Assembly: GCA_965205015.1 (NCBI GenBank) | Contig: OZ242029.1 | Span: 1,664,001-1,728,000, forward strand | DNA from: Candidatus Poribacteria bacterium | GTDB lineage: Bacteria > Poribacteria > WGA-4E > WGA-3G | Length of the DNA stretch: 64,000 bases | Direction: 5' to 3' | Part shown: piece by piece, positions 1 through 64,000 of the stretch | How the letters are laid out: each line of letters begins with the position of its first letter | Position numbering within the stretch: position 1 is the stretch's first letter | Notes under the pieces: generated by a model | What the model was told of the DNA's origin: nothing | Seen by the model: only the letters and a program-made list of their open reading frames with translations | The model's database searches: none | Program-made: the position numbers and the translations under genes

Positions 1-117
1 GCGGATCTGATGCCGTATGGCGGCGTCAAAGAGAGCGGTATGGGCAAAGAGGGTCCGAAATACGCCATAGAAGAGATGACTGAATTGAAGATGGCGATCT
101 TCCATTTAGATGGTTAG
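1..117 (+). CDS. aldehyde dehydrogenase family protein, C-terminal end (partial)
   Basis: Frame 1 reads [30 protein letters not shown]...*, the ALDH C-terminal PxGGxKxSGxG motif. Confidence 0.9.
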
Positions 118-130
118 CGGATTTTTTGAG

Positions 131-163
131 AACGGGCAGATAACGACATCTGCCCGTTTTTTT
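131..163 (+). terminator. intrinsic terminator
   Basis: Hairpin aacgggcagat/atctgcccgtt followed by a T-run, between convergent genes. Confidence 0.7.
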
Positions 164-767
164 ATGCCTTTTGTGCTGCCATGCTGGCGAGGATACCGAG
201 GATTTTATCGCACCGTTCGATTGTGTAGGCTGCCATGTCAAGTTGAAGTTTCTTGCCCTCCAACTTAAGGAATACCCAATCTATGCCTGACGTGGTGGCA
301 CCATAGACGCAGGGGATGTCATTCCCGCTTTCGGTATTAAAACGTTGGGCGGCAACCATCTCTGCGACACACTGTCCAAGCCCGATTGTCAAATTATCCC
401 TTTTTGCTTCAACCAGGATGATAGCGGGTGCCTCCAAATGAAATTGGGCCGGCGACAGGCTTACCAAAAAATCACAAACGCCGGTCAATCCGTTTTCGGC
501 ATCAACATTAAAGTCAATCCCCGAGAAAAAACTGATATGACGGTTGAAGTGCTCCCAGAGTTCAACCAGAATTACGGAGATAATCAGTTCTGATTTTGCC
601 TTCTCCGTGCCCATAGCAAAAGCTAACGGCACATTCCGCTCCAGTGCTGTGGTAAGATGTGCACTCGGTTCCACGGGTTCTGCGTCGGAAAAGATACCGG
701 CGGCATTAACCTCTTCCAAGTCAAATGCTTTCTTCACCGTTTCTAAAGTCCAATCACTATATGCCAT
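162..767 (-). CDS. hypothetical protein, probable restriction-endonuclease-like PD-(D/E)xK fold
   Basis: Start taken at MAYSDWTL. Motifs CDFLVS...LVEAKRD...GLGQCVAEM...YGATTSG..W.FL. Confidence 0.6.
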   Translation of the reverse strand: MAYSDWTLETVKKAFDLEEVNAAGIFSDAEPVEPSAHLTTALERNVPLAFAMGTEKAKSELIISVILVELWEHFNRHISFFSGIDFNVDAENGLTGVCDFLVSLSPAQFHLEAPAIILVEAKRDNLTIGLGQCVAEMVAAQRFNTESGNDIPCVYGATTSGIDWVFLKLEGKKLQLDMAAYTIERCDKILGILASMAAQKA

Positions 768-845
768 GAGAGGAAGCCTCCGTTCTTTAATCTGATAATA
801 TCTATATTTTACCAAACGGCTCTGGTATTTTTCAAGTTAAAGAGA

Positions 846-872
846 AAAGGCGCGGTAGCAACCGCGCCTTCT
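846..872 (-). terminator. intrinsic terminator of the EF-G gene
   Basis: Hairpin aaggcgcggt/accgcgcctt, T-rich tail on the minus strand. Confidence 0.7.
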
Positions 873-924
873 AAATAGAGGGACTGAGGTCTGAAATCTC
901 GCTAAAAATTGGCTTTTCGATAGC

Positions 925-2997
925 CTACTCTTCCTCTTCGGTTTTCGACTCGGTGATTACCTTCTGCGCGACATCGTCAGGTGTGATCTCGTAATGTGAG
1001 AATTCCATTATAAAGGTGCCACGGGCACTCGTCATCGACTTGAGATCGATGGAATACCGGAGCATCTCCGAAAGCGGGACGTTTGCTTGGATGATCTGCT
1101 TTCTCCCCAACTGTTCAACACCCATTACTTGTCCACGCCGTCCGTTCAAGTCGCCGATAATGCTCCCCATAAACTGTTCAGGCACCGTAATCGCGACGCT
1201 CATAACCGGTTCGAGCAAGCACGGATCGGCTTGTTCGGCAGCGGCAGAAAAGGCGATAGAACCCGCGATCTGGAACGCCATGTCCGAAGAGTCAACAGGG
1301 TGATATTTGCCATCATAGAGATCAATTTGGATATCGACGATTGGGAAGCCAGCAAGTAAACCTCTATCCATTCTCTCACGGATGCCTTTTTCGACAGCCG
1401 GGATATAGTTACGCGGGATCGCGCCGCCGACGATGTTGTTAACAAACTCAAAACCTTCACCGCGTTGCAAAGGGGCAAGATTAATCGTGACATCGCCGAA
1501 CTGTCCTCTTCCACCGGATTGGCGTTTATGTCTACCTTGGACGCTCCGAACGCTGCGACGAATCGTTTCCCGATATGGCACTTTTGGCGGTGAGAGTCCC
1601 GTCTCGACGCCGAATTTGTCTGCCATTCGTTCCCGATTAATGTTAATGTGCAGGTCTCCGAGCCCAGAGATGAGAAGTTGTTTCGTAACTTCGTTACGTT
1701 CAATCCTAAACGTCGGATCTTCTTCGGACATCCGTGTGAGTGATGTTATCAACTTTTCATCGTCGCCTTCGCGCGTCGGGTGGATAGCATAGGAAATAAC
1801 GGAGTTTGGGAAATCAACACCTGGGAGTTGAATTGAGGCGTCTCTGTCGCAGAGCGTATCCCCGGTCTGGGTCACAGCAAGTTTCGTGAGTGCGCCGATG
1901 TCGCCTGCTTCTACCTGTGGTGTACTGATTGCCTCCTGACCGTTCATGAAGGCGGTTTTTCCAAGGCGTTCAATTTGTCCTTGCGTCGAGTTACTGACCT
2001 GAGTATCCCCTTGTAATGTGCCAGAGTAGACACGGAAGAAGCTCAATTGCCCCGCAAACGGGTCGGCAATCGTTTTGAAGACAACAGCGGACATCGGTGC
2101 ATCCAGTGAGGGTTCGCGACTGTCCTCTTCATTCTCTGCAGATGTAACTGCGCCTGCGTCGACCGGAGATGGGCAGCCGATCAACAGCATATCCATCAAT
2201 TGTTGCACGCCGATATTGTTTAAGGCAGCACCACAAAGCACAGGGGTAAACTGGTTCTCGAAAATCCCAAGTTGCAAGCCGTTCTGAATCTCTTCGTCTG
2301 ATAGCTCTCCTTCAAAAAACTTCTCAATGAGTTCATCGTCGCTTTCTGCAGCGACTTCGACGAGTGCTTCGCGGGTTTCTTCAGCCTGTGTCTCCAAGTC
2401 CGCGGGGATTTCGGCTTTTGCAGCACGCTTACTTCCATCGGGTTGCAAATAAGCCGCCATCTGTATGACATCGACGACACCGGCGAACTGCTCCTCTTTG
2501 CCGATCGGGAGTTGAATCGGAACCGCCCGAGTCTCTAAAATTTCTTCAACGCTTGCGAGTGCGTTTTCAAAACTGGCGTTCTCTTTATCCATTTTATTGA
2601 TAAAGATGAGGCGTGGCAGTTCATATTTGTCTGTGACTTCCCATACCTTTTCGGTGCCACCTTCGACACCGGTAGTTGCATCGACAACGACAATGACAGC
2701 GTCGACGACTCGGAGTACACTGTGGAGGTCGCCATAAAAATCTTCTGCGCCCGGAGTATCAATCAGATTTAGTTTATGTCCTTCCCATTCTGCAATACAG
2801 ACTGAACAGTTGAGGGTTGTTTTACGTTCAATCTCGTCAGCGGCATAGTCAGCTACAGAATTTCCACTATCGACAGCCCCCATTCGCTCAATAGCACCCC
2901 CGTTATAAAGCATCGCTTCAACGAGTGATGTTTTGCCTGCTCCTGAATGCGCGATAATTGCAATGTTTCGGATCTGGTCTGTCCTGTATTGTTTCAT
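925..2997 (-). CDS. fusA: elongation factor G paralogue (EF-G2 type)
   Basis: AHSGAGKTS, DTPG, NKMD, PYRETI, QSGGRGQFG, YHPVDSS, LLEP motifs. Start at MKQYRTD. Not in an rpsL-rpsG-tuf operon. Confidence 0.92.
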   Translation of the reverse strand: MKQYRTDQIRNIAIIAHSGAGKTSLVEAMLYNGGAIERMGAVDSGNSVADYAADEIERKTTLNCSVCIAEWEGHKLNLIDTPGAEDFYGDLHSVLRVVDAVIVVVDATTGVEGGTEKVWEVTDKYELPRLIFINKMDKENASFENALASVEEILETRAVPIQLPIGKEEQFAGVVDVIQMAAYLQPDGSKRAAKAEIPADLETQAEETREALVEVAAESDDELIEKFFEGELSDEEIQNGLQLGIFENQFTPVLCGAALNNIGVQQLMDMLLIGCPSPVDAGAVTSAENEEDSREPSLDAPMSAVVFKTIADPFAGQLSFFRVYSGTLQGDTQVSNSTQGQIERLGKTAFMNGQEAISTPQVEAGDIGALTKLAVTQTGDTLCDRDASIQLPGVDFPNSVISYAIHPTREGDDEKLITSLTRMSEEDPTFRIERNEVTKQLLISGLGDLHININRERMADKFGVETGLSPPKVPYRETIRRSVRSVQGRHKRQSGGRGQFGDVTINLAPLQRGEGFEFVNNIVGGAIPRNYIPAVEKGIRERMDRGLLAGFPIVDIQIDLYDGKYHPVDSSDMAFQIAGSIAFSAAAEQADPCLLEPVMSVAITVPEQFMGSIIGDLNGRRGQVMGVEQLGRKQIIQANVPLSEMLRYSIDLKSMTSARGTFIMEFSHYEITPDDVAQKVITESKTEEEE

Positions 2998-3289
2998 ACG
3001 TCCAAAAATTTCTCCTTTTACTGTTAACCACACGGAATAGAGCGAGCTACGCCGTTTAAAGATAAATCTTAGCACAATATGGCAAAAATGTCAAGAAAAT
3101 ATTTCTATTAATGCTGTCCCAAGCAAAAACGCCTGACATAACGTGTCGGATTTAAGGTATAATTAATTCAATTAATTATGGAAACTGTTCTCTATAAAAC
3201 TAAGTCAAGCCCGTAGGGGTTGACGGCTCTGGAGAAATGAACTTCAAAGTTCAAACTTCCGTGCTTTACCCGCAAGGTAAATTAAAAAT

Positions 3290-3658
3290 ATGCAAAATCT
3301 TTTCTTTGCGTTCGGTTCAGGTTTAAGTCTGCTTGGTGTTGTTTTCGGGGCGTTTGGGGCGCATGCGTTGCGATCAAAACTCTCGCCGGAGATGCTTGAG
3401 ACGTTTGAAGTCGCAGTTCGGTATCAGATGTATCACAGTCTGGGGATGATTGCTGCGGCGTGGGCGGTATCGCAGTGGCAGAACCAACTCACGGTGGTAT
3501 CGGGATGGTGCTTTTTGGCAGGTATCCTAATTTTTTCGGGCAGTCTCTATATCCTGAGCCTCACGGGGGTTCGATGGCTCGGTGCGATTACGCCGATCGG
3601 GGGGTTGGCATTTATTATCGGTTGGGGTTGTCTGACACTCGCTGCGATTCGCGGGTAA
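3290..3658 (+). CDS. DUF423 (YgdD/TMEM256) membrane protein
   Basis: GAFGAH, YQMYH, FSGSLY, GAITPIGG motifs. Confidence 0.9.
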   Translation: MQNLFFAFGSGLSLLGVVFGAFGAHALRSKLSPEMLETFEVAVRYQMYHSLGMIAAAWAVSQWQNQLTVVSGWCFLAGILIFSGSLYILSLTGVRWLGAITPIGGLAFIIGWGCLTLAAIRG

Positions 3659-3824
3659 AACGTCTGTGTTTCAGTCTGTTTAGGGTTGACAGTTGGGACA
3701 TGTTGGTGTAAAATAATGAGAACGAAAAGAACGTGATCTATCCACTTTGTGACGACCGCGAGCGTCCTTAACTCGAAAAACGAAATATTCGATGCTCCGG
3801 CTATAAATCTAAGGAGAATCTCTC

Positions 3825-4499
3825 ATGAAAAAGTTGAATATCCAATGGGTTTACGCGTGCATTTGCTTGGGCTTTATGCTAATTGGGCACACCACACAGG
3901 CGATTCGTTATGAGTTTGATAGTGACAAGGAGATTGCCGATTGGGAGTTGGGACCCCAGGCAACCGCAAAGGTGAAAGACGGTATGCTTGAACTTACCGT
4001 TGCCGGTGGGCAGAATTCAGGTATCTACTTTGGGGAAGAAAATTGGACGGATTATCGCATGGAAGTCAAAGCACGAAAACTTGCTGGACCCTATTTCCAT
4101 CTGTTCGTTCGGACGCAAGAACCCGCGGTGGATTTCTATTTCATGGAGATCAGTTACAACTCACATACAACTTCGATTTTCATGTTTCAAGGCGGTGGCG
4201 CAAATGAGATTACCGGCGGTCCGCGCCCAAAACGTCCCGACTCAAAGGACACCAAAGGTGGTGATGCATATACCATCGTCTTTGAAATAGAAGGGGAAAC
4301 CCTCAGAACCTACATTGATGGAAAACTGATGGTTGAAAACCAAGATAAAACCTACGATAAAGGTCGTCCCGGTTTAGGCGGTAGGGATTCAACTGTTGCG
4401 TATGAATATGTTGAAATCAATGGTGAGGGTATCCCACCGACAGCAGTGGAACCTGCTGACAAATTGGCTACGCTATGGGGTGAATTGAAGCGTAAGTGA
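3825..4499 (+). CDS. secreted beta-sandwich protein (DUF1080/lectin-like) with Poribacteria-type C-terminal motif
   Basis: Signal peptide, WTDYRMEVK, C-terminal AVEPADKLATLWGELK. Confidence 0.7.
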   Translation: MKKLNIQWVYACICLGFMLIGHTTQAIRYEFDSDKEIADWELGPQATAKVKDGMLELTVAGGQNSGIYFGEENWTDYRMEVKARKLAGPYFHLFVRTQEPAVDFYFMEISYNSHTTSIFMFQGGGANEITGGPRPKRPDSKDTKGGDAYTIVFEIEGETLRTYIDGKLMVENQDKTYDKGRPGLGGRDSTVAYEYVEINGEGIPPTAVEPADKLATLWGELKRK

Positions 4500-4648
4500 A
4501 CCAAAGTGGTTAGCTCGTAATGAAATTATGCCTTAAATGGCATAATTTGTCTTTGCTTTACATTTGGAGAGCGGATTTAAGGAACGCACGTCCAAGATGG
4601 GACGCACGTCGTTTGACCGCAAGGAATAATTAAAAAAGGAGGAAGACA

Positions 4649-5500
4649 TTGAAGAATCTTGCTATTCTTTTTCTCACGGTTTTAATTTCTACGCAGGTTG
4701 AAGCCAATTACAATTTTGCGCTTCACACCGATTCGCACCCTTGGGCGCGTGAAGACCTAAAAGGGGCTCAGGCGGAAATTGATACCTTGATTAAGATTAT
4801 TGATAATAAGGTAAACCTAACGGCTTTTGAACCCAAAGATATTAAGGGATTAGCCGATTGGGTCAAGGCACACACGGAGGGGGGTGGAAACACTCTTATT
4901 CTGACAGGGATCACCCCTTCAACAATTTATCCGACTGGTAATGCGAAACCCGATGGCTCGCTTCTTGAAGAGTTCCTTGATGCCGGCAACACGATTTTCA
5001 ATACGGGTGAATACACCTTCTACACATCGGAAGGACCCGCGGAAACGAATGGGCAAGCTGCATTACCCCATATCATTGACGTTCCAGAAGCTTTCGTGTG
5101 GATGAATAGAGGTCCGGACGCCTGGCAAGCCAATCCAGTGGAAATGACGCCGACACAGGAAGGCAAAGACCTCATACCGAGTCTGAAAGAGTATAACACC
5201 TCTTATCCGTTCCACGTGGAAGATTATGAGAAATCGCCGTGGGAGTTAGAGATCGCGCTGGCTGAAAATAAGGATGACGATTTACGGGTTGACCCCGCTG
5301 TAATATTCAACGAAGAGACTGGGGGTCGACTCGGTATTTTCGTTCAGGTCTATGTGGGGGATGTACCGCATCCGGGTGTCTCGTGGGGCGATATTATGGG
5401 GGAATTCATCGTTAACTATTACCTACCAGAGGTCTTATCGGTTGAACCTGTCGATAAATTAACAACGACTTGGGGAAACCTGAAAGGAGAGAAAAAATGA
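4649..5500 (+). CDS. secreted protein with Poribacteria-type C-terminal motif
   Basis: TTG start after AGGAGG, signal peptide, C-terminal SVEPVDKLTTTWGNLK. Confidence 0.75.
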   Translation: MKNLAILFLTVLISTQVEANYNFALHTDSHPWAREDLKGAQAEIDTLIKIIDNKVNLTAFEPKDIKGLADWVKAHTEGGGNTLILTGITPSTIYPTGNAKPDGSLLEEFLDAGNTIFNTGEYTFYTSEGPAETNGQAALPHIIDVPEAFVWMNRGPDAWQANPVEMTPTQEGKDLIPSLKEYNTSYPFHVEDYEKSPWELEIALAENKDDDLRVDPAVIFNEETGGRLGIFVQVYVGDVPHPGVSWGDIMGEFIVNYYLPEVLSVEPVDKLTTTWGNLKGEKK

Positions 5501-6267
5501 ACAAATTAGCATATCTTTTGGTGGCTGCAACGTTTTTGATGAGCTGTGTACTGGCGCATGCAGTCGATCCAGATAAGGATTTACTTATCTATTTACCTTT
5601 TGATGAGGGTAAAGGGAACACGGCGGAAGATGTTGGGCCTAATGGATTCGTTGGTGATATAAAGAACGCAAAATGGGTAGAGGGTGTCTCAGGTCAAGCA
5701 CTCCAATTTAAGGGTGGGAGTGTCAACTTTGATCCACTCAAAATTGATCAACCCAAGGAAATGACGATCGAATTCTGGTTCAAACCGGACGAGAAAATTG
5801 ACAGTGGCGCCCGAATTGATCTGCTCTATCGTTTGCAAGGTGGTGGACGACCTCATGTTACGTTCAATCGTGGTGGCATATTATTCGGATACTACTTTGC
5901 GACGCAAGGTGTGGAATTACCGATACACACGAATCATGATGCGTTTGAGCCGGAATGGTATTACTTCGTCGGGACGCAGACCAAACAGACTGGGTGGATG
6001 TATATTAACGGGGAGCTTGATAACGAAACGGATGCCGGTGGGGATGCCCGCATGGATTTCGGTACCCAAGGGATGTGCATCGCGGCGAGTCAGGGCAACG
6101 CCAACTTCTTCAATGGCATGATTGACGAATTTAAGATGTGGAGTGTCGCTTTCACTGCTGACGATGTCAAAGCCAGTATGGAAGCAACGCTTGCTGTGCA
6201 AGCGGAGGGTAAGTTGACAACGACATGGGGTAAGCTTAAATCGGGTTCTGATGGAATCAGGTTTTAA
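5497..6267 (+). CDS. secreted LamG/concanavalin-like protein
   Basis: ATGA overlap with the upstream gene. YLPFDEGKG, MTIEFWFKP, MYINGEL, FNGMIDEFKMW. C-terminal AVQAEGKLTTTWGKLK. Confidence 0.85.
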   Translation: MNKLAYLLVAATFLMSCVLAHAVDPDKDLLIYLPFDEGKGNTAEDVGPNGFVGDIKNAKWVEGVSGQALQFKGGSVNFDPLKIDQPKEMTIEFWFKPDEKIDSGARIDLLYRLQGGGRPHVTFNRGGILFGYYFATQGVELPIHTNHDAFEPEWYYFVGTQTKQTGWMYINGELDNETDAGGDARMDFGTQGMCIAASQGNANFFNGMIDEFKMWSVAFTADDVKASMEATLAVQAEGKLTTTWGKLKSGSDGIRF

Positions 6268-6285
6268 GCGTCTTACCTAACATGT

Positions 6286-9093
6286 CTACCGAATGAATGA
6301 GATATGGAGCGGACGGGTTGCTGAGCGGCCCTCCGCATCCACACAAGTTAACACATGCTTCCCTCTGGTAGGCGTAAGCCAGTATTGCTCTCCCGCGCTC
6401 CCTTGGAAAATTAACTCACCATCCAAAAACCAGAACAGATCCTGTGTCCGACTCGAAGCCGAGGCGGTCAATCGGATCTTTTGGTTTTCCAGCGGCACCC
6501 CTCCCCGAATGTAATAGATAGTGTTTTCTGCTGGAGATAAAATAATCGGAGCGTTCCCTGCAATTGTTCCGGTACACAAAGGGTTATGCTCGGGTAGAAT
6601 AGACACAGCAAAACCATTCTCTGCCAACCACGTCGCCGCATCGGCGGGCCACTCCTCAAATATGCGTGCTTCCGCTACAGATATGTCATCCCTACGGGGT
6701 TTCCTTTTAAGCACGCCAGCGGGGTGCGATGTCTGTAGCCCCAAATTCCCATAGTTAGGAATCCGACAGTGGGAGCAGAGACTGTATCCTGTTGTTTTGT
6801 CAACGTAGATGCGTTTATGAATTGAGCAGACCGCTACAGACGAGATACCCGGGATATACACATCCTCTTTATGCGTAGGACAGTGCGGTGAAACTGGTGC
6901 GCCACTCAAGGCACATACGTGTCGTGTTTTGATTTGTTCCGGCTTGGTAAACCAGCGGTGTGTGTCTTGTCCTGTTAAGGCAGTGAAGAGCGCGAATAGA
7001 ATCGGGGTTGCTGCATCTGTACCGCTCAGCATTGGCGTCCCTTTTCCATCGAAGTTCCCAAGCCATACACCGATTGTTAATGTCGGCGAGTATCCAATAC
7101 ACCACGCATCCCGATGTCCATAAGAGGTCCCGGTCTTCCACGCAATCTTCGGTAGGGTCATTGTCCTTTCAAAGGCTTCTGGATTTTTAACCGTGTTGGT
7201 AGGCAGTTGTGATTTTGTTAACATCTCGGTTATGATGAAGCTTGTCTCTTTTCGGAGTAAACGTTGCGTGAAATGGCTTTCGGAGCGTTCGCTGTGCTCA
7301 CTTTCGGCTGTCGGAAACCGTCGGTTAAGAGAGATTGAACGTTCAGATCCGTCTTGGGACTGACTGCTGATGGCTGATGGCTGATTGCCACTCTTCTGTT
7401 GGCTATTTCTTGGGAGGGTCAGTTGATAGGGTCCAAATTCTCCCATATTTGCCAACCCAGCATAAAGTGTTGTCAATTCAAGCAGATTTACTTCGCATCC
7501 ACCGAGAACCATAGAAAGTCCGTACTTTTGGGCAGGGGCGAGTGTAGAGATGCCAGCCTGTTTGAGGAAGGCGTGTAGTGTCGAACCCCCAACTCGTGCT
7601 GTGCGGTTTTCCAAGCGTGCCGTGAGATTAACGGCGGGAACATTGAGAGAACGTGCCAATGCCTGACGGGCAGTGACATAACCGTTATATTTTCCATCGT
7701 AGTTCACCGGCGTATAGTCAGCATGGGTAACAGGGACATCGAATAACAGTGTCTCCGGTGTAATCAAGCCCTCTTCCATTGCCAGTGCGTAAACGAAAGG
7801 TTTAAGGGCGGAACCGGGAGAACGCGGGGCGAGCGTCCCATTTATTTGTCCTAATGCCTTCCGGTCGAAAAAGTCGTGGGAACCTACCATTGCTAAGACG
7901 TGGCGGTTTTGGGTATCCATGACGATGACTGCACCTGTGCTGGTGCTATGAGACCCGCGCAAACTGGGTTGACGCTCTGCGTCCACCAGATATTCGTTAA
8001 GGATGCGTGCCGCAGTTTCCTGAACTTTCGTGTCTATTGTTGTGTATATCCTGCCATCTTTTGTTGATTTCGCAGACCAGCGGTTTTTCTTAACCAACAT
8101 CCGTGAGAGGTGGGGTGCTTTGAATGGAAGTGGGTGGCGTTTGTGCGGGATCGGTTCTTGAACTGCCTCTTGCCACTGCTGTTCAGAAATTTGTCGACGC
8201 GCCAGGAGCCGATTCAGGACTTTTTCACGTGCCTTTCGGGCGTTTTCTGGGAACCTGTCAGGTCGTAAACGTTCTGGGGCGTTCGGAATGGCGGCAAGAA
8301 GTGCGGCTTCCCCAAGGCTAAGGGCATGCTGGGGTTTGTTGAAGTAGAATCGCGAGGCTGCTGCTGTTCCGACTATATTTCCACCATACGGGAGCATGTT
8401 AAAATAAAACGCTAAGATCTCTGATTTGGAATAAGCATGTTCAAGTTGAACTGCGCGGAACATCTCGATGAGTTTGTTCGGAATGTTACGGGCTTTGGGT
8501 TCCATCAATCGAGCGAGTTGCATGGTGATGGTTGACCCCCCACGCACAACTTCACCCGCTCTCAAATTGTCATAGATGGCTGTTGCAATCGACACAGGAT
8601 TGATGCCATAGTGATAGTAAAACCACTTATCTTCTGAAGTTAGTATTGCTTGGTGTAGGAAATGGCTATCGGCCGTCGGTTGTCGGTTGTCAGTAATGCG
8701 TGTGGCAGGAAACATCGCTGTATCCTCCACAGCGTCTTCTGGTAGACTGGGGCGCAAGCCGCGTGTGGGAAACCTGCGGGACAATGCTGACTGCTGATGG
8801 CTGATGGCTATTCGCCACATGCCATCGTCAGCTAAAAATGCTCGAAGCCACTCACCGTTTCTGTCCAACACAATCTGAGATACAGGTGGATGGAGACGTG
8901 CTTTGGGTAACGGAAAACACCAGTTTGCGAGCATAAAGAGAGTCGCAATCAACAGGGGAGGGAATATGAAAATTATCAGTCTTCGGAAGAGAGGTTGCCG
9001 GTTGTCGGTTGTCGGTTGTCGGTTATAAGAGGGCCTTGTTAAACGAAAACCTCTTAACTGAAAACTGAAAACTGAAAACTGAAAACTCTTCAT
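6286..9093 (-). CDS. pbpC: penicillin-binding protein 1C
   Basis: Transglycosylase EDKWFYYH and GGSTITMQLAR, transpeptidase SALK, SLN and KTGTS. Coupled to the A2M gene. Confidence 0.92.
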   Translation of the reverse strand: MKSFQFSVFSFQLRGFRLTRPSYNRQPTTDNRQPLFRRLIIFIFPPLLIATLFMLANWCFPLPKARLHPPVSQIVLDRNGEWLRAFLADDGMWRIAISHQQSALSRRFPTRGLRPSLPEDAVEDTAMFPATRITDNRQPTADSHFLHQAILTSEDKWFYYHYGINPVSIATAIYDNLRAGEVVRGGSTITMQLARLMEPKARNIPNKLIEMFRAVQLEHAYSKSEILAFYFNMLPYGGNIVGTAAASRFYFNKPQHALSLGEAALLAAIPNAPERLRPDRFPENARKAREKVLNRLLARRQISEQQWQEAVQEPIPHKRHPLPFKAPHLSRMLVKKNRWSAKSTKDGRIYTTIDTKVQETAARILNEYLVDAERQPSLRGSHSTSTGAVIVMDTQNRHVLAMVGSHDFFDRKALGQINGTLAPRSPGSALKPFVYALAMEEGLITPETLLFDVPVTHADYTPVNYDGKYNGYVTARQALARSLNVPAVNLTARLENRTARVGGSTLHAFLKQAGISTLAPAQKYGLSMVLGGCEVNLLELTTLYAGLANMGEFGPYQLTLPRNSQQKSGNQPSAISSQSQDGSERSISLNRRFPTAESEHSERSESHFTQRLLRKETSFIITEMLTKSQLPTNTVKNPEAFERTMTLPKIAWKTGTSYGHRDAWCIGYSPTLTIGVWLGNFDGKGTPMLSGTDAATPILFALFTALTGQDTHRWFTKPEQIKTRHVCALSGAPVSPHCPTHKEDVYIPGISSVAVCSIHKRIYVDKTTGYSLCSHCRIPNYGNLGLQTSHPAGVLKRKPRRDDISVAEARIFEEWPADAATWLAENGFAVSILPEHNPLCTGTIAGNAPIILSPAENTIYYIRGGVPLENQKIRLTASASSRTQDLFWFLDGELIFQGSAGEQYWLTPTRGKHVLTCVDAEGRSATRPLHISFIR
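8663..8811. repeat. heptamer-bounded miniature element inserted in frame in pbpC
   Basis: tcggttg and gctgatg heptamer ends. Core gcgtgtggga(a/g)acct(g/a)cgggacaatgctga is shared with 10850-10972. Confidence 0.65.
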
Positions 9094-12000
9094 TATTCTG
9101 CAACCACTGCGATACGCATGCTACCCGTTACAGCAGATTTTGTTGTATCGTACATCGCCTCGGCGGCAATAGGGGGTAAGGTGAATTCACCTTGTGTGAC
9201 GGCGCGTAGCGCGTAATAGAATTTACGTTCGCGTTGACGTGGGAACGTACCGAAAAAGATGAGCCTGTCATCGCGAATATCAATATAATCCGGTTTGAAA
9301 TCCTGGGCTTTCAACCATGAAATACCCTCTCGGGATTCTAATCGCGGGTTCTCAATTTCAAATCCTGTAGGCAACATATCAACGACAACAACGTTTTCGA
9401 GATTGGCGGTGAGGGCTTTGACGTTTACCTCAGCGATGATCAGTTCCCCATGTGTGAAGGTGCCAGTACGTTCTTCACCGTCCTTGTTAAAATAGCGTCT
9501 ACGCACCTGAAGTTCGCGTTCATATTCTTCGATGAAGGAATCACGTTGGATGCCAAACGCGCTCCAATAATAGTAGCAACTGCCTTCACCTTTAACAGAG
9601 AGCTGGACACGCATCCCGTCCCATGCTGGATCGGTGTGACAGATCTCCGTTGCGTCGAAGTTGGCGAAATGTTCACCGTTGAGCGTCAGGGTACCGGTGT
9701 AATTTCTGTCCATCTGTTTCTTCAGGATCTTGCCGAGTGCCAAAAATGCAAAGGCGTTTTCTTGTGTTGTTGCCCATCGGTTCCCGTCAGATGCTGCCTC
9801 ACTTAGATTTTGGACGAGCATCGGGATTGACGGGTGGTTTTCGTTAACTTCCGCAAGAACGTCTAACATGATGGCTTGGGCTCGAATGGGGGAATCAAGC
9901 GTCCCGCCTGTCTGGCGTTGTCCGTTGCCCTTATTAAAATTGGGTGATACTGACACCGGTAGCATTGACAGGGCAGTTTCCAGTTCGCCACTGAGGGCGA
10001 AGGCTCCTGCGAGTTGAAAGTGGCTATAATCGCTGAGTCCACTCAAGCCTCTGTTTTTCAGATAGTGCATCGTGCCTCGGTCGGGATGTCCAGCAGCAGC
10101 TAAGACATAAGCAGCATAGGTTGCTAATGAAATCTTTTTTCGTATCTCTTGTGCTTCCCCAAGCGAGCTTCTAAAGTCGTCTTCCGTGTTTGGCGAGAAT
10201 TTCGCCTCTGTTTTTAAACCTTCCAGCAGTGCGTCGTAAACCCGGTCTGATACCTCATAGCCCGCCTTTCGTGCCTCGACGAGGAAGTGAGACGCATAGA
10301 TACTGCTCCATGGGTTCACGTAAGTGCCACCGGGCCAATAAGCGAAACGGTCATCTGACTTCAACATACTTTCGATTTTCGTGATACCCGATGTAATATA
10401 GTGGTCCACTGAGTCTTCTGCTGCCAGCATCGGTTCGACACTTCGCGCCAAGTCGCTGAAGTAAAGCAGCGGAAAAACCTTGCTCGTTGTTTGTTCCAGA
10501 CAGCCGTGCGGGTAACGTATAAGGTAGCGGAGACTGTCCGCAAACCTGATATTTGGGAACGGCGATAACGTGAGACTAAACTCTGACGAATCGGGTATTA
10601 AATTCGACGGGAGAATAAAGTCAACAGATTCACCTGCGCGTACCACTCCTTGCCCAGTTTGTGTGACAGGTGGAGCGACGGAACGCAGTGGGATTTTTAC
10701 ATCTAATTGTGTTATTTGTGCGTTACCGTGTGCAGAAAGATTGAAGTTGGCTTCCCCGATTGCATCCTGAACGAGAATATCGAAAAAAACTTGTGCCTCT
10801 GTACCTGCGTCGACCCGCTGGTCTATACTGAGTTTGTCTACTGTATATTGGCTATCGGAAACCAGCGGAAACTGTTGGCTTTCAGCAGAGGGGGGCTTTT
10901 GCTGATCGCGACGCAAGTCTCCGCGTGTGGGAGACCTACGGGACAATGCTGATGACGGATCGCTGACACCTATTGCTGAAAGGAGTTGCACGTCGCCTGA
11001 TGCTTGCAATTCGACCGTAAATTCCCCTGCCGCACCCGTGCCGTTAAAGAGGGTGACCGGTACACGCACCTTATCACCACCTGCGAGGAATCGGGGGAAT
11101 GTTGGTGTTAAGACAATGGGTTCGCGGACGGTCAGATACGCTTCCGTACTGCCGTAATCACCACCCGCGAATGCGACTGCCATCAACCGCAGTGTTCCAT
11201 TGAACTGTGGAATCTTGAATTGAGCAGTCCCGCGACCGTTTCCATCGGTTTTCACGAATCCCGACCAGAGTGAAATTGGCTTTACTCGCTGGATGCTGCC
11301 TGTGCTCAATCGCTTCCGTAGTGCTGCCTGCCGTGTCGTGGCTGCATCTCCCCCTGTACTTGAATTGTCGGTGACATTTGCGATTTCGGGGAGGATCCCA
11401 CTATACAGGTCGAAGGAGCGCGTCTTAAGCCCGCGCTGTCGATAGAAGTAGTCGTGTGGGTTGGGTGTTTTGAAGTCGGTTAGCGCGAGGATCCCTTCAT
11501 CAACAGCTGCGATACAAACATCATATTTTTGCCAAGAACGTCTCCCGTGGACTTGAAACGCTATCGTCACTTCGCTGTTCGGTAGGACTGTCACTCCTTT
11601 AGAGTCGTCAGTTTTCAGTTTTAACCATTCACTCGTGCGTTGCTGTCTTGTATCGGAGTCGAGTGGATGGTTAAGGTTATCAGTTAAGGAGGAATTTTGT
11701 CTAACCAAACCATCTGTTAACTGCTGACCGTTAGCTGACAACTGAATCGAAAGTCGCCGTCGTGTTTCATCTATCTTGAGTGGAATTACGCCAAACGCGC
11801 GCGCGGGGAGAGGCGACTTCTTATCCGTCACGGTTCCTTCCATCGGGATGGCGCGTATTAACGTCGCGGAGAGATACACATTCGGTCTATAGGCGTACCG
11901 GACTGGAATTGATAAAGTTGTGGTGTTATTTTTCATCACGATTGTCCGGTAACTCAACACCTTTTCGCGTTCGACCGTCAGCAGGAGTGTGCCCGGGAAC

Positions 12001-14888
12001 GGTGCTTTAACATATAGTTTTGCTGTTTGTCCCGGATGGTAAGCAGGCTTGTTAAGCGTCAGTTCCAGTCGAGTCGGATGTTCCATAGAAACTGGGATGT
12101 TTCCCCATCCGCTAACGTAAAATCCGAGTTCTGCAGTCGCTGTTGAGGTGATGTCCTCAAGACGGACGCGGTATTCACCATAATCTGAGGGCGTTAAGGT
12201 CACCGTCTGCACTGTTTCTGCTGAAGTTAATGTAACCGTTTCCACTTCTGTTGTTTGAGGTTCAGAGACGTACGCGTAACGCCCGGCACCGTTCTGACGG
12301 AGTATCGTATTCCAATGGACTTTATGGAGGCTTAGTTTTAGGTCTCTCCCGGGTGCAACTGCCATTGCATCGTTAACAGCAATGTAGTCGAATCGAAGGG
12401 GTTGGTTAATTTTTACGTCCCCGGTCTTTGTCTGTCGAAGTCCAACGTAATGCGAGTACGGGTGTATCACAACTCGATGAGAAGCGGTGACGGATCTGCC
12501 ACCGGCTTCACTAACAGTCGCTGTCAGGGTGCCGTTTAGCAGAGAGGGGGCTTTCAGCGTTTCGGGAATCGTGAATTGATAGGACGCTTTGCCCGCTGCG
12601 TCAGTTTTCGCTTCTCCCAATCCGATTCTTTGTTTTTCAAAATTGGAGCGGGCATTCCCGAAGACAAACGAGTTCCACTGTGTTGCACTTGCGCTGAGTG
12701 CTGAATTGACAAACGAAACTGCTTCCAATTCACAAGAGACTTCCACCTTGCGACCGACTGCTGGGGGTCCGAATAGGTTAATAGCGGAGACTTCAATGCC
12801 GAGTTCCTCTCCAAGCTTATAGGTAGATTTATCCGCTGTTACAGCGACTTTTATCCGATCGGGCATAAATTCTTCAACCTGAAATTGGACTCTTCCAACG
12901 ACGCGATCCGCGATCCGCATCTTAGCAATATAGTTACCAGTCAGGGCGTAGCCAGGGATCGGAATTTGCATATCGCAGGCACCGTTTTTGTTTGTTTGCA
13001 GCCTTAACTCTCGCATGATTCTACCGTTTGGGGAGAGCACTTCAATCCGGGCGGGAAGCGGTTGCGGTGTTACCTGCTTTGGTCCTCGAACAATTCCAGC
13101 AAGTTGGACGGTTTCACCCGGGCGGTAGACCCCTCTGCTGGTGTAGAGAAAGGCTTCATAACCTTTTTGCAGGTAGGCAGAGCCAGCGATGTTGAAGTCT
13201 GCTGTCGCGATTTCGTGCCGGTTGAGTTGAATGAAGGCGAGATCGTCCCGTTTCGCGACGGTGATCATAAACGGTGTGAAGTCTTCTGTCTTCTCCGCAA
13301 CATCTGTGAACTCGACATGCCCTGCCCAGTTGGTTCTTCCTTCGAGGAGTGTCTGGTTATTATCACTGATAAGTTTGACGTGCGCTGCTGGTACGGGCGA
13401 GCCAGTGGCGAGCGATTTCACCCAAACGTATAGTCTGTTTTCTGTGCGTTTGGCACTGATCCCCAAATCTGTAATGAGCACCCATTGATGTGCACTATCC
13501 CACTCCCTCTCTGCGTTTCGCGCCACAACCTTGAAGATACCGACGTGTTCATCTGAGAGGTATTCTTCCAAGGAGATAGGGGTTGTTCCCTCTTCGTTCA
13601 ATTGGGAGGGGATATCAAGTTCTTCTGTATGAATGGATTTACCTAAGTTTCTGCTCCAGCGACTCCATTGTTCTAATTTCGATACATAGATAAGATTGTT
13701 CGCAAAAACTTTTTCAATACTGAGTTTCACGCGTTTAACGTTAATTGTTGCCAGACCTAAGTTCAGGTGCCCTTTTCTCGCGAGGAAGAAGCCGTCGCCG
13801 AGAAACCGAAGTTGGGGGCGGATATCCGGGATTTTCAGGCGCGTCATGTAATCTTGTTTTAAGACGGCATCGTTTCGGGCTGTGAGACCCCGCCGAATCT
13901 TCAGCGTGTAGGTAGTACGCCGTTTGAAGTTGCCGTGAATCTGCACGTTTCGATAGTCGGATGTCACCTGATAGGCGACTGCGGGTGTCAGTTCTATGTA
14001 CGGCTCAATGGTATTACTGAGTACCGGTGCACTGAAACTCACTGAGATATAGGGCGTTCCATCGCTTTCCCAAACGTCAGCGTATGTTACACCGAGTGTT
14101 CCGCGCCCTCGGAGTATTACGGGTGTAACGCTCGCTTTTACTAAACCTATTTTCCCACCCGTACATTTGAACCCTTTTTCAATCTTAATCTTTATTTCTC
14201 GGTCTGCAGTGCCGCGTTTTATGCGTTTTGTCTCGAATGTTACCGTCCGTGCTGTTGCTGTATTGGTTTGAATCTGGTATGGAATTTCTGTCTCGTCGTC
14301 CAGTTCAATAGAGAGGTGTGCCTTTAAATCGACAATGGTTACCGGATAATTAAATGCTATCGTGCCGAAACCTGTTGCGTGTTCACGGGCGTCATTGGCG
14401 GTAAATTCCATGCGTGCTTGCTGCACTGCGAAAGGATCGGTAGCAAATTTAAACTCTTTTTGTCCGGTGAGTAGGAATGTCTCAGAAGGGTTGAGTTCTG
14501 GGGTGAGTTGAACAGTATATTGTGCGGAGGGGGCTAAAGGTGCATCTAAAAAGAAACCGACTCTATCGCGCGCGATCCAACGTGCACTGCCTTGAACGGC
14601 GGGCGTAAACCGAAGGGCTTCTGCTGGAACTTCGGTCCCGACGCGCGACTTATCAATAATTGCCTCCGAGAACGTAATCGAAAAATCGACCCATTGTGGA
14701 ACCTCACCTTGTGGCGTGAAGGTTTTGACACTGTATCGTGTCTTGGCACGCACGCTCCCTTGGACAATGTAGAAGATACAGGCAGCAAGGAGTAAGGACA
14801 TCAGTCCGATCACGCCGATTAAGCTTTTTAAGAGCAAATTTCGATTTCCAGATTTCGCCGAAAAATTTTTGGAGAGTTTGGCCACCAT
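9093..14888 (-). CDS. bacterial alpha-2-macroglobulin (YfhM family)
   Basis: YRPGETV, AAVDEGIL, thioester YPHGCLEQ, DMLPTGFEIEN, AEAMY. Upstream of pbpC. Confidence 0.92.
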   Translation of the reverse strand: MVAKLSKNFSAKSGNRNLLLKSLIGVIGLMSLLLAACIFYIVQGSVRAKTRYSVKTFTPQGEVPQWVDFSITFSEAIIDKSRVGTEVPAEALRFTPAVQGSARWIARDRVGFFLDAPLAPSAQYTVQLTPELNPSETFLLTGQKEFKFATDPFAVQQARMEFTANDAREHATGFGTIAFNYPVTIVDLKAHLSIELDDETEIPYQIQTNTATARTVTFETKRIKRGTADREIKIKIEKGFKCTGGKIGLVKASVTPVILRGRGTLGVTYADVWESDGTPYISVSFSAPVLSNTIEPYIELTPAVAYQVTSDYRNVQIHGNFKRRTTYTLKIRRGLTARNDAVLKQDYMTRLKIPDIRPQLRFLGDGFFLARKGHLNLGLATINVKRVKLSIEKVFANNLIYVSKLEQWSRWSRNLGKSIHTEELDIPSQLNEEGTTPISLEEYLSDEHVGIFKVVARNAEREWDSAHQWVLITDLGISAKRTENRLYVWVKSLATGSPVPAAHVKLISDNNQTLLEGRTNWAGHVEFTDVAEKTEDFTPFMITVAKRDDLAFIQLNRHEIATADFNIAGSAYLQKGYEAFLYTSRGVYRPGETVQLAGIVRGPKQVTPQPLPARIEVLSPNGRIMRELRLQTNKNGACDMQIPIPGYALTGNYIAKMRIADRVVGRVQFQVEEFMPDRIKVAVTADKSTYKLGEELGIEVSAINLFGPPAVGRKVEVSCELEAVSFVNSALSASATQWNSFVFGNARSNFEKQRIGLGEAKTDAAGKASYQFTIPETLKAPSLLNGTLTATVSEAGGRSVTASHRVVIHPYSHYVGLRQTKTGDVKINQPLRFDYIAVNDAMAVAPGRDLKLSLHKVHWNTILRQNGAGRYAYVSEPQTTEVETVTLTSAETVQTVTLTPSDYGEYRVRLEDITSTATAELGFYVSGWGNIPVSMEHPTRLELTLNKPAYHPGQTAKLYVKAPFPGTLLLTVEREKVLSYRTIVMKNNTTTLSIPVRYAYRPNVYLSATLIRAIPMEGTVTDKKSPLPARAFGVIPLKIDETRRRLSIQLSANGQQLTDGLVRQNSSLTDNLNHPLDSDTRQQRTSEWLKLKTDDSKGVTVLPNSEVTIAFQVHGRRSWQKYDVCIAAVDEGILALTDFKTPNPHDYFYRQRGLKTRSFDLYSGILPEIANVTDNSSTGGDAATTRQAALRKRLSTGSIQRVKPISLWSGFVKTDGNGRGTAQFKIPQFNGTLRLMAVAFAGGDYGSTEAYLTVREPIVLTPTFPRFLAGGDKVRVPVTLFNGTGAAGEFTVELQASGDVQLLSAIGVSDPSSALSRRSPTRGDLRRDQQKPPSAESQQFPLVSDSQYTVDKLSIDQRVDAGTEAQVFFDILVQDAIGEANFNLSAHGNAQITQLDVKIPLRSVAPPVTQTGQGVVRAGESVDFILPSNLIPDSSEFSLTLSPFPNIRFADSLRYLIRYPHGCLEQTTSKVFPLLYFSDLARSVEPMLAAEDSVDHYITSGITKIESMLKSDDRFAYWPGGTYVNPWSSIYASHFLVEARKAGYEVSDRVYDALLEGLKTEAKFSPNTEDDFRSSLGEAQEIRKKISLATYAAYVLAAAGHPDRGTMHYLKNRGLSGLSDYSHFQLAGAFALSGELETALSMLPVSVSPNFNKGNGQRQTGGTLDSPIRAQAIMLDVLAEVNENHPSIPMLVQNLSEAASDGNRWATTQENAFAFLALGKILKKQMDRNYTGTLTLNGEHFANFDATEICHTDPAWDGMRVQLSVKGEGSCYYYWSAFGIQRDSFIEEYERELQVRRRYFNKDGEERTGTFTHGELIIAEVNVKALTANLENVVVVDMLPTGFEIENPRLESREGISWLKAQDFKPDYIDIRDDRLIFFGTFPRQRERKFYYALRAVTQGEFTLPPIAAEAMYDTTKSAVTGSMRIAVVAE
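10850..10972. repeat. related miniature element inserted in frame in the A2M gene
   Basis: Encodes SALSRRSPTRG, versus SALSRRFPTRG in the pbpC insert. Confidence 0.6.
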
Positions 14889-15173
14889 CAGAAGTGCCTC
14901 CTCTGCAAGGCAAAGATACTTAAATTCCAAGCAATTTCTATAAGCAATTTTTATGCCAATTGAACTTTGGTTCTTATGTTAACGTAGATTGCCACTTTGT
15001 AGCATAAACTGTAAGTTTGTGAAAATGTCTTTAAGTGACGTTATGTGTAAATATAAACACATAGGGACGGATGTGGCGATCCGCCCCTACACGTGAAGGG
15101 TTTTTAAGTGTAGTATTTGCGCCAAAACTCGTTCTGAGTAGAATTGAGTACTTTGATGCCAGCGTAAAAGCCT

Positions 15174-16421
15174 TTAGAACCAGAAGCGTGACATTAAAAT
15201 AATCTGATCGGTCCCTTGAAGTTGACGGCGTGTGCCTTTGTCTTTGGTCGTATCATTGGCATTGTGATCCGCGTTGGCGAGGTTTGCCCAGTAAAAGAGA
15301 GAAATTGCCCCGTTTTCGATAAAATTGTACTGAGCATTGAATGTGACCCGTTGGCTTGCATCTCCCTTAACCGTTCGATCTGGGTCAAACAGACCGTATC
15401 GACCCGCAACAGTGAGTTGGGGGAGAATACGATATTTTGCGCCGACGTAATACCCTTTTGAATCAACGGCATCCGGTGCGAAAGAGACAACCTCTCCGCT
15501 ATTTCCAAAATTGAATTCACCCTCAATACTCACGCCTGCGTAAGAAGCAGTGAGAAATGCCCCGATGAGTCGTTCCCAGTCTTCGGTTGATTTTTCAAGG
15601 ATTGCGGACGCGCCTGCTCGAATCGGTCCGAGTTGTGCACCAAGGGTCCCGAGTCCGCCTTTCGCTGCGGTGGTGTTGGTATTAAAGAAAGCGGCATTGT
15701 AGAAAACCTTTCCAGCACTTCCGCCGATCTCAACGCCGACATCCCGTTTATTAGAACCGAGTCCATACCCTTCTCGAACAAGGATATTATGGTCCTTCTG
15801 TTTGATAGCGAAGGGCAGTCGAAATTGTCCGACTTTGACATAGAGGTGTTTTGGAATCGCATCTACCGTTGCAAACGCATTCATCGTTGTCCCAGCGTTG
15901 TTGGAAAGGGTGAGTCGAACGTGTTCAGAGGCTTCCGCGTTGAACGTTACTTCTGCTTGCATGAGCAGAAATCTGTCGATCGAAGAGTGGCATGAATTGC
16001 ATCCAGCGATGGCCCCACCCCCTTCGCTGTCTTCTTCGTTGGCATGCGTTGTTTTGATAAAAGCCGTCTGGAAATCAAGAGAAGTTGTGAGTCGTTTGAC
16101 GACTTCCTTGACTTCTTCCGTCACGGCTTCCATATCGAAATCTTCGGGAAATTCGAAATAGTTCTCTTCAAAAATCTCACCGACCCGATTTCGGGGACCG
16201 CCGCCAGCCGGGTCAAGATGACAAAAGCTGCACTCTTTCTCAAGTTCGGTTGCAAACTCAGGTCGTGCCTCTACAATGATCGGGAAAAAAAGACTCAGTG
16301 AAATACTGACGATGAGCGCGAGCCATGGAAGTAATGATACACCTCCGGATATGTCCAGCCGTTTTGGCAGCGAAATGATATGACTCAGGTATCTCACCCA
16401 GTCGTTACAGTGTGAATTCAA
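15174..16421 (-). CDS. putative outer-membrane beta-barrel (porin-like) with two N-terminal c-type heme motifs
   Basis: CSFCH and CNSCH, KVGQFRLPF and RDVGVEIGG porin-type strands, terminal Phe. Confidence 0.7.
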   Translation of the reverse strand: MNSHCNDWVRYLSHIISLPKRLDISGGVSLLPWLALIVSISLSLFFPIIVEARPEFATELEKECSFCHLDPAGGGPRNRVGEIFEENYFEFPEDFDMEAVTEEVKEVVKRLTTSLDFQTAFIKTTHANEEDSEGGGAIAGCNSCHSSIDRFLLMQAEVTFNAEASEHVRLTLSNNAGTTMNAFATVDAIPKHLYVKVGQFRLPFAIKQKDHNILVREGYGLGSNKRDVGVEIGGSAGKVFYNAAFFNTNTTAAKGGLGTLGAQLGPIRAGASAILEKSTEDWERLIGAFLTASYAGVSIEGEFNFGNSGEVVSFAPDAVDSKGYYVGAKYRILPQLTVAGRYGLFDPDRTVKGDASQRVTFNAQYNFIENGAISLFYWANLANADHNANDTTKDKGTRRQLQGTDQIILMSRFWF

Positions 16422-16438
16422 AAGGTTCTCCTTATCTT

Positions 16439-17002
16439 TTAGTCAAGTTTCGTGAAAACGTAATCGATGTCTTCGGCTTGGACATGGCATCCCCAACAGA
16501 TACGCCCTTGAAATTTGAGGCTGAACGCGGCATCTGGCGCGTCTCGGAGGTATTCAGTGAACTCCCAATCATTGTGATCGGGGTCCGTGCCTGCTTTTTT
16601 CCGCATAATCGCGATGAGCCCGATATAATCCTTACCCGGACGGGTCGCATCTTTTACGACGATACTTCCATCCGGATATGGAAACTGCTGGGTCCCATTC
16701 GGTGCAATGGTGGCCCGTGTTTGATTGACGTAAACGTTTTTTGTGCCGTTGTGTGGGTCGCCACCAGGCGTAGGCGGGATAGGTTCTGCATTTAATTTGA
16801 GCCATTGTGTGTAACCTGCCACATCGTCGGGCAAGCCGGGGAGTACCACTACCGGTTCTTGAGGTTGAACGGGTTCCTCTACGGTCGTAGTTTCTTCTTC
16901 GGATTGTTGAATAATTTCTTCGAGTTGTTTTTCGCTGGCACAGGCGGTGAAGAGTAAAGTTATCGCCAGGACAGCCAGCAGGTTTCGTGTGTGCGTTTTC
17001 AT
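16439..17002 (-). CDS. cytochrome P460/c'-beta family lipoprotein
   Basis: Lipobox LFTAC, YPDGSIVVKD, IAIMRK, C-terminal CWGCH...DYVF. Confidence 0.8.
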   Translation of the reverse strand: MKTHTRNLLAVLAITLLFTACASEKQLEEIIQQSEEETTTVEEPVQPQEPVVVLPGLPDDVAGYTQWLKLNAEPIPPTPGGDPHNGTKNVYVNQTRATIAPNGTQQFPYPDGSIVVKDATRPGKDYIGLIAIMRKKAGTDPDHNDWEFTEYLRDAPDAAFSLKFQGRICWGCHVQAEDIDYVFTKLD

Positions 17003-17232
17003 GATGAGTACCTCATTTTTAGATGATGGGTCTTGAAGTCTTTCTTAATCCCCGCCATACCTGTTTAATATACCACGAAATGCCGAATATGTCAAGTGTA
17101 TAAAGTTTTGACACAGAGCCATTCAATTTTTCTGTAAACCGTTTTGCAGATTTGTCCGTTTGCAGTTGGAATATTCTCTGTAACCTTTAAAGGACGTATC
17201 CCTTACAGAGATAATATAGGAGGCGTAACCGA

Positions 17233-17736
17233 ATGACAAAAGAGCAGTACGACAGTTGTTATAACACAGGCACCTATCTGACCCTTCCGTATGGTGAGTT
17301 TGTTGAAGCTTATGCGCTTGGGTTGTTAGCACATAAAGACACAGCACAAAGGGTGCGGGAATGGGTTTATGAACAAGGATTTGAACGCGCCGCCGATCTT
17401 GACATAACAGCCTCGGCGGAATTGTGGTCCTTGTTTCGGAATCTCACGCGCGAGCTGTGTATTGAAATGTTGAAGTTACCTGAAGCAAAGAATCCACTTG
17501 CATGCCCTGATTCTGGGCGGGCTGCAGTGCCTACCACTAAACTTGAGGTGTTTTACCAATTGCTGCGAGAGGTGCCTTTCAAGTATAAGCGCGCTTTGCT
17601 CTTGACGTACCTATTTGAAGAGAGTCCGGAACAGATTGCCTATATCTTAAATAAGCCTCCTGAGGAAGTGCATGATCTGATAGATAGAGGAAATGCTGAG
17701 TTAGGCGTAGCGTTCCTTCGTGTTTCGATGCGTTAG
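17233..17736 (+). CDS. small sigma-factor-like protein with a region-4 HTH
   Basis: VPFKYKRALLLTYLFEESPEQIAYILNKPPEEVHDLIDRG resembles ECF sigma region 4. Paralogue at 43523. Confidence 0.65.
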   Translation: MTKEQYDSCYNTGTYLTLPYGEFVEAYALGLLAHKDTAQRVREWVYEQGFERAADLDITASAELWSLFRNLTRELCIEMLKLPEAKNPLACPDSGRAAVPTTKLEVFYQLLREVPFKYKRALLLTYLFEESPEQIAYILNKPPEEVHDLIDRGNAELGVAFLRVSMR

Positions 17737-17850
17737 AACTTATGAAGGGTGCTGCCCGAGCCGTTCAATGTAAGGACGAGCTGTACTCTCGCTCTGTCTA
17801 TGCCGGTCCTAACACCAACGAAAAAAATAATGGCACAAAGAGGTGAATAA

Positions 17851-18384
17851 ATGACTAAAGACGATTTCAGCTTGTGCTATAACAAAAAAAACACTAAAGA
17901 TAGTAAGACTTTGGGAGCCAATGTTTTTGGCCTTGCCTACCGGATCGTTCCGGACGCCGACGCAGCGTGGGAAATTCGGGAGGAGGTGATGGAGATAGGT
18001 CTCAAACGTTGTGCCGAATTTGAAGTAGAAACGGCTTGGGAGGGGAAGGGACACTGGCCTGGCTTAAAAAAACTAACACGTGACCGCTGCGAAAGAATGA
18101 TTTCACGACCGGCGCGAGAAAATCCGCTGGCAAAAGAGACATTAAACCAGTGGCCTTATGACCCATGGGCAGCCGCCATTGCAAACCTGTCTTTTAGATA
18201 TCGACAAATTTTTCTTTTAGGTATGGGATTTAGTAATTGCCCGCGAAACATATACGCCTTACTAAATAAACACAGGTCCAAAAATGAGAAGAAACTTACG
18301 CTGAAAGAGGTCAAAAATCTTCAGGTGAAGGCATCAACTCTCATGGTAACAAACCTCACGGAATCTTATTTACCTAGTACTTAA
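17851..18384 (+). CDS. small degenerate sigma-factor-like protein
   Basis: FGLAYRIVPDADAAWEI (region-2-like), AIANLSFRYRQIFLL (region-4-like). Paralogue at 44129. Confidence 0.6.
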   Translation: MTKDDFSLCYNKKNTKDSKTLGANVFGLAYRIVPDADAAWEIREEVMEIGLKRCAEFEVETAWEGKGHWPGLKKLTRDRCERMISRPARENPLAKETLNQWPYDPWAAAIANLSFRYRQIFLLGMGFSNCPRNIYALLNKHRSKNEKKLTLKEVKNLQVKASTLMVTNLTESYLPST

Positions 18385-18395
18385 AGGAGAATCCC

Positions 18396-20561
18396 TTGGA
18401 CGGAATTATACATCCTAATGTAGAGCAGGTCTGCCGGAAGTACATCTACAAAGATGGGGCATCAGCGGAAATCGCTACTCTCGTTCATGAAAATCCTATT
18501 TCGACTGAAGACCTTGATACCCGTGTGCTGACTTACCTAATGGAAAATAGTCCTTACGCGCGTCACTGGGATACTATAGCTGCGCGTCTAAGAGTGGGCG
18601 ATATTTACACCCAAAAAGCTTTTAACACCCTTGACGCGCCAGCACAGCAGTGTTTACGCTTACGCGCCCTTAATGGTTGTTCTATACCCGAAATTGCCTC
18701 AACGTGTCGGCTGACCCCGCAAAAAGTTCATGCAGTACTGAGAGCGGCGCGATACAATTTCTGGAAAGCGTTTGTTATCTCCGAGGCGCGTGTTCTCCAC
18801 AAATGTCGCCAGTTCGTCTATTCTGATACCGATGCGATGGAGGCTGCGATCGCCAGCTGCTCCCACAGTTGTTCAATTTCCAAGACAGACGTGCTCGCCT
18901 ACTTAGACACCACGCCGGTATCTTGGGAGAATTGGGATACCTTGGCAATTGACTTCAAGGCATTGGACGCTGGAACCGCAGCGCGTGATGTCCAAGAAAT
19001 TTTCGAGACGCTTGAAGCCTCCGAGAAAGCCCTCCTCCGTTTGCGAGTCGTCGATGGACACACCATTGCGACAATCGCGAGGACGCGTGACGAGACAAAA
19101 GCGCATGTCGAAGCGTCCTTAATAACCTATCGGACAAAGTTTTGGAGGACACTCGTTGAAACAGATTGCGTCGTCCTGCGCGAATGCAGACGCTTAATTC
19201 ATGATGATAGAGACGCTGAAGAAATCGCGGTCGCTATCCAGAAGCGTGGCGTACCTGTCGAAAACGTGCGTCGACACATATATGACTATCTGGTGGAACG
19301 TTGGGATACCACACCCGACTGGGACGATCCGGCGTTTATTAAAGTTGTCGAAGCCGTGGTTGACCCAACTGTTCCAAAGAGTGCTGGCTTTGAAGCCGCA
19401 AAGACAGCCTATAATCTGCTTGAATATCCAGAGCAAGACCTTTTGAAATTCAAAGGGGTCGAGGGTGTATCAGATGAAATAATTGCGCAAGTATCCATGG
19501 AACCTCTTAATCAGGTTAAAGAGAAAGCCGGTGCAGCAAAGGAGACGTTTTGGAAACTCTTCACGCGTGAACGGTGGTCCACGCTGGCGTACTTTATCGA
19601 AAAACTCTGTGAAGACGCTGATTCGTCTTCTACTGATATCCTCAAGGTTGAGGCGGAGTACCTCGCCGCTAAGGCGGCTTATAATTCACTGGATGAAATA
19701 GACAAAGAGGTCTTGAGACAGCGGTGTGTGCAAGGACTCTCTGTAGAAGAAATCGCCGCTAAACAGCGGGTCTTCCCTATTGAGGTTGCGGAAACTTTGA
19801 CGGAAGCTCGTAAAAAATTCTATCAAGAATTTTTAGCCGAAATCTATCGTCTCTGGGGGCTGAAGACACCCATTGAAATCGGAGGGGACGAGGATGATAT
19901 AAGTAACGCTTGGGAGACACTACAGGAACAACTTTACAAATTCGTTCCAGAGAATTTCCGCGGTTGGTTAACGACTGCTGCGCAACACTCAAAACTCGAT
20001 TCTAAGAAAAAAGATTACCACCGGAGACTTATTCCCAAAGACCATGGACTCACCTATATGAATCCTGAAGGCGAATTAGTCCCTGTCATATCCGTGCGTC
20101 CACTACAGGCAGATGAAGTGCTTGAAAGAGAAGAATCGGAAAAAAAAGAGTTAAAGTTTTGGGAGAATGAAAGGGAACGCTGGCATGAATTGCTAACAAG
20201 GACCACCGAAGCAATTTTAGGGTCTAAAAAGCCGGAAAAAAAGTTATATCTTTTGATGAATTACATTCTCCAACCGAAACTCAACGAGCTCAGGGGCGCC
20301 GAAACCCGCGTGCCTCACGAGTTTCAGAAGCCCGGCGAGGCGATGGCGGTATCCCACGTCGATCACCAATATCAATCCGAAGTCACGCAGACATGGATCG
20401 GTGAACCCATAGATGCAACGGATAGGAGCATCCGCCGCTACGTTGGCGAAATCATATCCCTTGTGGAGGCGTCTGCAGAAGAGGTTGGCATAGAAGGAAC
20501 AGAACTTGTTGCAGGTTGTGCCCCTATAAAAGAATCGGATGTCAAGAAGAGACGGGATTAG
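18396..20561 (+). CDS. large multi-repeat sigma-factor-like protein (four region-4 HTH units, region-2-like segment, C-terminal HTH)
   Basis: Four L-x-x-x-[EQ]-x-x-LL-x-L-R-x-x-x-G-x-[ST]-x-x-x-IA-type repeats, FRGWLTTAAQH, TQTWIGEPIDATDRSIRRY. TTG start after AGGAG. Confidence 0.7.
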   Translation: MDGIIHPNVEQVCRKYIYKDGASAEIATLVHENPISTEDLDTRVLTYLMENSPYARHWDTIAARLRVGDIYTQKAFNTLDAPAQQCLRLRALNGCSIPEIASTCRLTPQKVHAVLRAARYNFWKAFVISEARVLHKCRQFVYSDTDAMEAAIASCSHSCSISKTDVLAYLDTTPVSWENWDTLAIDFKALDAGTAARDVQEIFETLEASEKALLRLRVVDGHTIATIARTRDETKAHVEASLITYRTKFWRTLVETDCVVLRECRRLIHDDRDAEEIAVAIQKRGVPVENVRRHIYDYLVERWDTTPDWDDPAFIKVVEAVVDPTVPKSAGFEAAKTAYNLLEYPEQDLLKFKGVEGVSDEIIAQVSMEPLNQVKEKAGAAKETFWKLFTRERWSTLAYFIEKLCEDADSSSTDILKVEAEYLAAKAAYNSLDEIDKEVLRQRCVQGLSVEEIAAKQRVFPIEVAETLTEARKKFYQEFLAEIYRLWGLKTPIEIGGDEDDISNAWETLQEQLYKFVPENFRGWLTTAAQHSKLDSKKKDYHRRLIPKDHGLTYMNPEGELVPVISVRPLQADEVLEREESEKKELKFWENERERWHELLTRTTEAILGSKKPEKKLYLLMNYILQPKLNELRGAETRVPHEFQKPGEAMAVSHVDHQYQSEVTQTWIGEPIDATDRSIRRYVGEIISLVEASAEEVGIEGTELVAGCAPIKESDVKKRRD

Positions 20562-20621
20562 ATGGCGGGGAATCAGGGGTATCAAGTTGTAGACCTCTGG
20601 GATCCGCTACAAGATTTCCTG

Positions 20622-20654
20622 TTTTGTCCGATTGGTACCCAGTTATCTCTTAAG
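20622..20654 (+). promoter_or_regulatory. putative alternative-sigma promoter TTTTGTCCG-N18-CTTAAG
   Basis: Same motif and spacing at 22872 and 46119 (+) and at 40338, 59681 and, weakly, 39268 (-). Confidence 0.55.
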
Positions 20655-20744
20655 TGTTTTAGGAAAGGGCAGTTTGAAAACTAATATCTAACGTGCGTGA
20701 AATTCACGCCACTGATAAATATCTAACGAAACAAGGAGAGACTC

Positions 20745-21353
20745 ATGTCGATTACGAAGTTGCAAAATGGCGGCGTCGAGTATAAAATCCGAGTGAAGTC
20801 TGGGGATTTAGCAGCCAAAGGTGAAGGGATGATGAGGATTGTGCCTGCGACTGATGGGCAATTCTCGGTCAACGTGTTATTCCCCAATGAAACGGGTACG
20901 CTGCAGCCTTTAGATTTAACCGCCGTGGAACGTGTCGCATTGGTGGAGAGAAAAATTGGCTGGTTTGGCAAGAACCAATGGGTAAAACCTCTGGTGATCA
21001 CAGCAGGTAATTTCATCGGGGTTCCGCTCGTACTTGACGCGCTTGTAGGTGGTATCCAAACTGCTGGTGAAGCAATTCAGATGCTTGCCGGGGGAACTTT
21101 TATGGCTACTACCTATGGTACTGGGGTTTACACAGGGACGAGACTCACGCGCTTGGCAAGATTCATTCTCACAACCGAAGATGAGAAGCATGCCGTTTTG
21201 GAAGGTTCTGAGAACGCTTTCTGTTTTCTGGATGGTGTGTATACGGCGCCGAACATTCAATTGGAAGAGGTAGCATCTGAAATCCCGGAGGCGCCGGCAG
21301 CAGATGAAGCCTCTGAGGCACCGGCAGCCGATCCTACACCGGCACCGGCTTAA
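20745..21353 (+). CDS. membrane-hairpin protein (family member 1)
   Basis: AGGAG RBS, beta-rich flanks around a Gly-rich hydrophobic hairpin, Pro/Ala tail. Paralogues at 22994 and 46292. Confidence 0.8.
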   Translation: MSITKLQNGGVEYKIRVKSGDLAAKGEGMMRIVPATDGQFSVNVLFPNETGTLQPLDLTAVERVALVERKIGWFGKNQWVKPLVITAGNFIGVPLVLDALVGGIQTAGEAIQMLAGGTFMATTYGTGVYTGTRLTRLARFILTTEDEKHAVLEGSENAFCFLDGVYTAPNIQLEEVASEIPEAPAADEASEAPAADPTPAPA

Positions 21354-21365
21354 GGGACAGAATCT

Positions 21366-21392
21366 ACGAGTGGGGCTTCCCGCCTCACTCGT
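21366..21392 (+). terminator. conserved stem-loop after the hairpin-protein gene
   Basis: acgagtggggc-ttccc-gcctcactcgt, identical at 23588 and 46874. Confidence 0.55.
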
Positions 21393-21413
21393 TGGCTTTG
21401 GAAGGAATCAAAA

Positions 21414-21878
21414 ATGCGTCTCTTTAAAGAGCCGAACTTTCCGCTCGATGTACTTAAAGGCACAGCCGCACCTCTCGGCACGGGACACGCCTTCTGTATC
21501 CGAGAGGACCCGAATATTGGGCTCCACGGCTGGTTCAAATTTGTGAGCAACAGTCAGAGGCAACAGTTGGCACTGACAGACGTATCCCGACTTGAGATGT
21601 CTCGGGGTATGTTGGAGGTAAATCCTCGAAAATGGGCGGCACCTACAGCGGTTGCAGCGCTGAGTCTTTTCACCCCATTACCTGCGTTTCTGGAATTCGT
21701 TGGAATTGCAGTTGCAGCGGTGTCCAGTGGTTTCACGAAAACGCGTGTGCGTTTCGTCTGTGAGACAGTCGGGGGTGATCATTTTACGGGGAGTCTTTCT
21801 CTAACGGGTTTCGTTGCAGCGAGAACCTTGTGGCAGAAACAGGGAGAATCTCGGTTAAACCCGATGTTCCTAAATTAA
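21414..21878 (+). CDS. membrane-hairpin protein (divergent)
   Basis: LALTDVSRLE, hydrophobic hairpin, RVRFVCETVGGDHFTG. Confidence 0.7.
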   Translation: MRLFKEPNFPLDVLKGTAAPLGTGHAFCIREDPNIGLHGWFKFVSNSQRQQLALTDVSRLEMSRGMLEVNPRKWAAPTAVAALSLFTPLPAFLEFVGIAVAAVSSGFTKTRVRFVCETVGGDHFTGSLSLTGFVAARTLWQKQGESRLNPMFLN

Positions 21879-22026
21879 CTATAGTTTGGACAGTTGTAGC
21901 ATAGGAGACCGTTGGTCTCCTGTGCATCACTATCCCCGATTTTTGTGAGAGTGCCTCGCGGAAATGCAACTGAAAAAAAATAAACTCGGAAACGGAAGCG
22001 AGGGTTCCTCCAGATGGAGGCGAACG

Positions 22027-22476
22027 ATGGAAAAGACACAGCAATCCACACAAGAGTTCCGCGTGAAGGTTATCCATGGAAATTACCAAAAAGGGCGGAG
22101 ACACTGGTTTCGCGTGACGGTTCTCTCCGAGGATAAAATCCACGGGCGTTTTGAGATGAAAACGGAGAAAGGGGACTCGGAAACCCTTGAAATGGAGGCG
22201 ATCGTCAGGTTTGAACAGACCACGAGCGGCAAATTCAGGGTAGGCGACTGGATGATGCACTACTTGCTGCCGCATTCGGTGTCAATGTTAGCGGCGAGTG
22301 CCTCTCTGGTTGATTTACAAGGCATGGAGCTGGCATCACGAAATGTCCGGTTTGTGTGTGCCACAGAGAATAAGTATTTCTGTGGGGAGATAGCACGAAA
22401 CGGTTTCCGTTTAGCACAAGCGTTGATCCAGCAGACAGAACAGGCAGATGCGGTAAAGTCAGGGAATTTCTGCTGA
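22027..22476 (+). CDS. hairpin-family protein (divergent)
   Basis: GGAGG before MEKTQ. FRVKVIHG, EAIVRFE, VRFVCATENKYFCG. Confidence 0.6.
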   Translation: MEKTQQSTQEFRVKVIHGNYQKGRRHWFRVTVLSEDKIHGRFEMKTEKGDSETLEMEAIVRFEQTTSGKFRVGDWMMHYLLPHSVSMLAASASLVDLQGMELASRNVRFVCATENKYFCGEIARNGFRLAQALIQQTEQADAVKSGNFC

Positions 22477-22482
22477 CTTGTT

Positions 22483-22806
22483 CTATGCCTCACCGGTTTC
22501 ATCTCGGACACATCGAAAGCCGAGCGACATGTTCGTTAACATTCTTGTGTTCCCATTTCGTTGAAAAACACGTAACGTTTGGTACCAATCTGCGTAGCTT
22601 CCACCTCGGGACACTGCGTGGCTCCGCGGATTGATGCCTTCAAAGTTCTCTACTATCCATTGAAGGTTCTGCTTTGTCGCGACCGGATTTTTAAAAGGTG
22701 AGTTCTCATAGAAGTAGGGTTCGTAGTCATCAAGGCACCCCTCCCATCTGAACGTGCGATGAATCGCACTACTATGAACTGGCCCGCTTGTAGTGGGGCA
22801 ATTCAT
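22483..22806 (-). pseudogene. FGE-sulfatase (SUMF1) domain C-terminal fragment
   Basis: WEGCLDDY...SPFKNP...RGGSY...GFRCVR, with no N-terminal part of the domain. Confidence 0.6.
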
Positions 22807-22871
22807 GGTTCTCCCGTCGATTACCGAAATATTTTCTGAAACTTCATTGAGGTCTGCTACGAGATTTACCG

Positions 22872-22904
22872 TTTTGTCCGATTGGTACCCGGTTATCTCT
22901 TAAG
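22872..22904 (+). promoter_or_regulatory. putative promoter, copy 2
   Basis: ttttgtccg-N18-cttaag. Confidence 0.5.
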
Positions 22905-22993
22905 TGTTTAAGAAAAGTCAGTTTGAAAACTGATATCTAACGTGCGTGGACTACACGCCACTGAGAAATATCTAACGAAACAAGGAGAAACTC

Positions 22994-23575
22994 ATGTCGA
23001 TTACGAAGTTGAAAAATGGAGGTGTCGAGTATAAAATCCGAGTGAAGTCTGGGGATTTAGCAGCCAAAGGTGAAGGGATGATGCGGATTGTGCCTATGAC
23101 TGATGGGCAATTCTCGGTCAACATGTTATTCCCCAGTGAAACGGGTACGCTGCAGCCTTTGGATTTAACCGCCGTGGAACGTGTCGAATTAGTGAAGAGA
23201 AAAATTGGCTGGTTTGGCAAGAACCAATGGGTTAAACCGCTCGTCGTTACAGCGGGGAATTTCATCGGGATGTACATCGCGGCGCCGTTCGTAATTGGCG
23301 CATTCAGTGCTCACATAGCTGAAGCAGCAATGCTCGTCGGGGGTACTTTCGTTGCGACAACTTATGGTGCTGGCGTGTATACTGGCTCGAAACTCAATCG
23401 CTTGGCAAGATTCATTCTCACAACCGAAGATGAGAAGCATGCCGTTTTGGAAGGTTCTGAGAACGCTTTCTGTTTTCTGGATGGTGTGTATACGGCGCCG
23501 AACATTCAATTGAAAGAGATAGTCCCTGAAACCTCTGAGGAACCGGCAGCCGATCCTGCACCGGCACCGGCTTAA
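22994..23575 (+). CDS. membrane-hairpin protein, recent duplicate of 20745
   Basis: Near-identical flanks, divergent hydrophobic hairpin. Confidence 0.8.
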   Translation: MSITKLKNGGVEYKIRVKSGDLAAKGEGMMRIVPMTDGQFSVNMLFPSETGTLQPLDLTAVERVELVKRKIGWFGKNQWVKPLVVTAGNFIGMYIAAPFVIGAFSAHIAEAAMLVGGTFVATTYGAGVYTGSKLNRLARFILTTEDEKHAVLEGSENAFCFLDGVYTAPNIQLKEIVPETSEEPAADPAPAPA

Positions 23576-23896
23576 GGGACAGAATCTACGAGTGGGGCTT
23601 CCCGCCTCACTCGTTGGCTTTGGAAGGAATCAAAACAATGCGTCTCTTTGAAATTCTGCGAATTTTAGAAAAATTGCGTTCAACAAGATCAAACACGGAT
23701 TCGACAGAGGCACCCGCAGTTCAGTCGCACCCCTCGTCTACCGAAGGCACGGAGCGTGAAGCAGAGGGGTAGGTTACGGTGCGGTGAGGGACCCGGACGG
23801 CAATCTGCGAACTTTTACCGGCGGTTCGTTAGCGGTCCTAGAGTTTGGACAGTTGTGAAACTTTGAGAATCTTCATAGGAGAAAGGAACTTTACAG

Positions 23897-26398
23897 ATGA
23901 ACACCCAATCCCACGAGGGACACACCCCCGATACTTCCATTGATCTGCGAACCGGACGCGTTGAGGAAACGATACTTGAAAATCCGGAACTCGTCCAAGC
24001 AATTGAGAGCCACCTGCCCGAGACGGTCCCTTCCCAAATTGACCGTTTCATCCAGCAGTACCTCCGATTAGAACATCTGAAAGCGTTCTTGGCGGCGACT
24101 CCGACTGCCAAGGAGGGTTTTGAAGCCTTACTTGATAAAGCCACGCGTGCCCTCTCATATCAACGTCCGTATCGGATCGCCTTGGTTGGCCGGACGGGTG
24201 TTGGGAAAACGCAAGTGCTGAATACCTTGGTCGGTAGAGAACTCTTAGCCAGTCAGCAGGGACAACCCGTGACCGGCGCTATTACGGAGATTTTCCAAGA
24301 CGCTTCTGAAGGCGAAGAGCGGGCAGTGATCCAGTACAGAGATATGGGAAATATCCGCAGACTCATCCAACAGGAACTCATTGAGCGGTTTGGGTTAACC
24401 AACGCGGATTTAGGGATGCCAGATGAACTGAGTGAAGAATTTGCTACGACGCTTCGAGAGATAGAACCCCCTTTGGGCAATGATCCCGAACGCTTTAAAA
24501 ATGTGCAAACCGCACTTGCAAATGTGATTGATCAGTATCTTCGTTTCAAAGATGCGGATGTGCCGACAGAATTCTCCTTGGCAGATAAGGATGCGTGTGC
24601 GGAACTTAATTCATTGATTACCGAGAACAGCGAACGGAATCAGGATGAAAACACTCGGATAGTCGGGTTAGTCCACTCGGTTGCTTATTACATTCACGGC
24701 GACGTTCATCAGGAAATCGTGCCGGAACTGCAGCTGCCACGGAACACCTGCCTTGTTGATCTGCCCGGTATTTCAGGGGCACCCTTGCACGACATCATTA
24801 TCACTGAAGGAATTCAGGACGCCGATGCCGTGGTGTTCATCGTGAATCCGAAGCGGGTGGGTCAATCAGATGAAAAGGCATTGGTCGGTCGGATTCGAGA
24901 GGCTATCAGTCTGAATGGCGAGCTGGATGCTGCAGAACAGATTTTCCTTGTTCTCAATGCGATTGATGAAAGTGCTGTTGACCCGGAACGCATGGATAGG
25001 GCACCGATGCTGGAGCTTGCGCGTGAATTGTACGTCGACGCTGGAAAAATGCCGAACCGAGATGGCGATGTCCCGTATTTTGAGTTGTCTGCGTTGGCGG
25101 CATCTTTGGCGCGGGTCCAGTTGCAAGGCGGCACGCTTAGCGACCCACGCAAATATGCGGCTATCGTTCAAACCCTCGCCCCCGATGCGGTCCTCGAACG
25201 CGCGGGGACGGACGCTGAGATTGACCATCGAGCGGTGTTGGCAGGGAGTGGCATCTCAAAATTGGTCACAGCCCTGAACGATTTTGCTGGCACACGCGTT
25301 GCGAAACAGATTCAGACTGCCAACGAGGCGATAACAAAGATTGTGAACCGCCTTATCAGTCAGTATCAGATGCAAGTCGCCTCAAAGTCTTCAAAAATCA
25401 GTGGAGACTTTGAGAGTCGCGATGAGGAGAAGCTCGTTCAACGGTGCCGCGAACTTGAAGATTTACTCTTAACCTTTCGGAATACACAACTGAGGAATAA
25501 GGCAGATTTGACGAGCGAGTTACGCAATCAAGCCAATACACTGTGCGACGGTGTTGACGCAGCCGTCCGGGAACAACTGCCGCATCTGTGGAAAAAAAAT
25601 GTTGCCCGGGATACAGACGTCGTCCGTGCGGTGTCGTCTTATACGGTTCAAGCGCGACAGTTGGTTTCGGAGGTTGAGGCGATGGTCTGGTCGGAGTTGA
25701 CCTTCCGACTGAAGTATCTTGCCACCTCGCTTGTGGATCATTATGAGACTGTGTTTGCAGCGGATGCGATGCAAAAGCAGTTGATTGACGGGAGTTACGG
25801 GCATCCTTTGGCGATGGAAGCGTTTGGAGACACCGCGATCGCGGCACTTTCCTCAGAGATGCGGCGCGGTTTGGAAGAGTTCAGTGAGCGGTTAATCGTG
25901 GCGTTTATTCCGGAGCCAGCGTTCCGTTTCATTTCACCAGGGCAAGACGCAAGGCTCAAGACGAAATCTGCACGCGGGAACCTGAGCGGTTTACCGAGAC
26001 TCCCGAAAGCACTGACCCCCATAAATGGACACAAAAACGGAGGAAAGGTTTTAGCTACCTCTGATGACTTGATGGCAATAGTGGCGCGGATTCCACCGAC
26101 ACCTTATGTCGAACCGAGCGTTTTTGACCCGTTTGTTCAAGCGGTGCGTGAACGTTATGCGTCTGTGGTGCTGGTTAACGGCGTAAACGCACTCGTCAAT
26201 GTGTATGAATACGAGATGTTGAAAGCCGAGCGATCCCTCCATACGAACATTGAGAAGTTATTCCGGCAGTTCCGGGATACGCGACTTTCGGATCCGGCGT
26301 TGTTTGAGCGTATGTTGAGAGATACAACCGATCTGACGGCGCGTCAGGAGATTAACGATCTGAATATGAAAATTGCTGAACTCTCTGAAATACAGTAA
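23897..26398 (+). CDS. dynamin-like GTPase
   Basis: G1 GRTGVGKT, G2 PVTG, G3 DLPG, G4 LNAID, long helical stalk. Confidence 0.85.
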   Translation: MNTQSHEGHTPDTSIDLRTGRVEETILENPELVQAIESHLPETVPSQIDRFIQQYLRLEHLKAFLAATPTAKEGFEALLDKATRALSYQRPYRIALVGRTGVGKTQVLNTLVGRELLASQQGQPVTGAITEIFQDASEGEERAVIQYRDMGNIRRLIQQELIERFGLTNADLGMPDELSEEFATTLREIEPPLGNDPERFKNVQTALANVIDQYLRFKDADVPTEFSLADKDACAELNSLITENSERNQDENTRIVGLVHSVAYYIHGDVHQEIVPELQLPRNTCLVDLPGISGAPLHDIIITEGIQDADAVVFIVNPKRVGQSDEKALVGRIREAISLNGELDAAEQIFLVLNAIDESAVDPERMDRAPMLELARELYVDAGKMPNRDGDVPYFELSALAASLARVQLQGGTLSDPRKYAAIVQTLAPDAVLERAGTDAEIDHRAVLAGSGISKLVTALNDFAGTRVAKQIQTANEAITKIVNRLISQYQMQVASKSSKISGDFESRDEEKLVQRCRELEDLLLTFRNTQLRNKADLTSELRNQANTLCDGVDAAVREQLPHLWKKNVARDTDVVRAVSSYTVQARQLVSEVEAMVWSELTFRLKYLATSLVDHYETVFAADAMQKQLIDGSYGHPLAMEAFGDTAIAALSSEMRRGLEEFSERLIVAFIPEPAFRFISPGQDARLKTKSARGNLSGLPRLPKALTPINGHKNGGKVLATSDDLMAIVARIPPTPYVEPSVFDPFVQAVRERYASVVLVNGVNALVNVYEYEMLKAERSLHTNIEKLFRQFRDTRLSDPALFERMLRDTTDLTARQEINDLNMKIAELSEIQ

Positions 26399-26482
26399 CA
26401 TTGGGGCGGTGCCATCTGCCCTTAATACCCAATTTTATCAATGATAGGACTTACGCAAATTTAGCAAATACCGGGCTTATGG

Positions 26483-28804
26483 CTACAAAAAATAGCCGAG
26501 GTCCTGAATGAATGTCCGATTTGTTGCAGCAAATGCAAGGTATTGCGGGGACATGCTTAGAGAAGTGATTGCCTCATTATTAATCATCTCAGCTGGTATC
26601 TCCAGCAAATCATACTTCTTAATTCCTCGAAATTTTGTTTCCGCGAACAACTTTCGCCAATGGGGTTTCCAGTATAGACGCTTATTGAGAAAAACTGCGC
26701 GCATAAAAGAGGAATCTATAGTCATGCGACATAATTTTCTATCTTTTGTGGCTACTATAAAATGGTTGAAATCAAAATACGGCCTATCAATGTCATCTGC
26801 CAGGTCATTTGTAATGATAGAAGTAAATTCATCACGCAATTTCCAACTATAATGCGGATGTTCCGTGGTTCCAATCCGCCACATTTTAAATAGGTTATCC
26901 GTATCTTTTGATAACCAGAACTTCCCGAAGTGGCCGTGCTTGATAAAACCTACCCAAGTAACAGGGGCCGAATGTCGCCTCCAAACAGACTCTTCTTTAT
27001 CAACCCATGGTAGGTGAAGTTGGACTGTTCCATCTTGCCCCGCAGAGGCGATGTGTCCACCATCGGACGACCATGAGACCCAATTAACCCATCCTTTATG
27101 TCTGCTAAGTGTTTGCTTATTTTTTTTCTCAACTACGTCCCACAATTTAATGGTCTTGTCCCGACTACCCGAGACGAGAAACGGGCCGTCGGGGGCAAAC
27201 GCAATAGAGGTAATAAAGTCAGTGTGCTCCGTGAGTTCAGCGGATCTCCGAGTTTTTAGTTCATGCAATTGGATAGAGTTTTCCGCCGCTACGGCTAAGA
27301 ACATGCTGTCGCTGGAAAAAGCAACGGAAGTGACCGCATACCCAGCATCCAAGACATACGCAGCATCGACAAACGGACCCTCCAAAAGGACAGGTTTCCG
27401 CGTTCTCTTCGCGGAAACATCTATCTCCGCGGAAACATCCCATAGATAGACAGTTGAACCTGTCACTGTCGCGAGGTGTTTGCTATCTGGAGAAATGGCA
27501 ACCGACGATACAGCGTTAGGGTGGTCAATGATTGCCTGCCCGCTTTCCGTGTACGTAACAGTAGGGTTGTCGGTTGTATCCTTCTTTTTCTTTCTGATCG
27601 AGGGGGTGTCATGCTTGTCCTCTTTTTTCTCGGTTGTGATCGAGGGGGTGTCATGCTTGTCCTCTTTTTTCTCGGTTGCGAGGATCTTCAGAGGGCCTCG
27701 CACGGGAGCGTATTCGGTCTCAGGCATGGATTCAAACACTGTAAGTCCGAAAGAATTTTCAAGGTGAATTTTCAAGCCTGGGAGCCTTGAACTACCCCCT
27801 ACCAAGTGGATTACCGGTTCTTCTCTGCCCTTATCCTTCAGTTCCGCTTTAATCCTTTCTATATGAGGCTTAACTGCCTCGCCTATACGCTCGACTTGTG
27901 TATCAATAATCGGCTGAATATCGTCTTTGGTCAATACGACTGTTTGTCCTCGGAGGACGGATATCTGGTGCCTTAAGCTGTCCCAACTTTCGGGATAATC
28001 ACAATATTCCTCTTTACAGCGGCGGACCTGCCTCCGGAAAAATATTCTGTCTGCCGCTACTTGGTTGCTATTGTTGCTTTTTCTTTTGACAACCTTAAGC
28101 AGCTCGGCGTCCACATCTCTGCCTCCGATTGTTTTGCAGTCTGTGATTTCTATATTGTAGGGATTGCTATCGTCCTCTGAACGGTGTAGATAACTAAAGT
28201 CTAATGTCCAGCCCCCGCAGTCCAGGATCACAATGTCATCCGTAGTTTTTGCGCCCATGGCTTGAAACATCTGTGCTGCTGCTAAAGGCTCCGCTACGAC
28301 CTCGATCGTCTCGAACCCTGCGTTCTTGGCACTTGTCATCAAAATTGCTATCTGATCAGAGTCATATCGTGGGGTATACGTGAGATAGACTGTAGTTGGC
28401 GGCTTCCTTCCAACAAAAACAGGATGCTTTCTTGCCTTTTCGCACAGTTCGGTAAGGAATACAGTCATTAGGTGTTCCGAGGGGTTTGTCTTGCTGGGAT
28501 CTACGCCGAGTAACTTAGAAAGTCGTTTTTGATACCTCCCCAAATCCCTTTTAAAATCCAGTATGGGATTCCATTTTCTTGAAGTTGTTTTAAGTTTCAA
28601 GTCGTGTTCAATGATACGTTCAGCTTCTTCACCTACAATTATCTTTCCGGAGTTCTTTTCACTGGCAAAAACACTCGGAGTGTAAGGCTTAGAGTTCTCT
28701 CCCCACGTCATGAGTTCTATTTGCTCTGTATTTGGATTATAGAACGCCATTTTCGTGCGTGTATGGCCGAAATCTATAGAAACTGCGTCGTTAATATCAG
28801 TCAT
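26483..28804 (-). CDS. Hsp70-family NBD fused to WD40 repeats
   Basis: SIDFGHT, EPLAAA, LDCGGWTLD, GGRDVD, LVGGSSRLP. WD40s such as EHTDFITSIAFAPDG...LVSGSRDKTIKLWD. Confidence 0.85.
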   Translation of the reverse strand: MTDINDAVSIDFGHTRTKMAFYNPNTEQIELMTWGENSKPYTPSVFASEKNSGKIIVGEEAERIIEHDLKLKTTSRKWNPILDFKRDLGRYQKRLSKLLGVDPSKTNPSEHLMTVFLTELCEKARKHPVFVGRKPPTTVYLTYTPRYDSDQIAILMTSAKNAGFETIEVVAEPLAAAQMFQAMGAKTTDDIVILDCGGWTLDFSYLHRSEDDSNPYNIEITDCKTIGGRDVDAELLKVVKRKSNNSNQVAADRIFFRRQVRRCKEEYCDYPESWDSLRHQISVLRGQTVVLTKDDIQPIIDTQVERIGEAVKPHIERIKAELKDKGREEPVIHLVGGSSRLPGLKIHLENSFGLTVFESMPETEYAPVRGPLKILATEKKEDKHDTPSITTEKKEDKHDTPSIRKKKKDTTDNPTVTYTESGQAIIDHPNAVSSVAISPDSKHLATVTGSTVYLWDVSAEIDVSAKRTRKPVLLEGPFVDAAYVLDAGYAVTSVAFSSDSMFLAVAAENSIQLHELKTRRSAELTEHTDFITSIAFAPDGPFLVSGSRDKTIKLWDVVEKKNKQTLSRHKGWVNWVSWSSDGGHIASAGQDGTVQLHLPWVDKEESVWRRHSAPVTWVGFIKHGHFGKFWLSKDTDNLFKMWRIGTTEHPHYSWKLRDEFTSIITNDLADDIDRPYFDFNHFIVATKDRKLCRMTIDSSFMRAVFLNKRLYWKPHWRKLFAETKFRGIKKYDLLEIPAEMINNEAITSLSMSPQYLAFAATNRTFIQDLGYFL
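27595..27678. repeat. 42-bp tandem duplication in the Hsp70-WD40 linker
   Basis: Two copies encoding TEKKEDKHDTPSI. Confidence 0.85.
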
Positions 28805-28827
28805 TTTGCATTTTCCCCTTGGATTCG

Positions 28828-30609
28828 TTAAAGGCGTTCATATATAGTGCCAAGTCGAAGAGTCGCATGGTCAAGAATCTGATTCAATTCATTGGAACTC
28901 GCCCCATACCTCTCAGTTTCCCAGTAGTCCAAAAGTTCCGAACACTTTTTCTCCTTTTCCGCGGACGTTGAACCGTTAGAAATTCTAAGACGTCTTGAAA
29001 CAGATGTCCCGTTTTGTCCGAAGAGACGCTGGAGTTCTTGTTTCTTTTGATTCGTTATTTCAGAATCCCCAAGCGTGTTCAAAAGATTGAGGCATCTGAT
29101 GTCTTCCTCAAAGAGGTGCGCGTTTTCTTCAATTTTGGCTTTCGTCTGGTGAAGGCTTTCCAACAATTGGTGAATTTGTGCTATTCGCTCTTCTATACTC
29201 GGTATCAAGTCGTTGAGATAGTTTTCGGATGTCTCGTATACATCATAAATCGTGGGCCATGCTGATTCCTTGAGATACGTTTCTAAGGTTTCAAGGTCTT
29301 TAACAATTTGAGGCGTGGCAGCGAATACCTCTTTCCAAGTATGACTGGAATCTTCTACCCGTTGTTTTTCTTGCTTCCAATCCGCCTTGAGTTCCGCTTG
29401 AGCGTGGCGAAACGCTTCGACAGCTACTGGGAAATCCCTGATCCCTTCTCGTGTTTTCGCCAGAACTTTCCGAAAGTTTTCTACAAGTTCCTGGCGTTTT
29501 TGCAAATCACTCTCAAGAGATTCCCGCAACTCCCTAAGCGTGTGTAGATGCGATACAATCGTTTGTAAGATTTTCCTGCTTTCACTCGCAGTGATTCCGG
29601 TTTCGGATTTCAAACTATCCCTTATTTCGGGTTTCAAACTATCCCTAAATTTTTCACCGCCCTGTTTGTGTGCTTCTTCCGCTTCGACACTGTCTTTTAG
29701 GATTTCCACTGCTTTTTCATACACATTTGATACAATTCTGTAGACAGTTAAGACTTTGAGCAGATGAGGGTCAGGGAGATAGGATAATTGTTTTTGCAAA
29801 GCTTCGGTTTCATGCGTGAGAAGTAAAGGAGGTGCCTCGCTTCCGAATTCTTCACGGAGCAATTCACACTTTCTTTCGGCGTTTCCATCTGAGGATTGGA
29901 CGACAATGATGCTGGCTTCGGGGAGAATGCCAAGTGTCTGTTTGTATTCACCAAATTTTGCGCGAATGCTGCGAACAGTTGCCGGATGCACGTCAGAAAT
30001 CACATAAATAAGTACGTGTGGAATAACCCCGTGCTGCGTTGTTGCTGCGTGTTCGCCGTGAAGGAATTGCTGGATTTCTGCGTCAAGGTGTTGCTGCGTG
30101 CTGCCTATGCCGGGGGTATCAATGAGAGCAATATTGTGGCTTCTGAGAAATTCTGAGTTCACAAAAAAGTCTATCAAAGCGGTTTCCGAGACGTTCTTGC
30201 CGCCTGCAATCCAGTCTTTAAGGGTCTCGTTAACATCCTCAAGTGCCAGATCCTCATGCTCCCTCTTGCGCCAATGGACCCGAAACTTATCGGATTGTTT
30301 TTCACTGCCGTATTGGAAGCGATTGATTGTTTCTGTGGTTACAGTATACCCTATAGGCGCACACGTCTCACCGACCATTTCATTTAAGAGGGTTGATTTT
30401 CCTGCTCCTTGTGGGCCCAGGAGAACACCAACGATGGGTTCCTTAGACATTTGCGCACTGAATACAGAAGCCAATCGCGCCTTCAGTTTCCTTGCAAATT
30501 CGGCAGTTTTAGGGTAGGAAAGCAGAAGTTCACAAACATCTTCTGCAAACTCGCGGACGAGTTTTTCGAGGTCTCCGGCGGAAATAGCGTAAGGATTTGG
30601 TGTCGTCAT
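28828..30609 (-). CDS. dynamin-like GTPase, IniC-like
   Basis: GPQGAGKSTLLN, DTPGIGS. C-terminal RLFGQNGTSVSRRL resembles my recollection of the IniC tail. Confidence 0.75.
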   Translation of the reverse strand: MTTPNPYAISAGDLEKLVREFAEDVCELLLSYPKTAEFARKLKARLASVFSAQMSKEPIVGVLLGPQGAGKSTLLNEMVGETCAPIGYTVTTETINRFQYGSEKQSDKFRVHWRKREHEDLALEDVNETLKDWIAGGKNVSETALIDFFVNSEFLRSHNIALIDTPGIGSTQQHLDAEIQQFLHGEHAATTQHGVIPHVLIYVISDVHPATVRSIRAKFGEYKQTLGILPEASIIVVQSSDGNAERKCELLREEFGSEAPPLLLTHETEALQKQLSYLPDPHLLKVLTVYRIVSNVYEKAVEILKDSVEAEEAHKQGGEKFRDSLKPEIRDSLKSETGITASESRKILQTIVSHLHTLRELRESLESDLQKRQELVENFRKVLAKTREGIRDFPVAVEAFRHAQAELKADWKQEKQRVEDSSHTWKEVFAATPQIVKDLETLETYLKESAWPTIYDVYETSENYLNDLIPSIEERIAQIHQLLESLHQTKAKIEENAHLFEEDIRCLNLLNTLGDSEITNQKKQELQRLFGQNGTSVSRRLRISNGSTSAEKEKKCSELLDYWETERYGASSNELNQILDHATLRLGTIYERL

Positions 30610-32759
30610 TGAAGGGATGTCTCCAACTCTTTTAAAGTCTCGTCAATGTTTTCCAATAATGTCTCTGCTCCAAGTTTTTGACTCTGGTGCTTTTGGCTTT
30701 CGGAACCCAAACTCCTGATTTTTTCCTCGGCTTCTTTCTCAAAACTTTCAAACTCGTTTCCCATTTCTGTTCTGTAAGTTCTAATCAGTTTCTCAAGTTC
30801 GCGATTCGTGTTGTCGTAGGCTAACGTTAGGATACCGTTCAAAATAGTTTCTATCTCAGCAGTTGTCTTTTCCCTTTGCATAATTTCTTCTTCGCGGACT
30901 TTGAAGACCGTTGAGATCGACCAAAGTGCACCCGCGGCAAGTGCCATCAAACCTGATGGCTCAACCAATGCTGCTGCACCCACACCCTTAAAAACTTTCT
31001 CAAAAGTACCTGAGGCTATCATCAGCGGGTACATGAGACTCTGCGGGGTTTGGCTCCGCCTCCACACACTATCGGGTAACTGACGAAGATTGTCTACATA
31101 GCGAATTGATAATTTAACCGCAGGGGATTCAACTGAACCTTCCCAGTGGCGCTGCATCTGCTCAGCTATATCGCGGCACAATTTATCCATGGATTCAATG
31201 TAAGAAAGAAAGATAGGCTCAATTTTCTTGAGGCACACGTCAACATAAAGCCGCTGAATCTCCTCTACCTCTGTTATCAGCCGTTTAGCCTTCATGTCCC
31301 TGAATTGATCCATGACTTCTGTGGTTATGGGTCTGTAGCCATACGCACCAAACGTCTCACTCATTCGGGTTTGTGTGTCTGAAGAAATATCTGCAGCTTT
31401 CTGGTCAAAAGTCGCTTTGAGGGGTTTATAGGTCTCGTTAAACCAGTTTTCAAATTTTGAGAGTTCCTCATTATTGAGACCAACGTGTAGTAGGAAGGTT
31501 TCAACCTCAAATTTGAGTTCCTGTAGAAAATCACGCGATCGGCTGTTGATTTCTTTATCGGTTTCACCCAACTTTTCTTCAAGAAATTCGAGCAGTTGAG
31601 AAAAGTTGCTGGCTTCCAGCGCCTTCTTTTTCTCATTTGGGTCCTGCGTTTGATCGGCCTTCCTTTTTTCTGTCGTACTGACTGAAAAATACTTGATATC
31701 TCCCGGCGGCAGGTCAAGCACTTCCGAAATGATTTGCACGTTGCTGCGCCGCTGTTCCTTCCATGCTCTCGTTTCTATGTATGTGTCGATTTTCGTTTGG
31801 ACGAAATAAATGGCATCTGTAATTGCGCGAAGTCGTTTTAAGGCTTCTTTTTCTGCCTGTGTTATTAGGCCGTTAAGGACAAAAAGAAAGGCGTTCCCAC
31901 TTAACAAGTAAGGCAACCTATCTTCGTCGTCGATCAAATCATCGAGATGTGGGGTGTCCATAATTGCAGTCCAGGTATGATGATTTTTCAAAAAGTCGTT
32001 GTGGTCGAGACCGATCAGGATAGATTTAACATCGTCTCGGTTCGCATAGTTAGCGACGGCTTGCGCATCAATCTTTTTATCATCCTTTTTGCCTGTTTTG
32101 GAGATGGCGGTGAACTCCTGTTTTCTTTTACCAATGAAGTCAGTAGGGGTCGTGAGGTCAGTAGGTGTAGGCGGCTTAATATCAAGTTTGTCTATTGTTT
32201 CTGTTGTGCCATCAATCTTTTTAAAAATAATTGTTTCGTCATCCGGGGTGTCTCGTTCGATCTGACCAATTTTCCTGTCGTCAAACGTGACAAGAGTGGA
32301 AAGGGATTTAGGAAGTTCCCGTTCTCCGTTACCAGTCTTGAGCGTAACGGTCGTTGGGGTTTCCGCAATGATTTCGCCATTTATTTTCTCATTCGTAGGA
32401 TCGACTGTTAATTCAGCGTAACCGCGCGCCATCAGATTGGCGAGGTCTTCCACCGGTTCATCGGATGCTGCCCAATGGAGGATTCTGTAAACCGTTGTGG
32501 TGTATGGGGAAAGCAGTTTTGGTTCTTCGAGTATGCCGCAAATCAGCTGCGATTTGCCGACCCCCGGTTTTCCACTGGTAACAACGAGGTTGAATTGCTG
32601 GAAATCATAGTCGTCCTTAATTTCCTTAATGCGGTCGGCTGTTTCTGGCACTTCGCTCACGAGGTTTACAAATTTCTGTGCGTAATCGCTGATTATTACC
32701 CGAAAATTTTTCGGCGACTTTTCCTGTGGCTTCTCTTCTTGTGGATTTGAGTGTATCAT
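30606..32759 (-). CDS. dynamin-like GTPase, IniA-like, with a C-terminal hydrophobic segment
   Basis: GKPGVGKS, DTPH, QTKID, FSVS. Hydrophobic GVGAAALV...ALAAGALW. ATGA overlap with the next gene. Confidence 0.8.
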   Translation of the reverse strand: MIHSNPQEEKPQEKSPKNFRVIISDYAQKFVNLVSEVPETADRIKEIKDDYDFQQFNLVVTSGKPGVGKSQLICGILEEPKLLSPYTTTVYRILHWAASDEPVEDLANLMARGYAELTVDPTNEKINGEIIAETPTTVTLKTGNGERELPKSLSTLVTFDDRKIGQIERDTPDDETIIFKKIDGTTETIDKLDIKPPTPTDLTTPTDFIGKRKQEFTAISKTGKKDDKKIDAQAVANYANRDDVKSILIGLDHNDFLKNHHTWTAIMDTPHLDDLIDDEDRLPYLLSGNAFLFVLNGLITQAEKEALKRLRAITDAIYFVQTKIDTYIETRAWKEQRRSNVQIISEVLDLPPGDIKYFSVSTTEKRKADQTQDPNEKKKALEASNFSQLLEFLEEKLGETDKEINSRSRDFLQELKFEVETFLLHVGLNNEELSKFENWFNETYKPLKATFDQKAADISSDTQTRMSETFGAYGYRPITTEVMDQFRDMKAKRLITEVEEIQRLYVDVCLKKIEPIFLSYIESMDKLCRDIAEQMQRHWEGSVESPAVKLSIRYVDNLRQLPDSVWRRSQTPQSLMYPLMIASGTFEKVFKGVGAAALVEPSGLMALAAGALWSISTVFKVREEEIMQREKTTAEIETILNGILTLAYDNTNRELEKLIRTYRTEMGNEFESFEKEAEEKIRSLGSESQKHQSQKLGAETLLENIDETLKELETSLQ

Positions 32760-32874
32760 AGCGTTTCCTGATGATCACAGAAGGGTTGGTGTGTCGTGGA
32801 TGTACTATAACATTCACGACACACAACCGCTATTGAAAAGTTTTAAGAATTTACGCTGTCAATAGATAGTAACT

Positions 32875-34059
32875 TTATCTGTTTCGGAAACGCTCGTTTC
32901 GCTCCTGTTCCGTCATCGTCGATGGCGACCTTTCGGATTCGTGCGACGGCGCGGCATGCCTTGTGACGACAGCAGAACGTCCGGAATCTTCCCAGGCATC
33001 CATAAATTGTGCCATCGGGATTTTTCGCTCGACTCCAGAATCATTGACGACGGCCATCACATTGTCGGGGGCACTCCGATCAACGCCGACAAATACCACA
33101 ACGTAATTCGCACCCCGTCCGGCATCGAAATCGTCATCATAATCTGTTATCAAAGGCACCAACTCATCTCTGTCTATTATAAGTATTGAAACACGTCCTT
33201 CTTGTCTGAGAACCTCCAGTTCATTTACCGTTAACTCCGACATGCGGTCGATCGGAATTTCGAATCTCTCTAAAATATTTCCCACCTGTACAGAAGTTAC
33301 CTCATACGGAGGAAGTACCCCAAACGATGATCCCTGAAACGAACCGTCGACAAGGGCACGAATGGTGAGCCCAGTTTCCGAGACATCTCTCCCATACTCA
33401 GCAAGCACCATCTTTTCTGTAGCTACGATGGGGTCTTCTGACATTTGGCATTTGACGTCATTAAAAGTCCCAGATTCGATGGCTTGGTCAATGCGATTCA
33501 AAAATATGGAGTGCACTTCTGGCGAGAGCGGAATGTTCTGAAGAACCCCAGCTTCTACAATATTCAGTTTTTTATCTGCAACTATCTCATGAAGCACCTT
33601 GACTGCTGTATCAAGGTCAACATTGCGATTAATCTCGCTATCCCTATTTGGGTAGGTGGGCCCCGATTTATCCGAGGTCATCTCCCCAGCCCCATTTCGG
33701 CCAAAGATTTTCTCGCGGACTTCGTCCCCAGTAACCTGCCCATCGTTATTGAGGTCGAAAAGTACCCGGGAGACTTCGTTGAGAGTAACCACTCCATTTT
33801 CGTCTAAGTCGTATTCCTTGTATTTCTGTGTAAGATAGGCAATGCCCTCAATGACGGCTCTGATAATGTTATCGATTGCTATCGATGACCACCTAACATT
33901 CGCCAACGGAGCCGTATGCCCGGAGCCAGTCGAAGTGTGCCCGTTTTCCATTGCGCCGCTACCCATGTGTTGATTCTGTGTGATGGCTATCTGATCTTCC
34001 TTCTCACGTGAGTCTTCATTCTCAGAGTCTTCGGCATTTTCTAATATTTCTTCTAACAT
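32875..34059 (-). CDS. EF-hand plus C39/papain-like domain protein, probably catalytically inactive
   Basis: DLDENGVVTLNE and DLNNDGQVTGDE. Paralogue of 34355 lacking the Cys and His. Start MLEEIL after GGAG. Confidence 0.7.
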   Translation of the reverse strand: MLEEILENAEDSENEDSREKEDQIAITQNQHMGSGAMENGHTSTGSGHTAPLANVRWSSIAIDNIIRAVIEGIAYLTQKYKEYDLDENGVVTLNEVSRVLFDLNNDGQVTGDEVREKIFGRNGAGEMTSDKSGPTYPNRDSEINRNVDLDTAVKVLHEIVADKKLNIVEAGVLQNIPLSPEVHSIFLNRIDQAIESGTFNDVKCQMSEDPIVATEKMVLAEYGRDVSETGLTIRALVDGSFQGSSFGVLPPYEVTSVQVGNILERFEIPIDRMSELTVNELEVLRQEGRVSILIIDRDELVPLITDYDDDFDAGRGANYVVVFVGVDRSAPDNVMAVVNDSGVERKIPMAQFMDAWEDSGRSAVVTRHAAPSHESERSPSTMTEQERNERFRNR

Positions 34060-34354
34060 TTTTTGGGTCTCCAGATTTGTAACGATAGAAGTTAGGGGGG
34101 CTGTTCCCAGTCCTACTGGTGCTAAACTTGTATTGCACAGCATCCATTGGAAACACAGCAACAAATTTCGGAAACATAAGCTGCATAAATAAAGTTGTGG
34201 AGCATCAGGATAATGGGTATGCTTTAATGAAACCACCCATATAAGGCATACCCGATGTATTATCCTGACAGAAAAGCGTATATCACATTTCTGTTTTCTT
34301 TGCTTGATGGGTTTGCAAAAAAACAAACGCCTATCAGCAGAGGGAGACCGAACT

Positions 34355-35626
34355 TTACCTGTTTCGGAAACGCTCGTTTCGCTCCTGTTCCGTCATCGTC
34401 GATGGCGACATTTCGCATTGGAGCGGCGGAACAGGTTCTGTTGTCACGACAGCATAATTCCCAGCGTCTGCCCAGGCATCCATAAACCGATCGAGCGGAA
34501 TAGCACTTTCTTTTCCGTCCTTAGTGCCGGAATCATTAACGATGACCATGGGGTTATCGGGATCGCTGCGATCGACTCGGATAAATACAACTACGTGATT
34601 GTCACCCCGTCCCTTATCTTCATTGTCATCATATACCCATTTTTCATCTTTCCGCCAGATCTCATCTGCGTCTAACCCAATTATGGGGACACGTCCTTCT
34701 TTTCTGAGATTCTCAAGTTGTTCTATTGTCGCATATGGTAGCTCGACAGTCGGAATACCAAATCGCTCTAAAATTTTTCCGACAAAGAGCGGATTCATCC
34801 CTTCCTGTGGACCTTCGAGCGTTCCGTCTATAAGCGCACGGATGGTGAGAGCAGCTTCCGAGACATATATTCCATACTCAGCAAGCACCATTTTTTGCAC
34901 AACGACGACACAGTTCTCCAACATTTGGTTTTTATAAATCTGGCATTTGACATCATCAAAGACACCAGATTTGATGTCTTGGTCAATTTGAGCCAAAACG
35001 ACTACTCTCGCTGATGGCGAGAGATAAATGGACTGAAGAACAAAAGCCTCTGCAATATCCAGTTCTTTATCTGCAGCGAGGTCATGAATGACCTTGACGA
35101 CTGTATCAACATCAGGATTGAGGTCTCTTACTGATGTTAACGTGTCTTTGAACGCTTTTAAATGCGCCTTAAACAACGCATCCGCCTTGGTCTTAAATGC
35201 CTGATTGTATTCGTCTTTAGTAACATGCCCATCCTCATTTAAATCTGCGACCTTTTTTCTTTCCTCTTCAGTAATCTCCCCATTCTTATTTAGGTCGAAA
35301 ATTGCTTGGCGGCGTTCCTCAGGAGTAGCCTCCCCATCCTTATTTAGGTCGAAAGCTGCCAACCAGATGTCGTTATTAGTAATACGCCCGTTCTTATCTC
35401 TGTCGTATTTCCGAATCTCACGAATTGCTTCTTTGATAACGTCCTCATCCGACATTCTGGCTTCACCGTTACCGGTAGACGAACGCGTATGCCCGGAGGC
35501 ATCCCGAGTTTGCACGCGTTGTGCCGCATGGTTATCCATGGGTGGATCCGATGGGGGTATCACGAGTTCATCACGGGGGTCTTCATGTTCACCTGGGTCT
35601 GTATGTTCAAAAGGGTCGAACGACAT
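34355..35626 (-). CDS. EF-hand repeats plus C39/papain-like cysteine peptidase
   Basis: Four DxNxxGxxTxxE-type loops. QMLENC, DNHVVVF, VNDSG, FMDAWAD. Confidence 0.8.
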   Translation of the reverse strand: MSFDPFEHTDPGEHEDPRDELVIPPSDPPMDNHAAQRVQTRDASGHTRSSTGNGEARMSDEDVIKEAIREIRKYDRDKNGRITNNDIWLAAFDLNKDGEATPEERRQAIFDLNKNGEITEEERKKVADLNEDGHVTKDEYNQAFKTKADALFKAHLKAFKDTLTSVRDLNPDVDTVVKVIHDLAADKELDIAEAFVLQSIYLSPSARVVVLAQIDQDIKSGVFDDVKCQIYKNQMLENCVVVVQKMVLAEYGIYVSEAALTIRALIDGTLEGPQEGMNPLFVGKILERFGIPTVELPYATIEQLENLRKEGRVPIIGLDADEIWRKDEKWVYDDNEDKGRGDNHVVVFIRVDRSDPDNPMVIVNDSGTKDGKESAIPLDRFMDAWADAGNYAVVTTEPVPPLQCEMSPSTMTEQERNERFRNR

Positions 35627-36559
35627 TTTTTTGCCTCCATATATTGTAATTATAGAAGTTACCGTTGGTTTGTCAAGTTCAAATAATAGAACACTCTATT
35701 TTAGCAATATTTTCATCAGGAAAATATGCATCCATTCAATATATTGTAATTGTTGTAGCAAGTTTCATGCCAATTATCTATTTTAAGAAACATAGGTGGA
35801 CCCTACGTTTGGAAAATTTTCGGATGCGTTCCAAGTCGTTCCAAGTCGATTGCGAGTCTCGACTCTTATCATATTTATGACATTGACCGAGATGGCGACA
35901 CCAAACTTCGGCATCTTCAAAAATCTGCTGTTTCTATAATGTTACTAAATTTGTAATTTTAAGTCAAGTTAAGCAGTGGAAAAAATACAACTTGGCGGAG
36001 ACTCCAAGATGCTACCGAAGACCCCTAAATTGACACCTATGGTGCGGTTTCTCAACCCCACCTACCGGGCCGGGGCTCAAAACGCGTAAAAACGGAAAAC
36101 TAAACAGCCCTATATCGAATTCACATTCGTATAGATTGTCCACTACTTAATTAACCTTCCAAAAGCAAGGTACAATATTCCTATTATCATCACCGTACAC
36201 AAAATCCCGTAAAAGATTTCCATGATTTTTCTCCTGATATAGGGGGAAATCTCCCCGGTTGGTTCTGGTTAAGGATGTGCCCCCGGTCGCTGTGATGGGG
36301 CTAACGTGATTTAAAACCGCCATAGGATTCTTACCCTGTCATTATAGAGTCGGCGGTAAGTCGCCATTTTTTTCAAGACACTTTTTCGTAAAGTAGTATT
36401 TGCCCCACCAGACTGCTATGATGAGAACAACGCAGATAACGAGTTGCATCGCTGATGCCTCCTTTCCTTTCGGTGAGTTAACGACTGTTAGATGCTTGTG
36501 AGCCAACTACCTGTCGATTCTGCCCCTGCCAAAGAGATGAGTGCCGCAAAGGAATATCC

Positions 36560-37033
36560 TCATTTTGTCCTACCTTCTAAAATGCGCATATGATGTGCAT
36601 CTAAAACACGATGATCGATGTCACCGCAAACGTAGGTGTCGTCTTCAAATTCAATGAGAAGCCGCACAAACGGTACAGCGAGGCTATAGAAAACACATCC
36701 AGCGATGGCGATCCCTTTAAAAATCCACTCCCACGGTAGTGTTACTGAGACCGGAAACATCAGAATTATCAACGAAAAAGCCAGGGACATTGGCAACCGT
36801 GAAAAGTCAACCGCTACAGGTAATGTCCATGTGCGAAGTGCCTCTTTCAAACACTTGGATCTATCGCACAACATCACGTTCCGAATTGCCGGGGCGGTTT
36901 GGATTTGCTCTTCCGACTTAACCGGCAAGTCAAACCGAATCGTCTCATCTTCAATATGAAGGTGCCCGACCCCCTTACGGAATTGGTTGCTGTCGCCGTG
37001 TCGGACGTGGAATTTGAATGTATTGTAAGCCAT
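36560..37033 (-). CDS. membrane-hairpin family protein
   Basis: GGAGG before MAYNTF. FHVRHG, two hydrophobic segments, VRLLIEFEDDTYVCG. Confidence 0.65.
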   Translation of the reverse strand: MAYNTFKFHVRHGDSNQFRKGVGHLHIEDETIRFDLPVKSEEQIQTAPAIRNVMLCDRSKCLKEALRTWTLPVAVDFSRLPMSLAFSLIILMFPVSVTLPWEWIFKGIAIAGCVFYSLAVPFVRLLIEFEDDTYVCGDIDHRVLDAHHMRILEGRTK

Positions 37034-37112
37034 TATTTCCTCCGCCTTGCGGGTTGTGTGAAGTGGAGGCGACATCGGGTCCCTCCACTTCAGCAGTATC
37101 AATAATAACCCC

Positions 37113-37838
37113 TTATGCTTCATCGGTGAGGAGTTCCGAAGTTTGTTCCTGCTCGGAGCTCACGGATTCAGACTGCCAGAAGGGTTGATGCATACAAGCA
37201 TCCAATAAAATAAAAGCGATTTCCGGTAGATCCGCGATGATAAAGGGCTGTTTTTGTTCTTCAGCCGCGTCGTCAGACTCGATGGGTTTGAATTCCATGA
37301 GGCATCGAACACGTTGCTGTAGTGACGATGCCGCAAGCCCGATGATCGCCGAAATTTCCGCCCATACCGGAATTAAATCGCTGATCACTGAAAACACGCT
37401 AAACGATACTGTGCTAATCGCACCACTGGTTGAGACTGAGACTGCCTTTTCGCAGCGTCTCAGGGTTTCAATATCGTCCAGTATAAAAGTCATCATGACC
37501 TCTTCGTCATGGAGCACCTCGCCGCTACGACAGCCGATAATAACATTTGGGGTGCCATCACAGGTGGTATCAAATACAATCGCACCGTCTGCCTCGCCAA
37601 CCCAACGAGAAAACAAGCGGTCAGGATAAGCGTCCCTATGGTCGTGTGCCTTATCAAAATAGCCACGATGAATCCGAATCGGTAGTGAGATGGGCTTTTC
37701 TTCGGATTGGATTTTTCGACGTAGCACGATCCATGTCCTTTTGAACACTTCGCTCGGGAGCAGGGAACCGTGGCTGACTCGGATCGGGTGCCCCTCAAAC
37801 TTAGAGGGGACAAACTTAGAGGGGACAAACTGTGTCAT
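37113..37838 (-). CDS. membrane-hairpin family protein
   Basis: IRIHRG, ILDDIETLR, hydrophobic hairpin, RVRCLMEF. 15-bp tandem repeat (FVPSK twice) at the start. Confidence 0.65.
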   Translation of the reverse strand: MTQFVPSKFVPSKFEGHPIRVSHGSLLPSEVFKRTWIVLRRKIQSEEKPISLPIRIHRGYFDKAHDHRDAYPDRLFSRWVGEADGAIVFDTTCDGTPNVIIGCRSGEVLHDEEVMMTFILDDIETLRRCEKAVSVSTSGAISTVSFSVFSVISDLIPVWAEISAIIGLAASSLQQRVRCLMEFKPIESDDAAEEQKQPFIIADLPEIAFILLDACMHQPFWQSESVSSEQEQTSELLTDEA

Positions 37839-38054
37839 TTATTTTTTCCTCCTATTCCAGCTGTTGTAATGCTGGCGTTTGGTCATACGGTAAGTCTGCC
37901 GTTGATTGGTTAATGCTGGATCGCGATGCTGGCGTTTGGTCATTTTGACTATCTCGCGAACGAGACTTCTATGGAGGGCGCGCCATATCTCGATCGAAGG
38001 AGCGGCAATAAACTTTGTCATCTTTTTCTCCTGTAATGCTGGCGTGTAGTTTGG

Positions 38055-38831
38055 TTAATGCTGAAGGCACACTGAGACATCAGCACTCGACACTACTTTG
38101 TGGGTAGCCTCGCGAACGAGACGCTTAAATATATCGTAGTCGCGCTTCGGGGCAGAGCCGGTGAGGTGGAGTCCAGCGGTTTCTGCTTCAAAATGGACGG
38201 ACCTTCCCAAAGTTAACAACTTCCTTACCCCGATGGCAGCAGCGGCACTAATAATGGCAGCAGGTATTGAGGGCACAAACGGTGTGAGGAGGGCAGTCCC
38301 GCCAACGAGTGTAATCAGACCTGCTATCCCTCTGACGATTTTCCGCCACCGCGGTAGTTTTTCAACAAGGAGGAATCCCCACTTGGAGCGTCCTTCGCTC
38401 TCCACGCCAATCACGTCATGCGGGTAAACTGTATGTTCATAGATCACTTCCCCATATTTTTGCTCCCTTTCGGTGTCCCTTCCAGCCAAGATATAGGCAT
38501 AGTCCTCGCCAGTGTTGAGTTTTCCAATATGGAGGTCCTCAATTTTACAACGAGGCTTTACAGAAGACACACCAGAGGAATTCTTCGGTCGGCTCCCGAG
38601 GTCCGAGATTGAGGTATTGAGCGGCTCCCCTAACGGGTTTACCAACCCCGAATCTGTTTGGGAATCGCCACTCTTATTGTTTGGCATCGGGACACCTTCT
38701 GCTGCCGTAGGTGTCTGGATTGACTGGGATACAGTCTCTTTCTTCTTGGGGTCTTTGAAGAGCCATTGACCTATTTTATACGCTACCGCCATTTCTACAA
38801 TGGGGAAGCCCCCAGTAAACAGGGCAATCAT
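38055..38831 (-). CDS. membrane-hairpin family protein
   Basis: AGGAG RBS, two hydrophobic helices, then SVHFEAETAGLHLTG. Confidence 0.7.
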   Translation of the reverse strand: MIALFTGGFPIVEMAVAYKIGQWLFKDPKKKETVSQSIQTPTAAEGVPMPNNKSGDSQTDSGLVNPLGEPLNTSISDLGSRPKNSSGVSSVKPRCKIEDLHIGKLNTGEDYAYILAGRDTEREQKYGEVIYEHTVYPHDVIGVESEGRSKWGFLLVEKLPRWRKIVRGIAGLITLVGGTALLTPFVPSIPAAIISAAAAIGVRKLLTLGRSVHFEAETAGLHLTGSAPKRDYDIFKRLVREATHKVVSSADVSVCLQH

Positions 38832-39596
38832 TAATTAGTCTCCTCTGTAACCAAGTTACTATTTATAGGATTTTGGATATGTGGACCCATTTTTCATTGA
38901 AAGCGGTCCATTATCCGCGGAGTTTCGTAGCGCAAACTTTATGAGGTTCAAATAAATATTTCGGTAATTCCATCCCGAAAAATCACTGTAGGGGGTTTTG
39001 CTTGAGTGTTTCCCCAGGTCTTGTACCTACCCACGCATTACTGATATCTAAAAGAGAGGCATGCCACTTCTTGTGACCATAGACTTGGCTGTTTCACGTG
39101 CCCTTTCCTTTTCGAGTTCTGTATCCAATTTCTCTGTCCCTTCGTCCTTCATAGACTTATACGAAATTAACACAACAATTGATGGGTTCGAGTTGAAACT
39201 TTTTTGTTTATCATCGCTACCAATATCAAACAACTTTTCGCATAGGTGGCAACTTGGGTTATACCATATAAAGAGTTGACAGATGTAACTTCGGACAAAA
39301 ATGCAAATTCGGTGTCCGATTGTAATAACACAACGTTCACCAGTAAACACACCCATCCCTTGTTAGGTGAGTTCTCTGAGGCTCGCCTTTTCTCATTGCC
39401 AAATTAGCAAGAAAGTGTCCTCACTTACCCCCATTTTTTATCGAAGCCTTGTGTTAGCAGATATTTGATTGAAAATGTAGGGGAAAGGCAGTGGAATTAT
39501 AGTAAAATACCTCCTTACGACCCAATATTTATCAGCAACTGATAAAACTGTAAGGAGGTATTTTATGAAAAACAGATATGCCCCACACCACTATAA

Positions 39597-40262
39597 TTAC
39601 TGGTGAGAAGAAACGCCACATCGTGGTCTGCGGCGTTCCTTTTTTCGGTTGCGTGGTTCAAACTTCTCCTTTTTCGTGTGGGATCGTTTTCGGCTGTGCT
39701 GTTCTAACTGTTTCATTTTTCGCTTTGACTTTGGCTTCGCATTCGTCTTTGGCTGCACAGGATGTTCCGTTTTCTTATCCTCATGAATTTCCGCGTGCCC
39801 TCTATAGTAAATTACATAATGGAGGCTGCCACTGTGCAAACTCAGTTTTTTTAATCGCGGGCGGGCTATGCATTTAGAACAACTGCATAACGAACGAAAG
39901 AATGACGGGTGTGTGTCTATCCTCCATGATTCAAGGATAAGCAATCTACGCCTACCAGATGCGTTGCGGTGGTGCTTTGGATTCCCTCTGTGTTGAAAAT
40001 CGGAGCAGTACCTGTAGATGAATACGAGTACTTTTCCTCGGTACCGAACGCTGTGTTCGCCTAACGCTATCCATTTCCAGTGGTCCGAATTTTTTGGATG
40101 GAATTGACCTGCATAAACTAATCCACTCGTTTTTTCGATGGGACGAACGAAATAGTCGCTATCCTGATGGTGTCTCAACTGGCTATTATGGCTGTGGGCA
40201 TTCAATACTAGGACCGCCTGTAGCACACAAACAACAATGCCTATTGTATATCTAAGCTTCAT
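39597..40262 (-). CDS. hypothetical secreted protein with a basic C-terminal tail
   Basis: Signal-peptide-like N-terminus, lies downstream of the promoter-like motif. The tail may be degraded. Confidence 0.45.
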   Translation of the reverse strand: MKLRYTIGIVVCVLQAVLVLNAHSHNSQLRHHQDSDYFVRPIEKTSGLVYAGQFHPKNSDHWKWIALGEHSVRYRGKVLVFIYRYCSDFQHRGNPKHHRNASGRRRLLILESWRIDTHPSFFRSLCSCSKCIARPRLKKLSLHSGSLHYVIYYRGHAEIHEDKKTEHPVQPKTNAKPKSKRKMKQLEQHSRKRSHTKKEKFEPRNRKKERRRPRCGVSSHQ

Positions 40263-40300
40263 GATGTCTTCCCCTATTGTTGACTTTCATCGGTAGTGAG

Positions 40301-40394
40301 GTGATTTAGGGTTTCCTGTCTGATTAACGCCTACTATTATAAGGTGTGATGGCGTATAAAGCGGACAAAAGGGAAAAATATGCGAATTTTCATT
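40301..40394. repeat. 94-bp direct repeat, copy 1, containing the promoter-like motif on the minus strand
   Basis: Matches 59644-59737 with 3 mismatches. Confidence 0.9.
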
Positions 40395-40556
40395 CAGTCC
40401 CAATGGACGAGACCGCCCGCCTCTGGGACCGGGAGACAGGGACCTGTCGTTGTGGTCGAGATCTGTGCCTGCTTTCTGCAGATTTCGCGATGGAATTATT
40501 GATCGCTCTCGTCTATATTTATACTTTACGTTAATTTTCTCAATAGGGAGTAAAAA

Positions 40557-42677
40557 ATGACTAACACTCACCCCTATCTTGAAGTTGCAGATAGGATGAA
40601 TACAATAGTCACTCTCGTGGGTAAGCGGACTGAGGGAGTTGTCTCACTGCCAGAGGGACCATCGATTGTCGATCCCGGACTCGGGCTTGAAAGTCGCGCC
40701 GCAGAACTTTCCGAGAATGCCGAAAACTTAAAGACGGGAACGACCCGTATTGCCGTGGTTGGGGGCGTATCGGCAGGCAAGACGACCCTCTTATGCGCGA
40801 TCACGGGGTTGGAGCTTCCCATGGGTGTGGACGCGAAGACGGGGGTCATTACCGAAATCGTGCCCGGAAACGACCCGAATACAGTAGAGGTCTTCTATAC
40901 CGGCCCCACGAAAAAAAACATGTCGATGGCGGAATTTAAAACGTTTTCTGCCTTGCCTGCAGGTTCTATCGAGAGTGGGAATCCGTTTCCTTTACCCCCA
41001 CATCTGATAAATGTGAGTTCGGCAAGAGTTCAATCGTCCTCAGCATTTTCTCGAGAGGGTGTTACCCTAATAGACACGCTCGGTTTCGGTGCTGGTCAAC
41101 TGACCGCAGATGTCACGCGAGAGAAACTGCGAACGACAGATATCGCTGTTTTGGTTCTCGGCACGCGGCCGCCGTTCAGTAATGATGATGTTACGTTCGT
41201 ACTGGAGCAGCTCGCCGAAGCGCAGATCAACGATTCAAAACTTCGGCATATCTTCTGGGTTTTCAACGATTTTAGCCTACGCGAAGAGGAGAAGGCTGAA
41301 GTATGGGACTCGGCACGTGTCAAACTTAAGGGGTTCCTTGATGAGGAAGACTTTGAAAAGCAGGTTTTCATGGTTGATGCCCTTAAAGCGTTAGCGGCAC
41401 GGCAAAATTCCGAGACGGGTGAAACGCTCGAACGCACAGGGCTACCCGCATTTGAACGCGAGATAAAAAAGGCGTTACAAGGAGGGAAGCAGCGAGTCAT
41501 GGAATCGGTTGTTGCCCGCCAAATTGCTCCGGTTATCCGGGTAGCGCGGGCGGAAATCCGAAAGCAGACAACGGCATTGGATCTCGGTGCTGAACCCTTA
41601 GAAAAAGCCGTCGCCGAAGGGCAAGAAGCCCTGAAAACCAGTAGAGAAAAGGCGAAGGTGCTGCTCCGTGAGCTGAATAGCACGCGCGACGCATTCATCG
41701 ATGTTGTTGTCTCTAATTACATGCATTACTTTTCCGGATTGTCCAATGAGGCGTGGGAGAAAGCATGGACTGAAGTCTCTCCGAAGATCGGCATGCTCGA
41801 ATTTGCGGTCAGTGTATTTTTTAAGGGACGGCGTGAACGGCTGGAAGCCCGTTTGAAGGAACCCCTTGAACGGCTAATTGGTGGAAAATTAGAGGAATGG
41901 GGTGACCAACTCCCAACAGTTGTATCATCGAAACTTCAAGCCTCGTTTCAAGAGTTTGAGGATCTTGCGATGGATTTCGCTGAGTCCCTTGTGGATGTCG
42001 ATGAAAACCTTGTTAAGAGTTTGAATATTGACCCCGAAGACTTGGATGTAACTGACAGAGAAGCGAATGCGAAACGGGTATTTCAAATGCTATTGGGTGT
42101 CTTGCTCTTAGATCCCTCTCAATTTGTAGGTACCCTGTATGCTTCCAATTGGGGGGCGTTCGTTAGACGAATGGTCGTTGAAATCATCGTTGTTGGGGGA
42201 GCAATGATTTTGTTCGGACCCGTGGGGCTAATTGCTGCTCTCGGCGTGCTGATTGCTGAATTTGTGCTAAATCTTCTTATGGATCAAGGGAGTCGCAAGG
42301 ATCGGCTCGCCACCCACGTGGCTCTTAAGATTCGTGAACAGTTCACAGCGGAAAGTGGCAAAATCACCGATCACATCAGGTCTCAGCTCATTGACCATTT
42401 TAAAGAGGTCTACAATAAACTTGATGCCCTGCTGAACCAGGAAATCTCCGAACGCGAACGACAACTTGACGAGCTTCTCTCCCGCAAGAACAGTGAGAGT
42501 TCCACTGCTGATGCGGAACGCGAACGCCTGCATGGAATAAATGCCGCTATCACCCACCAGTGGGAGGCTATCAGCAAACTCGTTTACGGCAAGGTCATTG
42601 ACGAGACCATTGACGAGACAGAGATTCGCGCCGGCATTGAAGATGCGGATGATCTGCTCGGCACACCCGTAGCGTGA
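40557..42677 (+). CDS. bacterial dynamin-like protein with a membrane paddle
   Basis: GGVSAGKT, KTG, DTLGFG, FWVFN, VDALKAL. Hydrophobic IIVVGGAMILFGPVGLIAALGVLIA. Confidence 0.85.
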   Translation: MTNTHPYLEVADRMNTIVTLVGKRTEGVVSLPEGPSIVDPGLGLESRAAELSENAENLKTGTTRIAVVGGVSAGKTTLLCAITGLELPMGVDAKTGVITEIVPGNDPNTVEVFYTGPTKKNMSMAEFKTFSALPAGSIESGNPFPLPPHLINVSSARVQSSSAFSREGVTLIDTLGFGAGQLTADVTREKLRTTDIAVLVLGTRPPFSNDDVTFVLEQLAEAQINDSKLRHIFWVFNDFSLREEEKAEVWDSARVKLKGFLDEEDFEKQVFMVDALKALAARQNSETGETLERTGLPAFEREIKKALQGGKQRVMESVVARQIAPVIRVARAEIRKQTTALDLGAEPLEKAVAEGQEALKTSREKAKVLLRELNSTRDAFIDVVVSNYMHYFSGLSNEAWEKAWTEVSPKIGMLEFAVSVFFKGRRERLEARLKEPLERLIGGKLEEWGDQLPTVVSSKLQASFQEFEDLAMDFAESLVDVDENLVKSLNIDPEDLDVTDREANAKRVFQMLLGVLLLDPSQFVGTLYASNWGAFVRRMVVEIIVVGGAMILFGPVGLIAALGVLIAEFVLNLLMDQGSRKDRLATHVALKIREQFTAESGKITDHIRSQLIDHFKEVYNKLDALLNQEISERERQLDELLSRKNSESSTADAERERLHGINAAITHQWEAISKLVYGKVIDETIDETEIRAGIEDADDLLGTPVA

Positions 42678-42749
42678 CACCGAGACTGAAATACATTCAA
42701 AGGCGGCGGTTGCAAACGCAGTGTCGTCCATACACTCAGGACCCTCTAT

Positions 42750-43388
42750 ATGATGTTTGCATTTAATGAAGGGTTGGCAGAAAGGATTCTCGGTTTTAGG
42801 GCATCCGACGCGCAACTCCTCGAAATGATTACCTTTGATAACGACGGAGATGATAAAAGCATGAAAAAATCGGAGATTGCCTTTAGAGTTCTCATCTCGC
42901 GGCATCGCCATGCTATACAGGCTGCTATTCGTGCCGCTGGCGCACGGGGTGCCGAAGACATGGAAGAAGCCTTCTCTGAAGTCTGCCTCAGAATCGCCAA
43001 GGAGCTTGAAAAGCACGGATTGGATCGCATTGGTGAGAGAGAAGCACCTGTAAAGTGGATCTACACAACCGCTAAGAACGCAACTATTGATTATTTACGC
43101 AGCGTTGGTGCCAAAAGACCCCAGGAAGGAGAGAAAGATACCCGCCCTCCAGAACCCGTCGATCCCCAGGACGCGGTCCTTCAAGACGAGAAAGCCGATG
43201 AGATCAGAAAGGATATTGAGGGACTCCCAGAGCACTTGAGAGAGGTCGCTCTTCTACAGATTGGAGGATACACCCGTTCCGAGATTGCAGAAATACTGGG
43301 AATAAAACTCGGAACTGTTGATAGTCGTATTGGAGAAATCCGCAGGAGACTTCGACACCACAGAGAGAAAGACAATGGTAAAAGTTAA
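42750..43388 (+). CDS. ECF-type RNA polymerase sigma factor
   Basis: Region 2 KWIYTTAKNATIDYLR, region 4 LPEHLREVALLQIGGYTRSEIAEILGIKLGTVDSRI. Start uncertain. Confidence 0.85.
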   Translation: MMFAFNEGLAERILGFRASDAQLLEMITFDNDGDDKSMKKSEIAFRVLISRHRHAIQAAIRAAGARGAEDMEEAFSEVCLRIAKELEKHGLDRIGEREAPVKWIYTTAKNATIDYLRSVGAKRPQEGEKDTRPPEPVDPQDAVLQDEKADEIRKDIEGLPEHLREVALLQIGGYTRSEIAEILGIKLGTVDSRIGEIRRRLRHHREKDNGKS

Positions 43389-43522
43389 GGGTTCTCAGTA
43401 ACGCGTTGTGGCAGTAACTGACAATTCGACTCAAGTTTCGCGATGGGATTTGGCGCGCCGTCCGTCTTATATTGTAAACGAATCACAGGATTTGGGGACC
43501 TCCGACAAGGAAAGAGAATTAG

Positions 43523-44026
43523 ATGACAAAAGAGCAGTACAACACATGCTATAACACAGGCACCTATCGGACCGCGCCCTACGGTGAGCTCGTTGAAGCT
43601 TATGCGCTCGGGCTATTAGCACATAAAGACGCAGCACAAACGGTGCGGGAATCGGTTTATGAACAAGCGTTTGAACTCGCTGCCGATCTTGACATGACAG
43701 CCTCGACGAAATTGTGGGTCCTGTTTCGGGATCTTACACGGGAGTTGTGTATGAAAATGTTGCAGTTGCCTGAAGCGGAAAATCCACTGGCGCGCCTTGA
43801 TTCCGGGGATTCTGCAGTGCCTACCACCAAACTGGAGGTGTTTTATCAATTGCTACGAGAGGTGCCTTTCGACTGTAAGCGCGTTCTGCTCTTGACTTAC
43901 CTATTTGAAGAAAGGCCGGAACAGATTGCCTCTATCCTAAGTAAACCGCTTGAAGAAGTGCGTGATCTCATGGATAGAGGGAATGCTGAGTTAGGTGTGG
44001 CGTTTCTTCGTGTGCCTATGCGTTAG
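43523..44026 (+). CDS. small sigma-region-4-like protein, paralogue of 17233
   Basis: Same length (167 aa), highly similar sequence. Confidence 0.7.
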   Translation: MTKEQYNTCYNTGTYRTAPYGELVEAYALGLLAHKDAAQTVRESVYEQAFELAADLDMTASTKLWVLFRDLTRELCMKMLQLPEAENPLARLDSGDSAVPTTKLEVFYQLLREVPFDCKRVLLLTYLFEERPEQIASILSKPLEEVRDLMDRGNAELGVAFLRVPMR

Positions 44027-44128
44027 TACCTGCTACGGATGCTGCATGAGGTGTTCACTATAGTGCGTATTTTACTGGATGTGTCGTGTGCTACGGATGG
44101 AAAGTGAATGCTACGAAAAGGTGAATAA

Positions 44129-44671
44129 ATGACCAAAGACGATTTCCACTTGTCCTATAACAAAAACACGAAAGATCGTAAAGCTTTGGGGGCGTCCGTC
44201 TTGGCATTTGCCTACCGGATCATTCCAGATGCCGACGCAGCGTGGGAAATTCGGGATGAGGTGATGGGAATTGGTCTCAAGCGGTGTGCCGAATTTGAAG
44301 TAGAGACTGCTTGGGAGGGGAAAAGGCACTGGCCTGGCTTAAAAAAAATAACACGGCACCGCTGCGAACGCATGATCTTGCGTCCAGAGGCGGAGAATCC
44401 ACTGGCGAAAGCGACGTTAAAGCAGTGGATGGAGGATCCGTGGGCAGCCGCGATCGCGAAGTTATCTTTCAATCATCGACAAATCTTTCTTTTATGCACG
44501 GGATTCGGCGGCAATTCGCGAAGCATACACAGTCTCCTCAATAAGCACAGAGCCAAAAACGGGAAAAAACTCACACAAAAAGAGGTTAAAAACCTTCAGG
44601 CAGAAGCATTAGCACTTATAGTAGCAGGTTTCACGGAATCTTATTTCCCTGAATTTTTAAAGGACTGCTAA
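44129..44671 (+). CDS. small sigma-like protein, paralogue of 17851
   Basis: Highly similar sequence and same gene order. Confidence 0.65.
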   Translation: MTKDDFHLSYNKNTKDRKALGASVLAFAYRIIPDADAAWEIRDEVMGIGLKRCAEFEVETAWEGKRHWPGLKKITRHRCERMILRPEAENPLAKATLKQWMEDPWAAAIAKLSFNHRQIFLLCTGFGGNSRSIHSLLNKHRAKNGKKLTQKEVKNLQAEALALIVAGFTESYFPEFLKDC

Positions 44672-44683
44672 AAGGAGAATCCC

Positions 44684-46078
44684 TTGGACGGAATTAAATA
44701 TCCTATCGTGTTGCGCGAATGCAGACGCTTAATTCACGATGATATAGATGCGAACGAAGTCGCAGCTGCTCTCTATAAACGTGGTATCCCTACCGAAAAT
44801 GTGAGTCAACACATATACAATTCCCTGGTGGCATGCTGGGATACCACACCAGACTGGGACGATCCCGCATTTATGAAAATTATCAAAGCAGTGGTGAATC
44901 CAACTGCCCGAAAAGTCGCTGGTTTTGAAGCCGCAAAGACCGCCTATGATTTGCTTGAATATCCAGAGCAGGATCTTTTGAAATTCAAAGGTATCGAGGG
45001 TTTATCGGAGAAAACCATTGCCCAAGTCTCCAGGACACCGCTTGACCAGGTTAAACGGGATGCCACATCAGCGAAGGACACGTTTTGGAAACTTTTCACG
45101 CGTGAGCGGTGGTCCACGCTGGCGTACTTTATCGAAAAACTTTGTGAAGATGCTGATTCATCTTCTCCTGACGTCCTCAAGGTTGAAGCAGAGTACCTCG
45201 CGGCTAAAGGCGCTTATGATTCCCTGGATGCGATAGAGAGAGAAGTCTTGAGACAGCGGTGCGTGCAAGGACGCTCTGTAGAAGCGATCGCGTCCGAACA
45301 GCAGACTTCACTTCTTGAGATTTCTGAAATCTTGGCAAATGCCCGTGAAGCATTCTATGATAAATTTTTGACCGAAATTTATCACCGATGGGTTCTGGAT
45401 AAAGCGTATAAGATCCGAGCCGATGAGGATGCTATAGAAGATGCCTTGACGAATCTGCAAGAGCGACTTTACAAATTCGTCCCAGAAAACTACCAGGGAT
45501 GGTTAACCAAGTCTGCCAAAAGTTTGAGCCTCGATTCGAAAAAAAAAGAGAATCGCCACGGATATATCGCCCAAAAGCGCGGGCGCGTCTATGTAAATGC
45601 TGAAGGTGAATCTGTCTATGTTCTCAGCACGACCGCGGATTCGTTAGAGCCGCATGAAGAAATAGAGAAAGCAGAAGCGGAAAAGAAGGAGTTACGGTTT
45701 TGGGAGCGTGAAAGGAAACGTTGGCACCAATTGCTAACAAAGACCGCTAGGGCGATTTTAAGGTCTAAAAAACCGGAAAAAAAGTTGTTTCTTTTGACAC
45801 ATTACATTCTACAGCCGAAACTCAACGGGTTAAGAACAACTAAACCGGGTGCTATTTACGAATGTCAGTATCCCGGGGAAGCCATGGCAATCGCCCACGT
45901 CCTTGACCAATATCGGTCAAAAGCCACGCAGGCGTGGGCCGGTGAAGTCATAGACGCCACGGATAGAAGCATCCGCCGCTACCTTGACGAAATCATCCCG
46001 CTTGTGAAGAGATATGCAGAAGAGGTCGGTATCAGCGCATCAGAACTCGTGAAAGGGTGTGCCCCGATAAAAGAATAG
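44684..46078 (+). CDS. multi-repeat sigma-like protein with two region-4 units, short paralogue of 18396
   Basis: MDGIKYP joined directly to the third repeat VLRECRRLIHDD. Confidence 0.75.
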   Translation: MDGIKYPIVLRECRRLIHDDIDANEVAAALYKRGIPTENVSQHIYNSLVACWDTTPDWDDPAFMKIIKAVVNPTARKVAGFEAAKTAYDLLEYPEQDLLKFKGIEGLSEKTIAQVSRTPLDQVKRDATSAKDTFWKLFTRERWSTLAYFIEKLCEDADSSSPDVLKVEAEYLAAKGAYDSLDAIEREVLRQRCVQGRSVEAIASEQQTSLLEISEILANAREAFYDKFLTEIYHRWVLDKAYKIRADEDAIEDALTNLQERLYKFVPENYQGWLTKSAKSLSLDSKKKENRHGYIAQKRGRVYVNAEGESVYVLSTTADSLEPHEEIEKAEAEKKELRFWERERKRWHQLLTKTARAILRSKKPEKKLFLLTHYILQPKLNGLRTTKPGAIYECQYPGEAMAIAHVLDQYRSKATQAWAGEVIDATDRSIRRYLDEIIPLVKRYAEEVGISASELVKGCAPIKE

Positions 46079-46118
46079 GACGCCTAAATGTGTCCCTAAA
46101 CCCCAGCCAGATTTACCT

Positions 46119-46151
46119 TTTTGTCCGATTCCTACCCGGTTATCCCTTAAG
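46119..46151 (+). promoter_or_regulatory. putative promoter, copy 3
   Basis: ttttgtccg-N18-cttaag conserved although the spacer differs at several positions. Confidence 0.55.
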
Positions 46152-46291
46152 GGTCTTGAGAGGCATCAGTCTACAGTTTTCAGTCGAGAGATCGTTGTAG
46201 TATTTACAAACGGTTGCACAATTACACGATTCACTGGCGACTGACAACTCTTAAAACTGACAACTGATAATCATAAAAAGGAGAAAATAAG

Positions 46292-46861
46292 ATGAGTACG
46301 AAAGTACAAAACCACGCGACCGAATGCAATATCCGCGTGAAGTCTGGAGATTTAGCAGCTCAAGGCAAAGGAACGATGGCTATTCTGCCCCTGACTGGCA
46401 ATCAAGTCTCCGTCAAAGTACTACTTCCAACGGAGACAGGTGTCCCGGAACCTTTGGATTTGACAGCCGTAGAACGTGTCGAGCTGGTGGCAAAAAAAAA
46501 CGGCTGGTTCAGCAAGAACCAGTGGGGAACACCGCTGTTTACCACGGTTGGTGCTTTTATTGGTGTTCCAGTCGTAATTTTCGCATTGGTAGAGGTGACA
46601 GAGGCTACTGCTTTACTTATCGGCGGAACTTGGCTCGGTGCCACCTACGCTTCCGGAGTTTACACAGGGTCGAAACTCACACGCTTGGCGAGATTCGTTG
46701 TGACGACAAAAGATGGCAAGCATGCTGTGCTTGAGGCACCCGAGCCTGTGTTTGGTTTTTTGAATGGTGTCTATACTGCGCCAAACATCCAGCTGGACGA
46801 CGCAACGGTACCTGAAACCTCGGCAGCACCTGCGGCAGATCCTGCACCCGCAGCGGCTTAA
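46292..46861 (+). CDS. membrane-hairpin protein, paralogue of 20745 and 22994
   Basis: IRVKSGDLAA, LDLTAVERVELV, RLARF, GVYTAPNIQL. Confidence 0.8.
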   Translation: MSTKVQNHATECNIRVKSGDLAAQGKGTMAILPLTGNQVSVKVLLPTETGVPEPLDLTAVERVELVAKKNGWFSKNQWGTPLFTTVGAFIGVPVVIFALVEVTEATALLIGGTWLGATYASGVYTGSKLTRLARFVVTTKDGKHAVLEAPEPVFGFLNGVYTAPNIQLDDATVPETSAAPAADPAPAAA

Positions 46862-46908
46862 AGGACATAACAGACGAGTGGGGCTTCCCGCCTCACTCGT
46901 TTTCAACG

Positions 46909-47148
46909 GGAATTTCAGGGGCGACCCTCCATGACATTATTATCACGGAAGGTATTCGGAATGCCGATGCTGTGATGTTTATCGTAAACCCGAAGCGGAT
47001 TGGTCAGTCAGATAAAGCCGTGTTAGTAGAACGGATTCGGGAGGCGATCAGTCTCGAGAGTATCCTCAAAGACACACCCGATTTTGTTGTGCGTCAGGAG
47101 ATTAACACACTTAATATGAAAATTGCAGAGCTCTCTGAAATTCGGTAA
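46909..47148 (+). pseudogene. deleted remnant of the 23897 dynamin-like gene
   Basis: GISGATLHDIIITEG...REAISL fused in frame to ESILKDT...RQEINTLNMKIAELSEIR*, matching about 24767-24913 and 26305-26398. Confidence 0.85.
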
Positions 47149-47200
47149 CACCGGTGTACACCGTTATACATCCGTTGACAAACACCTAAAGAGAGCGTAA

Positions 47201-47389
47201 GTCAGTTGTAGTGACGACGAGAGTATCCTGATCTGGGACGCAGAGACGGGCAGCCTCCTGCAGCAGGTCATAGGGCATACGGGACACGTGTGGAGAATCG
47301 CGTTCAGTCCGGATGGTAAAACCCTCGCCAGCTCAAGTAGTGATGGGACACTGCTGATCTGGGACCTCACCCATCTCAACGGCGAATAA
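47201..47389 (+). pseudogene. WD40 repeat fragment
   Basis: SDDESILIWDAETG...GHTGHVWRIAFSPDGKTLASSSSDGTLLIWD, preceded by an in-frame stop. Confidence 0.8.
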
Positions 47390-47409
47390 CGTGAAGCGGC
47401 ACTTCAATA

Positions 47410-49842
47410 TTAGTTTGCCGATCGCTCTGTGATAGACTGGCAGAGTTTCTCAGCGGTAGTTATGAAAGCTTTGACAACTGTATACCGGATGTAAGCCTTA
47501 AACTCATTTCTTGATACTACATTGGATACTACATTGGAGGAACTTATAGCAGTGGGGGTCACCAATTCCTCGGCTCTCGCCTTGAACTTATTCTGCTCCC
47601 TCTCAAAACGAGTCATGTCAAACCCACTCGGGTCAGCCCCGTGTGCAAGCAATACTTCTACCGCGTCTAACGGATACGGATTAAACTCATCCGGATACGA
47701 CTGATGCCCATAACGCCAGGAGAAGTTGCCGGGGTCAGCCCCGTGTGCAAGCAATACCTCTATCGCCTCGGCTGCATTCTCCACTGCTGCACTATGCAAG
47801 GGGGGGTAGCCAAATGCAGTCTCAGCATTGGGGTCAGCCCCGTGTGCAAGCAATGCTTCTACCATCTCGGCTGCATTCTCTTCCGCTGCCCTATGCAAAG
47901 CGGTCCTACCAGATTCCTCCTTAGCGTTGAGGTCAGCCCATAACTGCCCACGCCATCTTTCTACCATTTCAAATGCATTCTCTGATGTCTCCGGATACAG
48001 GAGAAGTGGGGTAATGTCATGTGCAGTATCAGGTGTGAAGTACTTCCGCATCGGCTTGAAGAACTCCGTCAATGCGTCATGGATCTCGCTCCGTACCTCC
48101 TTTCGCCTTGACTCGGCTTTCCTCTGTAGCCTGGACCTTTTCTTGTCGAAGCCTGCTACGATGATTGGTATTATTTCCGATGCAGCACCAGCAGCAACAC
48201 CTCTCATAATTCGGCGAAACTTTACTGTATCCTTAATCTTCTTCCTTATATCAATTTGAATTAGTGTTTCATCTAGTAGGCTCCGAACAACTTGCTTCAC
48301 ATCTTTCTTATAGGTGTCATGAACTTGAAGGGCTTCTCTCCCTAATTCTCTGTAGAAACCAGAAAATTCTTCTTGAAAAAATTCAGAAACTTCGTCAACC
48401 TTCCAGAATATAGAATCGAGTTCCTCAACAAAGTAGGAAATGATGTTCTGTCTTACTGTCTCATGATCCCATCCAGCCTCATCAGACCCCTTTTTCGGCA
48501 CATAGCACGAGTCGGCTCCTCCTATGTCCAAATTCCAGTTGTAACGCTCCCCAGACAATAACTCCATAAGACAAGACATCACGTCGTTGGCGATTGTGGC
48601 ACCAATCTTTTTGCCGAATGTGTCAAATGTCTCTTTAATAGCGGTTATCTCTTCATGCTTAGCGGTTCCTATACGTTCACTTTGCTGGGTTTGCATGTGC
48701 TCAGAAAGTTTACTTCTAACTTTCTCAGAGAGAGGGACAGCCCCAAGCACTGTAGCGTACTCAAAGTCGAGCATTGTAATGCAGTCGAGTCCAAATTTTT
48801 CATTCAGGGCAGTCGCGAAACTTTCAATTTGTGCACAACCGCCTGTTAGCACGAGTGCTGGTTTTCTGCCCGTCTCCTTAACAACATTGTTTATGTAGGG
48901 TTCAACTACGTCGCACGCAGGTGTAATATAATTTTTCTCAATGGCTGATTCAATTTCGCGTGCACTCAATGGCACTGAAAAATTCTCCTCAATTTCTATG
49001 GGACGCGGTTGATCATTCGGGTTTCGGCAAAGTGCCTCTTTACGTAATTTGGCTTCGTGACACAAAAACTCAAAGTCATCTTCTGTTATTCTGGTTCCCT
49101 CCTTCATCCTGTTCCTCAATCGATTTTGGAGCGTGCGTGCCAAGTCGACTTCGATATTTCTTCCGCCAACAGTTCGGGTTCCACCCGCCTTAAGTTTACC
49201 CGATTCGCCTTCTTCTCGCATGTACTTCGGCTTACTACGATAGATATACTGCCGATGCATATATGTCCAATGCAGTGTCCCCGCTCCACAGTCCAGAAGA
49301 ATAATATCTGCCGGCAGGTCCTCCTTCCATCTCTCAACGAATTGGGCTGCTGCTATAGGTTCTTCTATCAATTCGACCGAAAACCCGGCTGCCTGAGCAG
49401 AAGCCTTCAATATATTATCTCGTTCGTTCTTTGTGAAGGTACAGGGATGCGTGAGATAGGCTATCTCAGGTTCACTCTCAAAAGCAGAACATTTTCCTGC
49501 TTCTTTCTTGAGGTGTGTGAAAAGTGCTGTCAGCAATTCCTGAGGCGTTTTTTTAACGCGTCTAAAACGAGGCAACCGGAACAGTATAAACTTCTCAGAA
49601 ATTAGACCTTTAATATTGCTAATATTGCTTACAGCTTGTTGGCGGGTTTCTTCAGACTCAAACATCTTTTGAGCATCATAGCCAAGGAGGATTTCCTCAT
49701 CTTCGTTAAGAGCAAAGTATGATGGGAGGTAATTCTCGACACCATGGCGCATCAACTCTGCTTTTTCCGTTTTTGGATCGAAGTAGGCGAGTTTGGTTCT
49801 GCTGGTTCCAAAATCTATCGCCACGACAGAGTTCTTACGCAT
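47410..49842 (-). CDS. Hsp70-family NBD fused to a helical region and ankyrin repeats
   Basis: AIDFGTS, EEPIAAA, LDCGAGT, LTGGCAQI. Ankyrins GRTALHRAAEENAAEMVEALLAHGADPN and following. Confidence 0.85.
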   Translation of the reverse strand: MRKNSVVAIDFGTSRTKLAYFDPKTEKAELMRHGVENYLPSYFALNEDEEILLGYDAQKMFESEETRQQAVSNISNIKGLISEKFILFRLPRFRRVKKTPQELLTALFTHLKKEAGKCSAFESEPEIAYLTHPCTFTKNERDNILKASAQAAGFSVELIEEPIAAAQFVERWKEDLPADIILLDCGAGTLHWTYMHRQYIYRSKPKYMREEGESGKLKAGGTRTVGGRNIEVDLARTLQNRLRNRMKEGTRITEDDFEFLCHEAKLRKEALCRNPNDQPRPIEIEENFSVPLSAREIESAIEKNYITPACDVVEPYINNVVKETGRKPALVLTGGCAQIESFATALNEKFGLDCITMLDFEYATVLGAVPLSEKVRSKLSEHMQTQQSERIGTAKHEEITAIKETFDTFGKKIGATIANDVMSCLMELLSGERYNWNLDIGGADSCYVPKKGSDEAGWDHETVRQNIISYFVEELDSIFWKVDEVSEFFQEEFSGFYRELGREALQVHDTYKKDVKQVVRSLLDETLIQIDIRKKIKDTVKFRRIMRGVAAGAASEIIPIIVAGFDKKRSRLQRKAESRRKEVRSEIHDALTEFFKPMRKYFTPDTAHDITPLLLYPETSENAFEMVERWRGQLWADLNAKEESGRTALHRAAEENAAEMVEALLAHGADPNAETAFGYPPLHSAAVENAAEAIEVLLAHGADPGNFSWRYGHQSYPDEFNPYPLDAVEVLLAHGADPSGFDMTRFEREQNKFKARAEELVTPTAISSSNVVSNVVSRNEFKAYIRYTVVKAFITTAEKLCQSITERSAN

Positions 49843-51196
49843 TCATTTTCTCCATTAAGTAGGTATCAATATGTTCAAGCCGAGTAGCCGCGTGCTCGGA
49901 GATCCAATCAATTTCATCCCTGATTATCAAAATACGGTTACAGCGTTTCTTGATTTCAGAGAAACGCTCCCATATTTTCTCTGCGTTTTCAGGTATACTC
50001 AGGTCTTCAGGTTTACAATTAAGGCGGGCAAAAACACCGGTTCCATTATCTCCGAACAGATGCTTGAGAATTTTTACTTCTTCAGGATCGATCCCTTGGT
50101 CCTGCTCGTGCCTTTTAAGGGCATCCAGACACTTGAGGTCTTCACGAAAACTCTCACAACTGTCTCTTATATCTTTTGGGAGTTGGAAGAAGTCCTCAAT
50201 AAATGCTGCCGTCCGGGTATGCCAATCCGTAAGACCTTCATTAATTTCCTTCAGATGATGCTCGGCAGAAATGAATAGGGCCAAATACGGAGAAACTTGT
50301 TGGATTTGAGGACGAATGTCCGATTCTAACATCTCATGAAATTTTTCTTCCAGGGAGTCAAGAGCTGCTTTTATTTGTTTATCCATATTGGATTGTGAGC
50401 GATAAATGAAGTCCTTAATGTCCTGCTTTGACGCTTCCAAGTGATTGTCTAAATCCGAACGAAACCTTTCGTTCCCAATTGACCCCAGTTTTGCTACGAT
50501 GTCAGGTATGATTTTGTTGCTAATTTTTTTCACATCCCGAAAAATGTCATCCGTCTCATCACTTTTGGCGATGTAATTCAACTCTTCACGGAACGTTTTC
50601 TGTAGGTTCTGTAAGTCTATCTCTTTGGAATATACATCTGGAAGTCCTTCTGGTTGGTCCATTTGGGTATCGGCCTCAAGGTGTACATCTTGCCCCATGA
50701 TCCGAGCGAGATCGGGATCTGCTTTCATCCGTGCAACGAAACTGCTGTCTTCTTTCCAGACTTTCATTTGATCTCTAAGGGTCGAACCTATTTTCCGCAT
50801 GCAATTCTGTTCTGTAGGATTCATGTCGAACGAATGACTACCTAATGTGTATAGACACAACGTATTCAAAGCATCAATGAGGTAAACGAGAGGCTGCTCC
50901 GAAGCGGTAAGCAAGTTTCTGGCTCTGAGTCGCTGGATGAGAGCATCGATGCTTTCGCTGTGCTTTGCTACATTTTCGGAGATTTTGTGCCAATCGGCGA
51001 TGAGATCCCCACACGGAGGTTCCTCGCCTGTGAGTGCCTCCACTAATTTATTCAGATTTTCTTCCCCTTTATGTATATATATACAGGCTCGTATTGTGGG
51101 AGCCCAAACGGGAAGGGAACGGGCACACTCACGAAGCCTGGCCCTAAAGGTTTTGTACTCAAAAATTACAAGATCGTTGTTTTCGTTCGACATCAT
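49835..51196 (-). CDS. helical protein homologous to the IniC-like tail, no visible P-loop
   Basis: EDLKCLDAL...KHLFGDNGTGVFARL...EHAATRL aligns with EDIRCLNLL...QRLFGQNGTSVSRRL...DHATLRL of 28828. Confidence 0.7.
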   Translation of the reverse strand: MMSNENNDLVIFEYKTFRARLRECARSLPVWAPTIRACIYIHKGEENLNKLVEALTGEEPPCGDLIADWHKISENVAKHSESIDALIQRLRARNLLTASEQPLVYLIDALNTLCLYTLGSHSFDMNPTEQNCMRKIGSTLRDQMKVWKEDSSFVARMKADPDLARIMGQDVHLEADTQMDQPEGLPDVYSKEIDLQNLQKTFREELNYIAKSDETDDIFRDVKKISNKIIPDIVAKLGSIGNERFRSDLDNHLEASKQDIKDFIYRSQSNMDKQIKAALDSLEEKFHEMLESDIRPQIQQVSPYLALFISAEHHLKEINEGLTDWHTRTAAFIEDFFQLPKDIRDSCESFREDLKCLDALKRHEQDQGIDPEEVKILKHLFGDNGTGVFARLNCKPEDLSIPENAEKIWERFSEIKKRCNRILIIRDEIDWISEHAATRLEHIDTYLMEKMNA

Positions 51197-51201
51197 TCAC
51201 C

Positions 51202-52872
51202 TCACGGATGTACAGAAGGGATCGCTTGCATACTTACGGACGCTATTGACGTGCGATTTTCGCTAATTTTTTCTAATAGAGAATCCTCGGTAATTGCCTT
51301 GATTGTCGGATAAAAGTTATTTAGGGTTACCCGCTTTCGCTCAGCTTTGCGAATCTCTTTAAAGATATCTTGCAAAGCATCTTGAGAGAAATGTATAATC
51401 TCCTCACAGTCCATTCTTATTGTCTGTGCTATATAGTAATTGAACGGTCTCATATTTTTTTCACTTTCAGCAAGCATCTCGTTCTGTTGCTGCTTTTTCC
51501 GATCTTCGGAACTAGCCCACGTGTTCACAGCTATGATCACAGCAGCAATAGTAATACCAGCAACAATTGCCCATCCAACCGGATTTGATGCTAGGCCTGC
51601 TATTGCGGCACCTATGAAGTAACCTGGAAGGATTCCAGAGGGGAGTATTCGTAGGTATTGACTTATTGCGTTTGTCCTAAAAAGATACAAACTAAAGTCA
51701 CTCATTACTTGGAGTTCTATTTTTCGATTCAAAGGAATAGGCGACCTATAAGAGATGCCACCAAATTCAGAGATTCTCTCACTCAATTCGCGGCTGATGT
51801 CCCGAAGATATTTCGCTATTATATCCTCCAAATATCTCGTCCAGTCTTCAAGGAGTTCCTTTGTGTTGGATTCAAGCAGTCTGGATACGTCTGATTCTGT
51901 TTTAATTTTACCTTCAGAAAGCAGCTGAGCGATTCGTTTCATCTCAGCGCGAATATCACTGGAATAATTTGCTTCAATAGGAAAGTCTCGAACGATTTCG
52001 TCAATAAACCTTTTGTTAATCCGATCAACTGCCTTGGTCGTTTGATTTTCAATCTCCTGTAGATCACGCTGAAATCTGTCGAGTGTGGTAAGCGACTCTA
52101 AATACCCTTCTACTCTCGTTTCAAATTGCCGGTAATATTGAAGCATGTAGTTTCGGATTTTCCGGAGCAGCAAGCCACGCCATTTTTCAGAAGTATCCAC
52201 AGCGAAGTACCGGGCGATCTCCCTACTTTTGGGTGATGAAAGGTAAGGAATATCCAATTTTTTCTTAACAGCCAATATATCAGCAATCGTGTTTAAATTA
52301 TCGAGAGTATCTTCTTTGTCTCCCTGTCCTTTCGCGCCTTGCACGAGAAAGAGAAAATCGCTGTCAACCAGATACTTGATTTCATTTAAACACCTTTTTT
52401 CGGCCTGATTTATCTTATTCCCGGAAATTAAAAAAACGACCGCCTCTGTGTGCCATTCTCCCATACCCATAATCTGATTGACATCACGCCAGTTGCTAAA
52501 GCTCGGTGTGTTAAGGAAGACGAACCGGATGCCATCTGCTTTCTCGCGATAAGCGTAGTACTCAATGCCTGATGCAACTCCAAGAAAATTTTCAACTTGA
52601 AGGGGGACAGCCTGCGGGAAAGCATCCTCAATGAATTTGCGTTTTTCGGAGGCAGAGGCCTCACCGACGACGGTAATCCGGATGCCCTTCCTATAAACAT
52701 CTTCTAAAGTTTCTGCACTTTCGGTGGGATGCCTGCAGTAGCGCAGGCGGTGTTCCAAGTCGCTGATTATTTCGTACGCTTCAAATTCTCGAAGGTCTCG
52801 AGCAATGTCACGAAAATTATCAAAGTGATCTAACCAAAAAGATTGACCTGAACCATCCTGTTTTTCATCCAT
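51202..52872 (-). CDS. degenerate IniA-like dynamin with a glycine-rich membrane hairpin
   Basis: ITVVGEASASEK (eroded P-loop), FLNTPSF, INQAEKRCL, GAAIAGLASNPVGWAIVAGITIAAVII. Confidence 0.65.
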   Translation of the reverse strand: MDEKQDGSGQSFWLDHFDNFRDIARDLREFEAYEIISDLEHRLRYCRHPTESAETLEDVYRKGIRITVVGEASASEKRKFIEDAFPQAVPLQVENFLGVASGIEYYAYREKADGIRFVFLNTPSFSNWRDVNQIMGMGEWHTEAVVFLISGNKINQAEKRCLNEIKYLVDSDFLFLVQGAKGQGDKEDTLDNLNTIADILAVKKKLDIPYLSSPKSREIARYFAVDTSEKWRGLLLRKIRNYMLQYYRQFETRVEGYLESLTTLDRFQRDLQEIENQTTKAVDRINKRFIDEIVRDFPIEANYSSDIRAEMKRIAQLLSEGKIKTESDVSRLLESNTKELLEDWTRYLEDIIAKYLRDISRELSERISEFGGISYRSPIPLNRKIELQVMSDFSLYLFRTNAISQYLRILPSGILPGYFIGAAIAGLASNPVGWAIVAGITIAAVIIAVNTWASSEDRKKQQQNEMLAESEKNMRPFNYYIAQTIRMDCEEIIHFSQDALQDIFKEIRKAERKRVTLNNFYPTIKAITEDSLLEKISENRTSIASVSMQAIPSVHP

Positions 52873-53019
52873 GTCTATTCCCTTCTGTTGCAAGAGTGGA
52901 CCGACTCTCCCTCTATCCATAACATCCACAGTAGATAGAATAGATGAAGAGTCGGAAGATTTTTCAGTCAGCGTTGTTCTGTTCAGAAACAGGAAACGCT
53001 TTGCGTAAACGATAGAGAC

Positions 53020-54750
53020 TTAGGAGCCTGAGACATCTGCGTCTCCATCATTCTGACCCTCAACACCAGGCGACACCCGGGAGGCGGAATTCGCATTGTT
53101 GTCTGGGACATACCCCGCGGATGGGACTTCAGCGGTGGACTCCGATATTTCCTCTACATTATTCTTAGATGGGTTGCCTTCATCGGATTTAGCACTCAGG
53201 GCATTGTTCAGAGTCGCATCGGTCATGGCACCCTCAGATCCATCTACCCTATCAGTTTCATCCGGTTCGCTTTCGCTCTCTGGAGGTGAATACGCATTAA
53301 ACAGGCGGGTGAGTTCCACGTCATCTTCACCCAATTCACCTCCCATGGAGGTTTGCGAAATATCACCCGTTGCTGGGGTGCTTTCGGAAACTTCTGCATT
53401 CGGTTCTTCACGCGCCGTGCTCGGGGGACTCTCCCGGGTAAATATCACCTCTTGGCCTCTCATAGCTTCCTGAAATTGCTCAAGATCATACGCTATGTGG
53501 TTACCGTTGGGTCTCCCGAGATTATCTCGGACACCGGTATCAATTACGGTAACTGTGCCTTTCTCCCAGTCTATATCCACGAGCTGAACCACGTGACCGC
53601 CTTCCTGACCATCCCATGGCGCAAGGGGTTTCACGTTCAAGCCGACCATCACTAGCTTACCTTCGGCAAGTTTCGCCGCAGCACCTTCAAGGGTAGCATC
53701 GTAGTCGATATCGACCGGAATCCCCAGATCTTCCAGTGTGAGCGTCAATTGTAAAGGATACGTACCAATGGGTGTGTAGGGACAGTACTTCGCAACAATC
53801 AAGTCTACACACTTACCATATAACAAGTCTATGGATGGCAATCTTCCCTCAAGGAGTGCGTGTAGCGTGATAACACCCTCCGGAGCATGTCTCCCGAATT
53901 GGGCAGCGATAACTTTTGAAAGTGCCTGCACACAATTATCACCCAAATCCTGAGGATCGAAAGCTTCACGCGGTGTGTGGGGGGGACCAGGCGTGACTTC
54001 TTGTTTAAGGGCTTCTATAATATCGTGAGGGTCAAGATCAAATTCCCGAATCTTAGAGACGATCTCACGGATTTCTGCAGCGTTGGTTCCATCTGAAACC
54101 GCGTCTATAATCTCACGTATGATTGAGTCATCGCTAACAGCACCAGAAGCACTGTTGGAAATGCTGCTTTCAGCGGAAACATTAGCAGCATCTAACTCGC
54201 GGAACTGATCGAAGATACGTTCAACTGCGGCTAATTCGTCTGTGAGGCTCCTATCAACTTCGGCTAATTGTTCAGAGTAACCATTGACATATTGCTGGAC
54301 CTTAGTTTGGATTTCCTCATCCGTGAGACCTTCAAGATTCCAAAAGGATGCCGGATCCTCGCGAAAGAGACCAGCATTAGATTCAGCGAAGCTAGGCAAA
54401 TCGGATGAGAATGCCTCGATTTCCTGGAATTCGGAGAGGATTTCCTTTAAGTCCTCGGACACGTTGGCAGTATCGATCCGATCCGACAGATAATTTTCCC
54501 AGTAATTCTCTTGGCGAACATCAACATCAGACCTCATCAAATCAAGCAAGGACTTCTTATCTTCTGTCCCGTTCAATTCGATCCGCCTTGACAGCCGTTC
54601 CATCTCACTTTTAACGAGTGCCTCTACCTCTGTAGGCAATAGATTCGGATGGAACTTCTCGACGAATTGCTTGAACTCTTCATTACGCGACAAATGCTTA
54701 GACAGTATGATCGCTCCACGATGCACAAGACGTGCAGTTACTGCGTTCAT
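53020..54750 (-). CDS. C39/papain-like cysteine peptidase with a helical N-terminus and acidic tail
   Basis: QDLGDNCVQA, GGHVVQL, VIDTG. Same operon position as 34355. Confidence 0.75.
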   Translation of the reverse strand: MNAVTARLVHRGAIILSKHLSRNEEFKQFVEKFHPNLLPTEVEALVKSEMERLSRRIELNGTEDKKSLLDLMRSDVDVRQENYWENYLSDRIDTANVSEDLKEILSEFQEIEAFSSDLPSFAESNAGLFREDPASFWNLEGLTDEEIQTKVQQYVNGYSEQLAEVDRSLTDELAAVERIFDQFRELDAANVSAESSISNSASGAVSDDSIIREIIDAVSDGTNAAEIREIVSKIREFDLDPHDIIEALKQEVTPGPPHTPREAFDPQDLGDNCVQALSKVIAAQFGRHAPEGVITLHALLEGRLPSIDLLYGKCVDLIVAKYCPYTPIGTYPLQLTLTLEDLGIPVDIDYDATLEGAAAKLAEGKLVMVGLNVKPLAPWDGQEGGHVVQLVDIDWEKGTVTVIDTGVRDNLGRPNGNHIAYDLEQFQEAMRGQEVIFTRESPPSTAREEPNAEVSESTPATGDISQTSMGGELGEDDVELTRLFNAYSPPESESEPDETDRVDGSEGAMTDATLNNALSAKSDEGNPSKNNVEEISESTAEVPSAGYVPDNNANSASRVSPGVEGQNDGDADVSGS

Positions 54751-54924
54751 TTTTACGCCTCCCTTTGACGGGTATCAAGGTATTTATATACCTGCTAAAA
54801 CCCATCGTGATAAAGAGATACCCAAAACGGGTTCGTTTAGTATACCGGTTTTTAAATTTAATGTCAAAAAAATGCTAATATCTTCTCATTTACCACCATT
54901 CTAACAGTGAACTCTCTGAATAAT

Positions 54925-55185
54925 TTACTCGGAACGTTGGGAGAGTTTGGTAGCCGCGCAGAGAAGTCCGCACACAGCGACGCCTCCTACAATACCGAGA
55001 CCAATCGGACCCAGTCCGGTCGCCGCAACTAACGCACCCGCTTTCCCAAAGACCGCCCCTATGCCGCCACCGATACCGGCTCCTGTGGCAGTTAAACCCA
55101 CACCCACATTGGCAGCAGTGGCCCCAGTAGCGGCAATCCCTGCCCCGGCTTTTGTTCCAAAACATGCTGAAGCACGATAACTCAT
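54925..55185 (-). CDS. small glycine-zipper membrane peptide
   Basis: AGGAGG RBS, GAGIGGGIGAVFG...GLGPIGLGIVGGVAVCG. Confidence 0.65.
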   Translation of the reverse strand: MSYRASACFGTKAGAGIAATGATAANVGVGLTATGAGIGGGIGAVFGKAGALVAATGLGPIGLGIVGGVAVCGLLCAATKLSQRSE

Positions 55186-55504
55186 TTCTTTCTAACCTCC
55201 TATTTTGGGCATTCGCAATAAATGGCTCTCCGACGGTTCCATTTTCATAAATTGTCCAAATTTGATACGACTTACGCGGGGTGCTCTTTTGTAACATAAC
55301 CTGTTAGATTGTACCACAGATCACCTATGTTTTTTATACGATCCCTTTCTCATCACACGGGCGATGCTCAAAATTGCGTAAGTCCTACTTGAGTATTTCT
55401 TTAATATTTAAAAGTTGACCGAATTCAATGCGGCCATGCAAACCTGATTTTTATCTCGATATCTGCAATTGGGACGATTTAAGCGCAGAATACCGCAGTG
55501 GAGA

Positions 55505-55836
55505 TGGAGGTGGCGGGACTCGAACCCGCGTCCGAAGATATTTCAATAGAGGTGTCTACATGCTTATCACAGGTTTCAGATTCGCCTATCAGACTCCCCT
55601 GTGCGGGATTTGTAAAGAATAGACTATCTCAAAAGGTGTTTCACAGCACGCCCCTTGAGAATGGGCGAACGGCTAGCCTGTATGGTAACGCATACGCTTT
55701 CCTGACAGGCGAGAGGATTAAGAAGCGAATGCGATTTTTGAGTGTTGTTTGAATGTTCCGCCTATTTAACGAGGCCTGCGGAGACCTCGGCATGCAACCT
55801 ATATCTTATTACCTTCGTCGAAACCTTAACACCCCC
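55505..55836 (-). ncRNA. ssrA: tmRNA, copy 1
   Basis: 5' GGGGGUGUUAAGGUUUCGAC, 3' GCGGGUUCGAGUCCCGCCACCUCCA with a G3-U alanine acceptor, PK1 (GAGG/CCUC, CCGC/GCGG), ORF ending IAFAS*. Confidence 0.9.
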
Positions 55837-55860
55837 GGATTGTAATTTCAGCCGTATCAC

Positions 55861-57273
55861 TTAGTTATTATAATCAGTTCTTATATATGAGGGGATCCTG
55901 AGGTTTTCCTTCGCTGCCCATCTTTCTAAAATACTTTTCTCTTCCTGGGTTGGAAACCGGTTGAATCTGCCACGGACTTGCGTGATCCGTCTTGAGGGAA
56001 GTTCCACCTCAATTGTCACAGCTTTTTTCCAAACGGTTTCTCCTTCGTCTTTAATCGCCATTGCCCACATGGATATCTCGCCTGCTATACAGAAGGACAA
56101 GTAAGTTGAAGCGCAATGCCCCATCGCTTTCCCTTCGGCATAAAGTTCCTTCTTGTTGGTCAGTTCCATAATATCCCAGATGCGATGCTCTTGTTGGAAA
56201 CGAAATCCGCCGATACCTGAACCTGCCCATCTACCCGGGGTCCCTTTCTTTTCTTTTTTTTCTCCTGCTCTATGAAGTTCTTGATACCATGCTTCAACTT
56301 GGCGGAGTAAAGTCTCAGGCGTTCTACCGTTCATGCTGAAGTTGGGACGTGCTGGGGGTTGACCAATGTATTTTTGGTGCTGAATGTAATCAATAATCGG
56401 ATTGGCATGACGGGGGTTCAACATCGGGTTGAGAAGAAAAAAGCGAATGACACTGATCCAGAAATCATCTTCGACGAACCAAAAGTCCCGAGGGTTGGTA
56501 TCGTGGGTGTTAAGAGCGCGAACCAGGTATGTTCCCCGAAGTGCTTCCGCCAACTGTCTGTTGCCACCGAGGGCGTGGACTTGTCCCCACCGGAGTGCCT
56601 CGGCAACGGTGTAATCTTCGGGAGCTGTCAGAAAGTGGTGCGCCATCTTTTTGGTGAGCATGAAAGGCAATCCGGATGCGGTTCGGATATTCCTGCCCCC
56701 ACCGATGTGTTTAAACCAGTTCTGATGTGTTGGGTTTCCATCAAGCCACACACTATCCATAAAGCGCGGAACATCATAAGCGGCAAACAAGTGGCGAGTG
56801 AGTTTGGAAAACTGTTCACCTCGGTCATCCGTTTCGGCATGCCACGTTTCAAGGGGGCGAATCCAACTGCCGTTATCTTCCGCAAGGGCGATGAGTCCCT
56901 GAATATAGGTGGTATCTTCTAACAACTCAGACTTATGGGCGATATCCACCAAGAATTCCAAAAGATCGTCGGCGGGCTCGCTCTCCTCAAATGCCCGCGT
57001 GACAGCTACATAGACGCGATAGTCTAATGTTGGCATTCCTAAACGCGCAAGGTTTTCGGTGTGGAGGTGTGTCTCGCCCTCCGCAAATCCGATCTCTCTG
57101 GATTTTCTGCGGCGTTGCCTACTCACTTTCTTTTTGTTGTAGCGACGTCTCTCTGGGCTAGTGAAATCATCCGATCCTCCGGGCTTACCATTCGCAAGTC
57201 CATAGTGACCGTAGTCCTTAATAAACCGGCGATGATTACCACCCCGGCGGCCATCTTTCTTAGAGCGTGACAT
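55861..57273 (-). CDS. PcfJ-domain protein with a basic N-terminus
   Basis: FSMNGRT..LLRQVEAW, ELTNKKELYAEGKAMGHCASTY, TIEV...QVRGRFNR. Confidence 0.8.
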   Translation of the reverse strand: MSRSKKDGRRGGNHRRFIKDYGHYGLANGKPGGSDDFTSPERRRYNKKKVSRQRRRKSREIGFAEGETHLHTENLARLGMPTLDYRVYVAVTRAFEESEPADDLLEFLVDIAHKSELLEDTTYIQGLIALAEDNGSWIRPLETWHAETDDRGEQFSKLTRHLFAAYDVPRFMDSVWLDGNPTHQNWFKHIGGGRNIRTASGLPFMLTKKMAHHFLTAPEDYTVAEALRWGQVHALGGNRQLAEALRGTYLVRALNTHDTNPRDFWFVEDDFWISVIRFFLLNPMLNPRHANPIIDYIQHQKYIGQPPARPNFSMNGRTPETLLRQVEAWYQELHRAGEKKEKKGTPGRWAGSGIGGFRFQQEHRIWDIMELTNKKELYAEGKAMGHCASTYLSFCIAGEISMWAMAIKDEGETVWKKAVTIEVELPSRRITQVRGRFNRFPTQEEKSILERWAAKENLRIPSYIRTDYNN

Positions 57274-57434
57274 AAAATCCTCCTCAATGCTTAAGCATTA
57301 CTCAGATTTGGGCAATTGTTGTAAGAATTGCAGAATAAGGATTAACCGAATCCATGCGGCCAAAATTGCAAACCTGATTTTTATCTCGATATCTGCAATT
57401 GGGACGATTTAAGCGCAGAATACCGCAGTGGAGA

Positions 57435-57766
57435 TGGAGGTGGCGGGACTCGAACCCGCGTCCGAAGATATTTCAATAGAGGTGTCTACATGCTTATCAC
57501 AGGTTTCAGATTCGCCTATCAGACTCCCCTGTGCGGGATTTGTAAAGAATAGACTATCTCAAAAGGTGTTTCACAGCACGCCCCTTGAGAATGGGCGAAC
57601 GGCTAGCCTGTATGGTAACGCATACGCTTCCCTGACAGGCGACAGGATTAAGAAGCGAATGCGATTTTTGAGTGTTGTTTGAATGTTCCGCCTATTTAAC
57701 GAGGCCTGCGGAGACCTCGGCATGCAACCTATATCTTATTACCTTCGTCGAAACCTTAACACCCCC
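57435..57766 (-). ncRNA. ssrA: tmRNA, copy 2
   Basis: Identical to copy 1 except at two positions seen (55700/57630 and 55713/57643). Confidence 0.9.
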
Positions 57767-57794
57767 GGATTGTAATTTCAGCCGTATCACTTAG

Positions 57795-59168
57795 TTATTG
57801 ACAATCAATTCTTATATATGAGGGAATCTCGAGGTTTTCCTTCGCTGCCCATCTTTCTAAAATACTTTTCTCTTCCTGGGTTGGAAGCCGGTTGGATCTG
57901 CCACGGACCTCCGTGATTTGTCTTGAGCGAGGATCCACCGCGATTGTCACAGCTTTTTTCCAAACGGTTTCTCCTTCGTCTTTAATCGCCATTGCCCAAA
58001 TGGATGTCTCGCCAGACATGCATAATCTCAAGTAAGTTCGAACGCAATGCCTCATATCCTTCCCTTCGGTATAGAGTTCGGCCTCGTTGGTGAGTTCCAT
58101 AATATCCCAAGTACGACTCCCTTGTTGGAAGCGGAATGCCCCGATCCCTGCACCTTTCCATCTACACCGCCTCATTTCTTTTTCGGCTGGTCGATAAAGT
58201 TCTTGATGCCATGCTTCCACCTCTCGGAGTAAAGCCTCAGGCGTTCTCCCTTTCATACTGAAGTTGGGGTGGGCAGGCTCGATATTCCTTTGCGGATCCC
58301 CGTATTTCTGGTGCCGAATGTAATCAATAATCGGACTGATGTGACGGGTATTCAACCTCGGGTTCTGAATAAAAAAGCGAATCACACTGATCCAGAAATC
58401 ATCTTCGACGAACCAAAAGTCCCGAGGGTCGGTATCGTTGGTGTCAAGAGCGCTGACAAGGTATGTTCCGCGAAGGGCTTCCGCCAAATGTCTGTTCCCC
58501 CCGAGCGCATGGACTTGTCCCCAACGGAGTGCCTCGTTAATGGTGTAATCTTCGGGCGCTGTCAGAAAGTGGTGTGCCATCTTTTTGGTGAGCACGAAAG
58601 GCAACCCGGCTGCCGTTCGAATGTTTTGACCGGCAGCGATATGTTTGAACCAACGCAGATGGACTGGGTTTCTATGAAACCCCACCCTATCCCTGTAGTA
58701 AAACCACGCCTTATCCATGAAGCGCGGTACGTCATAAGCAGCGAGCAGGTGTCGAAAAAGTTCGGAAAATTGATTGTGTCGGAAATGCGTTTCGACACAC
58801 CACGTTTCAATTGGGCGAATCCAACTCTCCTTGTCTTCGACGAGGTCGAAGATTCCCCAAATCCAACCCGCCCCGGAGTCATCGAAGTCGAAGATGTCCG
58901 TATAATATGTTAACAAGTAAGACTTATCGGCGATATTCTCCAGGAATTTCGAAAGGAACTCGACCGGGACGCGCTTGAGGGCACGCGTGATGTGTCCATG
59001 GAACCCCCATTCATAGAGGAACGATAATTCATCGGACTGGAAATGTTTCTCGACTGCCTCAAATTCAATTTGTTTTGATGTTCTGCGGCGGTCCCCGATC
59101 GCTTTCCTTTTCAGATTCAAAGATTTGTGTCCACCGCCACGGCGTCCGTCTTTTCTGGAGCGTGCCAT
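57795..59168 (-). CDS. PcfJ-domain protein, paralogue of 55861
   Basis: ELYTEGKDMRHCVRTY, EVRGRSNR. C-terminal half close to 55861, N-terminal third divergent. Confidence 0.8.
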   Translation of the reverse strand: MARSRKDGRRGGGHKSLNLKRKAIGDRRRTSKQIEFEAVEKHFQSDELSFLYEWGFHGHITRALKRVPVEFLSKFLENIADKSYLLTYYTDIFDFDDSGAGWIWGIFDLVEDKESWIRPIETWCVETHFRHNQFSELFRHLLAAYDVPRFMDKAWFYYRDRVGFHRNPVHLRWFKHIAAGQNIRTAAGLPFVLTKKMAHHFLTAPEDYTINEALRWGQVHALGGNRHLAEALRGTYLVSALDTNDTDPRDFWFVEDDFWISVIRFFIQNPRLNTRHISPIIDYIRHQKYGDPQRNIEPAHPNFSMKGRTPEALLREVEAWHQELYRPAEKEMRRCRWKGAGIGAFRFQQGSRTWDIMELTNEAELYTEGKDMRHCVRTYLRLCMSGETSIWAMAIKDEGETVWKKAVTIAVDPRSRQITEVRGRSNRLPTQEEKSILERWAAKENLEIPSYIRIDCQ

Positions 59169-59643
59169 AAAAACTTCCTCTTTTTAATCTCGTGAGACAT
59201 CTAGGTCAGGATTAAATTTTCATCTCGGATAATGTTTTGAATTTTGGTTCTCCTGGTTATATAGTATTCAGACAGTCTTTTAGACGATGCATATTGTTTG
59301 TAAATACGGAATAACACTTTGGTATCATCTTGAATCTCTTTTCTGATTCGTTTAATGTATAAGACGGAATGCCAGTCAGATTCCATCGCGAAAAATGAAG
59401 GAAGCCGCATAAATCCTGATTATGAATATATAATTAGGTAGCAAATTACGTGCCAACACTAAAGAAATCCTAAAATCACTGGATACCTATATCCGGTGAT
59501 TCAGGGGATGCTTTTCAACTCATCCCAAGTTACTTCCAAGTTGTTCATTGTGGTCATCCGTGTTGATGGATCAGTTCTCGGGGGTGGCACTGCTACGACC
59601 CTTATTTTACACGTCTTTCCAAAATGTATATGTTGGTAGGGAC

Positions 59644-59737
59644 GTGATTTAGGGCTTCCTGTCTGATTAACGCCTCCTATTATAAGGTGTGATGGCGTAT
59701 AAAGCGGACAAAAGGGTAAAATATGCGAATTTTCATT
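59644..59737. repeat. 94-bp direct repeat, copy 2
   Basis: Matches 40301-40394. Confidence 0.9.
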
Positions 59738-59834
59738 TGCCTTTTCGCTGGTTGGTGTTGTATTATATGGAAGGACCTGGCAGGGTTTCTGCTGAAAGTT
59801 AAAGATACGAAATAAAAAAGAAAAAGGAAAGATA

Positions 59835-60827
59835 ATGCTCAGAAATTTATTCAAAGGTGGTGATAAAAGCCACGATGAATCCGATGCTATAGATAAGCAA
59901 GGGAACTGGTTTGATCGGCTCAAGTCCGGCTTGACGAAAACCCGGGACCAGTTCCTGTCCCAATTATCAGGACTCCTACGGGTTGGAAGAAGAATCGACG
60001 AGGATTTGATGGAAGAGATTGAGGAGATTTTAATCCAGTCAGATGTGGGGGTTGATACAACCCTGACCCTCATGGATAACGTTAGGGAGCGGGTGAAGTC
60101 AGAAGGCTTAAGCGATTCTTCAGAGCTGGCATCCGTCCTAAAATCGGAAATTCTCAATTTGCTTGGAACGGATGTACCGTTGCAAATTAAAGATGAGAAA
60201 CCGTATACGATTTTAGTGTTGGGTGTGAATGGTGCGGGGAAAACGACAACTATCGGCAAACTCGCCAGTCGCTTTATCGCCGACGGACACCGCGTGCTTG
60301 TTGCCGCGGGGGATACGTTCCGCGCAGCAGCGGAGGATCAGCTCGGTATTTGGTGTGAGCGTGCTGGAGCAGAACTCATCCGGGGCGGCGAAAATGCTGA
60401 ACCCGCCTCTGTCGTCTTCGATGCGATTCACGCCGCGAAGCATCGCGATGCCGATGTACTCATCGTAGACACTGCTGGTAGACTGCATACGAAAAAACCG
60501 CTGATGGATGAATTGTCGAAAATCGGACGTGTGATGGGACGGGCGCATACCGGTGCACCCCATGAAGTTCTGCTTGTCGTTGATGGGACGGTTGGTCAGA
60601 ATGCTCTCATGCAGGCGAAGATTTTTAATGAGGCGGTGCCGATTACAGGGGTCGTCGTTACAAAACTTGATGGTACTGCCAAAGGGGGTATCGTTATCGC
60701 CGTGAATGCGGAAATCGGCGCGCCTGTCAAACTCATCGGCATTGGTGAGAAGCTCGACGATTTGCGAGATTTCGCGGGTGCGGATTTCGTTGAGGCACTC
60801 TTTGCAGAGGAGACAGCAGACGCTTAA
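59835..60827 (+). CDS. ftsY: signal recognition particle receptor FtsY
   Basis: GVNGAGKTTTIGKLA, DTFRAAA, DTAGR, TKLDGTAKGG. Confidence 0.96.
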   Translation: MLRNLFKGGDKSHDESDAIDKQGNWFDRLKSGLTKTRDQFLSQLSGLLRVGRRIDEDLMEEIEEILIQSDVGVDTTLTLMDNVRERVKSEGLSDSSELASVLKSEILNLLGTDVPLQIKDEKPYTILVLGVNGAGKTTTIGKLASRFIADGHRVLVAAGDTFRAAAEDQLGIWCERAGAELIRGGENAEPASVVFDAIHAAKHRDADVLIVDTAGRLHTKKPLMDELSKIGRVMGRAHTGAPHEVLLVVDGTVGQNALMQAKIFNEAVPITGVVVTKLDGTAKGGIVIAVNAEIGAPVKLIGIGEKLDDLRDFAGADFVEALFAEETADA

Positions 60828-60887
60828 AGAAACGCCGAGGGCTATCGTCTACGTATGAGACGTTTTGAAACCTGACGTCTTACCTAT

Positions 60888-60916
60888 GGGATGCGCGCTT
60901 ACCTAACGCGCATCCC
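60888..60916. terminator. hairpin between convergent genes
   Basis: gggatgcgcg/cgcgcatccc. Confidence 0.6.
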
Positions 60917-60923
60917 TTTGTTC

Positions 60924-61538
60924 TTAGGAATCTGTTTCTCGCAGGTAAGGACGGAGGTGTTTGCGCAGGTTACGATGCGCGTGGAGCAGATGGGCTTTCA
61001 CTGTTCCATCGGAGCGTCCAACGGTAGCCGCAATATCTTTAAGCGATAGCCCGTCCCAGTGTCGTAAAATAAAGATTTGCCGCTGTTTTGGCGGGAGCCG
61101 ACGGACTGCTTTCCGAATGTGGGCTCTCAATTCCTTATTTTCGATGGCTTTTGCGGGTGATTCTGAGCGGGGATCCGGAATATTGGACATCGGCAGTTCG
61201 TCGGAGTCGTCGGAGTCGTACAGGAGGACTTCCGATCTTGCTTTTTTCCGTAGGAAATCGATACAGAGATTTACCGTGATTCGATAAAGCCAACTGTAAA
61301 ACTGACACTGACTCTTGAAGTCGCCTAATCCTTGGTATGCGCGTATAAAGGCATCTTGTGTCAGGTCCGATGCGTCTTCTGGGTTTGGGACGAAGCGTTG
61401 CACCAACCGGTAGGTGCGTTTTTGGTAGCGGGTAAAGAGCATATCAAATGCGGCGGTGTCGCCTTGTTGAAATCGCTCAATTAATTCAACATCCTCGTTA
61501 CATTCTGGAGGGATGCTTTCTGGGCTTTGGGACTGCAT
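60924..61538 (-). CDS. ECF RNA polymerase sigma factor (RpoE/SigW-like)
   Basis: DLTQDAFIRAY, FYSWLYRITVNLCIDFLRK, LPPKQRQIFILRHWDGLSLKDIA. Confidence 0.92.
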   Translation of the reverse strand: MQSQSPESIPPECNEDVELIERFQQGDTAAFDMLFTRYQKRTYRLVQRFVPNPEDASDLTQDAFIRAYQGLGDFKSQCQFYSWLYRITVNLCIDFLRKKARSEVLLYDSDDSDELPMSNIPDPRSESPAKAIENKELRAHIRKAVRRLPPKQRQIFILRHWDGLSLKDIAATVGRSDGTVKAHLLHAHRNLRKHLRPYLRETDS

Positions 61539-61676
61539 GTTCTCCTCTTAAGCATCATTGACCGGGAAAGCGGTTTCTGACTTTGTTAGGTTCTGGCAGC
61601 GAAGTTTGCTATACAAATGTCGCTAAACCCCATCATTGGCAGCCAGAAACGTAAGTGGTCATTGATAAAATGGAAG

Positions 61677-62555
61677 TCACTGATTCGTTTGTTTGTAGAC
61701 ACTGCGAAACCAACGTTTATATCTTTGGCTGTCTTGAACCATCTGTTGTAGAACGCCTAATTCCTCGTCTTCTTCGGCATGGGGGTTCGTCTCGAGCAAG
61801 GATAGCAATTCCTCATACACCAAGGAATCTTCATGGACGAGTGATGAGAGGAGCCTCTCGAAGTTCTCACCATGTCCGAGCATTGCCAACAATTGGTTCG
61901 TATGACGTATCTCCTCAGAAGCAGCTTGGTTCAAGTAGGCTGCAAGTTCATGTTCATTACGTTTTTCGGCGATTTGTGCGAGAATCAATCGCATCCCGAC
62001 AAGTTTGAGTTTTGCTTGTGCAAGTTCATCCAGATCCACTTCATACCGTTTTTGTAGGTGGTCGGCGTCCCGTGGATGTAACTGTGCATAACTGGGCCAC
62101 ACCGGCTTCGCCATCACCTGTTTCAACCGTTTGAGGCTTTCAATCAGGGTTTCCTGCTCTTGTGGGGATAATTGTCCAAAGGTACTCTCCCAAAAGTTTG
62201 TCTCGTGTACGACGCGCTCTCGGAAAAGTTGTTCGGACTGTGGCGTGAGTCTAATCCGCGCACGTCTCCGATCCTGATCACATTTACGACGGACGACCCA
62301 ACCGTGCCGTTCAAGGCGACTGACTAAGGCGGATGTTGTATTATGTGCAAGCCCCAGGTGCTCGCCGAGTTCACTCACTGACATACCCGCCTCACGCCCA
62401 TACCAATGAAGATGTTGGAGGGCGTTAAATTGGACAATCGTCAGGCGATTGGGAACGACTTCCTGAATAAACCTGGATTTGACAGCCGCTTGCGCATGAC
62501 GCATCACACGTATCACGACATCAATTTCATTATGGAATTCCTGGTCTTTAGACAT
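61677..62555 (-). CDS. MarR-family regulator fused to a ferritin/rubrerythrin-like domain
   Basis: VSELGEHLGLAHNTTSALVSRLE...DRRRARIRLT, C-terminal AASEEIRH. Start at MSKDQ. Confidence 0.8.
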   Translation of the reverse strand: MSKDQEFHNEIDVVIRVMRHAQAAVKSRFIQEVVPNRLTIVQFNALQHLHWYGREAGMSVSELGEHLGLAHNTTSALVSRLERHGWVVRRKCDQDRRRARIRLTPQSEQLFRERVVHETNFWESTFGQLSPQEQETLIESLKRLKQVMAKPVWPSYAQLHPRDADHLQKRYEVDLDELAQAKLKLVGMRLILAQIAEKRNEHELAAYLNQAASEEIRHTNQLLAMLGHGENFERLLSSLVHEDSLVYEELLSLLETNPHAEEDEELGVLQQMVQDSQRYKRWFRSVYKQTNQ

Positions 62556-62651
62556 TTTTTGGCGATACTTGCAAGCCAAACTTACTGTTGAGTGAAAGTC
62601 GGCGGTGTAGGGTGTTGCTTTCAAACCCCCTGCTAAATCACAAAGAGTTAT

Positions 62652-62692
62652 TATATCCTATATCGGATATATTTTCCGTCGTATACGATATA
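62652..62692. promoter_or_regulatory. putative MarR operator palindromes
   Basis: tatatcc-N6-ggatata and tcgtatacga upstream of the MarR gene. Confidence 0.5.
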
Positions 62693-62820
62693 ATATAATT
62701 ATACACCGACTTTCTCCAGATGTCAAATTAAACTGAAAAAAATAGTAATTTTCGGTTTTTTTTCGTGCAAACTCGGTGTTTGGCTAAAATTATCTGCATT
62801 TTTTACGAAATCGGCGGTTT

Positions 62821-64000
62821 TTAGTTGCTGCCGACGAGGCGTTGTGCCTTCATTTTTCGTTTTCGTTTCGCTTTCGACTTAGGTTTCGGTGAATTGGTTT
62901 GAATGTGTTGCGTGTCCTGGTTGTTTTCGCTCGACGGATCCACTTGAAGTGTCTGTTGCTGCTGTGCCACATACTCGGCATAGTTACCATCGAAAAGCTC
63001 CGCGGTCCCTCCCGGTTTACCGTCGAAAATTAACAGTTTTGTTGCGAGGTTGTTTAGCAAGTATCGGTCGTGAGAAATAATAAAAAGCGTTGCCGGGTAT
63101 TCCGCCAGTGCTGCTTCCAACGCTTCACGCGCCGGAATGTCGAGATGGTTCGTCGGTTCATCAAGGAGTAAGACATTCGCGTTCGCTAATAACAACTTCG
63201 CGAGTAGCACACGGCTCTGCTCCCCGCCGCTTAGGTTTCCAATCCTATTGAACACATCATCACCGAAAAATAGAAACTTGCTCAGGAAACTGCGTATTTC
63301 GCCTTGTGTATGCTTCGGTCGCAGTGCCCAGATTTCGTCGATAATCTCGTTGTTCAGGTTGAGTCCTTCCAATTCTTGGGCGTAGTACCCAAACTTGAGC
63401 GTCGGACCTACCCACATTTCGCCTTCGGTTGGGGCTTCGTCGCCTAAAATCATCCGGAAAAACGTTGTTTTTCCGGTGCCGTTCGCCCCAATAATTCCGA
63501 TAACATCGCGACGGTATACCTCAAAATTCAAATCCGTGAAAATGACCTTGTCGCCGAATGCTTTGCCAACGTTTTGGCATCGGAGGATGTCATTTCCCCC
63601 ACGGGTTTCCGGCGTGAAACTCAGGTTGAGAGTGGGTGCATCGGATTTCGGCTTTTCGACTCTTTCCAAGCGGTTCAGTTTTTTCTGTCTCCCTTGTGCC
63701 TCTCGTGTGCGTTGCCCCGCAATATTGCGGCGAATAAAGTCCTCTTCGTGTTCAATGAACGCCTGTTGTTTTTTGAATGCGCGTTCCGCGACTAATTGTT
63801 CAACCCTTTTCGTTTCGATGTACTTGGCGTAGTTTCCTCGATAGATTTTTATCTGATGCGCTTCGAGTTCCCACACCTTTCGGACGACCTTATCTAAGAA
63901 ATACCGGTCGTGAGACACAACAAGGACTGCGCCGCTATATTCGATGTTGAGGTAGTTTTCAAGCCACTGAATCCCGTTGATGTCAAGATGATTCGTGGGT
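62821..64000 (-). CDS. ABC-F family ATPase (5' part outside the window)
   Basis: PTNHLD, VVSHDRYFL, GANGTGKT, LSGGE, LLDEPTNHLD, no transmembrane domain. Confidence 0.92.
   Translation of the reverse strand, partial: PTNHLDINGIQWLENYLNIEYSGAVLVVSHDRYFLDKVVRKVWELEAHQIKIYRGNYAKYIETKRVEQLVAERAFKKQQAFIEHEEDFIRRNIAGQRTREAQGRQKKLNRLERVEKPKSDAPTLNLSFTPETRGGNDILRCQNVGKAFGDKVIFTDLNFEVYRRDVIGIIGANGTGKTTFFRMILGDEAPTEGEMWVGPTLKFGYYAQELEGLNLNNEIIDEIWALRPKHTQGEIRSFLSKFLFFGDDVFNRIGNLSGGEQSRVLLAKLLLANANVLLLDEPTNHLDIPAREALEAALAEYPATLFIISHDRYLLNNLATKLLIFDGKPGGTAELFDGNYAEYVAQQQQTLQVDPSSENNQDTQHIQTNSPKPKSKAKRKRKMKAQRLVGSN

Follow-up and report, generated by a model that had tools for sequence, protein, structure and literature searches.

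Closest described systems

Tandem pairs of bacterial dynamin-like proteins include IniA/IniC of the mycobacterial iniBAC locus, DLP1/DLP2 of Campylobacter, BDLP of Nostoc and DynA of Bacillus. Such a pair occurs twice in the locus described here, which lies in a window of 64,000 nucleotides, i.e. the whole stretch of poribacterial DNA that was analysed. As in the known systems, two dynamin-like genes are adjacent and often overlapping, one of them with a membrane hairpin; the G domains are intact in copy 1, and a small glycine-rich ORF that precedes copy 2 bears a loose resemblance to IniB. The locus differs by the fixed partners of its dynamin-like pair, a putative sensor ATPase of the Hsp70 type and a C39-like peptidase, and by a second copy devoid of working GTPase motifs.

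The anti-phage system Eleos/LeoABC is likewise dynamin-based and thought to act on membranes, and the best PADLOC matches of four proteins of the window (D1, I1, I2 and C1, described below) are Leo models (LeoA, LeoBC and LeoB). These matches are, however, partial and weak (E 1e-15 to 1e-4), and neither an Hsp70-type nor a peptidase component is known from the Leo system. The initial annotation did not recognise the full gene combination as a described one and proposed a PADLOC screen. Indeed, no description of this combination was found in the literature or by PADLOC, which returned just the weak, partial Leo matches.

Tandem bacterial dynamin-like pairs are treated in Jilly et al. 2018 (PMC5827413), the available text of which also holds the sole earlier mention found of a dynamin-Hsp70 gene link: in a cyanobacterial 'chaperone clade' of dynamin-like proteins, a DnaK-domain gene lies downstream. 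There as here, a dynamin-like protein is genetically linked to an Hsp70-family gene, but this is one sentence of gene context on cyanobacteria only, and that text mentions no peptidase, second dynamin or variable sensor domains. Similar in logic are the DO-GTPase/GAP1 conflict systems, some of which include HSP70 and tubulin (Kaur et al. 2020, PMC7159879), and the 'tripartite' sensors in which an HSP70-like NTPase stands in place of the STAND NTPase (preprint 10.64898/2026.10.19.760177). As far as the available texts go, they share with the locus paired paralogous GTPases, an Hsp70-family NTPase, variable non-enzymatic sensor modules, peptidase licensing and inactive paralogues. DO-GTPases are nevertheless described as a separate TRAFAC family coupled to GAP1, whereas the GTPases of the locus are of the dynamin-like type, without any recognised GAP1; the available text of Kaur et al. 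2020 (PMC7159879) does not contain the word 'dynamin' (0 occurrences).

A conserved P-I-C-H operon

The twofold convergent layout proposed in the initial annotation is borne out in gene order and paralogy. The ORFs sit at the coordinates claimed and the families (dynamin-like pairs, Hsp70 ATPase domain with repeats, C39-like peptidase, sigma-like proteins) were mostly well named, but several gene assignments needed correction. The regulatory, plus-strand halves are close paralogues (60-80% identity by blastp, far beyond chance), and the minus-strand halves, although very divergent (about 29% identity at best by blastp), keep the same gene order. Thus, H1 and H2 share 29% identity over 388 aa, in the ATPase domain only, C1 and C2 24% over the C-terminal 146 aa, and P1 and P2 26% over 199 aa; I1 and I2 give no BLAST match.

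The minus block forms a conserved operon that stands by itself and encodes a C39-like peptidase (P), two dynamin-like proteins (I and C) and an Hsp70-type protein (H). Scanning genome contigs with the H ATPase domain yielded 24 loci, from sources including Planctomycetota, Cloacimonadota, Pseudomonadota, Myxococcota and Poribacteria. Eight of them (L003, L004, L009 and L013-L017, from Planctomycetota, Cloacimonadota, Pseudomonadota and one unclassified source) carry P-I-C-H in this order on one strand, and a dynamin-family gene is present in 18/24 and a P gene in 12/24. The reciprocal metagenome scan with P gave 80 loci, with 19 PICH, 12 PI and 6 PIC arrangements, PI and PIC being mostly cut by contig ends. 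When at least 6.5 kb of downstream sequence is available (n=20), 11 loci read PICH, one each PIC, PHIC, PH and HPII, and five P only; these five lack I, C and H and have an M48 peptidase (four loci) or an ankyrin protein (one) downstream, which indicates that P is a shareable module. The cassette proteins of the window match HMMs made from outside loci only. No window protein matches a Pfam C39 family, and the C39 name holds through family membership, Peptidase_C39_2 being matched by 12 of the 15 aligned P-family members.

The P family counts 819 cluster representatives (E<=1e-30) out of 1.84 billion. Yet none of 300 other genomes sampled from the phylum of L015 contains it, and just 1/101 genomes of the poribacterial phylum contains the H family; the operon is thus rare and of sporadic occurrence. 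No cassette copy was found on viral contigs, which is neutral evidence. Many of the 131 ORFs neighbouring outside cassettes are housekeeping genes, and few match PADLOC models at E<=1e-10: among the matches listed, mad3 appears twice and 23 further families one ORF each, 17 of which are variant models of PD-T4-6, one kinase-type family. Cassette neighbourhoods are therefore not obvious defence islands.

The two cassettes of the window

In copy 1 (minus strand), a consensus sigma-70 promoter (35649-35676, TTGACA-16-TATAAT, 12/12) precedes P1 (34355-35626, 423 aa), which combines EF-hand-like repeats (EF-hand_5, E 1.4e-11) with a C39-like cysteine peptidase whose Q/C/H/N-D motifs align with those of the family (family HMM, E 1.2e-41). 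It is followed by E1 (32875-34326; family HMM, E 6.5e-22), an inactive paralogue (42% identity to P1) with EF-hand-like repeats and a peptidase fold in which the catalytic Cys and His align with Pro and Tyr, and whose true start lies probably about 90 codons inside the ORF. One C39 peptidase had been assigned to each copy; copy 1 thus has two peptidase-family genes. Then come I1 (30606-32759, 717 aa), dynamin-like with the P-loop GKPGVGKS (family HMM, E 2.8e-50; PADLOC LeoBC, E 9.1e-7; nearest Atlas clusters of the dynamin family, score 0.96), and, overlapping it by 4 nt, C1 (28828-30609, 593 aa), with the P-loop GPQGAGKS and a conserved C-terminal tail (Dynamin_N, E 6.1e-16; family HMM, E 8.8e-64). 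The last gene, H1 (26483-28804, 773 aa), encodes an Hsp70-type ATPase domain (Pfam HSP70, E 1.2e-11, residues 10-356) and a WD40 propeller (E 3.1e-30), and matches the family HMM from outside loci only at E 5.4e-68.

In copy 2 (minus strand), a hydrophobic ORF of 86 aa, rich in glycine and alanine and preceded by a Shine-Dalgarno sequence (54925-55185), lies upstream of P2; it is present in this copy only, and nothing comparable precedes P in 77 other loci. Position 55185, first taken as the peptidase boundary, is the start of this ORF. A sigma-70-type promoter (54839-54867, TTGACA-17-TATACT, 11/12) precedes P2 (53020-54750, 576 aa; family HMM, E 4e-8), a C39-like peptidase with long acidic tails that retains Cys and His in the family alignment and whose orthologue in the nearest relative, G001, seems to lack the peptidase domain. 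I2 (51202-52929, 575 aa; LeoBC, E 3e-12) is a pseudo-GTPase with a membrane hairpin (residues 428-468) and no P-loop, as is also the case for its G001 orthologue. C2 (49835-51196, 453 aa) matches the family HMM over its C-terminal part only (E 8.7e-16), the alignment showing a deleted G domain and retained tail motifs. The IniA-like/IniC-like labels were largely right as to family but need correction for copy 2, where I2 has no P-loop and C2 no GTPase domain. H2 (47410-49842, 810 aa) joins an Hsp70-type ATPase domain (HSP70, E 6.2e-5) to ankyrin repeats (Ank, E 5e-15) and matches the outside-only family HMM at E 9.9e-65. With no GTPase motifs in copy 2 and apparently no peptidase domain in the G001 P2, a GTP- and protease-driven mechanism cannot apply to this variant. 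As it is conserved in a second species despite the loss of GTPase chemistry in I and C, the role of copy 2 is probably that of a scaffold or of a regulatory variant.

Putative sensor domains of H and the predicted C-H contact

In contrast to usual Hsp70 chaperones, H has no substrate-binding domain and is thus not a chaperone in the usual sense. Its ATP-binding residues are invariant, H2 included. The C-terminal regions of 38 outside H proteins bear Sel1, TPR, FGE-sulfatase, ankyrin, lectin, cyclophilin and other domains, in agreement with the exchangeable recognition domains initially postulated, and some loci (L006, L011) encode several H paralogues. In several loci (L004, L009, L015), the reading frames of C and H share 4 nt, and C2 retains the tail region only, both in keeping with a contact between the two proteins. 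Complex prediction of the C1 tail with H1 scored 0.65, the best of three controls scoring 0.00, for a score mark that was reached by 58/80 solved complexes and 2/110 mismatched pairs. The runs share at least 74% of contacts, with a partner pLDDT of at least 59, and the predicted interface brings H1 residues 45-97 and 225-257 together with C1 residues 516-517 and 557-591. This prediction supports a putative contact between the tail of C and the Hsp70 domain of H, covering lobes IB and IIB, the surface used by the Hsp70 nucleotide-exchange factors GrpE and BAG. Here, however, this surface would be contacted by a dynamin-like tail, and the result may stem from the model's memory of Hsp70-exchange-factor complexes.

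The sigma module and its link with the cassette

On the plus strand, copy 1 begins with A1 (17233-17736, 167 aa), an ECF-sigma-like protein whose match to Pfam Sigma70_r4_2 (E 1.1e-5, 25.4 bits) falls slightly below the 25.7 cut-off. The structure check suggested by the initial annotation agrees with its sigma assignment: the AF2 model (pLDDT 86.3) has ECF sigmas as best PDB folds (SigW 5wuq_B, E 7.2e-4; RpoE 5uxx; CnrH 4cxf) and also resembles PhyR sigma-like domains. B1 (17851-18384, 177 aa) is a paralogue of A1 (28% identity, E 4e-14) without match in a Pfam scan. Unlike ECF sigmas, A and B show no detectable sigma-2 signature in their sequences, and M strings several sigma-4-like units onto a C-terminal half predicted, from the M2 model, to be of unknown fold; M1 (18396-20561, 721 aa) matches Sigma70_r4_2 (E 1.4e-13) and NCBIfam sigma models at residues 73-124, 200-250 and 411-477. 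No anti-sigma gene was recognised. Instead of the single hairpin protein claimed between M1 and D1, four small paralogous genes occupy 20745-23575, namely h (20745-21353 and 22994-23575) and h' (21414-21878 and 21964-22476). A strong hydrophobic segment near residues 83-103 is found in three of them, not in 21964-22476, and none belongs to a Pfam or NCBIfam family (22994-23575 being scanned against Pfam only).

Paralogy and repeats identify the second module, A2, B2, M2 and h2 (43523-46861, plus strand). By blastp, A1 and A2 (43523-44026) are 80% identical (E 3e-97), B1 and B2 (44129-44671) 74%, M1 residues 259-713 and M2 (44684-46078) 65%, and the h proteins (20745-21353, 22994-23575, 46292-46861) 60-79% among themselves. 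A promoter-like motif of 33 nt stands as a conserved island amid diverged DNA upstream of these three h genes and only there (20622-20654, 22872-22904 and 46119-46151, plus strand; three matches, 0 expected in 100 shuffles). Its nearest match close to a cassette falls within a small ORF and differs at 2 positions of a 13-mer.

The initial annotation regarded the whole 38-kb arrangement as one system, a 'supra-operon' in which the sigma-like proteins would be the dedicated transcription module of the convergent dynamin, Hsp70 and peptidase genes, a reading that we find doubtful. The module does adjoin the cassette in 3/3 instances seen (two in the window and one in G001, i.e. two genomes), and this with two cassette types whose H proteins are just 29% identical. 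M and H homologues lie on identically sized contigs in three more assemblies (14,008; 179,415; 5,636,236 bp); M homologues are in this way paired with members of both H clades, sisters in a quick tree (SH-aLRT 95), so that the association may predate the H1/H2 split. For H2-like proteins on contigs of 145,862, 99,851, 68,582 and 55,269 bp, there is no size-matched M homologue among the matches listed. Both module copies are also maintained under purifying selection, as indicated by dN/dS values of 0.17-0.38 between plus-strand paralogues (dS 0.34-1.2).

Against a single system, the convergence of the two blocks precludes co-transcription, a near-consensus sigma-70 promoter stands before each cassette, and the sole conserved motif specific to the module lies upstream of h and was not found in G001. 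Moreover, no sigma gene occurs among the recurrent families (at least 2 ORFs) of the 131 cassette-neighbouring ORFs in other phyla, for the best 25 of 112 families among the matches listed, and M is present in 1/175 genomes of the poribacterial phylum, the sigma module being confined to this lineage. The cassette, a self-standing operon in other phyla, is thus autonomous from the module. The linkage of both blocks in other genomes, initially put forward as a test, breaks outside this lineage and is intact in all three instances inspected inside it, which makes a lineage-specific functional coupling possible. The module is probably an add-on outside the core system, forming a cooperating membrane-stress regulon.

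Proposed function

The best explanation of the whole, held with moderate confidence, is that the self-contained P-I-C-H operon is a sensor-triggered membrane system supplemented by the sigma module in one lineage. P is a cytoplasmic C39-like cysteine peptidase, I (with a membrane hairpin in I2) and C are two dynamin-like proteins, and in H the usual substrate-binding domain is replaced by an exchangeable one for binding, of WD40 type in copy 1 and of ankyrin type in copy 2. H would be the sensor and switch, its variable domain recognising a cue that stems from an invader or from damage to the envelope. The helical tail conserved at the C-terminus of C is predicted on lobes IB/IIB of the H ATPase domain, i.e. 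at the nucleotide-exchange-factor site; through it, assembly of the I-C pair on the membrane could depend on the nucleotide state of H. The assembled pair would then remodel, seal or, in an abortive mode, break the membrane, and P may cleave a component to license or end the response. In the poribacterial lineage, and there only, each operon lies tail to tail with a module of two ECF-sigma-like proteins, M, small membrane proteins driven by a promoter-like motif of their own and a third dynamin. We infer that, in conflict or under stress, the operon probably remodels membranes once its sensor is triggered; it is a good candidate for a new system of surveillance or defence that acts on membranes. 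The shareable nature of P, the weak and partial PADLOC matches and the neighbourhoods without an obvious defence-island character speak against this reading.

Rather unlikely, in our judgement, is a housekeeping or stress-repair device for the envelope, in which H would use its variable domains as adaptors to envelope partners specific to each lineage. Such a device fits dynamin-like pairs that bear membrane hairpins, IniA/IniC of mycobacteria and DynA of Bacillus being involved in membrane sealing, as well as constitutive-type promoters, housekeeping neighbours, the lack of a strong defence-island signal around cassettes and the association with ECF-type sigmas in Poribacteria, since ECF sigmas classically serve envelope stress. 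Such rarity and sporadic distribution are, however, unexpected for housekeeping, and the extreme variety of H C-terminal domains, lectin and FGE-sulfatase types included, the expansion of H paralogues in some loci and the presence of inactive paralogues and pseudo-enzymes also speak against it. The strong constitutive-type promoters are equally compatible with housekeeping and with defence. Another reading, in which a sponge symbiont would use the cassettes to interact with its host, the WD40 and ankyrin domains making them eukaryote-like proteins directed at host cells, is very improbable: H1 and H2 do bear such repeats and the nearest relative, G001, is a poribacterial MAG, but a hydrophobic-segment check revealed no N-terminal segment of this kind in H or P, and the operon also exists in other phyla and other metagenome collections with unrelated C-terminal domains.

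Additional dynamin-like genes

Beside the sensor-triggered cassettes proposed here, the plus strand carries further dynamin-like genes. D1 (23897-26398, 833 aa), with the P-loop GRTGVGKT, matches Dynamin_N (E 1.1e-10) and the PADLOC models LeoBC (1.3e-15) and LeoA (2.7e-9). The dynamin claimed after the hairpin protein in copy 2 is reduced to a deletion remnant of a D1-type gene downstream of h2 (about 46909-47148, plus strand), in which tblastn recovers D1 residues 291-343 (77%) and 796-833 (58%). An intact dynamin-like gene and a sigma gene (40557-43388, plus strand) lie directly upstream of A2. The first, D2 (40557-42677, 706 aa), looks unrelated to D1; it has a membrane hairpin (residues 535-574) and matches Dynamin-like_hel_bact (E 3.8e-21), Dynamin_N (E 1.3e-13) and, over its full length, the I-family HMM (E 6.4e-22). 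The second, S2 (42750-43388, 212 aa), is a canonical ECF sigma (TIGR02937, E 2.1e-19).

Organization of the two copies

According to the ORF listing and family scans of the window, two sigma modules on the plus strand each face a convergent cassette on the minus strand. The sigma module of copy 1 consists of the ECF-sigma-like genes A1 (17233-17736) and B1 (17851-18384), the sigma-like multidomain gene M1 (18396-20561), four small genes (20745-23575) and the dynamin-like gene D1 (23897-26398). Its cassette includes H1, with an Hsp70 ATPase domain and WD40 repeats (26483-28804), C1, with a Dynamin_N domain (28828-30609), the dynamin-like I1 (30606-32759), the peptidase paralogue E1 (32875-34326) and the C39-like peptidase P1 (34355-35626). 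Copy 2 starts on the plus strand with D2, a bacterial dynamin-like protein (40557-42677), and S2, a canonical ECF sigma (42750-43388), followed by A2, B2, M2 and the small membrane protein gene h2 (43523-46861). On the minus strand, it carries H2, in which the Hsp70 ATPase domain is joined to ankyrin repeats (47410-49842), C2 (49835-51196), I2 (51202-52929), P2 (53020-54750) and an 86-aa glycine-rich ORF (54925-55185).

The initial annotation had described the regulatory halves as close paralogues, and the identities of 60-80% agree with this (A 80%, B 74%, M 65%, h 60-79%). With dN/dS of 0.17-0.38 and dS of 0.34-1.2, both plus-strand copies are old and maintained. The minus-strand halves were correctly noted as very divergent with the same order. 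Indeed, their gene order is kept and sequence similarity is nearly gone, the identity reaching 29% at best (H 29%, ATPase domain only; C 24%, tail; P 26%), and pairwise comparison finds no match between I1 and I2. The proposal that one layout occurs twice holds for gene order and fails for the dynamin after h2, which is absent from copy 2 except for a D1-type remnant at about 46909-47148 matching D1 residues 291-343 and 796-833. Since the H1 and H2 clades are sisters in a quick tree, both copies probably descend from one ancestral locus in the poribacterial lineage. The interval separating the dynamin remnant from the end of H2 contains a fragment of a WD40-repeat gene (about 47200-47390, plus strand), 37-48% identical to the H1 propeller.

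The cassette as an autonomous operon

The minus-strand block stands on its own as a conserved operon. A genome scan using the ATPase domain of H as query, with one genome per species, retrieved 24 loci. Eight of these carry P, I, C and H in this order on the same strand, 18 have a dynamin-family gene and 12 a P gene. The loci come from, among others, Planctomycetota, Cloacimonadota, Pseudomonadota (Belnapia, Chromatiaceae), Myxococcota and a poribacterial MAG. No further recurrent family emerged from clustering all ORFs of these 24 loci. The P family, used as query on metagenomes, yielded 80 loci, among which 19 display the order PICH, 12 PI and 6 PIC, 32 have no cassette gene other than P, many of these lying on short contigs, and a few are rearranged. 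When at least 6.5 kb is available downstream of P (20 loci), the order is PICH in 11, I, C and H are incomplete or rearranged in 4 others, and P stands alone in 5, the next gene then encoding an M48 peptidase (4 loci) or an ankyrin protein (1 locus).

Profiles built exclusively from outside loci recognize the proteins of both cassettes, namely C1 (E 8.8e-64), I1 (2.8e-50), P1 (1.2e-41), H1 (5.4e-68), H2 (9.9e-65), C2 (8.7e-16, tail only), P2 (4e-8) and I2 (3.2e-5). The operon is rare per genome despite many P clusters, 819 cluster representatives being counted at E<=1e-30 and 1884 at 1e-10 among 1.84 billion. P occurs in 0 of 300 other sampled genomes in the phylum of locus L015, and the H family, for which only the ATPase domain served as query, in 1 of the 101 poribacterial-phylum genomes sampled. 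In viral contigs, no P was detected, and matches to H are limited to weak giant-virus Hsp70 hits.

The sigma module and its link to the cassette

The initial annotation had proposed one duplicated supra-operon with a dedicated transcription module, a view at odds with the promoters and with the neighbourhoods in other organisms. A perfect TTGACA-16-TATAAT stands in front of P1, and TTGACA-17-TATACT in front of P2; with such sigma-70-type promoters of their own, the cassettes do not need a special sigma. A promoter motif shared by the plus and minus blocks was searched for and rejected. Across several phyla, the minus-strand block recurs with no sigma family beside it among the families matched by at least two ORFs (131 neighbouring ORFs of 22 loci, tallied with Pfam).

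Relatives of M are scarce, with only 14 among 5.8 billion proteins, one positive genome out of 175 in the phylum and none in the metagenome scan made with M. The positive genome is the nearest relative, the poribacterial MAG G001, in which an I2-C2-H2-type cassette also lies tail-to-tail with D1, h', h, M and B, A being absent. Three more assemblies include M and H homologues on equal-sized contigs (14,008, 179,415 and 5,636,236 bp), and H2-like proteins are also found on contigs of 55-146 kb whose length is matched by no listed M homologue. The sigma module is thus a lineage-specific neighbour of the cassette, and a link between the two, drawn from few, related genomes, is plausible.

The AF2 model of A1 (pLDDT 86.3) has an ECF-sigma-like fold, the PDB matches listed being nearly all ECF sigmas or PhyR-type sigma-like domains, with probability 1.00 and TM 0.42-0.46 over 147-161 columns. 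The two-domain sigma-2/sigma-4 fold is assigned to A1 by this model, and S2 meets the ECF sequence models. B is a paralogue of A. Pfam detects no Sigma70_r2 in A or B, the A/B profile retrieves no sigma from PDB sequences, its comparison with M1 by hhalign returns nothing, and no anti-sigma family is seen. M starts with sigma-like units; in the M2 model, pLDDT is mostly <50 over the C-terminal half, to which no fold is therefore assigned. A 33-nt motif conserved upstream of all three h genes and absent elsewhere in the window is the best candidate promoter for the sigmas of this module.

Other genomes of the phylum encode stand-alone A/B relatives (L027-L043; 16 of 101 genomes), mostly of 224 aa (192-238 aa) and about 24-30% identical. 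They were rejected as module members as no M lies within 1.5 kb. This conserved protein, a distant relative of A and B, may represent the form from which the two sigma-like proteins arose. Upstream of P1, three family-less ORFs of 187, 241 and 258 aa (36560-38831, minus strand) each carry two hydrophobic segments in the C-terminal half, a build like that of h/h' that is not accompanied by significant similarity. At 9093-14930 (minus strand), an ORF of 1945 aa contains a single N-terminal hydrophobic segment and matches nothing in NCBIfam.

The peptidase and its inactive paralogue

Among 15 aligned members of the P family, 12 match Peptidase_C39_2 (PF13529; best E 2e-10) and 8 match Peptidase_C39 (PF03412). 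Full-length P1, E1 and P2 have no C39 match in Pfam, nor does P1 as member 1 of the family alignment; these three proteins join the C39-like family via the HMM built exclusively from outside loci. In the alignment, the catalytic Gln, Cys, His and Asn/Asp are in register in P1 and P2. E1, duplicated from P1, is inactive: Pro replaces the catalytic Cys, and Tyr replaces His. Members of the family carry short conserved tails, MFD-like at the N-terminus and RNxLFRxI-like at the C-terminus. A pairing with an ABC exporter finds no support near the cassette, where no ABC transporter recurs (2 of 131 neighbours). Concerning a double-glycine-type substrate, no conserved small glycine-rich ORF is present upstream of P in 77 loci; the 86-aa ORF, with no counterpart there, is ruled out as a conserved peptidase substrate.

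In four metagenome loci (L123, L134, L139, L144), a P-family gene and an M48 metallopeptidase gene directly downstream form a two-gene module devoid of dynamins and Hsp70. In G001, the gene in P position (L002:333-1418) shows, on visual comparison and with no significant match, a likeness limited to the N-terminal part of P2, and its product has an acidic low-complexity end and no peptidase domain. The same locus includes a separate FGE-sulfatase-like gene after H (L002:6906-7808).

The dynamin-like proteins

The P-loop GxxxxGK[ST] is present in D1, D2, C1 and I1, Dynamin_N is matched by D1, C1 and D2, and the DTPG motif (DxxG, G3) is found in C1 by alignment. I2 is devoid of a P-loop and C2 of the whole GTPase domain; the C tail, however, contains invariant residues that are retained even in C2. 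A candidate helical stalk behind the G domain is marked in D2 by a match to Dynamin-like_hel_bact (E 3.8e-21), and in I1 and I2 by matches to the C-terminal part of the LeoBC model. Paired adjacent hydrophobic helices, candidates for a membrane hairpin, occur in D2 (535-574) and I2 (428-468), I1 has a weaker hydrophobic patch, and the hydrophobic-segment scan detected no hairpin in C1 or D1.

For the ten core proteins, PADLOC matches were limited to weak hits on Leo and repeat models, and Eleos/LeoABC is represented by partial hits only (best D1-LeoBC, 1.3e-15; C-terminal part of the LeoBC model for I1 and I2), with no full-length LeoA and LeoBC matches in one operon. H, P1 and E1 match no Leo model, H hits repeat models only, and P2 has no PADLOC match at all. 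A weak NsnC match pointed to Menshen, which is unrelated since its components are ParB-type and nuclease proteins. Among the nearest published items are the DO-GTPase/GAP1/HSP70 systems (PMC7159879), in which a GAP1 protein accompanies paired DO-GTPases; I and C display only dynamin/P-loop-type Pfam families, with no other family recurring in the neighbours by Pfam, a database that may include no GAP1 models.

The Hsp70-type protein and its predicted contact with C

HSP70 (PF00012) is matched by 30 of 31 members of the H family, in which the invariant ATP-binding residues include D11, K18, E172, D195, G197, T200, G336 and G337. The Pfam match stops near residue 356, and no C-terminal substrate-binding domain or lid follows; WD40, ankyrin or other domains are found instead. 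The exchangeable recognition domains anticipated by the initial annotation are indeed observed, as 38 outside H proteins vary at the C-terminus (Sel1 in 5, TPR in 5, FGE-sulfatase in 4, or ankyrin, cyclophilin, beta-helix, lectin, Ig-like or no known domain). Near relatives of H1 end with WD40 or FGE-sulfatase.

For the H1 ATPase domain and C1 residues 330-593, complex prediction gave a score of 0.65, the best of three controls scoring 0.00; 58 of 80 solved complexes pass the mark set for this score, as do 2 of 110 mismatched pairs. At least 74% of contacts are shared between runs, partner pLDDT is at least 59, and the predicted interface involves H1 45-97 and 225-257 and C1 516-517 and 557-591. 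This supports, short of showing, binding of the C1 tail to the H1 ATPase domain. The predicted face on H1 corresponds to the surface contacted by nucleotide-exchange factors on Hsp70, so that the pass could be partly model memory of Hsp70-exchange-factor complexes.

In metagenome locus L165, a DnaJ-TPR protein gene (5807-7420) lies beside H, P and two I-type dynamin genes, a hint that the Hsp70-type ATPase works with a J-domain partner in some variants. A different, common Hsp70-like family of about 540 aa was retrieved in the poribacterial phylum (L076-L104; 130-150 bits), WD40/ankyrin genes adjoining it in a quarter of sampled loci. Having no dynamin genes next to it, this family was set aside.

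Possible function and significance

The rare four-gene operon present in several phyla is the firm result. The diversity of the sensor domains, a sporadic distribution, H paralogues expanded in some loci and the presence of inactive paralogues point to a conflict-type, sensor-triggered, membrane-acting system as its inferred function. It may instead have a role in stress repair, which would fit the weak defence-island signal, the housekeeping genes in its neighbourhood and its constitutive-type promoters. Extended further, the conflict-type reading leads to a tentative and rather doubtful proposal, that of a new prokaryotic surveillance class. In it, the Hsp70-type H with its swappable sensor would be read by the exchange-factor-like tail of C, licensing the dynamin pair, with the C39-like peptidase as proteolytic trigger, to remodel or rupture the membrane upon infection or damage; in Poribacteria, the system would be wired to its own ECF-sigma/sigma-mimic circuit inducing small membrane proteins and a third dynamin.

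The full combination was unfamiliar at first reading, and full-text search found no account of a peptidase-dynamin-dynamin-Hsp70 operon; supplementary files and subscription journals were outside the scope of this search, and an earlier description may exist. Further near items are a single sentence in PMC5827413 that places genes with DnaK domains downstream of one clade of cyanobacterial dynamins, and a preprint (10.64898/2026.10.19.760177) according to which a STAND NTPase can be substituted by an HSP70-like NTPase in tripartite sensors.

Bacterial dynamins are widespread and their triggers largely unknown. The operon ties a dynamin pair to an Hsp70-type ATPase that bears a sensor and to a peptidase, a fixed and testable combination that is conserved in several phyla and known from hundreds of sequence clusters. 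If the predicted tail-ATPase contact is true, it would represent a new use of the Hsp70 nucleotide switch, outside folding, in the control of membrane remodelling, and would also extend the NTPase-switch immune systems by a dynamin-based branch. The strains behind L014 and L015 are in culture, which makes ordinary genetics and phage or membrane-stress assays feasible.

Signs of a possible genomic island around copy 2

Two full-length tmRNA genes with the same tag peptide (Rfam RF00023, 150 bits each) lie on the minus strand at 55502-55836 and 57432-57766, each just downstream of a PcfJ-like gene (55861-57273 and 57795-59168, 59% identical). The tmRNA and PcfJ-like pairs form a 1.93-kb tandem duplication beside copy 2. 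As islands classically integrate at tmRNA genes, the region is a possible genomic island. A 19.3-kb segment including D2, S2, the whole copy 2, both tmRNA genes and both PcfJ-like genes is bracketed by a direct repeat of 103 nt, 95% identical and with sharp edges (40292-40394 and 59635-59737), which may represent the boundaries of a mobile or duplicated segment.

Follow-up and report, generated by a model that had tools for sequence, protein, structure and literature searches.

A protein of tandem sigma-4 units from Candidatus Poribacteria, a putative sigma-related regulator of a new type

Bacteria switch transcription mainly through sigma factors and their mimics, and an ECF sigma factor normally combines one sigma-2 and one sigma-4 domain in about 200 aa. 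A gene of Candidatus Poribacteria, an uncultivated phylum of sponge symbionts, departs from this plan. Its product, here P0001, has 721 aa with four sigma-4-type domains and a terminal helix-turn-helix (HTH), and the original prediction made it a sigma factor with extra region-4 units that would act as anti-sigma decoys or extended DNA binders. Our analysis of the window, i.e. the whole stretch of 64,000 nt that was examined, suggests that P0001 is, rather than an ordinary sigma factor, a sigma-related regulator of a new type.

Layout of P0001 and identity of its units

The gene lies on the forward strand (18396..20561), as do all features described below, starts with TTG and has an open reading frame. 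An SD sequence (AGGAG, 18385-18389) stands 7 nt before the TTG and is kept in both paralogues, and the AGGAGAATCCC-TTG junction is common to this gene and the paralogue gene at 44684. P0001 consists of three full units of ~125 aa each, a half unit and a C-terminal domain of about 235 aa. The three ~120-aa units originally read at VEQVCRKYIY, VLHKCRQFVY and VLRECRRLIH were borne out, with starts at residues 9, 133 and 260/261. Unit 1 (18420..18788, residues 9-131) and unit 2 (18792..19172, residues 133-259) each join a helical N-half to a sigma-4 HTH (residues 63-126 and 190-258, respectively), and unit 3 (19173..19580, residues 260-395; VLRECRRLIHDD) is kept by every family member. The half unit (19581..19856, residues 396-487) comprises a short leader and a fourth sigma-4-like HTH (419-487) and matches the unit HMM at positions 50-127 only; the C-terminal domain (19857..20558, residues 488-721) is conserved across all members. 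The AlphaFold model of P0001 has a pLDDT of 77.6 overall and mostly 83-94 in the sigma-4 parts.

An assembly artefact can be ruled out for the three-unit form, since a contig of 4218 nt from an independent study spans 17233-20734 with 20 differences and no gaps. Contigs of four sequencing runs, which drop rare variants, showed no joint within 18396-19580. Present-day slippage or phase variation of the units was rejected because the gene contains no DNA repeats of more than 25 nt.

That the units end in a region-4-like HTH, as proposed, is supported by profiles and by folds. On the whole protein Pfam Sigma70_r4_2 matched three stretches (1.4e-13), and the further HTH expected behind the units gained sequence support from Sigma70_r4 at residues 430-455 (1.4e-6). 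Scanned singly with Sigma70_r4_2, unit 1 reached 26.4 bits (cut-off 25.7) and unit 2 an E of 0.017; the isolated half unit gave E 0.001 in the Pfam scan, and unit 3 alone gave no Pfam sigma-4 match. In the AlphaFold model all three full units fit solved sigma-4 domains with Z of 7.1-9.2 and rmsd of 1.3-3.3 Å over 61-70 residues. The HTH of unit 1 superposes on 8jzt_C (Z 7.1, rmsd 2.1, 64 aligned), that of unit 2 on 9m9d_F (Z 7.4, rmsd 1.9, 64 aligned) and unit 3 (325-395) on 3hug_K (Z 9.2, rmsd 3.3, 70 aligned) and 4nqw_A (Z 8.8, rmsd 1.7, 63 aligned). The fourth HTH has no match of its own among the fold matches listed, which one domain can fill, and Foldseek with the full P0001 model returned nothing at E 0.001 or better.

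An alignment of 36 units matched an ECF alignment in hhalign with a probability of 96.5% (E 7.7e-10, ECF positions 43-194), sigma-4 carrying most of the match. In this register the unit start falls on ECF region 2.1/2.2 and region 2.3/2.4 is left unmatched; the N-half alone matched region 2.1/2.2 weakly (E 0.0025, probability 12%). A PDB profile search with the unit alignment A3 gave a like register at AlgU 39-52 that was not significant, and it returned only sigma-4 stretches, all at E 0.05 or worse; the PDB profile search with alignment A1 gave one weak match only, RpoE 9n9q_C (E 0.071). A full unit is built from a helical N-half of ~60 aa, weakly similar to regions 2.1/2.2 and without 2.3/2.4, followed by a complete sigma-4 domain. 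Judged by sequence, each full unit may be a cut-down ECF sigma factor, weakly so for the N-half. The units are only 21-34% identical to one another, yet 15 positions are invariant, and their homology is not due to chance because units 1 and 2 each align to the single unit of the paralogue at 44684 (P0002) with E 2e-13 and 1e-10 (BLASTP). The PhyR-family model NF006623 (NCBIfam), which matched residues 26-122 in the register seen with ECF, stayed below threshold (E 3.4e-4, 20.5 bits versus a cut-off of 240). The NCBIfam sigma70-ECF superfamily model TIGR02937 was passed via the region-4 stretch 411-477 only (47.4 bits, cut-off 42.9), and automatic annotation would therefore name an ordinary sigma-70 family factor, a mislabel that would mislead regulon predictions in Poribacteria.

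The C-terminal domain and its predicted partner

The region-2-like segment that the original prediction placed before the terminal HTH could not be confirmed above chance level. Pfam Sigma70_r2 matched neither the whole of P0001 at E up to 1 nor any of the five pieces scanned at E up to 10, and it scored the window's two genuine ECF factors at 3.1e-5 and 8.6e-20. No sigma-2 fold emerged from the search with the models of P0001 and of the C-terminal domain, in which this part is poorly modelled, and none was among the VIA-align matches listed for helices 12-56 of the C-terminal model. When the C-terminal domain was aligned with the ECF alignment (hhalign), PENFRGWL... fell on region 2.3/2.4 with E 0.013 and a probability of 3.4%. 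This stretch belongs to the conserved YKFVPENFRGWLTTA motif (19935..19979, residues 514-528), in which Y514, P518, N520 and L525 are invariant and which is weakly in register with region 2.3/2.4. The multiple sigma-4 domains of the prediction stand, and its sigma factor is not supported, as the sequence scans brought up no sigma-2 domain.

What such a protein could do is suggested by the gene before it. A divergent ECF-like protein of 177 aa (17851..18384) ends with its stop codon 11 nt before the TTG of P0001, and is itself preceded by a sigma-like paralogue of 167 aa (17233..17736; E 6e-15 to the 177-aa protein) that scores 25.4 bits with Sigma70_r4_2, just below the cut-off. Gene context rests on three loci, the two cassettes of the window and one in a further genome, G127, and at all three the multi-unit gene is preceded by a member of this ECF-like family (171-180 aa), with a spacing of 11-12 nt in both window cassettes and 26 nt in G127. 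The partner family has 17 clusters and the multi-unit family 16, and six partner/multi-unit pairs from outside the window match in the size of the longest contig. The alignment of the 17 partner members matched ECF factors from regions 2.1 to 4.1 in hhalign (probability 69%, E 4.3e-5; 69-74% and E 3-4e-5 overall), and Pfam Sigma70_r2 did not match the partner protein. Alignment and sequence reading indicate that it is more than a bare sigma-2, since a sigma-4.1 helix of its own and a C-terminus like sigma-4.2 are retained.

Structure prediction points to a complex of the two proteins. For P0002 (464 aa) with its 180-aa partner an ipSAE of 0.78 was obtained (runs 0.79, 0.78 and 0.73), compared to 0.02 for the best control; among solved complexes 116 of 157 attain this mark, and among mismatched pairs 2 of 215, counts that apply only approximately here since the prediction used our own alignments. 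At least 56% of the contacts are shared between the runs, and the partner has a pLDDT of at least 79. On the C-terminal domain the predicted interface covers a long helix, the KKPEKKL helix, an insertion and the start of the terminal HTH, and on the partner the N-terminal and C-terminal helices, i.e. its sigma-2-like and sigma-4-like halves. Invariant residues line it on both sides: K362-L368 of P0002, corresponding to the KKPEKKL helix start of P0001 (20226..20246, residues 611-617) at its centre, and D103, P104, F120, L121 and F126 of the partner. PxNFxGWL, the most conserved motif, lies outside. The C-terminal domain is therefore predicted to grip the ECF-like protein encoded upstream, with a score that expresses model confidence and could mirror likeness to solved sigma/anti-sigma complexes.

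The gene of an anti-sigma factor normally follows directly that of its sigma factor, and anti-sigma factors touch both sigma halves. Because the predicted contacts extend over the two halves of the partner and the multi-unit gene occupies the usual anti-sigma position, we tentatively favour, with a rough probability of 0.4, that P0001 is a sigma-mimicking holder or scaffold for its small sigma-like partner and not a stand-alone sigma factor. We propose that P0001 would be a regulatory protein assembled from decayed ECF sigma factors, whose C-terminal domain may clamp the 177/180-aa protein and which may sequester this partner or hand it over. The N-terminal sigma-4 modules would offer additional docking sites to sigma-4-recognising proteins, candidates being the small membrane proteins of the operon, other sigma-like proteins and the RNA polymerase flap.

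The fold of the C-terminal domain is less distinct. Its model (pLDDT 67.6) reached no Z of 8 or more in VIA-align against 48,161 chains, with a best Z of 6.7 and no anti-sigma chain among the fold matches listed, and Foldseek returned nothing at E 0.001 or better. The terminal HTH (20382..20486, residues 663-697), also part of the original prediction, stood as a predicted helix pair in the AlphaFold model with a basic, nearly invariant recognition helix DRSIRRY (nearly invariant as ATDRSIRRY); its sigma-4 nature was less clear, since the sigma-4-type matches reached only Z 5-6.2 and were mixed with truncated globins and helical bundles. In Pfam and NCBIfam P0001 matched no anti-sigma family or domain and no zinc-motif family, and no receiver-domain family was among its Pfam matches at E up to 1. 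That the C-terminal domain has no anti-sigma-domain match and that its best fold matches are weak and sigma-4-type speaks against a holder function. We dropped the idea that this domain can be shown to be paralogous to the small sigma-like proteins, as hhalign of the domain against the partner family, like that of the partner families against the units, was not significant (E 0.02-0.15).

The same pair could form a two-subunit sigma factor of the SigO-RsoA type, in which the partner would take over the sigma-2 functions, core binding and −10 recognition, and the multi-unit protein sigma-4 and DNA binding, with extra sigma-4 units for reading additional upstream boxes or holding the flap. The partner's alignment spans ECF regions 2.1-2.4, the multi-unit protein has no sigma-2 domain and 4-5 sigma-4-type HTHs, both genes are adjacent at three loci and their products are predicted to bind each other, and the available text of PMC7826278 describes SigO-RsoA as a precedent for sigma-2 and sigma-4 on separate polypeptides. 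The register of the conserved PxNFxGWL with region 2.3/2.4 and the basic terminal recognition helix would also fit. We regard such a split factor as the main alternative but as less likely than the holder, because the partner retains both sigma-4.1 and sigma-4.2-like parts and lacks a Sigma70_r2 match, and the predicted interface over its N- and C-terminal helices resembles occlusion more than productive assembly. A composite sigma factor of new design appears improbable. In such a factor the ECF-like protein and the C-terminal domain would form a working sigma-2/sigma-4 pair, and the N-terminal modules would read −35-like boxes or capture several anti-sigma-like membrane proteins; repeat number would then tune promoter choice or induction threshold and evolve via in-register recombination.

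Unit number, gene context and upstream DNA

P0002 (44684..46078) is a short form of one full unit, a half unit and the C-terminal domain, 65% identical to P0001 residues 259-713. Both proteins share the MDGI start, which in P0002 is joined in register to unit 3, in line with the in-frame joint predicted for this paralogue. P0002 resembles sigma-like clusters of ~200 aa in the ESM Atlas (0.94-0.95). The family is tiny, with 16 clusters and 10 matches among 1.84 billion representatives; the multi-unit protein was present in one of 175 Poribacteria genomes and in none of the five genomes with the closest EF-G. Pattern scans with alignment A1 matched 215 stretches in genome contigs and 594 in metagenome contigs, none of which was confirmed as a relative. 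The titles and abstract beginnings of the literature covered yielded no study of a protein that carries several sigma-4 domains.

A survey of the homologues, as the original prediction had suggested, revealed 1, 3 or 4 full units per member around a conserved core of the last full unit, the sigma-4-only half unit and the C-terminal domain. On the family tree, the number of units has undergone at least two changes. The N-terminal units could be evolutionary baggage, with only the core at work and a neutral unit number. One-unit forms are indeed the commonest (8 of 16 proteins), and units 1 and 2 have diverged faster than unit 3 (58-71% versus 77-84% identity between P0001 and the family member P0006). 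However, the units stay open with their invariant positions and confident folds, and four-unit forms are retained in four deep lineages, which makes this explanation very unlikely. Module number may have been reset repeatedly through in-register recombination, and the family would show sigma-4 domains multiplied and pruned in register, like repeat proteins.

Downstream of P0001 follow small proteins of 202 aa (20745..21353, with a hydrophobic glycine-rich middle), 154 aa (21414..21878, hydrophobic middle, 84% identical to its G127 orthologue), 170 aa (21964..22476, same gene row, no family match) and 193 aa (22994..23575, 79% identical to the 202-aa protein), and a dynamin-like GTPase of 833 aa (23897..26398; LeoBC 1.3e-15). 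The 202-aa protein has no Pfam match, and its ESM Atlas leads are all below 0.9, one cluster carrying PH_gly_zipper in 10% of members; its paralogues at 22994-23575 and 46292-46861 are 60-79% identical. In the second cassette an ordinary ECF sigma factor of 212 aa with Sigma70_r2 and r4_2 (42750..43388), a sigma-like protein of 167 aa (43523..44026, 80% identical to the first 167-aa protein) and the 180-aa partner (44129..44671) precede P0002, a 189-aa paralogue of the 202-aa protein (46292..46861) follows it, and another dynamin-like GTPase (40557..42677, 706 aa; LeoA 2.5e-14) lies upstream. Over the three loci, the three-unit protein is accompanied by four downstream small membrane genes and the one-unit proteins by one or two. 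The order partner, multi-unit protein, ~200-aa protein, 154-aa protein and dynamin-like GTPase is common to the window and G127, where the orthologue of the 833-aa GTPase is 82% identical and in the same position. The multi-unit protein and this GTPase occur each in the same one of 175 Poribacteria genomes. PADLOC gave no match for the sigma-like or small membrane proteins. That the module is tightly linked to a LeoA/LeoBC-type dynamin-like GTPase and has the same patchy distribution hints at its control of an accessory island for membrane surveillance or defence, and we suggest that the regulated target is probably an accessory island including the GTPase.

The units may also bind DNA. Net charge of the sigma-4 halves is +5 to +6 in unit 1 and −1 to −3 in the other P0001 units (median −0.5, range −12 to +7 over 36 units), and +1, +2 and +11 in three ECF controls. 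Net charge and pI were discarded as a means to sort DNA binders from decoys; as real sigma-4 domains cannot be told apart from the units in this way, some units may well bind DNA. A transcription factor with several sigma-4/LuxR-like HTHs, which would bind arrays of sites with unit number equal to site number and without replacing a sigma factor, would agree with the sigma-4 fold as a general DNA-binding HTH, with the basic unit 1 and with the motif GATTTNCNNTTTTGTCCGATT, which recurs upstream of four cassette genes (8 sites versus 0.18 expected). This motif is present at unrelated genes as well and within a ~75-nt repeat, and may therefore be a promoter element of general use. The units are mostly neutral to acidic, Pfam GerE (LuxR-type) matched neither P0001 nor P0002 at E up to 1, precomputed GerE labels being confined to the family members P0011 and P0018, and the partner interface would be left unexplained, so we consider such a factor unlikely. 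No sigma-54-type promoter was found before the window cassettes, one is present in G127, and the upstream regions of the two window cassettes gave no convincing alignment.

Comparison with known sigma variations

Known variations of sigma factors comprise extensions, split factors such as SigO-RsoA and the single mimic domain of PhyR, and the domain of class I anti-sigma factors is a helical bundle that frequently carries a zinc motif. A string of two to five sigma-derived modules that is predicted to hold another sigma-like protein would be a new design of switch. One of the closest systems is the sigma-like (SL) domain of alphaproteobacterial PhyR, a degenerate ECF sigma factor with sigma-2 and sigma-4 remnants that serves as a protein-binding mimic rather than in transcription initiation, as P0001 may do; PhyR antagonises the anti-sigma factor NepR according to the available text of PMC4814048 and PMC5830050. 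In contrast to PhyR, P0001 comes from a different phylum, has no receiver domain and no NepR-like gene, and its modules are in tandem and lack region 2.3/2.4, while its predicted partner is itself sigma-like and would bind the C-terminal domain rather than the units. With SigO-RsoA, as covered in PMC7826278, the system would share a division of sigma functions between two polypeptides that are encoded side by side, are co-transcribed and form a complex; here, however, one subunit has 2 to 5 sigma-4 domains, and sigma-2-like as well as sigma-4-like parts are retained in the other. ECF factors with N-terminal extensions (BldN, ECF121) likewise have extra sequence N-terminal to the sigma-4-bearing part. 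In the same source such extensions are rarer and generally shorter than C-terminal ones (PMC7826278), whereas in the present family the extension amounts to as many as four additional sigma-derived modules, in a protein that lacks the sigma-2 domain. The class I anti-sigma factors RseA, RslA and RsiW resemble P0001 in a gene directly after that of a sigma-like protein and in the predicted interface on both partner halves, but P0001 has its putative binding domain at the C-terminus, contains no membrane segment and is otherwise made of sigma-4 domains.

Architecture of the repeat units

The multi-unit gene at 18396-20561 (+) is an open reading frame of 721 aa that starts with TTG, 7 nt downstream of AGGAG. 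This start is sound because the same stretch, AGGAGAATCCC-TTG-GAC-GGA-ATT, is found unchanged at the paralogue at 44684. The window's EF-G shares 95% identity with its counterpart in Candidatus Poribacteria MAGs. An independent sponge-metagenome contig of 4218 nt spans 17233-20734 with 20 differences and 0 gaps, so the three-unit form is no assembly artefact.

An HMM built on the three originally predicted units placed full units at residues 9-131, 133-259 and 260-395 and a half unit, the HTH half only, at 406-481; the rest is a C-terminal domain of 235 aa, which has a separate profile. Since this HMM is circular for the 721-aa protein, BLASTP against the 464-aa paralogue served as the independent test. 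The single unit of the paralogue aligns to units 1 and 2 (E 2e-13 and 1e-10), and the tandem of homologous units stands. Pairwise identity among units is 21-34%, with 15 invariant positions that include Cys-Arg at the start, Trp-Asp in the middle and Phe-Trp at the end. The duplications are old, since no DNA repeat >25 nt persists in the gene.

Pfam matched the whole protein with Sigma70_r4_2 (1.4e-13) in three stretches and with Sigma70_r4 (1.4e-6) at residues 430-455, while Sigma70_r2 gave no match. Scanned singly, unit 1 scored 26.4 bits, barely over the cut-off of 25.7, unit 2 and the half unit gave E 0.017 and 0.001, and neither unit 3 nor the C-terminal domain had a Pfam match. In an AlphaFold model of the full protein (16 sequences; mean pLDDT 77.6, pTM 0.59), residues 63-126, 190-258 and 325-395 superpose on solved sigma-4 domains (VIA-align, Z 7.1-9.2), for example 8jzt_C (Z 7.1, rmsd 2.1, 64 residues), 9m9d_F (Z 7.4, rmsd 1.9, 64 residues), 3hug_K (Z 9.2, rmsd 3.3, 70 residues) and 4nqw_A (Z 8.8, rmsd 1.7, 63 residues), as the original prediction had expected of the units. 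Aligned with hhalign, all 36 family units match an ECF alignment at positions 43-194 (probability 96.5%, E 7.7e-10); the unit start (CR..IyxDxdAxeiA) falls on region 2.1/2.2, and region 2.3/2.4 has no counterpart. The N-half by itself matches ECF factors weakly (E 0.0025, probability 12%), and the register of this match shows up again when the PDB is searched with a profile and in a hit to the PhyR family below threshold (residues 26-122). We read the unit as a cut-down ECF sigma factor that kept sigma-4 and lost the part reading the -10 element; its sigma-4 part is shown, and the sigma-2 remnant is a lead.

The C-terminal segment had been predicted to be region-2-like. Its motif YKFVPENFRGWL belongs to the most strongly conserved parts of the family (with Y514, P518, N520 and L525 invariant) and lies in register with ECF region 2.3/2.4, albeit not significantly (hhalign, E 0.013, probability 3.4%). 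Modelled separately (21 sequences, pLDDT 67.6), the domain has two helices at model residues 12-56 (pLDDT 54-66), and a comparison with 48,161 chains gave no match with Z >= 8. The matches to model residues ~95-215 are of sigma-4 type, namely sigma-32 (Z 6.2, rmsd 3.9, 87 residues) and SigL (Z 6.2, rmsd 2.7, 75 residues), intermingled with truncated globins at Z 5.9. Because of these low scores and mixed matches a sigma-2 fold is not established, and this part of the prediction is not confirmed. Going by the model, the domain may be one more, fifth domain of sigma-4-like type that carries an insertion.

Family and unit number

The family is tiny and confined to Poribacteria. A word-indexed search yielded 16 clusters, of which the window itself accounts for two, and HMMER over 1.84 billion representatives gave 10 proteins at E <= 0.001, among them two distant one-unit forms (P0021, P0023) and an ordinary ECF factor. 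Only one of 175 Poribacteria species genomes (G127) carries a member. In the surveyed homologues the unit number varies, as had been suspected: eight of 16 proteins have one full unit, four have three and four have four, while the half unit and the C-terminal domain are present in all 16.

In a tree computed from the part common to the proteins (18 rows: the 16 family proteins, the G127 protein and P0021 as long-branched outgroup), four-unit forms branch deepest (P0011, P0018, then P0007/P0008). Forms with one unit occur in no fewer than two separate places, namely P0017 and a clade with 99/99 support that also contains three-unit forms; within it P0016 and the G127 protein separate from the other one-unit forms, at forks drawn open. 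As the root is uncertain, we claim several changes of unit number and no direction. The proposed in-frame difference between the paralogues was confirmed: in the short form MDGIxYP is joined to (I/V)LRECRR exactly at the start of unit 1 of the long form. P0017 retains a remnant of a unit start ahead of its unit. Compared with the four-unit protein P0007, the N-half of unit 1 of the 721-aa protein is closer to unit 1 (50.9%; unit 2, 37.5%) and its C-half to unit 2 (65.2%; unit 1, 55.4%), a mosaic that, over 56-66 positions per half, would be the pattern expected from unequal crossing-over. P0007 also has an internal duplication of ~29 aa (DEKIAGFNAAKTA... twice) at residues ~460-520 in its last full unit, which appears as an insertion in the family alignment. 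That the extra units are neutral baggage, a reading that the 15 invariant unit positions speak against, we hold to be very unlikely.

Gene neighbourhood

The window contains two cassettes. Cassette 1 encodes proteins of 167, 177, 721, 202, 154, 170 and 193 aa, followed by a dynamin-like GTPase of 833 aa; cassette 2 has genes for a dynamin-like GTPase of 706 aa, an ordinary ECF sigma factor (212 aa) and proteins of 167, 180, 464 and 189 aa. In G127 the order is 171, 499 (one unit), 199 and 154 aa and a GTPase of 856 aa, 82% identical to the 833-aa one. The 167- and 177-aa proteins are paralogous to each other (E about 1e-14) and distantly related to ECF factors (177 group: probability 69-74%, E 3-4e-5, regions 2.1 to 4.1; 167 group: probability 37%, Sigma70_r4_2 25.4 bits). 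The 177-like family has 17 clusters; six from outside the window pair with multi-unit clusters by equally long longest contigs, and the longest contig of P0159 (22223) is as long as the G127 contig. An orthologue of the 833-aa GTPase (E <= 1e-60) occurs in one of 175 Poribacteria genomes, again G127. Because of this co-occurrence the entire gene row behaves as a patchily distributed accessory module. Two adjacent PcfJ-like proteins at 55861-57273 (-) and 57795-59168 (-) (3.2e-9, 1.1e-11), together with the patchy distribution, hint at a mobile or accessory region.

Downstream of the multi-unit genes lie small proteins of one family (20745-21353, 21414-21878, 21964-22476, 22994-23575 and 46292-46861), four after the three-unit gene, one after the one-unit gene and two after that of G127. 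Their N-part is rich in beta structure, the middle is hydrophobic and glycine-rich and the C-part is short; in Pfam, NCBIfam and PADLOC they have no match. The GTPases match LeoA/LeoBC weakly in PADLOC (1.3e-15, 2.5e-14). Dynamin-like GTPases (833, 593 and 706 aa) cluster at 23897-32759, 40557-42677 and 47410-54750, alongside 717- and 575-aa proteins with LeoBC-like matches and ATPases of the Hsp70/actin fold in fusion with WD40 repeats (773 aa) or ankyrin repeats (810 aa); close to the G127 cassette, too, there is a similar Hsp70-like gene.

Allowing <=3 mismatches, GATTTNCNNTTTTGTCCGATT has eight window sites (0.18 expected), at 17141, 20613, 22863, 46110 and 29003 (+) and 39289, 40359 and 59702 (-). 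Four lie 90-180 nt upstream of the 167-, 202-, 193- and 189-aa cassette genes, three of them exact; the motif may act as a promoter element, either for these genes in particular or in Poribacteria generally. A ~75-nt element with TTTTGTCCGC and a TATAAT-like box occurs in two near-identical copies, 40260-40392 (-) and 59600-59735 (-), one of them ~100 nt upstream of a 221-aa gene (39597-40262). Upstream of the G127 cassette lie an exact sigma-54-type TGGCAT-N5-TTGCA (12061-12076 (-) of the G127 stretch L082), a divergent sigma-54 activator gene (12326-14368 (+); Sigma54_activat 1e-67) and, farther upstream, two copies of the direct repeat TTCTGGAAAAAATTTCA. Such a site is absent before both window cassettes. 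Exact TGGCAY-N5-TTGCW sites at 14943-14958, 35757-35772 and 59440-59455 (all -) lie upstream of an alpha-2-macroglobulin/PBP1c pair, an EF-hand protein gene and a PcfJ-like gene; with <=1 mismatch there are eight matches against 3.8 expected, a number reached by 5 of 100 shuffles.

Predicted complex and proposed role

When the 464-aa form of cassette 2 (family alignment A1) was modelled with its cognate partner, the 180-aa upstream neighbour (alignment A5), the predicted complex reached an ipSAE of 0.78 (runs 0.79, 0.78, 0.73) against 0.02 for the best control. Of 157 solved complexes 116 score at least as high, as do 2 of 215 mismatched pairs; these figures are approximate because we supplied our own alignments, and the score could have profited from likeness to sigma/anti-sigma complexes of solved structure. 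Contact agreement between runs was at least 56% and partner pLDDT at least 79. The predicted interface covers residues 344-424 of the 464-aa form (593-673 of the 721-aa protein) and takes in the last part of the long helix, the helix with the invariant KKPEKKL, the insertion and the stretch leading up to the terminal HTH. The partner contributes residues 11-31, 100-105, 120-128 and 161-172, which represent its sigma-2-like helix at the N-terminus, the invariant DPW, the RQIFLL helix that resembles sigma-4.1 and the helix at the C-terminus. Across the interface, invariant residues of the two proteins lie opposite each other. The model supports, and does not show, binding of the 180-aa partner, and computationally the predicted partnership is well supported.

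In our best reading, to which we give a probability of about 0.4, the multi-unit protein would mimic a sigma factor and hold the small sigma-like partner or act as its scaffold, with the N-terminal sigma-4 modules as additional docking surfaces whose number would have been reset repeatedly. We prefer it because no sigma-2 is demonstrable, because the gene stands immediately behind a sigma-like one, the usual place of an anti-sigma gene, and because the protein is predicted to cover both halves of the partner; this cover uses its sole universally conserved non-repeat domain, the C-terminal one. The idea of anti-sigma decoys persists as an inferred part of this reading, the label of a sigma factor does not, and the original prediction was largely right in observation and half right in interpretation. 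The main rival is a two-subunit sigma factor like SigO-RsoA, where, according to excerpts of PMC7826278, sigma-2 and sigma-4 lie on separate polypeptides; the sigma-4 units beside an ECF-like neighbour would suit it, the match of that neighbour runs on to region 4.1, and we consider it rather unlikely. Less likely still is a plain multi-HTH DNA binder, which would account for the sigma-4 folds and leave the predicted interface aside.

Compared with known systems, and judged by sigma-2, the 721-aa protein falls outside the ECF sigma factors, although an NCBIfam sigma superfamily model, passed via region 4 alone (47.4 vs 42.9 bits), would name it one. It lacks the receiver domain of PhyR and any match to an anti-sigma family, and would probably belong to neither group. 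ECF N-terminal extensions are rarer and generally shorter than C-terminal ones, as excerpts of PMC7826278 describe. In the literature searched, titles and opening lines of abstracts name no protein with several sigma-4 domains, and the supplements of PMC7826278 might include such architectures. As far as the consulted parts of the literature go, PhyR-type sigma mimicry and sigma/anti-sigma pairs would come closest in the way they work, and the multi-unit protein is a new architectural variant among sigma factors and sigma mimics.

Follow-up and report, generated by a model that had tools for sequence, protein, structure and literature searches.

The window, meaning the whole 64,000-nucleotide stretch of poribacterial DNA analysed here, harbors two operons of the same four parts: a C39-like peptidase, two dynamin-like proteins referred to as dynamin A and dynamin B, and, as the closing gene, an Hsp70-type nucleotide-binding domain (NBD) joined to a C-terminal tail. 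Both operons are read from the minus strand. The closing gene of operon 1 (26483-28804) encodes a protein of 773 residues, whose NBD comprises residues 1-375 (27680..28804) and is identified by Pfam, by an NBD alignment and by its catalytic residues. The equivalents of K70, E171, D194 and T199 are present, together with a His at the T11 position and a Trp at the G198 position. Because of these two unusual residues (T11H and G198W), the turnover of ATP by this domain is, as judged from its sequence, uncertain. The Hsp70 positions T11, D194, G196, G198, T199, G341, G342 and R345, as used for the NBDs of this family, are those that we take to be equivalent. The NBD is followed by a charged linker (27533..27679), which contains a perfect 42-nt tandem pair at 27595-27678 and no hydrophobic linker of the DnaK type, and then by a WD40 tail of 349 residues (26483..27532; Pfam WD40 E value of 3e-30), the size of which suggests a full propeller. 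A WD40 region behind a charged, duplicated linker had already been described in the initial annotation of this DNA, and that description stands.

The corresponding protein of operon 2 (47410-49842) has 810 residues, and its NBD (residues 1-372; 48727..49842) is identified by Pfam, by an AlphaFold model and by a fold search. It carries a His at the D201 position and a Gln at the R345 position; the numbering of K70, P143, E171 and D201 is that given in PMC5240922. In the AlphaFold model, which was made with an alignment, shows high confidence in the NBD and in helices 400-600 and is good only to about residue 600, residues 1-380 match Hsp70 NBDs (against BiP, a Z score of 33.9 and an rmsd of 3.4 over 354 aligned residues), and the tail is helical, with no beta-sandwich. 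The Pfam HSP70 match ends at model position 354 of 599 in operon 1 and at 199 of 599 in operon 2, and neither protein therefore has a substrate-binding domain, which agrees with what had first been read from the letters, namely that both operons end in an Hsp70 NBD without the substrate-binding domain of DnaK. The two NBDs share 29% identity over 388 aligned columns (E value of 4e-35), whereas a sequence comparison of the two tails gives no significant match.

The tail of the operon 2 protein consists of an all-helical region (48043..48726), common to relatives that have no ankyrins, an ankyrin region at approximately residues 601-770 (47533..48042; Pfam ankyrin E value of 5e-15) and a terminal helix (47410..47532). 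The ankyrins are an insertion into the helical tail, since 12 close relatives have this tail without them and the last helix matches theirs, a match read by eye from an alignment in which the aligner had misplaced that helix. Ankyrins occur in 2 of the 14 helical-tail proteins, and in operon 2 they form two full units and one degenerate one. Within this region a 24-mer is found in exactly three copies, at 47630, 47732 and 47831 (spacings of 102 and 99 nt); each codes for the LLAHGADP end of an ankyrin unit, so the copies reflect intragenic repeat duplication and not a separate DNA element. The number of units also varies within the P0013 cluster, two of whose four members may be incomplete. 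The helical region, the ankyrins and the three copies thus stand as initially annotated, whereas the hydrophobic patch reported with them is weak, a membrane segment being predicted in one of the two ankyrin-bearing relatives and in none of the 12 ankyrin-less ones. The tails do differ between the operons, but not through a swap of WD40 for ankyrin as had been proposed; a WD40 domain stands against a helical domain to which ankyrins were added later. The derivation of the helical tail from a dynamin stalk was also considered and is unsupported (hhalign probabilities of 1.5% and 0.2%).

Among the partners in operon 1, dynamin B (28828..30609) has a P-loop, a G3 motif and a conserved C-terminal helical domain, and dynamin A (30606..32759) has a divergent P-loop and a G4 motif (TKID). 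This operon has two peptidase copies: a C39-like cysteine peptidase with Cys, His and Asp and four EF-hand-like motifs (34355..35626), and a second copy, of uncertain start codon, with two such motifs (32875..34326). In operon 2, the G domain of dynamin B (49835..51196) is deleted and the C-terminal domain retained, dynamin A (51202..52929) is devoid of the G1, G3 and G4 motifs, and the peptidase domain belongs to an acidic protein (53020..54750). The Cys-His-Asp triad is present in the proteins at 34355 and 53020, while the catalytic Cys and His are gone from that at 32875; Peptidase_C39_2 (PF13529) is matched by all four family peptidases tested, with E values of 5e-6 to 8e-3. Calcium sensing was rejected as a trait of the family, for EF-hand motifs are missing from all of the non-window peptidases listed. 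Searches for GrpE or a J-domain found no match among 44 window ORFs and 66 neighbour genes. The ORFs of both window operons are all intact, and operon 2 is likely, from its sequence, to be a derived and GTPase-dead form. Its GTPase-less state is common to L001, a locus with 58% NBD identity that is syntenic with the window and whose first gene has no peptidase domain.

Further dynamin-like genes lie on the plus strand. A single one (23897..26398) converges on operon 1, and L001 is arranged alike; a third type (40557..42677) has relatives that are fused to an NBD elsewhere (P0162, P0140 and P0157). The orphan WD40 fragment that had been noticed at 47201 does exist (47201..47389; 62 codons, no start codon). 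It lies outside operon 2, however, since it is also on the plus strand, behind a deleted remnant (46909..47150) that is 78% identical to two parts of the dynamin gene at 23897-26398. A free-standing FGE gene occupies the equivalent place in L001, and the fragment therefore belongs to a decayed convergent unit. As a donor of the operon 1 tail it was rejected, the likeness between the two being that of generic repeats and below the likeness to unrelated WD40 tails.

Exchange of tails within the NBD family

In a profile search for related NBDs, the best 150 representatives all scored at least 290 bits, and Pfam was then run on the 137 that were new; members of the family score about 290-490 bits, against at most 154 for DnaK-type proteins. 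The tails of these 137 homologues, tallied by hand, proved to be of many architectures: Sel1 (17), TPR (13), FGE (12), dynamin (5), WD40 (4), Lcl_C, beta-helix, zinc ribbon and other GTPase (2 each), GYF_2, Ig and H-lectin (1 each), and 75 with no named domain. A substrate-binding domain is found in only two exceptions, both of them DnaK fusions. The hydrophobic interdomain linker of the DnaK type is present in 1 of 159 tails, as compared with all five DnaK-type controls. The ATPase core of the NBD is conserved, with the equivalents of K70, G196, G341 and G342 found in all 172 NBDs, that of E171 in 171 and that of D194 in 170. Only 8 of the 172 have more than 40 residues ahead of the NBD, and one of these is a DnaK fusion.

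When the tails are placed on a tree of the 172 NBDs, FGE accounts for 18 changes over 20 rows, Sel1 for 17 over 19, TPR for 8 over 15 and WD40 for 6 over 9, these being unshuffled counts from a library that was reduced to representatives at 50% identity and in which differing tails are thereby over-represented. The NBDs of both operons lie within a single clade of 22 rows (support of 99), where WD40, FGE and helical tails occur. Tails that give no BLAST match to each other are found in 6 of 19 pairs at 80% NBD identity or above and in 23 of 46 pairs at 70-80%, where pairs overlap and some short tails may be incomplete. Independent support, which the clustering bias does not affect, comes from tandem NBD copies that bear different tails within single loci (L006, L007, L026 and L033). 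Tails are genuinely exchanged between NBDs.

The repeat classes TPR, Sel1, WD40 and ankyrin make up 45 of the 172 tails, 78 of the 172 have no Pfam name, and a membrane segment is predicted in 38 of 159. No nuclease, TIR or SIR2 domain is found among the named tails, so a role as sensor or decoy fits better than one as toxin. The modular slot for a sensor or effector that had been suggested for the two window proteins is thus borne out by the many tails and by the lack of a substrate-binding domain in the homologues, and the sensor is favored over the effector since the named tails are nearly all binding modules.

Distribution of the operon and divergence at the locus

Two collection scans yielded 77 loci, of which 35 were kept by profile score and 42 were set aside as ordinary or distant Hsp70 matches. 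The full order of peptidase, dynamin A, dynamin B and NBD is found in 15 of the 35 family loci, nine of these not being profile seeds, and 28 have one or more of the partner genes; the loci come partly from a common genome or sample and are not all independent. Carriers of the operon belong to the Poribacteria, Planctomycetota, Gamma- and Alphaproteobacteria, Myxococcota and Cloacimonadota, and those that are named include Chromatiaceae, Belnapia and Myxococcales. Two are cultured, Belnapia mucosa T6 and Aporhodopirellula aestuarii. Within the Poribacteria phylum, the family is present in at least 1 of 150 genomes (with at most 13 candidates scored per genome), and it was found in 3 of 60 genomes of the window's genus. 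The window locus is contained in a sponge metagenome, and its closest named relatives are Poribacteria. The operon is nevertheless not specific to sponges, being present in several phyla, and with this spread and the 3 of 60 related genomes the initial framing in terms of sponge symbionts finds no support.

In a plasmid collection there was no match to the NBD, and dynamin B gave only eight weak matches. Neighbours of the family loci, surveyed in 66 genes hand-picked out of 129, include ParE, PIN, an integrase, an IS, a GAP1-N2 system (beside L014) and a bAvd gene, the last adjoining one FGE-tailed copy. Next to that copy there is also, we presume, the beginning of a reverse transcriptase gene.

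Divergence of the tail is also apparent between close relatives of operon 1. The NBD of homologue P0002 is identical at 355 of 375 positions (95%), while its WD40 tail is identical at 174 of 349 (50%); homologue P0007 of operon 2 is 99% identical along its full length. In one sponge metagenome run, X5, a single contig spans the operon 1 locus. The flanks differ at 19 of 920 nt and 161 of 5285 nt (about 2-3%), whereas the tail has about 14% differences plus gaps where it can be aligned, and four stretches fail to align at 85%. P0002 and X5 were scored as one case, since both may come from a single strain. Among the four runs compared, X4 and X6 are near-identical where they cover the locus, and X8 barely covers the tail. 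By sequence, the WD40 tail is hypervariable between close relatives of operon 1. A DGR is unlikely to be the cause of this variation, because there are many indels and no reverse transcriptase among the 44 window ORFs.

A predicted NBD-dynamin contact and its possible function

The association between NBD and dynamin extends to gene fusions, which are found in 5 of the 137 homologues and in L089. The fusion partner in P0133 is a complete dynamin A (493 bits); in three other fusions it is a relative of the third dynamin type at 40557. In addition, operon 2, L001 and L091 each have, immediately ahead of the NBD gene, a dynamin B that has lost its G domain but retains its C-terminal part.

A complex prediction for the NBD and dynamin B of locus L003 scored 0.86, against 0.00 for the best of three controls, with a contact agreement of at least 87% and a partner pLDDT of at least 87. 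The score mark used is reached by 116 of 157 solved pairs and by 2 of 215 mismatched pairs, and applies roughly here, as the alignment was our own. The predicted contacts join residues 385-396, 447-458 and 524-557 of dynamin B to NBD residues 65-87, 127-132, 199-207 and 219-242. By sequence alignment, as distinct from superposition, NBD residues 127-132 and 199-207 correspond to the 'PAYF' and 'EV..T.GD' regions of Hsp70, whose residues D148, V218 and T221 touch the substrate domain when DnaK is in its ATP state, according to PMC5240922. An NBD of the L003 type is therefore predicted to bind dynamin B at its stalk and C-terminal domain, via the face that in DnaK accepts the substrate domain, and the dynamin would thus replace that domain in trans. 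Conservation at the predicted interface is below the average (0.39 against 0.53 for dynamin B, 0.46 against 0.52 for the NBD), and the interface positions are mostly different in the window copies. This low conservation may reflect pair-specific co-evolution or a lineage-limited contact.

Together these features suggest a model, in which our confidence is evenly balanced, whereby lidless Hsp70 NBDs with exchangeable tails act as sensor-adaptors and direct the dynamin pair to targets that change and are most likely molecules of invaders. A ligand on the tail would shift the nucleotide state of the NBD, which would then recruit or release a heteromer of dynamins A and B at the inner membrane. 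The peptidase might trim or reset a component, and the outcome would be an infection that is sealed, trapped or delayed; operon 2 could work as a scaffold or decoy. A core of NTPase and peptidase that stays constant, together with a variable, non-enzymatic module, has been argued, in the part of PMC7159879 consulted, to be a pattern of anti-invader systems. The anti-invader reading is favored because the constant NTPase and peptidase, the fast-changing module, the patchy spread and the mobile neighbours of the present family match that pattern. A more specific version is put forward tentatively and with less assurance, namely that the Hsp70 ATPase domain acts as an immune receptor switch: a fast-evolving or captured tail would sense the invader, and the NBD would flip the dynamin pair via the DnaK docking face, as an Mx-like counterpart whose sensors are sometimes diversified by DGRs.

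The adaptor mechanism as such is common to immunity and to a reading in which its job is upkeep of the envelope: it would repair or tether membranes or release vesicles, and the tails would pick the site or cargo. Such a role, the main rival to immunity, is somewhat unlikely. In its favor, the best solved match of dynamin A is IniA at full length (E value of 4e-41), that of dynamin B is Cj-DLP2 (8e-20), and the pairs to which these two belong tether or cut membranes, as described in the portions of PMC6104087 and PMC6715688 consulted. The membrane segments predicted in 38 of 159 tails, the EF-hand-like motifs of the operon 1 peptidases and an actinobacterial locus (L023), in which an Hsp70 bearing a membrane tail comes after a similar dynamin pair, point the same way. 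Neither the patchy spread among the genomes searched (1 of 150 and 3 of 60) nor the turnover of tails among near-identical strains is expected of housekeeping repair, however, and the EF-hand motifs do not recur in any non-window peptidase listed. An explanation by neutral recombination, with the end of the NBD gene as a hotspot within mobile islands and the window copies in decay, is improbable. Decay would account for the loss of GTPase motifs from the operon 2 dynamins, the pseudogene remnant that adjoins this operon, the inactive peptidase copy and the first gene of L001; yet none of the operon ORFs is broken, L001, with 58% NBD identity, is likewise GTPase-less, the tails are joined in frame as whole domains, and the four invariant residues hold in 172 of 172 NBDs.

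Eukaryote-like repeats are enriched in sponge symbionts. With poribacterial relatives and a locus in a sponge metagenome, the repeats might be thought to serve in manipulation of the host by its symbiont; this is very improbable for a family that extends across many non-sponge phyla, whose NBD begins at the N-terminus and so leaves no space for a signal peptide, and in which ankyrins are optional (2 of 14 helical-tail proteins). We give scarcely any weight to a chaperone dedicated to the dynamins, which would be clients of its new tail as they assemble. While the Hsp70 fold and the predicted contact with dynamin B would suit it, the linker motif is found in 1 of 159 tails against 5 of 5 controls, neither GrpE nor a J-domain was matched in the 44 window ORFs and 66 neighbours, and a constant client needs no variable tail. 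Under the sensor-adaptor model, the family represents a candidate targeting subunit for bacterial dynamin pairs, with a predicted interface and natural tail swaps. If this is true, an Hsp70 NBD has been reused as a signalling switch, the output of which is another protein instead of a substrate domain.

Comparison with known systems

No description of the four-gene unit was found in the open-access literature; the supplements of PMC7159879, PMC8195603 and 10.64898/2026.10.19.760177 could list the unit. The measured exchange of tails and the hypervariability of the locus are new here, as are the NBD-dynamin fusions, the docking site predicted for the NBD and the lineage without GTPase motifs. 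As side-by-side dynamin pairs, IniA/IniC (PDB 6j72) and Cj-DLP1/DLP2 (PDB 5owv; PMC6104087, in the part available) resemble the family. The G1, G3 and G4 motifs of IniA/IniC-type pairs are found in the family and, in divergent form, in operon 1, whereas operon 2 is without them. To such pairs the family adds a C39-like peptidase and a lidless Hsp70 with a variable tail, and neither Hsp70 nor DnaK is mentioned in the IniA paper (PMC6715688).

The Eleos or 'Dynamins' system (LeoA with LeoBC; bioRxiv 10.1101/2022.05.11.491447) likewise has two dynamin-like genes. In the part of that report consulted, a two-dynamin operon protects against jumbo phages by a mechanism that its discoverers call unknown; Eleos has two genes, both P-loops are needed, and there is no Hsp70. 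The PADLOC LeoBC model matches 14 of 14 dynamin A rows (best E value of 6e-27) and 18 of 19 dynamin B rows (2e-10), which are weak matches under a model with no curated cut-off. The match of the LeoA structure to the dynamins is also weak (3e-5), and NCBIfam LeoA does not match the four operon dynamins.

The DO-GTPase/GAP1 ternary conflict systems (PMC7159879, in the sections available) also have an NTPase and a peptidase as their constant core and a binding module that varies. Some systems of this type carry an Hsp70 without a peptide-binding domain, and FGS tails are linked to DGRs. They differ in that the DO-GTPases are of another GTPase family with a GAP1 partner, and in that variability resides on GAP1 or FNIII proteins; the word 'dynamin' is absent from that paper. 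GAP1 has no match among the 44 window ORFs, the GAP1-N2 system beside L014 being separate.

With DnaK, HscA and HscC the family shares the NBD fold and catalytic motifs, but is without both the substrate domain and the linker. The resemblance to NLR-like systems drawn initially is valid as an analogy, for the NLR/STAND proteins share the scheme of an NTPase behind which, at the C-terminus, an exchangeable binding domain is placed, and according to a 2026 preprint an HSP70-like domain can replace STAND in tripartite systems (10.64898/2026.10.19.760177). It does not extend to the NTPase, which is of the Hsp70-type fold, to an N-terminal effector domain, which is absent, or to the tails, most of which are not repeats. 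As compared with NLR/STAND proteins, the output of the present family is likely to be a dynamin acting in trans.

Origins and modules of the exchangeable tails

The C-terminal tails that follow the lidless Hsp70-type nucleotide-binding domain (NBD) include several that resemble captures from other systems of the cell. Represented among these tails are pilin-like, CobW, GTPase, ROK-kinase-like and second Hsp70-like domains (homologous NBD proteins P0128, P0099, P0083 and P0170, and locus L028:6945-9146), the pilin-like, Hsp70-like and ROK-kinase-like assignments having been made by eye. A small helical module, which we take to be akin to a TerB half-domain, also recurs directly after the NBD in P0027, P0045, P0089, P0109, P0144 and others. 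At another locus (L026:7617-9912), two NBD genes with unlike tails are found with several small acidic genes in between.

In L031 (2674-5366), an NBD-FGE gene is followed by bAvd and then by a gene start, presumably reverse transcriptase-like, that is broken off close to the contig end. The latter two genes likely represent a diversity-generating retroelement acting on the FGE tail.

Peptidases and facing cassettes

In most family peptidases the C-terminus is formed by a short, conserved helix, possibly a docking peptide, that is absent from the operon 2 copy. Among the peptidases compared, EF-hand-like motifs are found only in the operon 1 copies (window 32875-35626).

Genes with likeness to sigma-70 region 4, together with small unknown genes, form a cassette that is present in two copies (17233-23575 and 42750-46861), each of which leads to a single dynamin and converges on one operon. 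The same layout is found at locus L001.

Possible island borders

Two near-identical tmRNA genes (55505-55836 and 57435-57766), each adjoined by a PcfJ-like gene, possibly mark the integration site of the island. A 103-nt repeat, whose two copies are 95% identical, lies near the island middle (40292-40394) and right end (59635-59737). Upstream of the island is an ordinary pair of alpha-2-macroglobulin and PBP1C genes (6286-14930).

Neighbors and analogues at other loci

At L014 (13715-20797), a GAP1-N2 conflict system is located directly downstream of the operon. The actinobacterial locus L023 (6544-11905), in which a dynamin B-like gene is followed by a dynamin A-like gene and then by an Hsp70 that is more distant than the family NBDs and has a membrane-anchored tail, is an analogue of the operon of dynamin pair and Hsp70.
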